Source: a virus (lineage: Duplodnaviria; Caudoviricetes). Taken from it: a stretch of DNA of 42,971 nt. Positions 1 to 42,971 of the stretch are shown one piece after another. The DNA lies in IMG/VR virus record IMGVR_UViG_3300025862_000008, positions 1-42,971 of that record; one strand, 5' to 3'. A program made the position numbers and the translations under genes. Below the pieces are notes generated by a model. That model was given only the letters and a program-made list of their open reading frames with translations, had not been told where the DNA came from and did not search any database. Position 1 is the stretch's first letter. Each line of letters begins with the position of its first letter.

Positions 1-2
1 AA

Positions 3-284
3 AGCGTCGGGGCCGTACAGAGGGGCGAGCACGGGGCGCGTAGCTCGCTAGGGCTTCGGGGCGTCACCTGGCACCGACAGAGGGGATACTGGGTGGCTCG
101 CATACGTCGCAACATTTCACAGTATCACTTGGGATGTTACCCGACCGCTGTGGCCGCCGCTCTTTCGTACGATCGGGCAGCCAGAAAAATGTACGGCCCC
201 GACGCTTTTCAGAACTTCAAAATCGATCCCATTACCGAAACGATCGTCTCAACCAGCTTCCAGTTTGTAAGGAGTTCAACGTGA
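3..284 (+). CDS. AP2 DNA-binding domain protein (likely HNH-AP2 endonuclease), 5' end outside window
   Basis: Frame open from base 3: SSLGLRGVTWHRQRGYWVARI...HLGCYPTAVAAALSYDRAARKMYGPDAFQNF matches the AP2 pattern. Confidence 0.75.
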   Translation, partial: SVGAVQRGEHGARSSLGLRGVTWHRQRGYWVARIRRNISQYHLGCYPTAVAAALSYDRAARKMYGPDAFQNFKIDPITETIVSTSFQFVRSST

Positions 285-889
285 CCACCGCTCAATCAAA
301 AATGTCCAAAATCGCCATTGTACTCACCCTCGTCGTCGGAGGGTATGCTTTTGGGCGCTATGCGCAGCCCGCTAAGGTAGTGGTCACTGAGAAAGTCGTG
401 ACCGTTGAACGACAAGTCGTCGTTACGAAAACTGTCGAAAAAACCCAGATCCAGATCGTGAAGGTGCGGGACACGCAGAAGGACGTGCATCGGGTCGAGG
501 TCGTTGCCACCAAGGCGGATGGGACCAAGGTCGTCACCGTCACCACGGATGATAAGTCCAAGGCGGAGACGGACCTCGACGCCAACGCAACCACCGCCGC
601 CCAGACCAACACCGCCTCCACTACAACGATCGCCCAGACGGAAGACAAGAAGACAGTCACCACCTTCGGCAAGCCCCAGTGGTCCCTCACTCTCCAGCCC
701 GGCTTCGAGTTCGGGGACGCACTCGGCAACAACAGCAGCTCCTACAATCTCCTCTCCAAGGCCCTACCTATGGCACCCCATTTGATGGCCAATCTAGGCA
801 TCGAGCACCGTTTCATTGGGCCCATATTCCTAGGTGCCTGGGTGTCGACTCGATTGGACGCAGGCGTCTCGTTGCGGCTGGAGTTTTAA
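281..889 (+). CDS. membrane-anchored/exported hypothetical protein
   Basis: SD AAGGAG at 269-274, GTG overlaps the upstream stop; N-terminal hydrophobic segment (IAIVLTLVVGGYAFG), Thr/Val/Lys-rich stalk, beta-strand C-terminus ending in F. Confidence 0.6.
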   Translation: MTTAQSKMSKIAIVLTLVVGGYAFGRYAQPAKVVVTEKVVTVERQVVVTKTVEKTQIQIVKVRDTQKDVHRVEVVATKADGTKVVTVTTDDKSKAETDLDANATTAAQTNTASTTTIAQTEDKKTVTTFGKPQWSLTLQPGFEFGDALGNNSSSYNLLSKALPMAPHLMANLGIEHRFIGPIFLGAWVSTRLDAGVSLRLEF

Positions 890-1180
890 ATGGGAGGCCA
901 GCGCGTATCCGGGCACGCGACCATCGAGGGCGACGAGATCGTCATCAGGTTCGTGATCCCGTTTCTGCCCCTAATCTTCGACGGGACGCCTTTGGGGCCA
1001 GAATTCAAGGTCACTGACTCCAATGCCTTCGCCTCCGATGTGGTCTACGAGCTAAACCGAGAGGAAGAGGACGGCACCACACCGGTCCATCGCATGTTCG
1101 ACGCGGCGCTGACCGAGGCCGTAGAGCAGGGCACTGAAGGCGTCGAAGAGGTCACCGAAGACGAAGAGGCCTCGACGTGA
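890..1180 (+). CDS. hypothetical protein
   Basis: Abuts the upstream stop, overlaps the downstream start, acidic tail. Confidence 0.65.
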   Translation: MGGQRVSGHATIEGDEIVIRFVIPFLPLIFDGTPLGPEFKVTDSNAFASDVVYELNREEEDGTTPVHRMFDAALTEAVEQGTEGVEEVTEDEEAST

Positions 1181-1866
1181 TCGACAAGCACTCTGAGCTG
1201 GAGTTCAAGTTCTCGGCCGAGGAGGTATCGGTCGACTGGTTCCGAACCTGGTGCATCGGCCTGGATCCGGTCGGTTACAAGAGCAGGGCATACCCGGACA
1301 GCTACTATCGCAATGGCGACGCGGCAGTTCGCCACCGGGCCTGGCCTCTGCCTGGCGGGGAATTGACCGTCAAGAGAAGGAAGAGCGCTGACAGCATCGT
1401 CGACCGGCAGGAAATCAACCTGCAGTTCGCGGCGGAGGTGTCGCTGAGAGACGTTACGGAATTCCTGGGGGCGACTGGGTGGGCGCTTGAATTCACCCTC
1501 CTCAAGCATTTCTCCCACGTTTTTTGGTACAAACACGGAGAGGCCACAATCTGTGTGTCGCTGTACGAGGTCGAGCGGGCCGATACTAATGAAACGCGAC
1601 GGTTCCTAGAGGTCGAGGTCGAGCGGGACTCTGAAATATCCGAAACAACTGCTCGGGAGCTTCTTGATCTCTGGGGAGGGGCCGCCGCGCATGAGTTCGG
1701 CCTCGATGAGCCGATGACGAGTTCGCTATGGGAGATCTACAGCGGCCGGAGGTACTCGTCGATCGATATTTGCAACCGCCCGCCACCTGGCTGGCTGTGC
1801 ACCAGGGGGCCGCACGTCGATGGACCCTGTGCCGCAGTCGCCGGCACACAAGAGAGTCCGCAGTAG
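1177..1866 (+). CDS. CYTH-domain (triphosphate tunnel metalloenzyme) protein
   Basis: N-terminal ExExK (ELEFK), DSYY, LTVK, RQEINL, FLEVEVE motifs; Cys/His-rich C-terminal extension. Confidence 0.75.
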   Translation: MIDKHSELEFKFSAEEVSVDWFRTWCIGLDPVGYKSRAYPDSYYRNGDAAVRHRAWPLPGGELTVKRRKSADSIVDRQEINLQFAAEVSLRDVTEFLGATGWALEFTLLKHFSHVFWYKHGEATICVSLYEVERADTNETRRFLEVEVERDSEISETTARELLDLWGGAAAHEFGLDEPMTSSLWEIYSGRRYSSIDICNRPPPGWLCTRGPHVDGPCAAVAGTQESPQ

Positions 1867-1941
1867 TCTCAATGAAATCCCAGGACTTGAAGGCAGCGGC
1901 GCTCCAGTGGCTGCGGTTTATTCGTCGCTACGAGATCTGCA

Positions 1942-1969
1942 GCAGAGAGCCCCGGGCACCGCCCGGGGA
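1942..1969. repeat. palindromic element, copy 1 (GCAGAGAG CCCCGGGC ACC GCCCGGGG A)
   Basis: 8-bp stem with 3-nt loop; 16-bp core CCCCGGGCACCGCCCG directly repeated at 5931-5946. Confidence 0.7.
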
Positions 1970-1983
1970 TGAATGCCGTCCGA

Positions 1984-1995
1984 CGTTCGCTATAG
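1984..1995 (+). promoter_or_regulatory. motif A (CGTTCGCTATAG), putative phage promoter
   Basis: Exact copy; 7 nt to ATG 2003. Confidence 0.8.
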
Positions 1996-2002
1996 GTTGG
2001 GA

Positions 2003-2311
2003 ATGGATAAAGATACCGTAAAGGGAATCGTCACCTTTGAGCTGGAGTCGAGCTGCCCGGAAGGGGTGGACGTCGAACGATGTTCCGAAGGGATCGCGGA
2101 GAAGCTTGGGGACGACTTCGCGCCTCGCTACTCCCGGGTCCGAAACGTAGTCCTGGACGGCCTCCAGACCCTCGAAGCCTGCCTCGTTGATGCGGAGATG
2201 GATCAACTGGCGGAAGAGATCGCTGAAAGGCTCTGCTCGGGCTCTGAGCTAGAGGAGGAAGAGAGCGAATTCCTCTCCGAGATCGACGACGAGGACGGAG
2301 AAGGCGAGTGA
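2003..2311 (+). CDS. acidic hypothetical protein
   Basis: ATG 7 nt after motif A; MDKDTVKGIVTFELES... Confidence 0.7.
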   Translation: MDKDTVKGIVTFELESSCPEGVDVERCSEGIAEKLGDDFAPRYSRVRNVVLDGLQTLEACLVDAEMDQLAEEIAERLCSGSELEEEESEFLSEIDDEDGEGE

Positions 2312-2559
2312 CCCGCACGTTGCGGTCCGTTGACATAGGGGACCACATCACCCCATTGAAACGGCACTTCCTGGTCATCACCGACATCCCCTCGGGGCCA
2401 TCGGTGACAGACATCAGCGGTCGGTTCGTGATGTTCTTGCGGGAGGTTTTGGCCATGCCCAGCCTCCTGGCCTGCGGCCCCGTCTCGACGCCCATCTACA
2501 CCATCAAGCACGATGGGGAGAGATGGATAATCCGGGGCGAGGGCGAGTCGGCGCAATAA
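2308..2559 (+). CDS. hypothetical protein
   Basis: GTGA start/stop overlap. Confidence 0.6.
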   Translation: MTRTLRSVDIGDHITPLKRHFLVITDIPSGPSVTDISGRFVMFLREVLAMPSLLACGPVSTPIYTIKHDGERWIIRGEGESAQ

Positions 2560-2562
2560 TGG

Positions 2563-2574
2563 CGTTCGCTATAG
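2563..2574 (+). promoter_or_regulatory. motif A
   Basis: Exact copy 3 nt after a stop; 7 nt to ATG 2582. Confidence 0.8.
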
Positions 2575-2581
2575 GCTGATC

Positions 2582-2920
2582 ATGGAAAAGACGTTCACCT
2601 TTCTCGGCAGGGTTCGGCGCAACCACGGCGGACAGATCATCGTCGACACGTGCGCGTCGGACGTAGATCACCTCAGAGAGTCGATCACGGACTTAGTTAC
2701 GAACCGTCCTCAGTGCCGCAAGGCCGTGGATTCATGTTTTGAAGACCTAATCGGGAAGGACGGCAAGGTGACCGTCACGGTCAGTTTTGACGGGGACTGG
2801 ATGGGGGCAGTTCCCGGAGCGGAGATCCACACCGCCAAGACTGCAAAATATTACACGACGCAGCCCGGCGCGATGGAGGAGGCCGTGATCGCGGCACTGG
2901 AGGATCTCGATGGCAACTAA
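2582..2920 (+). CDS. hypothetical protein
   Basis: Start fixed by motif A spacing. Confidence 0.7.
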   Translation: MEKTFTFLGRVRRNHGGQIIVDTCASDVDHLRESITDLVTNRPQCRKAVDSCFEDLIGKDGKVTVTVSFDGDWMGAVPGAEIHTAKTAKYYTTQPGAMEEAVIAALEDLDGN

Positions 2921-3488
2921 GTCAAAAAAGGCCGACAAGAAGGCCACGGCGGAACCCGTCTCCTACGCGAAGCACCAGTGGGAGACGCTCTGGAAGGATT
3001 TCGTCACCACGAACGGTCGCATCGACAAGGTCAAGCTGATGACCGAGTTGGCTGACTTTTCGCTCCTGATGGAGGAGGCGGGCAAGGTCTACGAGTACGT
3101 CACCGGCGGCAGAATCAACACCGTCAAGGTCATGGCGACCGAGATCATCCGCGCCGCGACCGAGGCCGACAACGAAGCCCTCAAAGAGATCCTGGCCGAC
3201 GAGAAGGCGCGTTGGGAGCATGAGCGCGCGAATGCGAACGCGGTGGTCGAACTCGAAGATGCAGATGTCGAACAACTCGAAGACGTTTGCTATATCCGCC
3301 TAGGTAGCCCGACCATCCTCTTCGAGGGGCGCCACATCCATGTCACGATCCCGGGCGGCCGGACGTATTCGGCGGCCTGGTGCTCGGAGACCGAGCAACT
3401 TTTCCTAGATACGGCTTCACCGCTTCCTGCTGACTGGGTCGACACGGCTCGGGAAGCCGCAAAATCACTGCTGAGCAAGGAGGGCTAA
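2910..3488 (+). CDS. hypothetical protein
   Basis: SD GGAGG upstream; overlaps previous gene; GC-biased third positions. Confidence 0.7.
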   Translation: MATKSKKADKKATAEPVSYAKHQWETLWKDFVTTNGRIDKVKLMTELADFSLLMEEAGKVYEYVTGGRINTVKVMATEIIRAATEADNEALKEILADEKARWEHERANANAVVELEDADVEQLEDVCYIRLGSPTILFEGRHIHVTIPGGRTYSAAWCSETEQLFLDTASPLPADWVDTAREAAKSLLSKEG

Positions 3489-4121
3489 ATGTTCACGGAG
3501 AATGACTACAAGGAGCTTCACGGGCTGGTGTTCCGCGACGACTACTCGGGGTACAAGCCCACGGTCCTAGAGATCCCAGGAGGCGACGGCAAGGTCGACG
3601 CCGAGAAGCGGTACGCGCACGTTGCAACAAAGTACTTCACGACCGCCCAGCAGCGCGTCGACCTGATGCCGTTCCTGCTGAAGGCCCACGGCACGGCGAC
3701 CGAAATTGCGCGCGCCATCCATATGCCGTCCGAGTTCTATCCTCAGCTTGAGGTCAGCAGCCTCCGCGTCCTGGAGTATCCGCCCGGCGCCATCAGCAAC
3801 GAGCACTGCGATTTCGACTTGTTCACTTTGATGCTTTACCGCGATCAAGCCGACCGCTTCGTCTCGAAGGACCTTGGCAACCAGACGCTTCGCTACATCC
3901 GGCACTACAACCTGCAGGCCCACATGGGCGAGCTGGGCACGGAGATCGGGCTCGGAGAGGCGACGCCGCACTCGGTGCTCCCGAGCGAGACCCCACAGCA
4001 TTCCATCGTGTATTTCGCGATCCCCGCCTGGGGCGCCCGGCTTCCGAGCGGGGTGCTGGTCAAGGACTGGCTAAATTCCAGGATGCAGCGCAGCCGCACC
4101 GAGTTCAAGAAGTACGAGTAG
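3489..4121 (+). CDS. 2OG-Fe(II) oxygenase (IPNS-like fold)
   Basis: LRVLEYPP...EHCDFDLFTL (HxD), ATPHSV (distal H), SIVYF. Confidence 0.75.
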   Translation: MFTENDYKELHGLVFRDDYSGYKPTVLEIPGGDGKVDAEKRYAHVATKYFTTAQQRVDLMPFLLKAHGTATEIARAIHMPSEFYPQLEVSSLRVLEYPPGAISNEHCDFDLFTLMLYRDQADRFVSKDLGNQTLRYIRHYNLQAHMGELGTEIGLGEATPHSVLPSETPQHSIVYFAIPAWGARLPSGVLVKDWLNSRMQRSRTEFKKYE

Positions 4122-4123
4122 CC

Positions 4124-4321
4124 ATGTTCACCCCTCCCCCAGAAGAGGACCCGTCCAAAATCCGCAAGTGGGCGGATTACCTGTTCCAGATCTCCAGCGA
4201 TGAATGCTGGCTGGACGCCGCCGCCCTCAAGCGTCTCCTCCATCAAGAAGCTGACGAGCTTCAGCAGAAGGAGGAGGAGCGCCAGCGGGAGATGATGCGG
4301 CTTAAGGTAGCGGAGCTGTGA
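4124..4321 (+). CDS. small helical hypothetical protein
   Basis: Starts 2 nt after the upstream stop. Confidence 0.55.
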   Translation: MFTPPPEEDPSKIRKWADYLFQISSDECWLDAAALKRLLHQEADELQQKEEERQREMMRLKVAEL

Positions 4322-4373
4322 CCCGTCGCGAACTCACCCTGCCGTTGCGTGTCGGCCCCGGCGAGCCGAGCCC

Positions 4374-4544
4374 GTGATCGTCGACCTTCTCAAGTCTCCT
4401 CGGCTCTTTCCTGTGATCATCATCGCGCTACAGGCGTGCGCTGCTATCCGCTGGGGCTTCGCGGGCAGCGCCTGGAATGCCCTCTACTGGGGCCTGGCGG
4501 TAGGCCTCAACAGCGTCTGTACCTTCGGAAAACTGGGCCAGTAG
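4374..4544 (+). CDS. 56-aa two-helix membrane protein (not in ORF track)
   Basis: MIVDLLKSPRLFPVIIIALQACAAIRWGFAGSAWNALYWGLAVGLNSVCTFGKLGQ; stop abuts motif A. Confidence 0.55.
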   Translation: MIVDLLKSPRLFPVIIIALQACAAIRWGFAGSAWNALYWGLAVGLNSVCTFGKLGQ

Positions 4545-4545
4545 G

Positions 4546-4557
4546 CGTTCGCTATAG
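4546..4557 (+). promoter_or_regulatory. motif A
   Basis: Exact copy; 7 nt to ATG 4565. Confidence 0.8.
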
Positions 4558-4564
4558 ACCGATC

Positions 4565-5077
4565 ATGTACGAGAATCTCACCATCAAGGTCAAGAAGCTG
4601 CACAACGACGCCAAGCTGCCCGTCTTCTCGACGGGGGGCGCGGCCGGAGCCGACCTCCACGCCTACATCCCCCGCGACGGCAACGAGCTGTACATGCGGA
4701 GTATGAACGAGGACGGAAGCCAGAGCGACAGGGGCCCGTTCGTCCGCATCTACCCGGGCGAGCACAAGGTCATCGGCTGCGGCATCGCCATCGAGGTACC
4801 GCCGGGCTACGAGGCGCAGGTCCGCCCGCGATCGGGGCTCGCGGCGAAGTTCGGGATCTCCATCGTCAACAGCCCTGGCACGATCGACAGCGACTACCGC
4901 GGCGAGATCGGCGCCATCATCATCAACCACGGCGTGGAGCCGTTCGTCGTCGAGACCGGCGACCGTATCGCCCAGCTCGTGGTGGCGCCGATCCCCAAGA
5001 TCACCTACATCGAGGCCAACGAGCTAACTGACACCAAACGCGGCGACGGCCGCTTCGGCAGCACGGGGAGCAAGTAA
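4565..5077 (+). CDS. dut: trimeric dUTPase
   Basis: Motifs AGADL, PRSGLA, GTIDSDYRGEI, GDRIAQL, RGDGRFGSTG; true start is MYENLTIK. Confidence 0.97.
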   Translation: MYENLTIKVKKLHNDAKLPVFSTGGAAGADLHAYIPRDGNELYMRSMNEDGSQSDRGPFVRIYPGEHKVIGCGIAIEVPPGYEAQVRPRSGLAAKFGISIVNSPGTIDSDYRGEIGAIIINHGVEPFVVETGDRIAQLVVAPIPKITYIEANELTDTKRGDGRFGSTGSK

Positions 5078-5078
5078 C

Positions 5079-5363
5079 ATGAAAACGATCGAAATGCAGT
5101 GGTGGCTGCCCGAGGCAATCAACACGGCCGCGGACAACGAGCTTCTCATCAAAGACATAGTTCAGGCCCTCAGCGGCCAGGAGCCAGGAACAAACACGGT
5201 GTCGGTCGGAGGCGACACGCTCGTTTTTGGCGCTGTCGACGGTGACGGGGCAGTGTGCATTTATGAATGCACTGTCCGGCGCGCCAGCGCGAACGTGGCC
5301 TCGGACATCGTCCCGGAGGGTTGTGTGGGGACGAACGTCACGAAACAGACGCAGTTCTCGTAA
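5079..5363 (+). CDS. hypothetical protein
   Basis: Starts 1 nt after the dut stop. Confidence 0.6.
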   Translation: MKTIEMQWWLPEAINTAADNELLIKDIVQALSGQEPGTNTVSVGGDTLVFGAVDGDGAVCIYECTVRRASANVASDIVPEGCVGTNVTKQTQFS

Positions 5364-5435
5364 GTGATCTTGTTGTCGGTGGCGTTGGAGATGGTCGGTA
5401 GATGAGCCCGCTCAGGGGCGTAGTGCCTGAGACTC

Positions 5436-5460
5436 GTAACTTCTCGCCCTTGAATGGGAC
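5436..5460 (+). repeat. motif B variant (GTAACTTCTCGCCCTTGAATGGGAC)
   Basis: 3' 16 nt identical to consensus; lies inside a predicted RNA structure. Confidence 0.75.
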
Positions 5461-5542
5461 GGACGGACGGCCATCTCGCGTGCGCGTTCCACTCCGTGGC
5501 TGAGCTGGGTACGACTTTTGCAATGGCATGAAGCTTCCGGCC

Positions 5543-5551
5543 TGCTACACT
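5543..5551 (+). promoter_or_regulatory. sigma70-type extended -10 (TGcTACACT), leaderless
   Basis: TGn-TAnnnT, then 6 nt to ATG 5558. Confidence 0.55.
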
Positions 5552-5557
5552 GTTGAT

Positions 5558-5926
5558 ATGCCCGAAACGCAACGTGAAGTGGCCCCTAGGAGTACCCCAC
5601 TAGAAGCCGTGAAGCTAAAGATCGAGGGCTTGATAGCGTCCAGACTGGGGATCTTGCACGGCGAAGCGTCAGACCTGGCCGCTGATATGGAGGCGTTGAT
5701 CGGGCGCCTACGTAGCAGGGGGCATGAGGCCAAGGTAGACGACCTCAAGGCGGGGCGCTGGTACCGCACCGCGTCGGACCTCCGTCTCCTACAGGAGCTT
5801 TACACGTTCGTTTGTCAGGTCGGCGGTATGGATGAGTCGCCGATCCAGATGGAGATCGTGGATGACGAGAGCGCTCCGAATGAGATCCAGGATGAGGTCA
5901 CGGAGAGCCACCGATTCAAGAGATGA
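5558..5926 (+). CDS. hypothetical protein
   Basis: MPETQREVAPR...; helical, acidic tail. Confidence 0.6.
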   Translation: MPETQREVAPRSTPLEAVKLKIEGLIASRLGILHGEASDLAADMEALIGRLRSRGHEAKVDDLKAGRWYRTASDLRLLQELYTFVCQVGGMDESPIQMEIVDDESAPNEIQDEVTESHRFKR

Positions 5927-5929
5927 CAC

Positions 5930-5957
5930 TCCCCGGGCACCGCCCGAGGCTCTCTGC
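5930..5957. repeat. palindromic element, copy 2 (T CCCCGGGC ACC GCCCGAGG CTCTCTGC); may also terminate the convergent genes
   Basis: Shares a 16-bp core with 1950-1965; outer flank is the reverse complement of 1942-1949. Confidence 0.7.
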
Positions 5958-5971
5958 CGATGAGGGGTAGC

Positions 5972-6310
5972 TTAGACGCCTAGACGGCGGGTGTAAGCGG
6001 GGTCGACGAGGGCGACCTGCGTCTCGATGCAGAGCGTGGCCGAGCCATTATAGGCACTGACGTCGATCGGGTTATTGGCCTGCGACGAGAACCCGTTCTT
6101 GCCTACCACCGGGTCGGCGTTCCCCACCACGACCGTGGTCACGGTCGGACAACGGAGCAGTTTGACGTGAACCGACGACGCCGCGCTGTTCAGGGTCAGC
6201 CAGGCGGTCGTGCCAGGAAACAGGGAGCTGGTGTCAGCTACCGTGAGCACGCCCTCGTTGGTGGCCGCGCTGACGGCCATAGAGGACTTGAAGATCGGAA
6301 TGCCTGCCAT
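5972..6310 (-). CDS. small beta-rich protein, probably virion-associated
   Basis: SD GAGGA; motif L upstream; Ala/Thr/Val-rich. Confidence 0.6.
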   Translation of the reverse strand: MAGIPIFKSSMAVSAATNEGVLTVADTSSLFPGTTAWLTLNSAASSVHVKLLRCPTVTTVVVGNADPVVGKNGFSSQANNPIDVSAYNGSATLCIETQVALVDPAYTRRLGV

Positions 6311-6312
6311 AA

Positions 6313-6855
6313 CTATTCCTCGATGATGGAGTTGACGTCGCGGTCCGAAGGTGGGTCGACAGAGATATGATTGTCGCTGGCCGGGAAGTTGAGAAAGGCG
6401 AACTCACCGAAGGCTGCAAAGGCAGCCTTATCGTAGGCTTTCGCGGCCTCGATCGGATCGTCGAAGAGTCCGAGGTGTCGCTTCTTGCCGGCGATCCCGA
6501 TCTGAGCCACCCACTTGCCGCGGGCCTTGTTCCAACTAACGCCCTTGAATCCGCTGGTGTTATCGACCCGAATGTCTTGGTTGGCGTTGTTCCGGCCGTT
6601 CGGATCCGGCCTCAGGTTGCTTTCGAGATTGTTCAAGCCATCCCGGTCGATATGATCGGGAGGGCCGACGATGCCCATGCGTTCGGCGATGACCCGATGG
6701 AGGGCTACAGTCGTTCTTGTGCCATCAGGCTTGCGGACGCTGCGATTGGCATAGAAGGTCTTTCGATCCCAGCGTGCGTGCCAATTGAATGCCGCCAAAT
6801 CGGCGTGTTTGTCATCGATGAAGGTTACTTGGCCCTGAGTGAGGCAGATGTCCAC
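6313..6855 (-). CDS. HNH-AP2 endonuclease
   Basis: DHIDRDGLNNLESNLR (HNH), NTSGFKGVSW...HLGLF...AAKAYDKAA...GEFAFLNF (AP2). Confidence 0.93.
   Translation of the reverse strand: MDICLTQGQVTFIDDKHADLAAFNWHARWDRKTFYANRSVRKPDGTRTTVALHRVIAERMGIVGPPDHIDRDGLNNLESNLRPDPNGRNNANQDIRVDNTSGFKGVSWNKARGKWVAQIGIAGKKRHLGLFDDPIEAAKAYDKAAFAAFGEFAFLNFPASDNHISVDPPSDRDVNSIIEE
6367..6373 (-). promoter_or_regulatory. motif L (CAATCAT), putative late promoter
   Basis: Inside the 3' end of HNH-AP2, upstream of gene 5972-6310. Confidence 0.55.
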
Positions 6856-6861
6856 CTCTCT

Positions 6862-6873
6862 CTATAGCGAACG
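6862..6873 (-). promoter_or_regulatory. motif A
   Basis: Exact copy; 6 nt to GTG 6855. Confidence 0.8.
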
Positions 6874-6877
6874 CCCC

Positions 6878-7408
6878 TTAGATCCAGGACCAGATGCGGT
6901 GCCAGGTGCGCGCGATCCACCCGGAGGCAGCGTCCGCGTCTTCCTTGACCTGAGCCTCCAATTCCTTGGCGGCGGCCACGGCAGCGGCCTGGGTGGCCCG
7001 GGCGGCCATGGCAGCGGTGGAGTCGACAACTGCGACAACTGCGGGGCTCTTCAGTTTCTCGACGAGGCCTTCCAACTCCTTGACGGCGGCAGTCTTTTCA
7101 GCCTCGTCCTTCAGGGCCGTGACCTTCGCCTCAACGTCGCTGACGGCGGCCCTGGCATCCGCAATCGCCTTGTCGGCGATGACTTTCGCGTCGGCGGCGA
7201 TCTTCTCGGCCTCCGCCTTGGCGTCGGCGTCTAGCTTATCGCAGGCGGTGCAAGCGAACTTGCAGCCCTTGGCGGCAATCTTCTCGGCCTCGGTCACGAC
7301 GGCCTTGGCGTCGGTAACGATGACGGTTTCGACCTTCTTGGCCTCGGTCACGACGGCGGTCTCTGCCGCTTTGATGGCCCCTTCGACAGACTCGATGATG
7401 TTGCTCAT
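6878..7408 (-). CDS. Ala/Lys/Glu-rich coiled-coil protein with Trp-rich amphipathic tail
   Basis: SD AGGAG at 7413-7417, start MSNIIESVEG; ends SGWIARTWHRIWSWI. Confidence 0.7.
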   Translation of the reverse strand: MSNIIESVEGAIKAAETAVVTEAKKVETVIVTDAKAVVTEAEKIAAKGCKFACTACDKLDADAKAEAEKIAADAKVIADKAIADARAAVSDVEAKVTALKDEAEKTAAVKELEGLVEKLKSPAVVAVVDSTAAMAARATQAAAVAAAKELEAQVKEDADAASGWIARTWHRIWSWI

Positions 7409-7419
7409 TTGACTCCTAT

Positions 7420-7447
7420 GTCCCATTCAAGGGCGTGAAGCTGTTAC
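7420..7447 (-). repeat. motif B (GTAACAGCTTCACGCCCTTGAATGGGAC)
   Basis: Consensus copy; begins 8 nt after motif A and ends just before the SD. Confidence 0.85.
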
Positions 7448-7455
7448 AGATCTAC

Positions 7456-7467
7456 CTATAGCGAACG
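7456..7467 (-). promoter_or_regulatory. motif A
   Basis: Exact copy; followed by motif B instead of ATG. Confidence 0.8.
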
Positions 7468-7471
7468 CCTA

Positions 7472-7930
7472 CTAGCTAACCCGAATGTAGCCAGCGATCT
7501 CGGGGTTCTGGGGATCGTACGAATGCTCAAACACCCCGGTTCCATTCCGGCTAGTCCCGTCGGGCGAAGTATTGCCAGCGATCGTGGTGTTGGGACCGGT
7601 GACGATCGCCACGTGTCCGAGACCTCCTCCATGATCAAAAATCACCAGGTCGCCGGGCTGGGGGTCGGTCGTCTTGAGGTCGGCGTTGAGGGACAGCAGG
7701 TGCAGGGCCGACGCGCTCTTATTGAAGCTGACGGAAACGCCCAGGGCCACGCGGGCATTGTGGACCATGGAACTGGCGAAGGCTGCGCAGTAGCTGGCCG
7801 GATAGTCAATACCGACGAATGCAAGCCAGTCGACGATGGGGCCGCCCCAGTTGCTGTTGGAGCCCGGCGGTTGCTCGACTACGTTGAGGAACTTGCGGGC
7901 TTCGATGATAATCTGGTCCTGAAGTGTCAT
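7472..7930 (-). CDS. CHAP-domain peptidoglycan hydrolase (endolysin candidate)
   Basis: YCAAFAS (catalytic Cys), PQPGDLVIFD, GHVAIV (His), TIAGNT. Confidence 0.88.
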   Translation of the reverse strand: MTLQDQIIIEARKFLNVVEQPPGSNSNWGGPIVDWLAFVGIDYPASYCAAFASSMVHNARVALGVSVSFNKSASALHLLSLNADLKTTDPQPGDLVIFDHGGGLGHVAIVTGPNTTIAGNTSPDGTSRNGTGVFEHSYDPQNPEIAGYIRVS

Positions 7931-7936
7931 ACCCCA

Positions 7937-7943
7937 ATGATTG
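7937..7943 (-). promoter_or_regulatory. motif L
   Basis: 6 nt to ATG 7930. Confidence 0.7.
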
Positions 7944-7953
7944 CGAGACCCGC

Positions 7954-8325
7954 TTAGAAGACGCCTTCTTCTCTCCAGTTCGTGCCGTCGTAGTAGAGAA
8001 TAAGGAGGCTGTTACCGTTAGTAGTCGGGCCCTTGCTCCCGCTAGCAGTCGCCAGCAAGATGGAAGCGGTGCCGGCCGGCGGACTAGAGGCGTTGTTGGT
8101 AATCGTGATGCCGATATTGAGGCTCAAGTAAACCTTGGACCCGATCGCCCATGGACTGACGGTAATGAACTTGAGATTAGACCCAGACGCAACTATGACT
8201 CCAACCCAATTGCGAGTCGCCGTGATGACGCCGCTAGATTGGAGAGCCACTGGCGAACCAGGAGTATACCCCATGTTCTCGATGAGCCGATCTGCCTGTC
8301 CCTTTTCGCGTAGGCGTTGCAACAC
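7954..8325 (-). CDS. paralogue of the C-terminal module of the 625-aa fibre-like protein
   Basis: FITVSPWAIGS...NASSPPAGTASILL...NSLLILYYDGTNW aligns with the end of 8799-10676; probably joined to 8193-8480 by a frameshift. Confidence 0.75.
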   Translation of the reverse strand: MLQRLREKGQADRLIENMGYTPGSPVALQSSGVITATRNWVGVIVASGSNLKFITVSPWAIGSKVYLSLNIGITITNNASSPPAGTASILLATASGSKGPTTNGNSLLILYYDGTNWREEGVF

Positions 8326-8480
8326 GGCTTACACCAGTTACAGAGGCCGTCCTTTCTGGTCCGATTCCTTGAAAATGCGCTCAACGGCATTCTGGTATCG
8401 CACTTGGAGCACACCTTCCCGCTCTCGGGCGATGGCAAACCTGCGTCGCTGCGCGAGGCCAGATCAGCTGCTTCGGGCAT
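8193..8480 (-). CDS. CxxC...CxxC zinc-finger N-terminal part (HNH/EndoVII-associated type)
   Basis: ATG 6 nt after motif L; KVCSKCDTRMPLSAFSRNRTRKDGLCNWCKPC. Confidence 0.55.
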   Translation of the reverse strand: MPEAADLASRSDAGLPSPESGKVCSKCDTRMPLSAFSRNRTRKDGLCNWCKPCCNAYAKRDRQIGSSRTWGILLVRQWLSNLAASSRRLAIGLES

Positions 8481-8486
8481 GTCCCA

Positions 8487-8493
8487 ATGATTG
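8487..8493 (-). promoter_or_regulatory. motif L
   Basis: 6 nt to ATG 8480. Confidence 0.7.
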
Positions 8494-8514
8494 CGGCTTC
8501 GAACCTCGACGGAA

Positions 8515-8773
8515 CTAGCTCGTGTGCTGCTTCCCGCGCGATTCGAGCCGGCACCGTGGGCACCAGTCGAACCTGATCCCGTCAGGCCTCCGGGCCACGC
8601 CGCCCCACTTTGGGGGCGCCTTCCCGTTGAGAAACCAAGCCGGCGGCACGCTCCCCATCCCCCCGCCCCTTGACCTCGAACGTGGTGCCGCAACCGCCGT
8701 CGCAGGTGATCGTCGGAGGGCCTGAGGTGATACCGAGGCGTTCCAGGCCGTAGGACCCTGGGCGGTAGCTCAT
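8515..8773 (-). CDS. small zinc-ribbon protein, apparently frameshifted in a G6 run
   Basis: Removing one base at 8659-8664 joins ...TCDGGCGTTFEVKGRG to MGSVPPAWFLNG...DWCPRCRLESRGKQHTS. Confidence 0.55.
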
Positions 8774-8779
8774 GACCAC

Positions 8780-8791
8780 CTATAGCGAACG
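8780..8791 (-). promoter_or_regulatory. motif A
   Basis: Exact copy; 6 nt to ATG 8773. Confidence 0.8.
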
Positions 8792-8798
8792 GGAGCTA

Positions 8799-10676
8799 TT
8801 AAGACAGGCCTCCCTGGACCCAGTTGGTGCCGTCGTAATGGAGGACCAGCAAGCTGTTGGCGCTGACGGTGGTAACGTTGGCGCCGGCCTGGAGCAGGAT
8901 CGAGGCCGTGCCGGCCGGGGGCGAGCTGGCATTGTGGTGGACAACGACACCCGCGGCGACGCGCAAGTACAGCGTGGAGCCGATCTGCCACGGCGCGATC
9001 GTGATGAACGAGAACGATCCAGTGCCACTGACGAAGACCTTGTTCCAGTTCTGGGCGAACGTCAGCGTTGTGGCGGAGTTGAACCCCGCTACGCTGCTGG
9101 CGTTGACGATGAGTGCGGCCGAGTTCAGCGAGAGCCCATTGGTCCCAGGCGCCGTGATCGACACCGGCCCGCTGCTGGATTGGATCTGGAGGTTGCCGCC
9201 TCCGCTACCGCCGGCCTGGATCAGCAGGTCGCCGTTATTGGCGAGCAGTGTGAGAAGCGCGTTGTCCGAACGGAGCGTGGCAGCGCCACTGCTTCCGTTG
9301 CGGATCATGATGCTGGTGTCGTTGAGACCACCGCCGATCAGGAGCTGACCAGCGCCCAGGCCACCGAAAAGAATGCCGTTCCCGCTGCTGCCGCCGCCGC
9401 GCGAGATACCGGTGGCGTACGCGAGGCCTTCCAGGTCAACGGCCACGACCCGGGGATCGCTGCCGTTGTCGAGGCTGGAGCTGAGCGCCGACAGCTTGAT
9501 GGTGCCGGAGCTGCTGTCCGTGGCGAGCTTGAAGCTGGACCCTACCGCATAGGACTGGTCGCGGACAAAGATGCTGGAGCCGTAGCGCCAAGCCAGAACC
9601 CATCGGCTGCCCGGCACCGCTGGCGTCCCGAGCAATGACAGCGTCGTTTTGGCTGCATTCAGTGATGTTCCGCCGGACCGAGACTGTGTTCGATCCAGAT
9701 CGACGTAGATGCACTCGCCGTCCGCTAGGTCCGTCAGTCCGGCGGAGTTGGTGGTCTGGTCGGCGATCTGGTTGTAGCCGCCCGTGCTATTGGCGAACGT
9801 GATGGTCAAGCCCTGCCAGTGCAAGTTACTTGCGACCCACTCGAAGTGTTCCCCGCTTGAGGTGAACGAACTTCCGGTCCGGGCCATCACAACATTGTGG
9901 TCCGCGGTCGGGCTGTACCAATATTCGCCGCCGCCCAGCTCCCAGACGCGAGTCATCATCGCGTCCATCCACGACTTCATGCTCCCGATGGCCTTATCGC
10001 CCCCGAGGAACGGATCTGTGGAAGTGGTCTCGTTTCGGCCGGTCGGCCACGAGTACGTGTTCTTGGTGTTGGGAGTCGAGCCGCCGGTGCCCAGGCGCCA
10101 AAGGATGTTCCGGGCGTCCTGCACAGACGTGATGGCGCTGTTGGCGTCGAGAGTGACCTTCGCGAGCGGGCAGACGCCGCTGTTGGAGTCGAAGTCGGAA
10201 GCCGAGACGATGATCGTGTAGTCGATCGTGCGGGCGAGCGGGACCGTCTTGGTGACCTCGGAGAGGGCGTTCGGGTCAAAAAACTGTACGGCATCAGTCG
10301 TCGCGGGATCGGCCGAGCGAGAGAAATCAATCCCAACGAAGTTAGTTTGGCTGGGAAGGAACGAACCCTGGATCCTGGTGTTCGTGCTTGACAGCACCTC
10401 ATTGGGGCGTGACGCATCGACCTGAAAGATGGTACCGGCGTCCGTAGCATAGTAGTGCAGGAGTACGCCGCCAGCTACCTGGATCTGGAGGGCGCTCGGC
10501 TGCGTAACCCCTGTCGAGATTAGGTTAAAACCCGCCACGATAGCCGGGATGCGGTTGGCCATAATCGTGCCGGCCAGGAGGTCGAAGTCGGCCGCGGCTG
10601 CGCTTTCGATGGCGCGCAGTGCTGAGACGTCAACTCTTTGCTGAGCCAGGAGGTTGTTCTGTCGTTTGACTGCCAC
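8799..10676 (-). CDS. baseplate-attached / tail fibre-like structural protein
   Basis: 625 aa, Gly/Ser/Thr-rich beta-type C-terminal half, ends in a YDGTNW module; tail gene context. Confidence 0.65.
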   Translation of the reverse strand: MAVKRQNNLLAQQRVDVSALRAIESAAAADFDLLAGTIMANRIPAIVAGFNLISTGVTQPSALQIQVAGGVLLHYYATDAGTIFQVDASRPNEVLSSTNTRIQGSFLPSQTNFVGIDFSRSADPATTDAVQFFDPNALSEVTKTVPLARTIDYTIIVSASDFDSNSGVCPLAKVTLDANSAITSVQDARNILWRLGTGGSTPNTKNTYSWPTGRNETTSTDPFLGGDKAIGSMKSWMDAMMTRVWELGGGEYWYSPTADHNVVMARTGSSFTSSGEHFEWVASNLHWQGLTITFANSTGGYNQIADQTTNSAGLTDLADGECIYVDLDRTQSRSGGTSLNAAKTTLSLLGTPAVPGSRWVLAWRYGSSIFVRDQSYAVGSSFKLATDSSSGTIKLSALSSSLDNGSDPRVVAVDLEGLAYATGISRGGGSSGNGILFGGLGAGQLLIGGGLNDTSIMIRNGSSGAATLRSDNALLTLLANNGDLLIQAGGSGGGNLQIQSSSGPVSITAPGTNGLSLNSAALIVNASSVAGFNSATTLTFAQNWNKVFVSGTGSFSFITIAPWQIGSTLYLRVAAGVVVHHNASSPPAGTASILLQAGANVTTVSANSLLVLHYDGTNWVQGGLS

Positions 10677-10686
10677 TGTAGCCTGT

Positions 10687-10693
10687 ATGATTG
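10687..10693 (-). promoter_or_regulatory. motif L
   Basis: Intergenic; 10 nt to GTG 10676. Confidence 0.65.
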
Positions 10694-10700
10694 CGGCGGC

Positions 10701-11123
10701 TTAAGAGGTCGCTTCGTTAACGGCGTCAATCGACACAAACGTGACGCTACCCTTAACGATCCCGCGCTCTGGCACACTCCAGGACTGGCCTGAGATCGCG
10801 CAGCGCTGCGACTGGAACAGCACCCGATTGGACCGACGCTCCAGGAGGACCAGGGAGACATATCTGGTTTTCCCAACATCGATCAAGGGTGCCGTTAGCC
10901 CAGCGCCCTCGGCTCCGCCGTCGTTGAGCGTCCGAAGTACATATAGCGTCCCGCCCACGGACGTGGTGGAGTTGGCTAGCTCGTACGGCTGCGGCGAGTC
11001 CACGCCCCGAAGCTCGTCGATTGGCGTCATTATGTCCCAATCGATCGCAGTGACGCGCCCGTAAGGGACTGCATTCACCAGGAGGATGACCTGGGCATTG
11101 GAGATTGTGAGGGCCTGGCTCAT
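10701..11123 (-). CDS. tail tube-like protein
   Basis: 140 aa; pattern GRVTAIDW...ELRGVD..PYEL...VGGTL...SWSV...VKGSVTF resembles tube folds. Confidence 0.55.
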   Translation of the reverse strand: MSQALTISNAQVILLVNAVPYGRVTAIDWDIMTPIDELRGVDSPQPYELANSTTSVGGTLYVLRTLNDGGAEGAGLTAPLIDVGKTRYVSLVLLERRSNRVLFQSQRCAISGQSWSVPERGIVKGSVTFVSIDAVNEATS

Positions 11124-14100
11124 TTAGTCGCCCTCCCGGAGCGCCGGAAGTTCGCCATCGAGGTCGTCGCCACCCCAGATAACTACGGCGTCAGATAGCT
11201 TCTGGGCCCCAGAGGTTGGCAAGCCAGCTCCTCCCGTACCCACGTCATTCGGATATACAACCGACCTCTCGATGGCGAGCCCAGCAGCCTGGATGTCGTC
11301 CAGGGCCGACCCGGCAGCAATGCGGCCGGCGGCAGATGAAGTGAGGTAGAAGTTACCCGTCAAAGGGTCCGCATTGGGATCCGGAATGAATGGGGTATTG
11401 GATTGAAGGAGCGTCACGGTTACCCCAGACGCGATGGACACCGGGAAGCGGAAGGAAGCGTCGAGCTTCAGTGAGACATTGTCGAGGCGGCCGATGTACT
11501 TAACGGGCCCGACCTGCCCCTTGAAGCCGAAGTCGAAAACCAGGTAGCCGACCTCGTCGGGAAACAAGAGCGCGGGGTTCGAGTCGAGGCTGGTGTCCAG
11601 GGCGAAGGCGGAATAGCTCTGGTTGCCGTTAATGGCTTGCCCTAGCGTTGCCGCGGTCCCGGTGACTGAGAGTCCGGCCTTGGTGTCATACGAGAACGGG
11701 CCGGGCAGCCCCGCAGGCGCAGGCAGCGCTTTTAATGGCGTAACGGTCGCCCCGGTCGTCTCGATGTACGGTGCCCCTCGGGAGAAGGTGTCCGAAACCG
11801 AGTAAGTGAACGAGGTCGAGGTAGGGACCGAGGCGATGCCCGCTTGGCGGTTCATGCCACCTGCCCGAATGACGTCCGAGCCCGGCACGATGACGTAGTT
11901 GAGCTTGGTGGTGTTGTTGGCGTTCTGGAGGCCACCCACCACCACAAAGGCGTCGGTCGCAGCCAGGCCGCCGCCAGGCAGCGTGAGCGCAGTGCCGAGG
12001 ACCGCCCGCGACTTCCGCCAGCGCATGGTGGCGATGTCCAGCATCTCGACGACGGGGCTGCCGCCGCCCACCACGAAGACGGCATTGAGCGTCGGCAAGT
12101 AGCTGATGACGGGGCTTACGCGGCATACAGACATCGGGGGCAGCGGGGCCCAGAGCCCGGCGCCAGGATCGTAGATCTCGCAGCTCGCGAGCGCGTTATT
12201 GTAGGAGTTTTGGGTGGCGTTGCCGCCGGTGCCGCCGACAACGAGTACGCGGCCATCTGGCAGGACCAGAGCGCCAAAATCGCGGCGCGCGTCTGTCATG
12301 GAAGCAGCCTTGGCCCAGGCGTGCCCGGCAGCGGAGTAGAACTCGGCCGAGTTCAGGATGTTTGAGGATACGCCGACACCGCCGATCGCGAGTCCATTCC
12401 CGTTGGCGAGAGCGACGAGCTGGTGGGAGTAACGGGCGTGGATCATGCTCCCGCGCGCGGTCCAGGTGACGGTGCCAGGATCGAAGGTGTAGGAGGTCGC
12501 GACTACGGCGCCTCCATTCCAACCGCCTCCGATGAGGGCATTACCGCCGGTCAAGGTGCACTGGCCGTGACCTGCCTTGACCTCCGGCAATGTCCCGCTC
12601 GTCAGCAGGTTCTGCGCCGGCACGTTTGTGTACGTGTAGAGGTCCCAGTTGTTCAGGGCCGTGCCTGAGACATCGGTGTCGCTATTGGTACCACCAGTGA
12701 CCAGGACTCGGCCGTCCAGGAGTGCGGAGGCCCCCATGCCACGCTTACCGACCGTCTGCGTGTGCGTGACGAGATTGGTCCATTTGTACCCGAGCTGCCG
12801 GCCACCGTTACCGAGCACGGTGTCGCTCGTGATCTCGAAGATCTGGGGGTTGGCGATTGCGGTGTTGGTGCCGGGCGCGGTCTGGGTCATGCCTCCGACC
12901 AACATCAGCAAGCCCTCGGCCGTGCGCATCATCTTGTGGTTGATGGCCTGGACGGTGTCTGACTCGCTCGCCATTGACTGCAGGGACGCGCTCGTGGCTC
13001 CGGTAGCGATGTTCGAACTGAAGTCGCCACTGATCGTGCCGGCGGTGATGGGCGGCGCTACGCCGGTCGGAACCGCCTCGTCGATGAATATTTGATCCCC
13101 AACTGACATCCCATGGGCAGCAGCGGTCACACCTGTTACCACCCCGCTAGGAGCCCGAATCAGAGAGGTGAGGGGGATGGGGGGCTGTACGTTCACGTAC
13201 GCGCCGGTTCCCGGGCCGCGAATGACGATATTCGTGGTGGCCGGCAGCTCAACCTTACCTAGCTGGGTCACGATTACGTGGCGCTGCTGGTCGTATAGCG
13301 TCGCTTTCGTGGGCCTGTAGAACACAGCGCTCGTGAAGACGCCCTGCGCGTACGTACCCACCGGCACATCCACGTAGGCGATCTCAAAGTACTGATAGAC
13401 AGGAGACGACCCCGAAGCCACGACGTAGTACGTGTCGACGGCGGTAATTGGGAACGTACCTTGGATCCCGGCGACAGCGAATGGATCGGTAGAGTCAGTT
13501 GGGTCGCCGAAGATGCAAACCACGTCGTCGACGCGCAACTTCGACAGATCGAAGCCCACCGAGCTAGTCGTGAACCTGGCGACGCGCGGGGTCGGGGAAG
13601 AAATGGTCCAGGTGGTCAGGGAGAAGTCGGCGATGTCGAAAATTGGTGTCGGGAACTTGAGCCACCGCTGCGCGGATCCCCCGAGGATCCTGACGCTCGA
13701 CGAGAGGCCTCGGCTGCCGCTGTAGAGGCGGACGTAGGTGCCGCGGGTAGCGGGGTCGACGTACGCGATGGCGTAGGCGGTGCTTCCCGCCTCGCTGAGG
13801 GCACGGGTGATCTCGCCGCTAACTTCTAGGGCGGAGGCGGCTGCAATCGCACTGTAGTGTGTGCGATCGAACGTGACGTTGACCGTGAGATTCTCGTCGA
13901 GGAGGACGGTTAGATTGTCGCCGTCGACCAAGGTGAACGGCTCGGCGCCGGTGGACGTGGAGACCCCCCGGACCGCCTCAGGGCCGTAGAAAACCTCCAG
14001 AACCTCAAGGAATGCCTCTTGGGTGAGCTTTCGATTCTTCTTTGTGATGGCGAGCTGGCGGAATACGTCATCTACCATTCCGACCGACGCGGGACGGACT

Positions 14101-14363
14101 TCTCCATAGTTGGCCGCCGCCCGATCCAGGTACTTGCCGCCGGCAGTAGAGATGAATAGCTGGTCAAAAGCGGCAAGGGCGTTATCCCAGTTTTTTTGGT
14201 CGCCGGTTGCGATGGCGGCAATGAGCGCGTCCCAGCCGGGGCCGACTAGGGATGGGTTAACGAATTTTCTCAGGATCGCGGAGGCGTCATCGTTGGACGT
14301 ACCGGGAGCAAGGTCGCTCTGGGTCTGGACCCGGTCGACCTGGAAGGTGACGGAAGACGGCAT
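11124..14363 (-). CDS. baseplate wedge-like protein with Kelch beta-propeller
   Basis: N-terminal TAGGKYLDRAAANYG..RP...DDVFRQL; about 7 Kelch repeats (DGRVLVTGG, DGRVLVVGG). Confidence 0.75.
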   Translation of the reverse strand: MPSSVTFQVDRVQTQSDLAPGTSNDDASAILRKFVNPSLVGPGWDALIAAIATGDQKNWDNALAAFDQLFISTAGGKYLDRAAANYGEVRPASVGMVDDVFRQLAITKKNRKLTQEAFLEVLEVFYGPEAVRGVSTSTGAEPFTLVDGDNLTVLLDENLTVNVTFDRTHYSAIAAASALEVSGEITRALSEAGSTAYAIAYVDPATRGTYVRLYSGSRGLSSSVRILGGSAQRWLKFPTPIFDIADFSLTTWTISSPTPRVARFTTSSVGFDLSKLRVDDVVCIFGDPTDSTDPFAVAGIQGTFPITAVDTYYVVASGSSPVYQYFEIAYVDVPVGTYAQGVFTSAVFYRPTKATLYDQQRHVIVTQLGKVELPATTNIVIRGPGTGAYVNVQPPIPLTSLIRAPSGVVTGVTAAAHGMSVGDQIFIDEAVPTGVAPPITAGTISGDFSSNIATGATSASLQSMASESDTVQAINHKMMRTAEGLLMLVGGMTQTAPGTNTAIANPQIFEITSDTVLGNGGRQLGYKWTNLVTHTQTVGKRGMGASALLDGRVLVTGGTNSDTDVSGTALNNWDLYTYTNVPAQNLLTSGTLPEVKAGHGQCTLTGGNALIGGGWNGGAVVATSYTFDPGTVTWTARGSMIHARYSHQLVALANGNGLAIGGVGVSSNILNSAEFYSAAGHAWAKAASMTDARRDFGALVLPDGRVLVVGGTGGNATQNSYNNALASCEIYDPGAGLWAPLPPMSVCRVSPVISYLPTLNAVFVVGGGSPVVEMLDIATMRWRKSRAVLGTALTLPGGGLAATDAFVVVGGLQNANNTTKLNYVIVPGSDVIRAGGMNRQAGIASVPTSTSFTYSVSDTFSRGAPYIETTGATVTPLKALPAPAGLPGPFSYDTKAGLSVTGTAATLGQAINGNQSYSAFALDTSLDSNPALLFPDEVGYLVFDFGFKGQVGPVKYIGRLDNVSLKLDASFRFPVSIASGVTVTLLQSNTPFIPDPNADPLTGNFYLTSSAAGRIAAGSALDDIQAAGLAIERSVVYPNDVGTGGAGLPTSGAQKLSDAVVIWGGDDLDGELPALREGD

Positions 14364-14375
14364 GGGGCAAGTCTT

Positions 14376-14382
14376 ATGATTG
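14376..14382 (-). promoter_or_regulatory. motif L
   Basis: Intergenic; 12 nt to ATG 14363. Confidence 0.65.
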
Positions 14383-14390
14383 GGGTCGGG

Positions 14391-14402
14391 CGTTCACTAT
14401 AG
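14391..14402 (+). promoter_or_regulatory. motif A variant (CGTTCACTATAG), orphan and antisense to the structural genes
   Basis: 11/12 match with typical GGG and GTAGA flanks; no start codon at 6-9 nt. Confidence 0.55.
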
Positions 14403-14458
14403 GTAGAGGTTTACGCTGGTATGCGTTACTTGGAGGCAAACTCCTAGATCCAGCAACT

Positions 14459-16696
14459 CTATAACGTTTGCCCGCCGTCCTCGGAGACGACGTTGCTTAC
14501 AGCCAAGGTCCACTTTCCAAATCCTAACGGAGCCGCCATCAAGCAGTCGAACGACCTATCGTCACCAGAGACAGGGATAACTGCGATCACGTAAGTTATG
14601 TCATTGCCAGAAAGTTTGTAGTTGGCTGGATGGAGCGCGTCGTTGAGCGCATCGGGATCCACCGCCCTTGGTGGGTAGGTGTACCTCACTCGAATGGTCG
14701 ACAAACCGATCAGTGTAACCCCCTGGACGAAGAAGTTGGGCGTCGGAGGCGCGAACACGTTGACCGTCGAGGTTGCCGTGTTCCCAAGACTGTCTGCTAC
14801 CTGGACGATGTCGGTAACGGATCCGGTGCTGCCGGCAGTGTAGACGCCGGTCGAACCGTCGATCGAACCGCCGCTGTGGTTCTGGATCAGGGAGAAGGTA
14901 ATCCCGGTGCCGCTACCTCCGGTATACGTGAACGTGTGCGACAACGAGATATTGATGTCGAGCGTTGTCGGGAAGATGGCTAGGCTCGGGCCGACGCTGA
15001 CAGTCGCCTGGGCCGTATCGCTCAGGCTATCGGTGACGGAGACGGTGTCCGTGACGCCGCCGGTCGAGCCAGCGATGTACGCGCCGGTAGAGCTGTTGAT
15101 TGAGCCACCGCTGTTGTTGTAGACAAAAGCGAAGACGAAGCCGGTTCCGCTGCCGCCGGACGCACTAAAGGTTTGGTGCCCGAGCGGGGGCTTGGAGATC
15201 GAGGTTGGACTGATGGCGAGGCTGGGGCTGACGGTGACGATCGCGATCCCGGTATTGCCTAGGCCATCCGTCGCTGTAACGTGGTCCGCGACGCCGCCGG
15301 TCGAGCCAGCGACGTAGACGCCGGTGGAGCTATTGACTGAGCCACCGCTGTTGTCCAGGGACAGCGAGTAGGTGAAGCCGGTTCCGCTGCCGCCGGAGGC
15401 ACTGAAGGTCTGGGTGCCGCCTGGGGGCAGTGTAACGGTCGACGGGGAAGCGCTGACGCCGGGGATTGTGACGACGGCGTTCCCGGAACCATCCGCGGCA
15501 ACGTTGCCGACACTATCCGTAACTGTGATGAGGTCGGGGGAGCCGGCGTGCGGGCCAGCGATGTACGCCCCCGTTGAGCTGTTGATCGAACCGCCGCTGT
15601 TGTTGGTGACGAATGAGAAGACGAAGCCAGTACCCGTACCGCCGGAGGCGCTGAACGTTTGGGTTCCACCCGGGGCCATCGAGGCCGTGGTCGGAGAGAT
15701 CGAGACGCCCGCAGTGACCGTGACAGCGGCAATCGCCCCATTGAAATCGACGTCTTGCGCGAGGACGTAGTCCGTGACGCTACCGGTCCGGCCTGCGACG
15801 TAGGCACCGGTGCTAGGATTGATCGTGCCCCCGCTGGCATTGGTATCGAAGGAGAATGCTACGGGGGCGGCGCCGTTGGCGGTGGTAAACGTCTGAGTAC
15901 CGAGCGGGGTCAGCGTGACTGATGTCGGCGAAATAGTGAACGGGGGGATCGTGACCGTCGCCGTCGCCGTGCCACCCTCGTAGTCCCGTACCTGGACAGT
16001 GTCAGACGTACCCGCAACCGGACCAGCGGTATAGACGCCAGTCGAAATATTGATCGACCCACCGCTATTATTGACGGTGATCGAGAAGACGTATGGGGTT
16101 GTCCCGTTGACGCCTGCGAAAGTATGGGTGCCACCTACCGACACCGTGTCCGCGGTCGGGGCGATGCTGACGGGCGGGTTGACGGTAGCAATCGCGTCGG
16201 CGTGGTTGCCGTTGCCGTCGGTAACACGGATCGTGTCGCTGACGCCGGTCGTGGCGCCGGAGGTGTAGTGGCCCGTCGAGCTATTGATCGAGCCACCGCT
16301 GTTGTTGACAAGCAGCGAGAACGTGTAGATGCCGCCCATGGGGCCGCCGGAGGCACTGAAAGTCTCACTGCTGTCCAGCGCGAGCACCGTGACGCTCGTT
16401 GGCGCAATAGTGAGGGCGGGGTCGACGACGATGGTAGCGGTTGCGGTGGCTAGGGACGAGTCCGTGACCTTGACGGTGTCCGTGACGCCTGCGCTACTGC
16501 CAGCGACGTAAACGCCGGTGGCGCCATTGATCGTGCCGCCGCTGTGATTGGTGACGAAGGCGTACGTATAGCCACCGGTGCCGCCGGAGCCAACGAACGT
16601 GACCGATTGCCCGGAATCTACCTCGGTCGAGGTCGGCGAGATGGCGAGGGCGCCACCACCGCCGAACAGGCCCGGACCTTCAAAGCCGAAGCTCAT
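14459..16696 (-). CDS. Ig-like repeat virion protein (8 tandem repeats of about 78 aa)
   Basis: Repeats of ISPT...QTFSASGG...NNSGGSINSSTG.Y.AG...TD.V.VTD. Confidence 0.85.
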   Translation of the reverse strand: MSFGFEGPGLFGGGGALAISPTSTEVDSGQSVTFVGSGGTGGYTYAFVTNHSGGTINGATGVYVAGSSAGVTDTVKVTDSSLATATATIVVDPALTIAPTSVTVLALDSSETFSASGGPMGGIYTFSLLVNNSGGSINSSTGHYTSGATTGVSDTIRVTDGNGNHADAIATVNPPVSIAPTADTVSVGGTHTFAGVNGTTPYVFSITVNNSGGSINISTGVYTAGPVAGTSDTVQVRDYEGGTATATVTIPPFTISPTSVTLTPLGTQTFTTANGAAPVAFSFDTNASGGTINPSTGAYVAGRTGSVTDYVLAQDVDFNGAIAAVTVTAGVSISPTTASMAPGGTQTFSASGGTGTGFVFSFVTNNSGGSINSSTGAYIAGPHAGSPDLITVTDSVGNVAADGSGNAVVTIPGVSASPSTVTLPPGGTQTFSASGGSGTGFTYSLSLDNSGGSVNSSTGVYVAGSTGGVADHVTATDGLGNTGIAIVTVSPSLAISPTSISKPPLGHQTFSASGGSGTGFVFAFVYNNSGGSINSSTGAYIAGSTGGVTDTVSVTDSLSDTAQATVSVGPSLAIFPTTLDINISLSHTFTYTGGSGTGITFSLIQNHSGGSIDGSTGVYTAGSTGSVTDIVQVADSLGNTATSTVNVFAPPTPNFFVQGVTLIGLSTIRVRYTYPPRAVDPDALNDALHPANYKLSGNDITYVIAVIPVSGDDRSFDCLMAAPLGFGKWTLAVSNVVSEDGGQTL

Positions 16697-16699
16697 GGT

Positions 16700-17629
16700 T
16701 TACGGCATGACTTGACGAACAAAGAGCGTGCCCGTCGTGATCCCGCTGGCTGCGGAACACACCACCGCCAACGACGTCAGCGCCGCGGTTGGCACGTGGC
16801 TTGCGGCCCCAAGGCCCCACCAGTTGCCGGCGCCATAACCCACGAAATGGCAGGTGTGCGATGACAACTGTGACTGTCGCGAGCTGAAACGACCCTTGCA
16901 TACGAAGTGTGAAGCGCTGTAGTCGCCTTGGATGCCAATAAGGGCCTTGCTGTAGGTGCCCGCGACTACGACGGCACCAGCGGAGTTGTATTGGGCCGCG
17001 TTGCCTTGGGCACCGACTAGCGCGGCCCCGTTCGGTTGGATTTCGAGCGTATTACCGCTGCCAACGATTGTGGTGCCGCAAAATTCGAACTCGTAATCTC
17101 CGTCGCTCGGAACCGCAATCGATAGCGAGGTTACGGGCGTGGCCGTGGTCACCGACCCGCTAAAAAGCCCCAGCATCGTGTTGACCTGAGAGACCGTCAG
17201 ATCGCTTGGGGTGGCGCTGGAACCGGTGTTGTTGCCCTTGATGGTATCCGCCGCCATCGTTGCCAGGTTCGAGTTGGGGAGGGCGAGTGCGACGATCGGG
17301 TACGTGCTCAGAAACTTCCAGTTGGTGCCGTCGAAATAGAACGAGGCGCCCAACGATGTCGCAGGCGTGCCGCTAAACGTGAACAAGGTTCCGCCACCGA
17401 CGCCACCGTTCGCGATGACGAGATTGTGGCCGGCAAAGTCGTTGCAGATGACCCTGACCACATCGTTTGTGGCAGGGGAGCCGGTGGTGCCCAGGGTAAC
17501 GGTCCTGTTAGCCGACATGGTCGCAGTCGGCATGACGTACTCGGACGCAGAGTCCGTTGCTGGGTTTACAGTGACGCTGGCGTTCGTGAGATTGGAAGCC
17601 GGGATAGGACCGTAGACAGAGGCCGACAT
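16700..17629 (-). CDS. tail fibre-like protein
   Basis: FDGTNW module and LATMAADTIKGNNTGSSATPSDLT fibre-type segment. Confidence 0.65.
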   Translation of the reverse strand: MSASVYGPIPASNLTNASVTVNPATDSASEYVMPTATMSANRTVTLGTTGSPATNDVVRVICNDFAGHNLVIANGGVGGGTLFTFSGTPATSLGASFYFDGTNWKFLSTYPIVALALPNSNLATMAADTIKGNNTGSSATPSDLTVSQVNTMLGLFSGSVTTATPVTSLSIAVPSDGDYEFEFCGTTIVGSGNTLEIQPNGAALVGAQGNAAQYNSAGAVVVAGTYSKALIGIQGDYSASHFVCKGRFSSRQSQLSSHTCHFVGYGAGNWWGLGAASHVPTAALTSLAVVCSAASGITTGTLFVRQVMP

Positions 17630-17635
17630 ATCGTT

Positions 17636-17642
17636 ATGATTG
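17636..17642 (-). promoter_or_regulatory. motif L
   Basis: 6 nt to ATG 17629. Confidence 0.7.
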
Positions 17643-17676
17643 CCTCTGAGCTAGGCGGCCTGGGCGAGGGCGGCAA

Positions 17677-20600
17677 TTACGAGCCCAGGAAGCTCACTCC
17701 AATATCTGAAGTCAGGTTCAAAACGATGGGCTTCTCGTTGGCGTTGATCGGGATAGCGTCGCTTCCGACTCCATAAATAGGTGACACAATGGTGACGGAG
17801 GGGACCCCCACGACCTTCGAGGCCGCAGCGACGATCGCACTCAACGCAATGGATTCGCCCACTCCAGTCTGATTGATGACGGTGGCGACGGCCGAGCGCA
17901 CACGATCCGCGATTCCATCCTGCGTCACGCCTGAGCGAACGCGCAAAAGGAGCGAAACGGAGATGCGCTTGATAAGCGGACCTGCAATGTCCACGTTCGC
18001 CCCCTCCGACGCCTGCCCCGGGTAGGTTGTTGGATCGGACGGCGATCCGTAGATGACTCGATTTGCCTCCCCGATCAAACCGGTTGAATAACGGTACCCG
18101 TCCGAGCCCGAGGCGAACGTGAGTGGGAAGTTCAGTTTGTCCAGAACCGAGACGATCGAGCCCGCTCCCTCTCCGATGCCCGAGCAACTCGGGATCGAGT
18201 CCCACCTCAAATCTGTGAACGTCCCGTCCGCAAGGTTCGGGGCGATGCCGTCGACCTTGAGGATGAAGCTGGTCGCGGCGTTCTCGATCAGGTAGGCGAG
18301 GCCCACCGTCGTCGAGGTCAAGGCGGGGCCGGCGCCCTGGGGCACGGGCGTGCGAACGCTGGTGTCGACGGTGAAGCGGTCGTAGTTCGCGAATTGGTCA
18401 CCCGAGCCCGCGGAGGTCTCGCCAACGGCCTTGATCGTCCACGTGCCCTGGTTGGCGGTACCCCAGATCGGGGTAGAGAGCACGAAGGTGTCGCCTGGCA
18501 TCACCGAATTCGTGGTGTAGAGAGCGATCTCGCACTCGGCGATCTCATCGATGCTGTTGGCGTTCTCGATGAAGACGCCGCCTCTGGCGCCCGTCTCCAC
18601 GTTCGCGGTGCGGAGTACGCGGTAAAGGCCCTGGTTTGCGGACGAGACCTGTGGAAAGCCACTGGTCGGGGAGACCGCGGGCGTGATGCGGAGCCAGGCG
18701 CCGGCTGCTGCCGACGACAGTGCGACGTTGCCTGCGATCCCCATGTCCGAGACGAACACGAAGTCGCCCTGGCGCTCGATCGAGACCTTGGCTTGGATAG
18801 CGGTGAGGGTAGGGGCAATGACGGGAGCGCTGAACGTGACGAGGCCGGCCGCATTCCAGCCCGTGATCGAGAGGCCGAGGCCGAGGTTGTTGGTGATCGG
18901 CAGCGGGGTCGAGTTGTCCACGCGACACCAGAAGCCCTTGGCGATTCCAGCCGCGTCCGCGGTCCTGATGGTAGAGGCCGACTTCGCGGTCAGGGTGCGA
19001 GTAGTGCCGACGAGCGGGACCGCGACAGTGTTCGAGAGGCCGCCTTGGACCTGCACACCACCGGCCGATCCCGGGGTCAGGGAGGCGATCTGGACCTTGG
19101 TGCCGTCGCCCGAGGCCTGAATGCTGCAAGCGGTGAAGAGGCCGGTGATCGTGGGCGCGTTCAGCCAGTTCACGACGTTCTTGGTCGTGGACGGAGCGAT
19201 GTGGACGACCTCGTTCTGCCAGGCCGCGTTCGCGGACAGGGCCCCGTTGATCGGTTTCTTGAACGTGAGCTGGTAGTTGCTGCCGGGCAGCACGGTGACC
19301 TCGACCCAGTTCACGCCATCGGACAGCAAGTACCAGCCCTTACTGTTGTCGATGGTGTCTGGCGTGTTGCCGGCGACGGTTCCGCTGCCGGAGCCGAGGA
19401 CGGCGGCGGTGATCGGGCACGTCGAGTTCGTGGCTGCCGCCAAAGCGTTGATGGCGGCGACGACGGTGGTGACCGTCTGCGGAGCATTGGAGATCACCTG
19501 CAGGTTCGTGGAGACGCCAAGCGGCTGCCAGACCAGGGTCCCGCTGGGGGTAAGGCCGGATCCATCGAGTTGGTCGCCTGACAGCGTGGTGACATTGCCA
19601 CCACCGGCGTCGACGGCCGAGATCTGGAAGGTGACGTTGCTGAGCGCGCTGGAGCCGGCGTTGCAACGGAGCCAGTCGTTGACGGCGGTCGAGCTGCCCG
19701 AGAACGTGGCTTCACCGGCGGAGTCATAGGAGACATCGCCGATGTTGGTGTCGGGGCCTGCATTCGCGGCAGTCTCAGCGTACGAGATCGTGGTCGCCGC
19801 GCGCGCAGTAATGGTTTTCTGGCCAGAACTGAAGTCGGCGCTGGTGCTCTGGACCCAGACCACGTTGCCGACCTGGAGGCCGTGGTCGGTCACTCCAGAG
19901 GGCAGCGTCAGGGTCAGGGTGTCGACATTCGATGTGCGGCTCGCGCTCGCGGCCTTCAGATTCAGGACCTGGACGATCGTGGCTGTGCCGCCGCCGTCGA
20001 CTGCGGTCGCTGCCTGGCCGAGGTTCGTCGTGTTGCGGACGGTCGGCGACCGCAAGGATCCCGAGGCCAGTTTGATGGTGACGTCGGTCTTATCGGCAGC
20101 CATCGTCGTGGTGACAGTGAGAGCAGTGTTCGGGGCCACGGGGTTGCCGAAGCGTGCGCGGGCGGTGTCGCCCTCGGGCCCGAGCCGGTAGAAGCGGAAC
20201 AGCAATGACCGCGTCGAATCGCCGCTGAAGGCCACGGCCCGCGAGTTCATGTAGACGGAGAAGTCGTTGAAGTCGTAGGTGCTGCCGAACGTGTTCTGGA
20301 GGCCGGTGCTGGCGTCCGCGTCCGTGAACGTGTTCGTCTGCAGGTAGGTGTTGCCCACTGGAGCCAGCGTCCTCCACATCTTGACGGAGAAGCGCTTGGA
20401 GATGTCGTTGTCGACGATGACCGTGAGGTCGTCCGAGGGCCCGATCGCGAACGGGGCGGCTAGGTAAGCGCGGTCGAGAGGTGCCCAGGGCTCAATGCCT
20501 GGGGTACGGAGATCGATGCGGGAGATGTCGGTATAGGCCTGAGTCCCCGTGATCCGGGTCCTGAAGCCCCGATTGCTGCCTGCGCGAGCATAGAAGGACG

Positions 20601-23600
20601 CAGGTGAGTAGGCGCTCGTCCCGTCCGATCCGCGCCACCAGTTGTGGAGGCCGACGAGGGAGTAGGCCACGTCGACGGCCGCGGCGCCGACGACGATGCT
20701 GCCGCTGGCGGTGTTCGCGCGCACGTCGATATCGTTGAACGCACTTGTGCCCAGCTCGCTCTTTGACTCGACGGCGCCCACGTGGTCGGTGAGGTTCTCG
20801 GTGGCGCTGGCTGGCGTGAGCCCGAATCCGGCCGCGGCCGGGTTCTGCGCGACCAGGGCGATGTCGCCGTACTGGGCATGCGTGTTGGTTGTAATCCTGA
20901 CCCTATTGGTCTGGTAGATGGTAGCGGTGGCGCCGGTGAGCGCGGGCGGCAGCGAGAGGCCGGTAAGGCCAGGGTTCGAGGCGTCAGCGTTGACAACGCC
21001 TGCAAACGTGCTAGCGGTGTAGTTTGTGGCGACCGGGACATCGACCTCGCGAACGAGGCCTGCGGTCCTGACTACGGCGGCTCCGCCACCAGTCAACGTG
21101 ACGGTTCCGAGGCCTGGGTCTGGCAACGACCAGATGTTGGCGGTGTTGTCGTACTGCTCGATTGTCGCAGTCGGCAAGAAGCCGAACGTCGTCGAGAGCT
21201 GAACCACGCCGCCGATGACGATTACGCGGTTCGCAACGGTCCCGGAGCCGTTGGAAATAGGGACGAACTGGGCTAGCCAACGCCCCGAAGTCTCTACGGT
21301 GTTGGCGTCGAGGGCGGTGTTGGTGAAGGTGGTGCCGTCGCACTGGAAGCCGACCGAAGTCGACAGATCGCTGGAGGTCCCGTTCAGGCCCAGGACGTGT
21401 CCGTTAGGCAACAGCACGAGGCCGTTCTCCTCGAAGTTCATGCTGCTGGGAAGGTTGGTCTCCGTGCCCCAGGTTGCGGTGCTGATCGTGAAAATCTCGT
21501 ACGTGGACTTGCCGGTGGCCCCGAATCGGTTGCCGGCCGCGAGTACGGTGGTCGGGGAGGTCCCGACGAGCGAGAGCCCGAACGAGGAGCGCGGCCTCGC
21601 CATGCTCGTGCTGGCGGTAGAAGTCAGGGTACCGCTGTTCCAGATCTCGGTCGTGGCGAGGTCGGAACCGTTGCTGCCGCCGACGATGAAGACGTTGCCG
21701 TTCGGCAGCAAGACCTGTTTGTGGCTGCGGCGCACGGCCACCATGGTGCCGGTGGTGGTGATCGTGTCCGTGTTGGGGTTGTAGACTACGAGGGAATTGG
21801 TGGGCCCGACCGGGGTTTGGCCACCGGTGATGAGGACGCTGCCATTGGCGAGCAGCGTGGCCTGGTGCCTGGTCACGGCGACGGGCAGCACCGCCGATTT
21901 GGTGGTCCAGGTGTTGGAAGTCGGGTTGTAGACCTCCATCGACGTCAGTCTAGTGCCGGAGTCGTCCAGGCCACCGGTGACGAGCACGGTGCCGTCCTGG
22001 AGCAGGGTGGCGGTGTGGCTGGCCCGTGCAAACGACATCGGGGCGCAAGGAGCTGAGAGGCTCGTGTTCGGGTCGTAGATCTCGCAGGCGCTGGTTGCAC
22101 CGATCGGGTCAGACAACGTAGAAGAGATCGGGCTTGTCCCGCCGCCGGTGGTCAGGACCTTTCCGATGGTGGCCCCCGAGCCAGCGAACGCGACCGAGCG
22201 ATGTCCGACGCGGAGCGCGGACCCGAGCCGGCGCTCGACGACGAGCGCGTTCCCTGCAGTGACGGACACTACTCGGAACGAGCCCTGCAGAGAGGTGTCC
22301 AGGGCGGGATCCCAAAGGACCAGCCAGTCGCCGGCCTGGATATTAACGAACGGAGTGCCGGCGCTTGCCAGCAACTTGAGCGTGTGCCCCCAGTCGTGCA
22401 TCGCAGCGACGCTGACGGAGATCGAGGTGGCACTGTTGATGCCGGTCGTGACGATCTGCGCGTCTCCATCGACGACGAACCACATCTTTGCCACGCTCGA
22501 CAGCGTGGTCAGGGGGATGACGTTGGACTGGGCGAACGCTCGCGTGTTGAGAGAGCCCAGCGACAGCCGATCGCCCGCCGACAAAGCCGACGTCAGGGTG
22601 ATCTGCGATGCGTTCCGGTTGAGGACGAAGTCCGAAGCCGAGCCCTGGGCGCTGACCACCGAGAACAGCTTATTGGTGACCAACGTAGATCCGTTGAGGA
22701 TGCTGACCGCCGACTTGTTGCTGGCGCCGGAGTTGCTCGTCAGCACGATGCGGCCGTTGCCGTTGCTGGCGGTGATGCCTGGTACGGCTGCGTTGATGAC
22801 CGAGACCCAGGCGTCGACGCTGTTGCGCCCCATGCTGGTGAAGCCTGTTGCGGCGTCGATGAAGCTCTGGCCCGAAAAAGTGAGCGTGATCGACGGAGTC
22901 CCGTCGACCGACAAGATGAGGGTCTGGGTCCCCGAAATGATGTTCCACTCGGAGAAGGCCAGGCCGGCAACGGAGGCAACGGTGCCGTCCTTGGTCAGCA
23001 GGCGATCGTTCTTGTAGAGCTGGACCGTGTAGACAACGTTCGGGGGGAACAGGAGAGCTGCATTCGCGTCAGTACCGGCGCCAGCGATCACCTCGACGTC
23101 CTCGTTGGTGTCTGCTTTGGCAAAGACGACGACCTGGGAGCCGTCCAAGGTCCGGGCCTGGAACGTCAACTGCGGGTTTGCGTTGATCGAGGCAACGACC
23201 TCGTACGCCGAAGCGTTGCCGATCGAGGCGAAGCCGCTGGAGTCGAAGACGTGGACCGAGGTCGTGCCAGCCACGTTGACCGACAGCACCGCGCCCTGCG
23301 ATAGGGCGAACGGGGCCGAGTTCTGCGTCAGGCAAAAAGCCTTGGCTACAGGGCGCTGGGAGATCGAGATGTCCTGCTCGCCGCCGGCCGCGGAGTCGAT
23401 GAGGATCTCGATGGCGACGGAGGCGGTCTGTTCTTCGTAGCCGGTGCCGTCATCGACGTAGAGGGTCGAGGTGCTGCCGCGGCGGACGATCGAGGAAGAA
23501 GCAACGCGCTTGTTCTCGTCGGTGGAGGTGATCCCGATAACGGAGTTGGTAAGGGCGAGTGTGGTCCCGGTTTGGCGCGACTCGGCAACAGCGCGGATGC

Positions 23601-24426
23601 GCTCTCGATAGGGGTCGTCTAGCTCCGTATCTACGCCATTCGAGAACGGAAGCGGGTTGGTGACGGTGGCCCCTGCGAAAGGGGGCTGCACGAACTGCAC
23701 GATCGAATTCGCAAGCACGTTGCCGACGGTCCCCTTGAGCTGGGAGACCACGGTAACGCCCGTGACAAAGGTCTCACCATCAGATATGGTCACCGCGTAC
23801 AGGGTCCGGAATTGGACGGCGGCCGCCACGTTCGCCTGAGGTGTCTGGCATACGTTGCCCGGGCCGACGGTCCGGTTGCCACCCTGAGCCAGGACAATTG
23901 TCTCGGTCGTATTGTGGAATGAGGTGGTGCCGGTCGCAAGCGTCAGCGTCCAGTGGGTGCCAACGTTGGCCTTGGAGGTGTAGGCGATGGGACCTTCGTA
24001 GTTCGTTGTCCCACGACCTACGTACACGGAGCCGGTGGCGGGGAATAAGGTGGCGTCTACGAGAGAAAGGACCGTGCTGCCAACGATGGGGGCGGAGCCG
24101 CCCTGGAAGAGCGAGGTCGCCACCTTCGTGAAAGAGCTATCGGAGATGATGACGGTGCCGCTGGCCGCGGACTGCTGAAGCCGCGGGCACTGCTCGTCCT
24201 TGCCCTTGCGGTCGAGGGCGGTGCCGGTCGAGTTGTCCAGCGAGGTTGCGTTCAGGAGCCCGAACACGTCCTGGGACGAACGCAGGTCGCTGCGGGCCGA
24301 GCCTTCGAGCATCGACAGGATGCCTCCGCCGACGCGCAAATTTTTAACGCCGACGCGGGCCCTAAAGCTGTCGACCAAATCGCCGACGATCTGGTTGTAA
24401 CTGCGGGGTACAGGAATTTGGGCCAT
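17677..24426 (-). CDS. giant baseplate J-like (wedge) protein with internal Kelch propeller
   Basis: LDNSTGTALDR, GTVGNVLANSI, VTNPLPFSNGVDTELDDPYRERI; J-type C-terminus (INQTGVGESIALSAIVAA); about 7 Kelch repeats. Confidence 0.85.
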   Translation of the reverse strand: MAQIPVPRSYNQIVGDLVDSFRARVGVKNLRVGGGILSMLEGSARSDLRSSQDVFGLLNATSLDNSTGTALDRKGKDEQCPRLQQSAASGTVIISDSSFTKVATSLFQGGSAPIVGSTVLSLVDATLFPATGSVYVGRGTTNYEGPIAYTSKANVGTHWTLTLATGTTSFHNTTETIVLAQGGNRTVGPGNVCQTPQANVAAAVQFRTLYAVTISDGETFVTGVTVVSQLKGTVGNVLANSIVQFVQPPFAGATVTNPLPFSNGVDTELDDPYRERIRAVAESRQTGTTLALTNSVIGITSTDENKRVASSSIVRRGSTSTLYVDDGTGYEEQTASVAIEILIDSAAGGEQDISISQRPVAKAFCLTQNSAPFALSQGAVLSVNVAGTTSVHVFDSSGFASIGNASAYEVVASINANPQLTFQARTLDGSQVVVFAKADTNEDVEVIAGAGTDANAALLFPPNVVYTVQLYKNDRLLTKDGTVASVAGLAFSEWNIISGTQTLILSVDGTPSITLTFSGQSFIDAATGFTSMGRNSVDAWVSVINAAVPGITASNGNGRIVLTSNSGASNKSAVSILNGSTLVTNKLFSVVSAQGSASDFVLNRNASQITLTSALSAGDRLSLGSLNTRAFAQSNVIPLTTLSSVAKMWFVVDGDAQIVTTGINSATSISVSVAAMHDWGHTLKLLASAGTPFVNIQAGDWLVLWDPALDTSLQGSFRVVSVTAGNALVVERRLGSALRVGHRSVAFAGSGATIGKVLTTGGGTSPISSTLSDPIGATSACEIYDPNTSLSAPCAPMSFARASHTATLLQDGTVLVTGGLDDSGTRLTSMEVYNPTSNTWTTKSAVLPVAVTRHQATLLANGSVLITGGQTPVGPTNSLVVYNPNTDTITTTGTMVAVRRSHKQVLLPNGNVFIVGGSNGSDLATTEIWNSGTLTSTASTSMARPRSSFGLSLVGTSPTTVLAAGNRFGATGKSTYEIFTISTATWGTETNLPSSMNFEENGLVLLPNGHVLGLNGTSSDLSTSVGFQCDGTTFTNTALDANTVETSGRWLAQFVPISNGSGTVANRVIVIGGVVQLSTTFGFLPTATIEQYDNTANIWSLPDPGLGTVTLTGGGAAVVRTAGLVREVDVPVATNYTASTFAGVVNADASNPGLTGLSLPPALTGATATIYQTNRVRITTNTHAQYGDIALVAQNPAAAGFGLTPASATENLTDHVGAVESKSELGTSAFNDIDVRANTASGSIVVGAAAVDVAYSLVGLHNWWRGSDGTSAYSPASFYARAGSNRGFRTRITGTQAYTDISRIDLRTPGIEPWAPLDRAYLAAPFAIGPSDDLTVIVDNDISKRFSVKMWRTLAPVGNTYLQTNTFTDADASTGLQNTFGSTYDFNDFSVYMNSRAVAFSGDSTRSLLFRFYRLGPEGDTARARFGNPVAPNTALTVTTTMAADKTDVTIKLASGSLRSPTVRNTTNLGQAATAVDGGGTATIVQVLNLKAASASRTSNVDTLTLTLPSGVTDHGLQVGNVVWVQSTSADFSSGQKTITARAATTISYAETAANAGPDTNIGDVSYDSAGEATFSGSSTAVNDWLRCNAGSSALSNVTFQISAVDAGGGNVTTLSGDQLDGSGLTPSGTLVWQPLGVSTNLQVISNAPQTVTTVVAAINALAAATNSTCPITAAVLGSGSGTVAGNTPDTIDNSKGWYLLSDGVNWVEVTVLPGSNYQLTFKKPINGALSANAAWQNEVVHIAPSTTKNVVNWLNAPTITGLFTACSIQASGDGTKVQIASLTPGSAGGVQVQGGLSNTVAVPLVGTTRTLTAKSASTIRTADAAGIAKGFWCRVDNSTPLPITNNLGLGLSITGWNAAGLVTFSAPVIAPTLTAIQAKVSIERQGDFVFVSDMGIAGNVALSSAAAGAWLRITPAVSPTSGFPQVSSANQGLYRVLRTANVETGARGGVFIENANSIDEIAECEIALYTTNSVMPGDTFVLSTPIWGTANQGTWTIKAVGETSAGSGDQFANYDRFTVDTSVRTPVPQGAGPALTSTTVGLAYLIENAATSFILKVDGIAPNLADGTFTDLRWDSIPSCSGIGEGAGSIVSVLDKLNFPLTFASGSDGYRYSTGLIGEANRVIYGSPSDPTTYPGQASEGANVDIAGPLIKRISVSLLLRVRSGVTQDGIADRVRSAVATVINQTGVGESIALSAIVAAASKVVGVPSVTIVSPIYGVGSDAIPINANEKPIVLNLTSDIGVSFLGS

Positions 24427-24427
24427 G

Positions 24428-25210
24428 TTAGGCTGTTCTCATTTCCATATAAGATCGTTGGGTTACGCTGTGTTCGTAGATGGCGGCGATGTGGGTCAAG
24501 AACGTCTCAACGCCCATCGTGCGCTTCATATAGTTACAGGTGGAGCAGCACGGAACGACGTTGCCTTCGACATACCCAACTGAGTTATCGACACGATCGA
24601 TACCGTTGTAGATCCACGGGACCTTCTTCGGAGAACTGATCTGCTTTGGTGCACCGTTACAGTAATGGCAGTTTCGTTTTGTCAGCTCTGCGACGGTATC
24701 TTCGGACAAAGACCAGGCAAGGTCGCGATTTGCCGCACATGTTTTGTATTGGGAGACAACCAGGGCGAACCCCGTTCCCCGCGTGCCAGTTCTTTCCCTT
24801 TCCTTCGCTGCATGTTCTTTGAGAAAAGTCACGACCGAGCAGCCGCACGACTTGGAACCTCCTGCCAGTAGACCTTGTGACGACACAACCTTCTCGACCC
24901 CGCAGTCACATCTACAGAGCCACCTGGCTCCAGGGTGCTTACCTTTTCCTGCACGTGCGACAACCAGCCACTTGCAGAACCTCAGTCCCAGAAGATCCTT
25001 CAAGGTCCTTGTCTCTCGGAGACATCCGCACGACTTACACCTCCCTGAGCGGAGTTCTGCTGCCAATTTTCCAACCTTGACGCCCCCACAGGTGCATCTG
25101 CAGTCCACGACCGTCCTGCCATCCGCTCTCCGATAGGCGGCAGTCACTGTCAGTTGGCCAAAGACGGTCCCCACATCGACATCGGGGGCGCATACATGCG
25201 GTCGGCTCAT
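24428..25210 (-). CDS. HNH endonuclease
   Basis: Two FGxLxV...CxCxCG...SCGC repeats, CHYC, GIDRVDNSVGYVEGNVVPCCSTCNYMK; AT-richer than flanks. Confidence 0.92.
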   Translation of the reverse strand: MSRPHVCAPDVDVGTVFGQLTVTAAYRRADGRTVVDCRCTCGGVKVGKLAAELRSGRCKSCGCLRETRTLKDLLGLRFCKWLVVARAGKGKHPGARWLCRCDCGVEKVVSSQGLLAGGSKSCGCSVVTFLKEHAAKERERTGTRGTGFALVVSQYKTCAANRDLAWSLSEDTVAELTKRNCHYCNGAPKQISSPKKVPWIYNGIDRVDNSVGYVEGNVVPCCSTCNYMKRTMGVETFLTHIAAIYEHSVTQRSYMEMRTA

Positions 25211-25218
25211 CGCCTAGG

Positions 25219-25225
25219 ATGATTG
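25219..25225 (-). promoter_or_regulatory. motif L
   Basis: Intergenic; 8 nt to ATG 25210. Confidence 0.65.
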
Positions 25226-25248
25226 CGGTCGCACCTCCGCCCCCCCGC

Positions 25249-27741
25249 TTAGGAGTCGGTCGAGATACCATCGCTGACGTCCAGGCCGATTGGGACCACC
25301 GTCGACGTGCCAGCCAGGGTCACCGCAACATTTAGCTGCGCGGTGGGCCCGTTGATCGACACTGTCGCGGACTTGACCCCGGCGAATGTGGGGTTCCCTT
25401 CGAAAAGCGCGCTCGTTGCCCTGGAGATGTCCGTCGCGGACATGTCAGCGATGCTCATCCCCGGGGCCAAGGGGAGGCCGTACTGCGGGTGGCCTAAAAG
25501 TGTACCCCTTCGAGTTTGGACGGCCAGACGGACGGCTTGCGTTATGTTCACCAGTCCAACCGCCCAGCGATTGTCGCCGTCCGGGGCGATAACCAGGTCG
25601 TTCTTGGGGGTCAGCAGGAAGTCGATGCCACCGATGGCTAGCATCGGGTCGTACGAATCCACACCGACGATTGACTTGGTGCGGAAGTCCTCGTTGCTCT
25701 GGGGGTCTTGGTCGCTCGGGATATAGATGATCTGCTGGCTATTAACTGTACCTGGCAAAAACCCTTGCAAAGAGGCCCCGGCAAGAACGGTGTACAAATT
25801 CATGTTGGGCAGCCCGTCGACCACGACCAGATGCTGGCTCGGGGAGAGGTCCACGATCTTTGTGATGCGGCGGCAGGTCCGAGCTGTCCCGCGGGATGAG
25901 ATCCAGACGGGCTGACCCACGCACAAGTACGAGGCATCGGCGACCATCAGCGTGTCGTCGGCTCCGTTGATCAACAGCGGCAGCTCGAACCCCTCCTCGT
26001 CGACGTACGGGGATTGGAGTCCATTTAGGGCGGCTATCTCGAACCACCGAAGCGGATCTCCCAAATATCTGTTCGCCAACATCTCAAGCGTCGAGCCATA
26101 ATGAAAGGGAACCGCGAACTTGGATTTCGGCGTCGTAAAGGCGATACCGCTCCGCGCAGCCAGCCCGGCCATTGCAGCAATCGAAGAGAGCTTGGGGTTC
26201 AGGTCGTTGTCGGTGTTGACGATCAGGCGCTCGAATTCGATCTGGAGCTGGCTGAGGGAAAAGAGGACATCGAAGTCGGCGTCGGTCGGCTGCTCCAAAA
26301 CGGTGGGTGTGGACAAGATACCGTACGTCTCGTTGAAGGTGTTGCTCCCGAGCCCGATGGCGTTCGCGAACAGCGTCGAGGTGGCATCTACGGCGTCGTG
26401 CCGGTTTTGGAAGTCAATCCCAGTCAGTCGTCGCGCCCGGGTTCTCTCGTTGGCGATGGCGATGGTCACCTTCGGCTGCAGGCGAAGGTCGCCGATATTG
26501 ATGCCGTTGAACAGGCTGTAGTTGTCGGACGGGGTCAGGAAGGGATCGTTGGCTGGGTGGGCATCGCGGCTCTGCAGCGAGGACGGGTCGCCTGTCTGTT
26601 CGGCTGCCAGATCCAAGAGATCGGCGACCGCGTCGGCCACGGCAGTGATTCCGTTCGTGAAAATGCGGGCTACCGCGCCCGGCGCCGACATCAAATCGAG
26701 GATCGACGGCTTCAGGGCTTGAATGATCGAGTCTGGCATGTCGGCAACGGCCAACGGCACCGATAGAGCGTCCTTTGCGAACAAGGTCAGGTCTCGCATC
26801 GGCTCGTAGAGGCCGTTGTGCACGTCGCCGCCGACCGCTGCTATCGTTGCGCTCGCGTCCTGGACCACAGCACGCACCTGGGAGACCGCCCGCAGCATTG
26901 CAGAGAGCTTCGACGGGTCTTTTTGGACAGGGATGTAGTTGAGGATGGATCCGGCGTTGCCGCCGCCGATGGTGATGCGCTTGAAGGCCTTGAGATTGAG
27001 GCTGTAGTCGTATTTGTAGGCGTTCTTGGAGGACTTTGACACCACGAACTCGCCGGTTGGCGAAACCAGCCAAACGGCCTCCTCCTTCCACGTCGTAAAC
27101 GCCAGGCGAGCGGTCCGACCCGCCTTCGTCCTCTTCAGTTCGAGGTATGCCTCCAGGAAAAGAGACATGAGTCTCATCTGATAGTAGCCGGTAAGGTTTT
27201 CCAGGTCGGCGCCAGGGTTGAATTCCGAGTCATCTACGACGTTGAACGCTGCGGGCTGCGTGGACCCGATCAATGCTGCCGCCGCTACGGTTGCGCTGGC
27301 CGCTGCCAGGGTGCCGCCAAAGATATTGGGGCCGAAGTTGCTCACCGGAGACTGGGCGTTGCTGCGCCCGAACAGAACTCCTGTGGTCCCATTCAGGTGG
27401 ATCATGCGGATCGGGGCTCCGCCGTGCTCTTCGACGACACCGCCGAGCGTTACGTTGGCCGTAACCGCGAACGGCATCGAAATCGTCAATGATTCAGGCG
27501 GGATAGGCAACACGAAGGTCCAAGACGTCCCGTTGGCTGCGGCTTTGGGTGTGTAGGTGTTGCCCTCCTGGCGCTCGACAACCATCAGCGAAAATGGGAA
27601 CGCCTGACACCAACGGAGACCGTCGATCGACGCCGGCCGCGGGTAGGCGATCTCGGTTGATTGGATCGGCGGCAGCGCGTTCTGCTGGACCTGCGCCACA
27701 AAATTGGTGGGGTTGTACGGCGCCGGGGGAGTGAATGCCAC
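25249..27741 (-). CDS. baseplate protein: tube-initiator-like N-terminus, LysM-like domain and gp25/gpW-like C-terminus
   Basis: LPIPPESLTIS; STLEMLANRYLGDPLRWFEIAALNGL (LysM-like); NITQAVRLAVQTRRGTLLGHPQYG (gp25-like). Confidence 0.75.
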   Translation of the reverse strand: MAFTPPAPYNPTNFVAQVQQNALPPIQSTEIAYPRPASIDGLRWCQAFPFSLMVVERQEGNTYTPKAAANGTSWTFVLPIPPESLTISMPFAVTANVTLGGVVEEHGGAPIRMIHLNGTTGVLFGRSNAQSPVSNFGPNIFGGTLAAASATVAAAALIGSTQPAAFNVVDDSEFNPGADLENLTGYYQMRLMSLFLEAYLELKRTKAGRTARLAFTTWKEEAVWLVSPTGEFVVSKSSKNAYKYDYSLNLKAFKRITIGGGNAGSILNYIPVQKDPSKLSAMLRAVSQVRAVVQDASATIAAVGGDVHNGLYEPMRDLTLFAKDALSVPLAVADMPDSIIQALKPSILDLMSAPGAVARIFTNGITAVADAVADLLDLAAEQTGDPSSLQSRDAHPANDPFLTPSDNYSLFNGINIGDLRLQPKVTIAIANERTRARRLTGIDFQNRHDAVDATSTLFANAIGLGSNTFNETYGILSTPTVLEQPTDADFDVLFSLSQLQIEFERLIVNTDNDLNPKLSSIAAMAGLAARSGIAFTTPKSKFAVPFHYGSTLEMLANRYLGDPLRWFEIAALNGLQSPYVDEEGFELPLLINGADDTLMVADASYLCVGQPVWISSRGTARTCRRITKIVDLSPSQHLVVVDGLPNMNLYTVLAGASLQGFLPGTVNSQQIIYIPSDQDPQSNEDFRTKSIVGVDSYDPMLAIGGIDFLLTPKNDLVIAPDGDNRWAVGLVNITQAVRLAVQTRRGTLLGHPQYGLPLAPGMSIADMSATDISRATSALFEGNPTFAGVKSATVSINGPTAQLNVAVTLAGTSTVVPIGLDVSDGISTDS

Positions 27742-27747
27742 GCTGGG

Positions 27748-27754
27748 ATGATTG
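27748..27754 (-). promoter_or_regulatory. motif L
   Basis: 6 nt to GTG 27741. Confidence 0.7.
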
Positions 27755-27859
27755 GCGTTGACCCAGATGGCTGCGGCGCGCTCATAGGGGAAACTGAGAT
27801 ACAGCAGTGGCCGATCGGTTTACAACGCCGACCGGCCACTGGAACTTTAGGCTACTTCT

Positions 27860-27890
27860 ATTAAAGCCGGCCCACCAAAGATGGACCGGC
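27860..27890 (-). terminator. possible intrinsic terminator
   Basis: Minus-strand GCCGGUCCAUC-UUU-GGUGGGCCGGC followed by UUUAAU. Confidence 0.5.
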
Positions 27891-27955
27891 CAGGCGCAGT
27901 TCCCCAATTCGAGGGTGCCCTTCGGCCTAGGCCGACGCGCTTGGGACTTATGGTA

Positions 27956-27983
27956 GGCCCATTCAAGGGAGTGAAGCGGTTAC
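27956..27983 (-). repeat. motif B (GTAACCGCTTCACTCCCTTGAATGGGCC)
   Basis: 25/28 match; its TAA is the stop of the upstream gene. Confidence 0.8.
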
Positions 27984-28399
27984 GACTGGTGCGTGAGCAA
28001 AACCATGAACTTGTCGGCGCTCAGGTCTCCCGAACCCGTGAGTTGCGCGATGTGGCCGGCCACAGACACGGTTCCCTCGAAGTGGGTCGTGTCGGGGGCG
28101 CCCGTCGTCATGTTGATGACGGCAACAACGGTATCGCCGACTACGGCGCCCGCAACGGCGACCGAGGCAGGAGACGTTGCGCTGCCGACGAAGGCGCTCG
28201 GAAGCAAGGAAGCGGCGTTGAGCACCGGCAACCCAGCCTTGGTGATGCCGCCAGTGAAGCTGACGGGGGCCTGGAAGCTCCAGGATCCGTTAACGTCGCT
28301 GATCAGCGCGGTTTGGATCGCCCGGCCGCCGAAGGTGCGGGCCGAGAATCGAAATTTGGTGGGGAAGCCTGGGGTGGTGAGAATTACTGAACCGGCCAT
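27980..28399 (-). CDS. small virion (decoration-like) protein
   Basis: Strong SD AAGGAG; SVAVAGAVVGDTVVAV pattern; motif L upstream. Confidence 0.65.
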   Translation of the reverse strand: MAGSVILTTPGFPTKFRFSARTFGGRAIQTALISDVNGSWSFQAPVSFTGGITKAGLPVLNAASLLPSAFVGSATSPASVAVAGAVVGDTVVAVINMTTGAPDTTHFEGTVSVAGHIAQLTGSGDLSADKFMVLLTHQS

Positions 28400-28449
28400 T
28401 GTGTGTCTCCTTGACGGGGTTGGGGCGGGCCCGAGGTGGGCTCAAGGAG

Positions 28450-28456
28450 ATGATTG
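28450..28456 (-). promoter_or_regulatory. motif L
   Basis: Intergenic, about 50 nt before the SD-led gene at 28399. Confidence 0.6.
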
Positions 28457-28485
28457 CTAGCGCTACTGATGAGGTGATATTTACC

Positions 28486-28497
28486 CTATAGCGAACG
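28486..28497 (-). promoter_or_regulatory. motif A (no adjacent start codon)
   Basis: Exact copy 2 nt after the integrase stop. Confidence 0.75.
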
Positions 28498-28499
28498 CC

Positions 28500-29726
28500 C
28501 TAGTTGGCGGGCCGCAACTCCTCCGCTGCCACAGCCGGCGTCATAGTCGGAACCTCGCTCCGGATCCGACCACGGTCAGCGTCCGTGAATCGACCAGGTA
28601 CCAAATGCGCGTATTTTTCCGACACCAGAACGCTGGAATGACCCATGATTTCCTTCAATTTCTCCAGCGTTCCCCCGCCGAGGACCCACTGCGAAGCGAA
28701 GGTATGTCGCCCGGCCCTGTAGAATATCATCGGCTCGATCCTCAACTTGGCCAGGGTCTCCCGGAGGAGTCCACCGATAAGGTGCTCTCCCAAGAACCTT
28801 CTCCTGGGCCCCGACGTCGCGCCTCCGTTCATCCCCAAAATAGCTGGGCACACCAGGCCCATGGCGCCCGTAATCGTCTCATGTTTCTTGAGCAAGGGGT
28901 AGAGGGCGTCCAGGATGGGGACGACCCGACCTTCACGATCCTTTACCGGGGCCTTGCCATCCGCCGTGAGCCGGGACGCGATCTTGCCCTTGCGCCGCTG
29001 GGCCTGCTCTCTCACGACTATGGTTCGACGCTCCAGAGAGACATTTGACCAGTCCAGGGCTCGAATTTCAGATGTCCGGAGTCCCGCCAGAGCGCCAATT
29101 GCATACGCCAGGGCTACGGACGGATGCTGTATGAAGAGGGCGTCGTAGATGCGAAAGATGTCGCTCGGGTCCCGAATGAAGGGCACATCCCTGGGGTCGT
29201 GGTCGGATTTCATGTACTCGCGCCGGGTCTTCTTGGATAGCATCTTGGTTGGGTTCATCTTCGCGTGGCCGTCCTCGACGAGGTCGCTGTAGAAGGACGA
29301 CAGCAAGGCCATGCAGAGCTTCACAGTGGCTTTGCCTAGGCCCTTGGTGCGGAGGGCGGCCATTGAGGTTTTGAGCACGGAGACTTCGACCTCGTTTGGC
29401 GTCAGATCTCCGATGAGAGGCTTCAGGTGGTTGTTCCAGCGGCTAGCGTCATCGTAATGAGATTCGTGGGCGGTGCGGGCCGCGAGCCAGGTCACGGCTA
29501 GCTGCGACAGGGTCTCGACGTCAGTTCTGTGGCTCTCGCCGAGTCCGTATAGGCCGTCCTGGACCCGCTTGGTCGCCAGGGCGAGTAGTCGTTGGGCGGT
29601 GTCGAGGTCGGGGAGGGACTTGGTAACGCGCTTCCCGTCTACATTGTAGAACTGAATAATCGTACGATTGCCCACAGTCCTGATCGAACCTGCCCCGTGA
29701 GGTCTTCGTTTCTTTTTTCTTGCCAT
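28500..29726 (-). CDS. int: tyrosine recombinase / phage integrase
   Basis: Arm-binding start RRPHGAGSI; GLRTSEIRALDW, RHTFAS, IMGHSS, EKYAH. Confidence 0.95.
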   Translation of the reverse strand: MARKKKRRPHGAGSIRTVGNRTIIQFYNVDGKRVTKSLPDLDTAQRLLALATKRVQDGLYGLGESHRTDVETLSQLAVTWLAARTAHESHYDDASRWNNHLKPLIGDLTPNEVEVSVLKTSMAALRTKGLGKATVKLCMALLSSFYSDLVEDGHAKMNPTKMLSKKTRREYMKSDHDPRDVPFIRDPSDIFRIYDALFIQHPSVALAYAIGALAGLRTSEIRALDWSNVSLERRTIVVREQAQRRKGKIASRLTADGKAPVKDREGRVVPILDALYPLLKKHETITGAMGLVCPAILGMNGGATSGPRRRFLGEHLIGGLLRETLAKLRIEPMIFYRAGRHTFASQWVLGGGTLEKLKEIMGHSSVLVSEKYAHLVPGRFTDADRGRIRSEVPTMTPAVAAEELRPAN

Positions 29727-29735
29727 GACGTAGGA

Positions 29736-29747
29736 CTATAGCGAACC
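29736..29747 (-). promoter_or_regulatory. motif A variant (GGTTCGCTATAG) before the integrase
   Basis: 11/12 match; 9 nt to ATG 29726. Confidence 0.7.
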
Positions 29748-29796
29748 AGCCGCAATTGAGCAACTGATTTTTGGCCTAGATCAAATGGAAGGAGAC

Positions 29797-29808
29797 CGTT
29801 CGCTATAG
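29797..29808 (+). promoter_or_regulatory. motif A
   Basis: Exact copy; 7 nt to ATG 29816. Confidence 0.8.
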
Positions 29809-29815
29809 GCTGTTC

Positions 29816-30661
29816 ATGAGTCTCATCGTTGCTGTGATGTGCGTGCTGGCTTGGGAGACCGGGTTGGGCCTCGGGGCCGGCGGTGCCATCCACCTGCTCC
29901 TCGTGGGTGGCGTCGTCCTTCTTTTGTTCTGGATCCTCAATGCCCCGCCCAAAAATAAGGTGAAGATCCAGTCCGAGGCCGACTCCGACTCCCTGGAGAA
30001 GGCGCAGCAGCAGATCCGGGACCTGCAGGAGGCCCTCCGGTTCTGCGTGGACTGCGGCGACACGACCCGCGAACAACTGGAGCTGGCGGTCGCGCGAGCC
30101 GAGATGTTCAAGCGCCACAAAGAAGAAATCGTCGGTCGCGTAGAGGGGATCTTACACATGGCCCGCTGGATCCAGGACGACCGGGACGCGGCCGAGGCTG
30201 AGGTCATCCGTCTCAATGAGATGGTCGAGCGCCTGCGAGCGGTGTGGGCCAAGACCGGTAAGACGGCGGCTCTGCGACTCCAGGAAATAGAGCATTTTAC
30301 GGTCCAGATGGCCGGCATCAGCACCGCCGTCCTCGGTGGCACGAAGTACCCGGCGGTGCAAGGCCAGTACGGGTGGTCGGCGCCCTACCAGGACGTGCTC
30401 GACCTGCGGGCCAAGTACGACAGGCTCCGAACACTCATCAACACCGCAACGTCCCCTCACTGCGACCAAGACGTTCTCCATGCCCCCTCGCTCTGTGAGG
30501 TTTGCGACAAATTCGCCAAGCTGCAAGCGGACCGCTTGGAACGAAAGATCAACTTCACCGGAGGCACCAGGGAGGGCTTCGCACCGTGCCCATCCGATGA
30601 GCGCCGAGGGCGTGGAGTGGCCGAGAAGTGGCACGGCAATCGAGCCACGAGCGGCAAATGA
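29816..30661 (+). CDS. membrane-anchored coiled-coil protein with Cys/His C-terminal domain
   Basis: Two N-terminal hydrophobic helices; PHCDQDVLHAPSLCEVCD. Confidence 0.7.
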   Translation: MSLIVAVMCVLAWETGLGLGAGGAIHLLLVGGVVLLLFWILNAPPKNKVKIQSEADSDSLEKAQQQIRDLQEALRFCVDCGDTTREQLELAVARAEMFKRHKEEIVGRVEGILHMARWIQDDRDAAEAEVIRLNEMVERLRAVWAKTGKTAALRLQEIEHFTVQMAGISTAVLGGTKYPAVQGQYGWSAPYQDVLDLRAKYDRLRTLINTATSPHCDQDVLHAPSLCEVCDKFAKLQADRLERKINFTGGTREGFAPCPSDERRGRGVAEKWHGNRATSGK

Positions 30662-31005
30662 TCAAAGAGGCGGCCCGCATGAATGCGCTGGCCATCGCCA
30701 CCGTGATGGAGTCGGTACTCTCGATCCCGGCAGCCCTTGAAGCCATGGCCGGAGAGATTGCCGAGCTGCGTCGTCAGATCTCGGTCCTGCAGGCGGTCCA
30801 GCCGCTGGCGATCGTCACTGTTCCAGAGGCCGCTGAACGCCTAGGTGTAACGCAGAGAACGGTGCGACGGATGCTCAAGACGGGGCGCCTGAAGTCCGTC
30901 CGCATCGGGAACCGGGTCCGAGTGGACCTGAGCACGATCCAATCAGCCCTTTTGATGACGGTCGACAGTGTTTTTGGTGTTGACGCCAAAACTGAGCCCG
31001 CGTAG
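30658..31005 (+). CDS. excisionase-family helix-turn-helix protein
   Basis: VTVPEAAERLGVTQRTVRRMLKTGRLKSVRIGNRVRV; ATGA overlap. Confidence 0.88.
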   Translation: MIKEAARMNALAIATVMESVLSIPAALEAMAGEIAELRRQISVLQAVQPLAIVTVPEAAERLGVTQRTVRRMLKTGRLKSVRIGNRVRVDLSTIQSALLMTVDSVFGVDAKTEPA

Positions 31006-31008
31006 TAT
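30980..31008 (+). promoter_or_regulatory. sigma70-type promoter, leaderless
   Basis: TTGACG-N17-TAGTAT, then 7 nt to ATG 31016; an inverted repeat (TTTTGGTGT/ACGCCAAAA) overlaps the -35. Confidence 0.7.
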
Positions 31009-31015
31009 CAAAACT

Positions 31016-31189
31016 ATGAATTTCTACGTAACCTGGATGACCACAAGCAAGATCCCGCTTCAGGAAAGGATCGGGCCCTTCCTCATTCGCGAGATGGCCG
31101 TGCGCGAGGTGGACTTCGTGCTAACGGACCCCCGGATCCGGGTGACCGACATCGACATCGAGACCATAGAGGAGAGCATTCATGGATAA
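31016..31189 (+). CDS. small hypothetical protein
   Basis: MNFYVTWMTTSKIPLQERIGPF... Confidence 0.6.
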   Translation: MNFYVTWMTTSKIPLQERIGPFLIREMAVREVDFVLTDPRIRVTDIDIETIEESIHG

Positions 31190-31216
31190 AAACAGCTTCA
31201 CGCCCTTGAATGGGAC
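31189..31216 (+). repeat. motif B (AAAACAGCTTCACGCCCTTGAATGGGAC)
   Basis: 26/28 match, directly at a stop codon. Confidence 0.85.
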
Positions 31217-31295
31217 GGATGGGAACCGCGCACAGCCGAATCCCGTGTTCGGCCATGGGCGCGAATCAAAATCGACGCTGCCTTAAACAGATCCG

Positions 31296-31727
31296 ATGCG
31301 ACTCCAACCCAACAGCTATACCTGCGGTCCGACGGCACTGTCGAACTGCCTGTACGCGCTCACGGGCAAGCGCTATTCCGTCGACGGGATCGCGAAGCAT
31401 GCGGGGACAACCCCTAAGGAAGGCACGTCCCAGTATGGGCTACGGCAGGCGGTTGAGCGTCTAGGGTTTGTCCACAGCGAGCTGACGGCAGGCTTCGGCC
31501 AGGCATTCCAGCACCTCCAGGACTGGCTTGCCGATGGAGGCGTCGCGCTCATCTCCACCGAAGCTGCGGACCACTGGGAGTCGGTGATCGCAAAGGTCGG
31601 CCCAAGGCTCCTGATCTTTGACTCGTGGCCGAAAGGTGGGGGGTTGCGGTCCTTGTCCAAAACGCAGATGAAGATCCACTGGGCGGCAGGAGGGGACGGT
31701 CGATACGCCATACTCATAAAGCGCTGA
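31296..31727 (+). CDS. C39-like cysteine peptidase
   Basis: QPNSYTCGPTAL (Q...C), GTS, DHW (His), IFDS (Asp). Confidence 0.8.
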   Translation: MRLQPNSYTCGPTALSNCLYALTGKRYSVDGIAKHAGTTPKEGTSQYGLRQAVERLGFVHSELTAGFGQAFQHLQDWLADGGVALISTEAADHWESVIAKVGPRLLIFDSWPKGGGLRSLSKTQMKIHWAAGGDGRYAILIKR

Positions 31728-31750
31728 CCACGCAGTCTGCGGCCCGGGAC

Positions 31751-31762
31751 CGTTCGCTATAG
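31751..31762 (+). promoter_or_regulatory. motif A
   Basis: Exact copy; 8 nt to ATG 31771. Confidence 0.8.
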
Positions 31763-31770
31763 ACAGGTAG

Positions 31771-31878
31771 ATGCACGACCTCCTCAGCCTCTGGGCGTGC
31801 AACATATTCCTGGTCATCCCCGTAATTGTGGCCTGGGAATTCGTCAAATGGCTGTGGGCTGGGATCGGCAAATGGTGA
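31771..31878 (+). CDS. 35-aa membrane peptide (not in ORF track)
   Basis: MHDLLSLWACNIFLVIPVIVAWEFVKWLWAGIGKW. Confidence 0.6.
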   Translation: MHDLLSLWACNIFLVIPVIVAWEFVKWLWAGIGKW

Positions 31879-31891
31879 GGGAGGAGAAAGA

Positions 31892-32407
31892 GTGAAACGC
31901 TCAATCGAGTTGTGGCTGCGCGAAGCCGTAAGGGGATTCGGCGGTAGACTGGTCAACAGCATGCCGAGGGTGGGGCCGAACGGATCGGCCTCGATCTCGT
32001 TAGCCCCATTCGCTTCCCTTGAACTGGCGGTCAATTACGAGAAGAAAATCATATACTTCCATGACAAAGCTACGTGGCCAAACGTGCTCCACGAAATCGC
32101 CCACGTGTTCGCTTCGCGCCAAGCCCCCGATGAGTCTGAGGAATTCTCATTCCTTTATTGGGAATGGGCGCTGGCCCAGACGGTCCCGAACGGGGTAGAG
32201 GAATGGGTAGAGGCCAACCGTGAGTACGCGCTATATACGGGGGACGAGATCGGAATGGTCTCCCGGGAAGTGTTGCTAAGCGAATTGTCCAAGGCCAAGA
32301 CCAAGGGCGAGACGATCGGCAATATCGTGGGGGGACAACCGGTTTCAGTACGGTACGGACATGGGCGTGGGCAAGTGTTCCCGTCGTTCTCTGCGGCACT
32401 CAGTTAG
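31892..32407 (+). CDS. HExxH zinc-metallopeptidase-like protein
   Basis: SD GGAGG, GTG start; VLHEIAHVF followed by an acidic EE. Confidence 0.6.
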   Translation: MKRSIELWLREAVRGFGGRLVNSMPRVGPNGSASISLAPFASLELAVNYEKKIIYFHDKATWPNVLHEIAHVFASRQAPDESEEFSFLYWEWALAQTVPNGVEEWVEANREYALYTGDEIGMVSREVLLSELSKAKTKGETIGNIVGGQPVSVRYGHGRGQVFPSFSAALS

Positions 32408-32411
32408 TGGG

Positions 32412-32423
32412 CGTCCGCTATAG
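32412..32423 (+). promoter_or_regulatory. motif A variant (CGTCCGCTATAG)
   Basis: 11/12 match plus GTAGATC spacer and GTG 32431; the next motif A starts only 56 nt later. Confidence 0.65.
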
Positions 32424-32467
32424 GTAGATCGTGTGCCTGCTCAAGAGCTTTGTACTTGAGACAGACT

Positions 32468-32479
32468 CGTTCGCTATAG
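32468..32479 (+). promoter_or_regulatory. motif A
   Basis: Exact copy; 6 nt to GTG 32486. Confidence 0.8.
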
Positions 32480-32485
32480 ACAGGT

Positions 32486-32860
32486 GTGGAAGCAGGCGCC
32501 CTTCTGTTCGATACTGAGACAGTCATCGCCCGAGTCCGCGCCGGTATCAAGCGGATGCAGCTACCGGGAATCTGCCACTCCGTGAAGTTCGCGGCTTCCA
32601 TGCGGCTCCGTTTGTTCGCAGCCAAAGGAGTTACGTGCGTGGACTGCGGGATCCGGGGTGCGGTATTCGCGTTGGAATTCAAAACGCTGCCGACGCCGCA
32701 CCTCAATCTGTACACGAAGAACGGGATCTTGATGACGATGGACCACATCCGTCCACGTTCCAAAGGGGGTCCGCATCAGCTCGGCAACCTCCAGGTCATG
32801 TGTTCGCCCTGCAATGCCAGCAAGGGCGACGCCTGGAATCCGGCCAAGCTCGCTGCGTAG
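32486..32860 (+). CDS. HNH endonuclease
   Basis: CVDCG...MTMDHIRPRSKGG...NLQVMCSPCNASKG. Confidence 0.92.
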   Translation: MEAGALLFDTETVIARVRAGIKRMQLPGICHSVKFAASMRLRLFAAKGVTCVDCGIRGAVFALEFKTLPTPHLNLYTKNGILMTMDHIRPRSKGGPHQLGNLQVMCSPCNASKGDAWNPAKLAA

Positions 32861-32861
32861 G

Positions 32862-32873
32862 CGTTCGCTATAG
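32862..32873 (+). promoter_or_regulatory. motif A
   Basis: Exact copy 1 nt after a stop; 7 nt to ATG 32881. Confidence 0.8.
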
Positions 32874-32880
32874 GCAGATC

Positions 32881-33048
32881 ATGGGCAATCTCATCCGGAT
32901 TAAAAAGGACGACCCCGCCTACGACCGAGCCTTCAAGCACGGAGCGGCCTTTGCGTTCCTCTTGTACGCGGTCATGTCATTGGCGTGGCACGATGCCATC
33001 AACGCCGCTACCTGCTTCGGTGCCGCCATCGCCATGGCGATCGTCTAA
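32881..33048 (+). CDS. 55-aa membrane protein
   Basis: MGNLIRIKKDD...AFAFLLYAVMSLAW...FGAAIAMAIV; bounded by two motif A copies. Confidence 0.65.
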   Translation: MGNLIRIKKDDPAYDRAFKHGAAFAFLLYAVMSLAWHDAINAATCFGAAIAMAIV

Positions 33049-33052
33049 TCCT

Positions 33053-33064
33053 CGTTCGCTATAG
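33053..33064 (+). promoter_or_regulatory. motif A
   Basis: Exact copy; 7 nt to ATG 33072. Confidence 0.8.
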
Positions 33065-33071
33065 GTTGATC

Positions 33072-33524
33072 ATGAGACGCCCCGAGAACTGCGTCGACTC
33101 CGCCAACGACCGTCATGACTGCGGACGGAGCTGTTACGTAGAGATCATCAGCCGTGGGCCGCCCGACCGCTCCCTAGGCGAAATCTTGAGGGATCCGCCC
33201 AAGCTAAGCCTCAAAACTCCCCACCACAAAAAAGAAGAGACCATGACCCAGGTTCAATACGAAACCGAAATCGAGCGCCTGGAGATAGCGATAAAGCTGC
33301 TCGAAGCCGAGAGGCGCGTTCTCACGAACCTCGCCTTTGATATCCATAAGCTCTGCCCGCGCAGTGAGCCCGATAAGCGAACAGCACACGACTGGACTGT
33401 GATCCGCGCTGACTCTCTCGTTGTCTTCGGGGGCGACGACGTCCGCTCCGCAGATTTCGAGTGCATCGGGTGCGGGGCCACCATGAGCATCTGCGATGCG
33501 CAGTACAAGGTTGGCGGTGGATAG
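33072..33524 (+). CDS. hypothetical Cys-containing protein (possible internal start at 33243)
   Basis: Start at motif A spacing; FECIGCG. Confidence 0.55.
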   Translation: MRRPENCVDSANDRHDCGRSCYVEIISRGPPDRSLGEILRDPPKLSLKTPHHKKEETMTQVQYETEIERLEIAIKLLEAERRVLTNLAFDIHKLCPRSEPDKRTAHDWTVIRADSLVVFGGDDVRSADFECIGCGATMSICDAQYKVGGG

Positions 33525-33855
33525 CAGCTTCTTCGGGCTCGACCTGCAGGTGGGCGATCCCCGGCTGAACGGGACAGTTATCACCGGCGGCGGCGCGCTC
33601 ACGCCCGAGATCCTCGACGAGGTATTCCAGCGGATTCTCAACGCGCCTCCACCGATCCCCTGCGGCTGCAAAGGCAACCCACACCTCGTGCGCCCATGGC
33701 CGATCGGCGAGATCACCTACTGCATCCAGTGCGGGTACCTCTGCGTGCAGGAGGGGGCTGGCTACAGGGACCTGAACGAGCAGGAAAAGAAGCTGATGGG
33801 AGACGCGTTCAAGTCGCTAATGGACAAGAGCACTCGTCGCAAACGGAAGCGCTGA
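33517..33855 (+). CDS. zinc-ribbon hypothetical protein
   Basis: CGC...YCIQCG; stop abuts motif A. Confidence 0.6.
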   Translation: MDSSFFGLDLQVGDPRLNGTVITGGGALTPEILDEVFQRILNAPPPIPCGCKGNPHLVRPWPIGEITYCIQCGYLCVQEGAGYRDLNEQEKKLMGDAFKSLMDKSTRRKRKR

Positions 33856-33867
33856 CGTTCGCTATAG
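33856..33867 (+). promoter_or_regulatory. motif A
   Basis: Exact copy; followed by motif B instead of ATG. Confidence 0.8.
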
Positions 33868-33875
33868 ACAGATCA

Positions 33876-33955
33876 GTAACAGCTTCATGCCCTTGAATAG
33901 GATGTAGAAAAGGATTTTCTTGCTCATGCAACAGCTTCACGCCCTTGGATGGGAC
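33876..33955 (+). repeat. tandem motif B pair (33876-33903 and 33928-33955) with a 24-nt spacer
   Basis: GTAACAGCTTCATGCCCTTGAATAGGAT and GCAACAGCTTCACGCCCTTGGATGGGAC; the second is followed immediately by ATG. Confidence 0.85.
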
Positions 33956-34243
33956 ATGGTGAACATTTCTTGCTGCGACAGAACGTGTGGGGTGGTCTTT
34001 GGGATGCCGACTCACATCTACGAGCAGGCCAAGGAAAAGGGCAAGGACCGCTCCTTCTACTGCCCGAACGGGCACGTGCAGTGGTTCGCCGAATCCGAAC
34101 AGGACCGACTGCGGAAGCAGGTAGAGAGCGCGGAAGCGGGGTTGAATCGCTGGCGCGAGAACTACGACAGCGAGCGCAAGGGCCGCATCTACTGGCAAGG
34201 GCAAGCTCACCGCAAGCCGAAAACCAAGACCAATGGCAAGTAA
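33956..34243 (+). CDS. zinc-binding coiled-coil hypothetical protein
   Basis: CCDRTCGVVF...FYCPNGH; alternative start at 33926. Confidence 0.7.
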   Translation: MVNISCCDRTCGVVFGMPTHIYEQAKEKGKDRSFYCPNGHVQWFAESEQDRLRKQVESAEAGLNRWRENYDSERKGRIYWQGQAHRKPKTKTNGK

Positions 34244-34709
34244 TACCGAGCAGGAATTCGACGCCGTCGGCCGCGGCTACTGGAATTGCCCGGGCATGGA
34301 CACTCAAGGCAGCTCGAACGACGCCGATCGGCACCTCCACGAGGAGCGCCACCCGTCCACCGAAGTCGCCGCGAACCTGATCTCGTCCCTGTGCAAGGAC
34401 GGGCTCCATCGGCCCGTTCTCGACTTCGATTTCCCGGCCCGTTACGTGCCGTCGAGCACGCCCGGCCACGGACACCTTTACATCGACCGGCAGATTTGCT
34501 GGGACTCCTACGAGAAGCTGCTGCTGGCCATGGAGGAGTGCTGCTTGCTGGAGCCGGGGTACGTAACCGCTGCCATCGAGCGCAAGGCAACCTTCGTGCG
34601 ACCCGAATGGATCAGAAAGCCGGGTCCTCCGCTGCCGGCGTCTCCGGCGAGCCCCGACTACGATCTGGTGGATCTCTTGGAAGAGGCTGGCGCATATGAA
34701 AACTCGTGA
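34233..34709 (+). CDS. hypothetical protein with primase-polymerase-like motifs
   Basis: HRPVLDFD (DxD) and SSTPGHGHLYI (SxxGxH-like). Confidence 0.5.
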   Translation: MASNTEQEFDAVGRGYWNCPGMDTQGSSNDADRHLHEERHPSTEVAANLISSLCKDGLHRPVLDFDFPARYVPSSTPGHGHLYIDRQICWDSYEKLLLAMEECCLLEPGYVTAAIERKATFVRPEWIRKPGPPLPASPASPDYDLVDLLEEAGAYENS

Positions 34710-34966
34710 GGCATGCACACGCCTGAAGGTTGCCGCAGCGGAAGGAGAACAGGTACCCAGGCTTCGACTCCCTTTTGCGAATGGAACTGGACGACCTGGC
34801 AGAGGACCGAGACTGCGTCGATAACTATCGCATCGCCGACGTCAGCAAGAGGAAGGATATGCGTCGGTACCGGAAGCAGCGGGACAGCGGCTGCTGCGGC
34901 TCCGTCGACAAAGAGGTCTCGATCATGGGGCGGAAATTCATGATCGGCATCAACTTCGGGCACTAG
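34696..34966 (+). CDS. hypothetical protein, probable frameshift near 34728
   Basis: MKTREACTRLK joins LPQRKENRYPG...GCCGSVD...INFGH if one G is removed. Confidence 0.5.
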
Positions 34967-34968
34967 GG

Positions 34969-34980
34969 CGTTCGCTATAG
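34969..34980 (+). promoter_or_regulatory. motif A
   Basis: Exact copy; 7 nt to ATG 34988. Confidence 0.8.
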
Positions 34981-34987
34981 GCTGAGC

Positions 34988-35164
34988 ATGGGCGACAAAA
35001 AACTACCAATGGTTTGGTGTTCGCCGCAGTACCTGCGTGATGTGATGGCGGCGAAGACGTCCTCCGGGCGGCAATTTCTGCTGGCATGGCAGGAGGCCTC
35101 AGCGCGGGCCATTTGGCGAGCATCCATATTCGCGGGCGCACCGCCAACGAAGGGGAATCCATGA
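34988..35164 (+). CDS. 58-aa hypothetical protein (not in ORF track)
   Basis: MGDKKLPMVWCSPQYLRD...; ATGA overlap with the next gene. Confidence 0.6.
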   Translation: MGDKKLPMVWCSPQYLRDVMAAKTSSGRQFLLAWQEASARAIWRASIFAGAPPTKGNP

Positions 35165-35607
35165 CCAATGAACGTGAACGGGCCGGATTGATCCGCGCCG
35201 TGGAGCTGTTGGGGGCGCGCATCGACGAGCTTTGGAGCGATGTCGACCGGCCCGGGAAGAACCCGCGCTATTTCGACTGGCACGAGGAAGCCAACGCATG
35301 CCGTAACATCCTCCTCGCCGCTCTCGCTGAACTGGATATCGGCACACCCGTAAAAGTGCGTACCGACGGTTTCCCGTTGCTCTGCATGAACGGGTGCGGG
35401 GAGCCAAACGCGGAGGGCGCGGGTAACTTTTTCTGTCCCCGGTGTTTCGTTAAGGAGCCACGGAGTCAATGGCGAGCCGCTCAGAAGACATGGGCGGTGG
35501 AGCGGGGACTGATGGATCGCAAGGTCTGCAAGTATTGCAGTTGGCAGGAGCCGTTGACCAAGCGCTGCGTGAAATGTGGGCGGGCACCGGGCACAACGGA
35601 GACCTAA
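35161..35607 (+). CDS. double zinc-ribbon hypothetical protein
   Basis: CMNGC, CPRC, CKYC, CVKC. Confidence 0.65.
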   Translation: MTNERERAGLIRAVELLGARIDELWSDVDRPGKNPRYFDWHEEANACRNILLAALAELDIGTPVKVRTDGFPLLCMNGCGEPNAEGAGNFFCPRCFVKEPRSQWRAAQKTWAVERGLMDRKVCKYCSWQEPLTKRCVKCGRAPGTTET

Positions 35608-35614
35608 AGTAGGG

Positions 35615-35626
35615 CGTTCGCTATAG
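35615..35626 (+). promoter_or_regulatory. motif A
   Basis: Exact copy; 7 nt to ATG 35634. Confidence 0.8.
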
Positions 35627-35633
35627 ACGGGGT

Positions 35634-36106
35634 ATGTGTGATGAATGCGCTCCCTGGGCCTACTGTAAGCACCTCTTCAGATCGCGTCCTCTGACCGACG
35701 AGCACCCGACCCCGTGGTCAGTCAAGACGCACGAGAACCGCTTCAGCGGGACTGAGTACATCGTTGTCGACGCCAATGGCAAGTACGTGGCCGAAGCGAC
35801 CGAGCAGTACATCGCCCGACTGATCGCCCGCGGCCAGTTCAACGTCATCCCCCAGCCAGAGGAACCCATCTACAAGCGCGTCAGGCGACTGGAGACTGAG
35901 CTGGCGGAAGCCAAGGCTGCGATGAAGGCCGAGAACGAAAAGACCTTCCGGGAAGCCGATCAGAGGCTCAAGAAGTGTGGCGAAAAGGAGTCGAACACGT
36001 CTTCGTCCTCCGAGAGTGGGAGGAAAACATACCTTCTAATGGGGCGATGGAGAAGATCGGCAAGTACGTCTGTCATTGCGGCGCCCGGATGAGGATCGAC
36101 GCGTAG
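35634..36106 (+). CDS. hypothetical protein, probable frameshift at A4 run 35983-35986
   Basis: HPTPWSV...IVVDANG; the alternative frame gives GVEHVFVLREW...VCHCGARMRIDA*. Confidence 0.6.
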
Positions 36107-36111
36107 GTAGG

Positions 36112-36130
36112 TCATGCCCGTGAAAGGGAC
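36112..36130 (+). repeat. degenerate motif B core (TCATGCCCGTGAAAGGGAC)
   Basis: 16/19 match to the 3' part; just after a stop. Confidence 0.5.
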
Positions 36131-36197
36131 CAGCGACTCATCGATGGCGCCCGAGACCTACACCTTGTAAAGGCCCCTCGAATTACCAGGATAAGAC

Positions 36198-36209
36198 CGT
36201 TCGCTATAG
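36198..36209 (+). promoter_or_regulatory. motif A
   Basis: Exact copy; 7 nt to ATG 36217. Confidence 0.8.
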
Positions 36210-36216
36210 GCTGATC

Positions 36217-36375
36217 ATGGAAACGAACCCCCGCCTCGCCGACGAAGACCTCACCGGATGCGACTTGGCCCGAAATGTGGGCGGAGGCGTACCCGTCGCA
36301 ATCGATGAGGAAGAGCCGACGCTTGCCATCCCCGCCGAGAGCAATAGACAGGTGGTCGACGGGCGGCTCCGATGA
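36217..36375 (+). CDS. 52-aa hypothetical protein (not in ORF track)
   Basis: METNPRLADEDLTGCDLARNV... Confidence 0.55.
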   Translation: METNPRLADEDLTGCDLARNVGGGVPVAIDEEEPTLAIPAESNRQVVDGRLR

Positions 36376-36381
36376 GTGACG

Positions 36382-36409
36382 AGCCCAGCCTCACGCCCTT
36401 GAGTGGGAC
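36382..36409 (+). repeat. motif B variant (AGCCCAGCCTCACGCCCTTGAGTGGGAC)
   Basis: 22/28 match; 6 nt after a stop. Confidence 0.65.
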
Positions 36410-36581
36410 AAAGGAACGCGGGGGAGAGAACCACGGACGGGACAGTAAGCGGTTTCGCTGCTGCAACCACCCCGACCGTCCCTCGCGGTTGCCGAGTCAC
36501 TGTCTGTGCGCGGAGTGCTTCGCCGGTCTAGACGCGAAGGATGCAAGCCCTGGTACCAGCCCAACGACGCGATGGAATACG

Positions 36582-36812
36582 ATGAGCACCCTCTACGAAG
36601 AGCTGATCGACGCCGCCTCGAACGCCGCGCTCCTCGGCTACCACTTCAAGGGTGTGGGAGCAATGGATCTGTCCGAGCGGCAGCGGTACCGGGAGGCCCG
36701 TCTCCGGGCGAGGGCTGCGATCGTCCAGGAAGTACTGGTTTCGTTTGAGGGCTACCACCTGGACGCGGCCGTCAGGCTGGTCACCGGCCTCCTCCCTAGC
36801 TCTGGGGGTTAG
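36582..36812 (+). CDS. hypothetical protein
   Basis: MSTLYEELIDAASNAALLGYHF...; the ORF track extends it to 36372. Confidence 0.5.
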   Translation: MSTLYEELIDAASNAALLGYHFKGVGAMDLSERQRYREARLRARAAIVQEVLVSFEGYHLDAAVRLVTGLLPSSGG

Positions 36813-36816
36813 CAAA

Positions 36817-36939
36817 ATGAAGAAGAGCATGTTCCGTGTCAGCGACGGCAAGTGGAAGCCGCTGGATGGGACAATCTGCTATTGGAGTAAGTGCGACGGG
36901 CTACCGGGATGCGAGTGCCCCTGCCACCGTTCGCTATAG
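36817..36939 (+). CDS. 40-aa Cys-rich protein
   Basis: ...CYWSKCDGLPGCECPCHRSL*; its stop is the TAG of motif A. Confidence 0.55.
   Translation: MKKSMFRVSDGKWKPLDGTICYWSKCDGLPGCECPCHRSL
36928..36939 (+). promoter_or_regulatory. motif A
   Basis: Exact copy; 7 nt to ATG 36947. Confidence 0.8.
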
Positions 36940-36946
36940 GTAGATC

Positions 36947-37153
36947 ATGAGCAATGAAATCCGAGACCGCGCGCAGGGCTGGCGCGAGTACGTCGAGACC
37001 CTGGAGGCCGAGGCCGGCCGTCGAGATCGCGGAAGGTGCGCGATGAACTCCACGAGAAATGGCTGGACCTGGATCCAGCCTGGTCGAGCACACCGCTGGC
37101 AACACCCGTGGCGTGGGCGCCTGCCTGCGCCGGCTCATGCCCAACGCGTTTGA
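36947..37153 (+). CDS. hypothetical protein
   Basis: Start at motif A spacing; 3' part uncertain. Confidence 0.45.
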   Translation: MSNEIRDRAQGWREYVETLEAEAGRRDRGRCAMNSTRNGWTWIQPGRAHRWQHPWRGRLPAPAHAQRV

Positions 37154-37165
37154 GGGAGCTACCCA

Positions 37166-37345
37166 ATGAGAATCGTATCCAAAACTGAGCTAACCAAAAT
37201 CCTCCCGCTCGGGTCGCTCTACGAAGAGATGCAGAGGGACCCGATGGAGCCGATCCGCATCAGTCGTTTCACCTTGCGCCCGCACGATGAGGTCCCCGAG
37301 GGCGAGGTGTGGTTGGTCCCCCCTGGGTACCTGCGTTCGCTATAG
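37166..37345 (+). CDS. 59-aa hypothetical protein (not in ORF track)
   Basis: SD GGGAG; MRIVSKTELTKILPLGSLYEE...VWLVPPGYLRSL*; its stop is the TAG of motif A. Confidence 0.6.
   Translation: MRIVSKTELTKILPLGSLYEEMQRDPMEPIRISRFTLRPHDEVPEGEVWLVPPGYLRSL
37334..37345 (+). promoter_or_regulatory. motif A
   Basis: Exact copy; 6 nt to ATG 37352. Confidence 0.8.
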
Positions 37346-37351
37346 GCTGAT

Positions 37352-37858
37352 ATGTCTTGTGAACACACGGAACGCTGCTCCGGGCACTGCTGCAAGCGCT
37401 TCTATTTGCCGCTGACGCCCGAGGAGCTGCGGCACGAGGCCACGCGCGAGGATCGTGCCACCAACGTCCGCTTCCAGGTGGACGAGCTGGAGAAGGTCTA
37501 CTCCATGGTGATCCCGCTGAAGCCAGCGTCGGAGTACGAGTTCGGCGTCAACGGCGTTTCTCCGCCGCCAAAGACCGGCTGGTATTACACGTGCAAGTAC
37601 CACAACGCTGAGACCGGAGATTGTGGGAATTACGCCGATAGACCGAGGATGTGTAGCGACTACCCGTTCTACGGCAACCCCGGCAAGCGCTGCGAGTACC
37701 AGGAGTGCACCTGGGAGGACGGACGGAACCCGCCGGTACCTGTCGACCGCCAGAGCCTCGTTAGGAAGCTCCCCCGCGGCATCGAGGCCCAGCTCGAATC
37801 CTGCGCGAAGGCCCTCGAAGACGCCAAGGTTGACTGCTCGGGACCGGTGGCCGTGTAA
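37352..37858 (+). CDS. YkgJ-like (CxxCxxCC) Zn/Fe cysteine-cluster protein
   Basis: RCSGHCC...CKYH...CGNYADRPRMCSDYPF. Confidence 0.8.
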   Translation: MSCEHTERCSGHCCKRFYLPLTPEELRHEATREDRATNVRFQVDELEKVYSMVIPLKPASEYEFGVNGVSPPPKTGWYYTCKYHNAETGDCGNYADRPRMCSDYPFYGNPGKRCEYQECTWEDGRNPPVPVDRQSLVRKLPRGIEAQLESCAKALEDAKVDCSGPVAV

Positions 37859-39114
37859 TGCAACTCCCAATCGGACCCATGCTCCCGACGGTCACATTAA
37901 TGGCGGTTGGTGCTGCGATGTACTTGCTCCGCGAGATCCCGATGCGGCTGATGCACGCCATCGGCTGGGCGTCGACCGTGACCTTGACCGTCAACAACGA
38001 CGACCCCTGCTTCGACTGGCTCAACGAATGGCTTGCCACCCACTCCTACGCGAAGCGGGCCCGGACACTGAAGGTGGAGACGGGGCGGGACTCGAACGAC
38101 CATTGGACGGTCTCGCCTGGCTACGGAACCCACTGGTTCTGGGACAAGGGCCTCGTTATCATCACGCGCTCTGTCACGGAGAGCAAAGCCGTGAGCTGGA
38201 AACGCCCGGAGTCCTTCATCGTCCGGACCATCGGCCGCACCCAGGGCCAAATCCGGAAGATCATCAACTACGCTAACTTCGTTCAAAAGCAAGCGGACAG
38301 CGTCGGGATCCGGATGTGGATAGGCGGGTGCTGGACGAGGCTGCAGGGCAAGGCCAAGCGCAGCTTCGACACCGTCTACCTGCCCGAGACCACCAAGAAC
38401 GAGCTGGTCGACTGCACACGCTGGTTCTTCGATGAGCCGGAGTGGTTCGTCAAGCGCGGGATCCCCTACCGCCAGGGCTTCCTGTTCTTCGGGCCCCCGG
38501 GCACCGGCAAGACCACGGTCGTAATCGCTCTCGCCAGCAAGTTCGGCAAGCCCATCTACATCCTGAACCTGTCAACCATCAAGGACGACAACGAGCTGCT
38601 GATGGCGCTGAGCCTGGTGCCCCAGGGCGCTATCGTGCTGATCGAGGATGTGGACGCGGCGAAGGCCAGCGAGGTCAGGACCGAGGACGCGGAGCAGGTC
38701 ACCGTCGACAAGGGCGTGACGTTGTCGGGCCTCCTCAACGCCATCGACGGCGTCGCCGCGCCCGAGGGCCGGCTCCTCATCATGACCACAAACCACCCGG
38801 ACAAAATCGACCCCGCCATCGTCCGGAGCGCGCGCATCGACAAGCGTTTCTACTTCGGCCCCATGGCCAAGGAGCTGCCCATCGAAATGGCGACGCGCTT
38901 CTTCCCCGACATGAAGCCCGGGCTCCTCGACGCCATCGCCGCCATCGACAAAGAGTACCCGGCAGCGTCATGGCAGGACGCGTTCATGGCGGTCGAGCGC
39001 AGCGGCAACGTCGAGGAATTGGCCAAGGAAATTGCGATCGACCGCCCAGTGATCCAGCCCCCGCGTCCGCCCTCTGGCCCGAGTTTGGTCATGAGCGTCA
39101 TGAAGGCGGGGTAG
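37858..39114 (+). CDS. BCS1-like AAA+ ATPase
   Basis: N-terminal TM, DPCFDWLNEWL, SPGYGTHWFW, GIPYRQGFLFFGPPGTGKT, LIEDVD, VTLSGLLNAIDGV, MTTNH, DPAIVRSARID. Confidence 0.9.
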   Translation: MQLPIGPMLPTVTLMAVGAAMYLLREIPMRLMHAIGWASTVTLTVNNDDPCFDWLNEWLATHSYAKRARTLKVETGRDSNDHWTVSPGYGTHWFWDKGLVIITRSVTESKAVSWKRPESFIVRTIGRTQGQIRKIINYANFVQKQADSVGIRMWIGGCWTRLQGKAKRSFDTVYLPETTKNELVDCTRWFFDEPEWFVKRGIPYRQGFLFFGPPGTGKTTVVIALASKFGKPIYILNLSTIKDDNELLMALSLVPQGAIVLIEDVDAAKASEVRTEDAEQVTVDKGVTLSGLLNAIDGVAAPEGRLLIMTTNHPDKIDPAIVRSARIDKRFYFGPMAKELPIEMATRFFPDMKPGLLDAIAAIDKEYPAASWQDAFMAVERSGNVEELAKEIAIDRPVIQPPRPPSGPSLVMSVMKAG

Positions 39115-39116
39115 GG

Positions 39117-39128
39117 CGTTCGCTATAG
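39117..39128 (+). promoter_or_regulatory. motif A
   Basis: Exact copy 2 nt after a stop; 7 nt to ATG 39136. Confidence 0.8.
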
Positions 39129-39135
39129 GTTGATC

Positions 39136-39528
39136 ATGAACGTCCACGGCATCATCTTCGACGACGAGTGCAATGGTGAGGCCGTCAATTTTGGCGGCTT
39201 GGACTGGAAGTTGATGTGGTCGCGGTCGACTCGCTGCGAGCACGTCTTTGCGCCGGCACCGGGCAACCCCGACGAATGGCACCTTTCCGATCTGCGGGGA
39301 AAGATCGTCGAGATCCGGGCGGTCATGGGAACCGGGAGCTGCACGTCGGACGCTGACCGCGGACTCCTCGATCTGAACAGGGGCCGCCCGTTCCTGCGCG
39401 CGACCGCGCTCCTTGACATCTTGGAGCGCGCCAGCGCCGGCATCTCCCGCGCCACCGTGAGCGTGGTCCGTCTCGGGAGCCCGTACAATTTTCCGGACAA
39501 GTTCCGTGTATTCCCGGGGCTCGGCTGA
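39136..39528 (+). CDS. hypothetical protein
   Basis: MNVHGIIFDDEC...; start at motif A spacing. Confidence 0.65.
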   Translation: MNVHGIIFDDECNGEAVNFGGLDWKLMWSRSTRCEHVFAPAPGNPDEWHLSDLRGKIVEIRAVMGTGSCTSDADRGLLDLNRGRPFLRATALLDILERASAGISRATVSVVRLGSPYNFPDKFRVFPGLG

Positions 39529-39719
39529 TGAACCCTTTCGACCCAGCCGACCAGCGTTGCGGAATCATCATCGGCGTTCTGATCGGCCTCGGCTTCCTCG
39601 CATTCGTCTACGGAGAGATCCGGAGCTACGTGCTGCACCGGCGCCGGATGAAGCGCCTCCGCGCGCGGCTGCACTGGAGCCTAACCCTGCCGGCCTTCCG
39701 CGGCAAGGAGCCTCTCTGA
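39528..39719 (+). CDS. small single-TM protein
   Basis: GIIIGVLIGLGFLAFVY plus basic tail; TGATG overlaps at both ends. Confidence 0.65.
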   Translation: MNPFDPADQRCGIIIGVLIGLGFLAFVYGEIRSYVLHRRRMKRLRARLHWSLTLPAFRGKEPL

Positions 39720-40183
39720 TGGGCATCGACTTCAACGCCGTCTGCGACACCTGCGAGGTCTTCGCGAAGTGTGGCGACGGCAGCTACAGCTCCTGGCTAG
39801 TGTACTGGCAGCGGGACGACGAGGACGTCAGTGTCGAGAACTACGACGCTGCGGCGGCGCTGCCCGAGAACGCTCACTACGCCACCTACGGCAAGAACAA
39901 GAACATCCGCCACTTCCTGGCCGAGCACCGGGGCCACAAGCTCCAGCTCATCCCCGGCGACAGTGAGTCCTGGAACGACTACGGCGGCGAAGAGTTCGTG
40001 TTCGGGCTCAAGGTCGGCGAGCGCCCAGTGTCTCCCCAGTACCGTTACAAGCAGGTCCCACACCCGTACCAGTTCGGGTGTTACGGCTGCGTCGAGGGCA
40101 TCGGTGCGGACAGCGCGTCGGCGACCTACGCCGAGTTGTACTCGGGCGATTGGGAACACCCGAGCTTCGCGGTGGGCCAGTAG
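39719..40183 (+). CDS. hypothetical protein
   Basis: MGIDFNAVCDTC...FLAEHRGH. Confidence 0.65.
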   Translation: MGIDFNAVCDTCEVFAKCGDGSYSSWLVYWQRDDEDVSVENYDAAAALPENAHYATYGKNKNIRHFLAEHRGHKLQLIPGDSESWNDYGGEEFVFGLKVGERPVSPQYRYKQVPHPYQFGCYGCVEGIGADSASATYAELYSGDWEHPSFAVGQ

Positions 40184-41164
40184 ATGGGCGCCTACTACAA
40201 CGAGATCGAGCCGTATGCGGCGCAGTGGTTGAGGAATCTCATCAAGGCCGGTCACATCGCAGAAGGAGACGTGGATGAACGCAGCATCGTCGAAGTTGAA
40301 GCCGCAGACCTCCGGAAGTATGACCAGTGTCACTTCTTCGCCGGCATCGGCGTCTGGTCCTACGCTCTCCGCGCCGCAGGTTGGGGCGACGATCGGAAGG
40401 TCTGGACAGGCTCCTGCCCGTGCCAGCCGTTCAGCGTCGCGGGTCTCGGCCAAGGCTTTGCCGACGAGCGCCACATCTGGCCCGTCTGGGCCAAGCTCAT
40501 CGAGCAGTGTCGCCCTGACGTCCTCTTTGGCGAGCAGGTTGCAAACAATGACGCGCTCGCTTGGCTCGACGTTGTTCAAGCTGACCTGGAAGCTGCGCGT
40601 TACGCCGTCGGGACGATCGATCTCTGCGCTGCGGGGCTCGGTGCGCCGCATCTCAGACAGCGCCTTTGGTGGGTGGCCGACTCCGGTAGCGAACGACGAC
40701 AACAAGAGCGTGGAAGCGCACTTACGAATGAAACAGCGCATGGGCGTGAGGGACGGAACCGGCTCGAACAGAACGGCGATCACGTCGTTACAGGTCATGT
40801 CCAAGATGACGGTCTGCTTCGCGTCTTGGGCGTCGCCGCGGGCACACGATTCGGCCTCGGCCAAGAGTCCGGAGAAGGTGGCGGAACGAAAGGCGTATTC
40901 GAAAGCTACGACAGGGAAGACTCCAGGCTTTTCAAACCTGAACGAGATGGCTCTCCTGGTGTCGCCAACGGTCACTGGCGAGACTCCGACTTCGTCTGGT
41001 GCCGCGACGGCAAGTACCGGCCAGTTGAACCCGGCACATTCCCGCTGGCTCATGGGGTTACCAACCGCGTGGGACGACTGCGCGCCACCGGCAACGCGCT
41101 CGTTGCGCCGGTCGCCGAAGCGTTCGTGAGGGCGTACATGGATGTTGCTACTGGTGGTGTATAG
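40184..41164 (+). CDS. DNA (cytosine-5) methyltransferase, large (alpha) polypeptide
   Basis: FFAGIG (I), GSCPCQPFS (IV), GEQV (VI), [10 protein letters not shown] (VIII), GNALVAPVA (X); no motif IX in this frame. Confidence 0.92.
40275..41129 (+). CDS. overprinted +1-frame ORF: putative beta polypeptide (TRD and motif IX) of the methyltransferase
   Basis: [35 protein letters not shown]; true start uncertain. Confidence 0.7.
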
Positions 41165-41269
41165 GTGTATGAACCGGATAAGCATGATTGTTTCACCGAA
41201 GACGGCATCGGCTTCGACAGCGAGTACGGCGAGCGCCGCGAGCGCTTCCTGCTGCTGGGCCAGTAACCC

Positions 41270-41524
41270 ATGGCCCTCACCCCCTGCTCCCACCCGCACC
41301 TGAAGTTCAAGAACCAGGGCGCGGTCTTGGCCTGCGTCGACTGCCCGCGGGTCTACCACATGCTAATGCCGCAAATCGGCGCCCTGTACGGCGGCATCCC
41401 CGACGTCTGCTACAACCACCCCCAGCTCAGCGAGATCGAGGGCCGCCACGCCCCCTACGCGTCTCCCCGCTTGCTGCCGTTGCCCAAGCCCCCGGCGAAG
41501 GCCGTGGCCCCAAGGAAGAAATGA
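41270..41524 (+). CDS. small zinc-binding hypothetical protein
   Basis: CSHPH...CVDC; ATGA overlap with the next gene. Confidence 0.6.
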   Translation: MALTPCSHPHLKFKNQGAVLACVDCPRVYHMLMPQIGALYGGIPDVCYNHPQLSEIEGRHAPYASPRLLPLPKPPAKAVAPRKK

Positions 41525-41886
41525 AACACCCACACCCACACCCGCACCCACACCCACACCCGTGGTCGTTCCGGCCCGAGGACGAAGCCTACGACGACGA
41601 GGGCGCGTTCCTGGACGCTGACGGCATCGAAATCTGCGACTTCGGCCGCTCCACCCCGTACGATTCGGTCTCGGGCAAGGCGCCTGCCGAGCCCTACGCC
41701 ACAATGATGACGCTGGCGCCGGAGATGGAGGACATCCTGCGCGAGATGTACGGATCGCAGGCGATTGCGATGGATGGCGAGACCGATGAGGCGCGCAGGC
41801 ATCGGCGGGACGGAATGCGTCGAGGCTTCGAGAAGATCGCCCCATTGCTCGCCCGCATCGACAACGCCCGAAAGGCCGCAACATGA
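41521..41886 (+). CDS. hypothetical protein with N-terminal (HP)6 tract
   Basis: MK(HP)6WSF...LAPEMEDIL. Confidence 0.65.
   Translation: MKHPHPHPHPHPHPWSFRPEDEAYDDEGAFLDADGIEICDFGRSTPYDSVSGKAPAEPYATMMTLAPEMEDILREMYGSQAIAMDGETDEARRHRRDGMRRGFEKIAPLLARIDNARKAAT
41527..41562 (+). repeat. (CACCCR)6 tandem repeat
   Basis: Two identical 18-mers CACCCACACCCACACCCG. Confidence 0.9.
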
Positions 41887-42173
41887 AATGCCCCAATCCC
41901 AGCTGCGGATCGACCAAGGCCTACGTCGGCGCATTCGTGGTCGAATGCCCCAACCAGGTCTGTGGCCACTTCTCGGAAAAGCTCCGAGCCGAGCAGAAGG
42001 TCGAGTTCTGGAAGGACATCGACCAGAAGTTGGCAGCGACTATGCCCGCGGCGCCGCGGCAAGCCGTGGTGGTGTCGCCGCCGATCGCGATCCCGTCGAG
42101 ACCCGTGACGATCCCGGACCTCTCGGAGGCCCAGCGTAAGTATGCCGCGACGAAGGGCATCGTCATGGACTAG
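41883..42173 (+). CDS. zinc-ribbon hypothetical protein
   Basis: CPNPSC...CPNQVC. Confidence 0.65.
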   Translation: MKCPNPSCGSTKAYVGAFVVECPNQVCGHFSEKLRAEQKVEFWKDIDQKLAATMPAAPRQAVVVSPPIAIPSRPVTIPDLSEAQRKYAATKGIVMD

Positions 42174-42319
42174 TCGCAGCCGGCCGAAGACCCCCAAGCT
42201 GACCAGGCCCCTCATCCACTCATCATGGAGACCCGCAAGTCCCTGATTCGGGTCTGGCTCATGAAGTCCGACTTCGAGTACGTGCTGTAGCCCGGTCGTA
42301 AGCCCCGGGGCAACCGGGG

Positions 42320-42331
42320 CGTTCGCTATAG
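42320..42331 (+). promoter_or_regulatory. motif A, preceded by GC hairpin 42302-42320
   Basis: Exact copy; 8 nt to ATG 42340. Confidence 0.8.
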
Positions 42332-42339
42332 ACCTGGTC

Positions 42340-42904
42340 ATGTGCCAAGAGGCCGATCCTCCCACACCCCGCTGACCCAAACCTTGCGCTTGTCGAGCTG
42401 GCCAACGGCCGAGGCTTCGCGACCATCGACGCCAAGCACGCAGATTTGGCGGTGTACAAGTGGCAAACAAAGAAGGGCAGGGGCGGCAAGACCACCTACG
42501 CTCGGCGGACCTTCCGCAAGTCCGACGGCAAGCAAGGGGGCGTCTACCTCCACCAGGAGATAGCTCGACGAATGGGGATCGTCGGAAACCCAGACCACAT
42601 AGACCGGGATGGCCTAAACTGTTGCGAGAGGAATCTGCGCCCGGACCCCAACGGCCGGAACATGGCCAATCGAGAAGGGTGGGGAAAAAGCGGCTACAAG
42701 GGTGTCCACTGGTACAAACTCTACGCCAAGTGGCTGGGCAATATTACGATCAACCGGAAGACACGCCACCTGGGCTATTTCACCGACCCAATCGAGGCCG
42801 CCTTAGTCTACGACACGGCCGCCCTGGAGGCCTTCGGCGAGTTCGCGGTCCCCAACTTCCCCCGAAGCTGCCCTGGGGAGCCGCCTTACGGGTCAGCATC
42901 CTGA
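42340..42904 (+). CDS. HNH-AP2 endonuclease, start codon out of frame by one base
   Basis: DHIDRDGLN..NLRPDPNGRN, SGYKGVHW...HLGYF; homology to 6313-6855 continues upstream of 42446 (VELANGRGFATIDAKHADL). Confidence 0.85.
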
Positions 42905-42971
42905 CGGGTCTGTTTTAAAACCGGCGCAGAAAAAAATTCAGCCAGCCATCCCCAAAAACATCGACCCCCCC

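Follow-up and report, generated by a model that had tools for sequence, protein, structure and literature searches.

Comparison with related phages suggests that motif B, a dispersed repeat in the 42,971-nt stretch of phage DNA analysed here (the window), is made up of recent insertions that come and go among close relatives. Copies are polymorphic as insertions, some carry target duplications, and rearrangement breakpoints fall at one edge of the motif; taken together, these features mark B as a spreading sequence. Dispersed, oriented repeats of phages are usually taken as fixed operators or RNA signals.

The repeat unit and its genomic setting

The window holds part of the genome of a phage akin to Myxococcus phage Mx1; the analysis covered about 93 kb of this genome of approximately 170 kb. 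The clade is known only from metagenomes, Mx1 being the one cultured relative found. Across the records there are 21 copies of B: eight in the window, eight on two further contigs that are probably from the same phage, four in the relative G004 and one in a short contig. None was found in a complete relative or in Mx1, the latter having neither B nor motif A (a promoter-like box), and the core of B is absent from the relative G005. Searches of Rfam, GTDB and a set of papers gave no match to B. The relevant features of the window are:

5436..5460, plus strand: 25-nt form of B with its core at 5446-5460, 5' region of ORF 5528-5926
7420..7447, minus strand: B copy, exact consensus (core 7420-7434)
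7456..7467, minus strand: motif A, promoter-like box, 8 nt upstream of B
27956..27983, minus strand: polymorphic B copy (core 27956-27970) that overlaps the ORF 27980-28399 stop codon
28500..29726, minus strand: tyrosine integrase (phrog_1 match)
31189..31216, plus strand: B copy, likeness from 31191 (core 31202-31216), three codons into an ORF
33856..33867, plus strand: motif A, promoter-like box, 8 nt upstream of B
33876..33903, plus strand: B copy with the most changed core (core 33889-33903)
33928..33955, plus strand: B copy (core 33941-33955), in frame, codons 2-10 of ORF 33926-34243
36112..36130, plus strand: partial B copy (core 36116-36130), loop variant GTGAAA, also present at L017:2082
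36382..36409, plus strand: B copy (core 36395-36409) with likeness from about 36386, read in frame within the opening codons of ORF 36372-36812

The dispersed repeat reported in a preliminary description of the window is real. Its core, GCCCTTGAATGGGAC, is found at all eight listed places with at most two mismatches (shuffle mean 0.0), and five copies fit the 28-mer at three mismatches or fewer, while none of 100 shuffles gave any match. The length of 28 nt given at that time applies to some copies, but the conserved unit is a 15-nt core (GCCC-N6-GGGAC), and overall size ranges from 16 to 28 nt. Relative to the 28-mer, the copy at 5436 has a 3-nt deletion, and those at 36382 and 36112 have only the last 19–24 nt in common with it. 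Taken alone, copy 36112 scores 15.2 bits against the weight matrix, inside the shuffle range (maximum 20.3); its 16-nt variant recurs exactly in the record L017. The 3' edge of B is sharp, with the consensus at background from the first base behind the core, while the 5' edge is ragged and fades across the 12 nt upstream of the core. No 5'-only copies were detected above chance. As had been described, the CCC/GGG arms are conserved: just one of 17 core changes falls within these six positions (P ~0.002–0.005), and in two orthologous pairs of copies all four changes are in the loop (P=0.018). The arms thus look constrained at their sites, which suits a functional site as well as it does a mobility signal. 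Variant cores and upstream parts are common to unrelated loci, and about 40 nt are common to both antisense copies of G004.

The claim that B is always oriented with transcription holds for the window (8/8 copies) and for all 17 copies outside G004, but two of the four G004 copies are antisense, inside coding sequence. Overall, 19 of 21 copies run in the same sense as the local gene, and each of the remaining two lies behind a promoter-like motif in its own direction. The strand of B flips with the genes within 2 kb (5446 plus, 7434 minus), and the genes hosting the copies have no function in common. Four copies are indeed at or just after stop codons, overlapping them or within 10 nt (-27983, +31189, +36112, +36382), yet a general placement at or near gene boundaries is too simple, as the copies at 31189, 33928 and 36382 are in frame within the first codons of the next ORF. 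The copy at 33928..33955 has an ATG on either side, and the phrog_33336 match of the protein from ORF 33926-34243 begins at residue 15. The G004 orthologue of the ORF holding copy 31189 continues as a 92-aa gene.

Twelve of the 21 copies follow one or other of two promoter-like motifs within 35 nt, compared to 7.8% of tolerated positions, and nine have no such motif adjoining. The proposed coupling to motif A is seen for eight copies, and the observation that two begin exactly 8 nt past it (-7447 and +33876) was correct, but four others follow a second motif, CAATCAT or a one-letter variant, and the rest follow neither. Across five records, 96 of 123 exact A boxes have an ATG or GTG 6–9 nt behind them.

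Differences between close relatives

Relative to other records, B copies appear as insertions of 11–43 nt at otherwise orthologous sites. In L017 the net insertions are 27, 30, 34 and 43 nt compared to empty orthologous sites; G004 has a 39-nt insertion relative to the window, and L013 one of 11 nt relative to G005, which carries a B-like remnant or precursor at that site. Copy 27956 of the window faces a 32-nt gap in the alignment to G004. The copy at 7420..7447 separates motif A from the ribosome-binding site of ORF 6878-7408, and both A and B are missing from the G004 and G005 orthologues. Neither genome has a core at the place orthologous to copy 5436, where the alignment is loose. With both flanks aligned, B is missing in 13 of 15 comparisons, many of which are against the B-free G005, and motif A in 4 of 31. 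Parsimony, and parsimony only, argues that these copies were gained rather than lost. The two larger B-positive phages have only two places in common, and G004 has no copy in the 18-kb small-gene region where the window has five.

Two of the 21 copies are flanked by exact direct repeats, of 8 and 9 nt, that end 10 nt before the core (P=0.0013); in the other 19, any duplication is shorter than 8 nt. Sequence upstream of the core is carried along from the donor, in one case with the whole promoter box. In G001, the first ~12 codons of an HNH gene have been replaced, with the breakpoint at the 3' end of B, and rearrangement breakpoints at this end join to unrelated sequence. Run X3, with contigs of a near strain, provided further variants, each in a single low-depth contig where such differences may be errors. 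One contig (depth 4.5) lacks 22 nt from 27956, and another (depth 3.5) has a 305-nt deletion that starts at the 3' end of copy 33876..33903 (joint 33902-34208, with 148 nt on the shorter side). X3 also contained B in contexts that are new relative to the 93 kb of the window phage: a tandem pair, an inverted pair, and a copy behind a tRNA-like end.

Explanations for the repeat

The favoured explanation, held with roughly even confidence, is that B, rather than being a fixed control signal, is a non-autonomous, one-ended miniature mobile element, the core of which marks the cut-and-join point of a putative enzyme. Such an enzyme would recognise the 15-nt core and cut or join DNA right behind the final GGGAC. 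At the core, a strand break directed to the site, or the entry of a template, would make the 3' junction, and the 5' junction would be resolved by microhomology, giving duplications, clean insertions or adjacent deletions. Targets would be DNA opened by transcription, which would account for the strand and promoter bias, and selection would remove copies that break genes. Any effect on expression would be secondary. If correct, B is an unusually small mobile unit, and provides a testable route by which phages gain internal promoters and lose genes.

No mobilising enzyme for B was found, nor a reverse transcriptase in any of the four records scanned (three of them fragments), and the only Y1 transposase in this set is in G005, which has no B. 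The only candidate of matching distribution is a RepB-type primase-polymerase, part of a replication module common to the two larger B-positive genomes. The primase match in G004 (E=3e-6) is below the Pfam cut-off, and there is none in G005. The L017 primase gene matches G004 alone, not G005 or Mx1, and resembles the AEP domain of the S-2L PrimPol (E=8e-5). With two positive and two negative genomes, the link between primase and B is weak. A bolder version would make B a gene-less, self-propagating DNA element of ~15–26 nt, fixed at one end, that the phage's own RepB-type primase-polymerase copies into DNA opened by transcription, carrying promoters to new genes and deleting or truncating neighbours. 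Phage genomes would then be remodelled in a new way; we think this version improbable. As single-stranded DNA, the hairpin of B barely forms (about -1 kcal/mol in seven of eight copies).

The best-surviving rival, although unlikely, is that B is an asymmetric phage repressor site (operator or stoperator) that stops transcription from starting or proceeding at promoters and gene junctions, with new sites arising via ordinary short-patch copying and being kept by selection. On a regulatory reading, the pattern would show a genome being seeded with new binding sites. An integrase is encoded by the phage, the conserved blocks of B are about one helical turn apart with a variable middle between them, and tandem pairs are spaced 50–54 bp apart. 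Placement and orientation, including that of the two copies behind a motif in their own direction, support the resemblance to stoperators suggested earlier, since the L5-type sites described are many and asymmetric, lie between genes and are linked to direction (PMC9283540). The turnover of sites and the sharp 3' junction are, however, left without explanation, and the scarcity of shared places and the copy-free 18 kb of G004 also argue against it. No repressor was found among genes common to B-positive and missing from B-negative records (incomplete genomes, with ~93 of ~170 kb covered). A de novo search of the integrase-bearing G005 gave no substitute motif, but was insensitive, because it missed B in G004 too.

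Less probable again is a short RNA hairpin that a phage or host protein binds or cuts, for nut-like antitermination, for processing or to control translation; its spread would reflect the usefulness of extra copies. The sense orientation and the CCC/GGG arms described earlier stand: in predicted transcripts B occupies +3 to +17, it is found immediately 5' of ribosome-binding sites, 97.9% of cells show the stem paired, and a CCC/GGG-type hairpin is the lowest-energy RNA fold in six of eight window copies. The fold and covariation do not bear it out, as folding is no better than that of shuffles (RNA z -1.1 to +0.1, eight copies), compensatory changes are seen in 0/3 pairs, and Rfam gave no match. 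While boxB has a 5-bp stem and a GNRA-like pentaloop, B has a 3-bp stem and a 6-nt loop with U first in 18/21 copies, and the likeness is superficial. In the incomplete genome of the window phage, a small Arg-rich ORF (34730-34966), a candidate N-like partner, is shared with G004 and missing in G005; it has no family, and no homologue beyond itself.

Next in order, and doubtful, is that B mimics or derives from a CRISPR repeat (a solitary repeat unit (SRU), an RNA anti-CRISPR or a mini-array), its tandem pairs representing repeat-spacer-repeat. The 28-nt length with GT...AC ends, the four tandem pairs with 22–26 nt between copies (window, G001, L017, X3), and a reverse complement loosely like two type I-C repeat entries are suggestive, as are the promoter-proximal solitary copies, since SRUs are described as solitary promoter-proximal repeats in phage genomes (PMC10651486). 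Against this, a 21-nt degenerate core had no match in 185,579 GTDB genomes, and a looser paired pattern gave eight GTDB loci, none of them a CRISPR array. There was no array in a metagenome scan, no Rfam CRISPR family and no entry in the SRU tables; in GTDB, Rfam and the SRU tables, no known host repeat reached 90% identity. Sequences between the paired copies of the window, G001 and L017 have no convincing target, with matches at chance level. That of the window holds a ribosome-binding site and start codon, and that of L017 is ordinary intergenic sequence, present in G004 and G005. No cas gene was seen among the proteins scanned.

A dif site has two conserved, inverted 11-bp arms around a 6-bp overlap. 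The dif-like 11-6-11 site for the phage tyrosine integrase, also proposed earlier, agrees with the geometry of the consensus and with some rearrangement breakpoints being at B, but is largely refuted and very improbable: the proposed left arm shows the weakest conservation, being absent or altered in about half of the copies, and the proposed overlap the strongest, the inner TTCA/TGAA pairing occurs in 75% of cells, a level reached by 52 of 500 shuffles, breakpoints are at the 3' end and join unrelated sequence, and long X1 and X2 contigs over window positions 27500-37500 match without gaps, although such contigs drop rare variants. The integrase was rejected as a specific partner of B, as 75–76% identical genes occur in both G004, which has B, and G005, which does not.

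Comparison with known systems

Like B, REP/REPIN sequences and the PATEs of IS200/IS605 are small, non-coding, hairpin-bearing, dispersed, and presumably moved in trans. IS605 elements occur in the clade (G005), but B shows no likeness to their ends and does not fit a PATE. B is one-ended, with a 3-bp stem and 8–9-bp duplications at 2/21 copies, whereas IS200/IS605 insertion is described as producing no target-site duplication (PMC10055086). The G005 element matches another hairpin of the window (1950, 5931) and none of the B copies.

The operators and stoperators of L5 and cluster A mycobacteriophages are, like B, many asymmetric sites in integrase phages, placed at promoters and gene junctions and oriented with transcription (PMC9283540). 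B differs in that clean insertions with a fixed 3' edge come and go between close strains, in the lack of a repressor among the genes searched, and in a longer, co-inherited upstream tail. Lambda nut/boxB resembles B in its GCCCU start, GGG near the end and sense position downstream of promoters, but B has no conserved boxA-like block and has many, unstable copies. SRUs, Racrs and viral mini-arrays are also short and promoter-proximal, and some are paired (PMC10651486), while B has copies inside coding sequence, no matching host repeat was found, and at least two of the four pairs enclose sequence that is not a spacer.

The PeSLs of T4-type phages are ~100-bp units of a promoter and a strong stem-loop that swap genes by recombination between copies (PMC2839356). 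They resemble B as dispersed repeats that are linked to promoters, lie where gene boundaries vary, and are associated with the gain and loss of genes, but B is 16–28 nt, has a weak stem, is not a promoter, lacks an adjoining promoter-like motif in nine of 21 copies, enters sites that have no resident copy, and its breakpoints join non-homologous sequence. Finally, the ssiA/ssiB sites of RSF1010, served by the RepB' primase, provide a fixed start point 3' of a hairpin, with synthesis running back through the hairpin (PMC8567376). They are hairpin sites, as is B, and a RepB-type primase co-occurs with B. An ssi site is 40 nt with a 21-nt hairpin and occurs once per strand, whereas B is short, makes a weak hairpin as DNA, and is oriented by the genes rather than by a replication strand.

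Distribution and orientation of B

Matches to the 28-nt form of B with up to 3 mismatches occur five times in the window and not once in 100 shuffles. All eight places listed in the preliminary description hold the 15-nt core GCCCTTGAATGGGAC with at most 2 mismatches, and 8/8 run in the same sense as the local genes. Taken alone, the partial copy at 36112 is weak (15.2 bits, vs 20.3 reached in 30 shuffles), but its 16-nt variant recurs in L017, another B-bearing viral contig. At this same tolerance there are 8 cores in the window, 2 in the contig G001, 6 in L017, 4 in the larger relative G004, and none in either the complete relative G005 or the cultured Myxococcus phage Mx1 (shuffle means 0.0–0.5). 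One core on the short phage contig L013 brings the total to 21 copies. Three copies (31189, 33928 and 36382) are in frame with an ORF, within its first codons. A different CCC-N6-GGG-type stem, with another loop, is found at window 5406-5419, some 30 nt upstream of the core at 5446.

The strand of B tracks the genes rather than a genome strand, since the copies at 5446 (plus) and 7434 (minus) are only 2 kb apart. It had been proposed that B always runs with transcription, and this is true of 19 of the 21 copies; two G004 copies are exceptions:

G004 49072 and 39907, antisense: copies of B inside coding sequence, with CAATCAT or CAATCCT 8 nt upstream in their own direction

The proposed coupling to motif A, a promoter-like box, is also partial: two window copies begin 8 nt past A, but only 8/21 lie within 35 nt downstream of it. 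With four more copies at this distance behind a second motif, 12 of the 21 are promoter-proximal, on a background of 1.2% of all strand positions or 7.8% of intergenic and gene-terminal positions. The remaining nine are at or near gene starts and stops.

Core anatomy and insertion sites

Column counts over the 21 copies show invariant CCC and GG around a variable 6-nt middle. The consensus fades over 12 nt upstream, and is gone from the first base after the core. Copies of the 5' half only do not occur above the chance level set by G005 and Mx1. The upstream parts form subfamilies common to unrelated loci, and the two antisense G004 copies have about 40 nt in common, which argues that copies derive from other copies together with donor flank. 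At the left junctions the target often shows a short likeness to B, as judged by eye. Of 17 changes in the core, only 1 affects the six arm positions; in two orthologous pairs all four changes are in the loop, indicating that the arms are constrained.

Alignment of orthologous sites gives clean gaps of 27, 30, 34 and 43 nt at four L017 copies, the last taking in a whole motif A. The window copy at 27956 corresponds to a 32-nt gap, and G004 49072 to an in-frame 39-nt gap against the window. Between L013 and G005 the difference is 11 nt; the G005 site, already similar to the 5' part of B, may represent a precursor or else a remnant. Among comparisons with both flanks aligned, 13/15 lack B, many of the 15 being against G005, which has no B, and the two 'present' rows being one pair seen from both sides; motif A is absent in 4/31, two of these being the A+B insertion. 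The window phage and G004 have only two places with B in common.

Exact direct repeats of 8 and 9 nt, ending 10 nt before the core, flank 2 of the 21 copies (P=0.0013; null rate ~0.0026 per site), while at the other 19 repeats are at most 5 nt and at chance level. The sequencing run X3 represents a near strain. There, 22 nt of the 27956 copy are missing from one contig, and in another, position 33902, where a B copy ends on its 3' side, is directly followed by 34208. Further contigs show B in a new tandem pair, in an inverted pair, and following a tRNA-like end; each variant is represented by a single contig at depth 3.5–6.5. In G001 the junction at the 3' end of the second copy falls at about codon 13 of an HNH gene. 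The insertion behaviour of B is well supported. Inspected by hand, the target sequence ahead of the 3' junction seemed T-rich, a pattern that an automatic alignment did not show consistently.

The phage, its relatives and their promoter-like motifs

The window covers 26% of a large tailed phage and carries baseplate, endolysin, integrase and HNH genes. G001 (30 kb) and L017 (45 kb, 20 kb of it covered) are non-overlapping tiles of G005, and because both are found alongside the window in run X1, at 22–27x depth, the three probably belong to the same phage. Over aligned blocks these contigs share 76–84% identity with G004 (96 kb, 58% complete) and G005 (169 kb, complete). For the structural protein tested, Mx1 is the sole cultured relative among 50,697 phage records (45% identity), which suggests a myxobacterial host. 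The Mx1 genome note mentions no repeats (PMC10720576); that genome has its own dispersed 14-nt motif (L022-L024), at about 13 sites that follow tRNA genes and precede gene starts, as well as a 42-nt tandem palindromic repeat at 102777-102866.

The small-gene region at window 33000-37000 is inverted in G005 (~90000-96000). HNH genes lie at window 6313-6855, 24428-25210, 32486-32860 and 42446-42904, several of them preceded by a motif A of their own. HNH paralogues are numerous in G005, where they occupy other positions, and G001 contains intein-bearing genes. No tRNA genes were found in the window. On the minus strand of G001 (~19048 and 20159), 5' ends that resemble tRNA and tmRNA, judged by eye, stand downstream of A.

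Across the clade, motif A is a promoter-like box whose genes are mostly leaderless: a start codon lies 6–9 nt behind it in 96/123 exact copies. There are 24 sites with at most one mismatch in the window, and A also occurs in G001, L017, G004 and G005, and is absent from Mx1. G004 and G005 encode a 35% identical homologue of a sigma factor annotated in Mx1. The second motif, CAATCAT, has 10 window sites (minus strand, 6373-41190), all on the structural-gene strand and mostly just before gene starts, and is probably a late promoter. It occurs at 38 sites in G005, shortly before structural and other late-type genes. A second dispersed hairpin (window 1942-1969, 5930-5957 and 42298-42319, the last a looser look-alike; G001 ~1300) stands directly upstream of A in three cases. 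It matches one end of the G005 IS605 element (tnpA + tnpB, ~91300-92800), and these hairpins are likely IS-end remnants.

Beyond this group, Rfam gave only three chance hits to B (E up to 5). Of the pattern scans of GTDB, one returned 0 loci and another 8, all of these tandem or coding repeats, and viral-contig scans added no B-bearing records beyond G001. Nine loci (L002, L003, L005, L008, L009, L068-L070 and L072) looked like chance matches in unrelated sequence; L014 is a chance match with 3 mismatches and no motif A. Against cultured phages and plasmids blastn gave only E > 0.3. The B and A strings are in no paper searched, subscription journals and supplements lying outside that scope. 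Overall, B is classed among the miniature, dispersed phage repeats of a mobile or regulatory kind.

Readings of B and comparison with known systems

We give about an even chance to B being a mobile element. An enzyme would act at the 3' end of the core, the other end being closed via microhomology; this is suggested by the fixed right edge, the ragged left edge, the upstream DNA carried along, and occasionally a duplication or a deletion anchored at the right edge. The target may be DNA opened by transcription, which would account for the bias in strand and towards promoters. The mobile and the regulatory reading may hold together.

Placement, orientation and arm conservation agree with a stoperator-like operator, as had been suggested, the first two by comparison with L5-type stoperators (PMC9283540). 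An operator does not account for turnover or the fixed junction, however, and no repressor was found among the genes common to B-positive records and missing from B-negative ones, with genomes incomplete; this reading is unlikely. An RNA hairpin signal, also fitting the orientation, is distinctly improbable. The supposed boxB/nut-like stem does not resemble boxB, and B folds only weakly, short of significance, both as RNA and as DNA. In 97.9% of cells the CCC/GGG stem is paired, without any compensatory change, so that covariation lends no support, and recognition of structure and of sequence are not separable.

Mimicry of a CRISPR repeat fits the length, ends and tandem pairs, but we consider it decidedly improbable. 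No host repeat was found in 185,579 GTDB genomes, a metagenome scan, Rfam or the SRU tables, negatives to be read with the host not identified and arrays often missing from assemblies, and no spacer target was found. A search for Cas12j repeats, which the 3' end of B may resemble, gave no match. A guide-RNA idea was dropped: sequences between paired copies read as antisense gene starts, one being a ribosome-binding site, and no target was found. A 14-nt match of the sequence after copy 5436 to 31094-31107 is about chance level. A myxovirus survey describes a Cas12m phage, with no link to this clade in the portion seen (10.64898/2026.09.14.751636). PMC10691335 discusses arrays that form de novo from TnpB RNA segments; no TnpB was found in B-positive contigs. 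The proposed dif-like site is scarcely credible, failing on arm conservation and on G005, with inner TTCA/TGAA pairing at 75%, a level reached by 52/500 shuffles.

As for an enzyme in the mobile-element reading, no reverse transcriptase was found in four records, and the sole Y1 transposase, with TnpB, is in G005, which has no B; Y1/IS605-type elements make no target duplications (PMC10055086). Few genes are common to B-positive phages and missing from G005, notable among them a replication module with a DUF1376 initiator and RepB-type primase-polymerase. The module (L017:15045-18509; G004:24461-27863; G005:24475-27026) is swapped between relatives, with DUF1376 initiator, DnaB and RepB-type primase in L017 and G004, and a different initiator and DnaB, without RepB-type primase, in G005. 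The correlation of primase and B compares 2 vs 2 genomes, incomplete ones among them. In the protein collection the primase is recorded on contigs of 88 kb and 165 kb. A viral-contig search for further primase carriers returned only G004, and the AlphaFold model of the primase (pLDDT 49.6) is too poor for use.

B fails a defining test each for boxB, dif, PATE, PeSL (PMC2839356), SRU and ssi. It differs from the RSF1010 ssi in not being a stable DNA hairpin. The RepB' of RSF1010 begins at a defined position on the 3' side of a hairpin, from where it copies back across the hairpin (PMC8567376), and this start geometry matches the edges of B.
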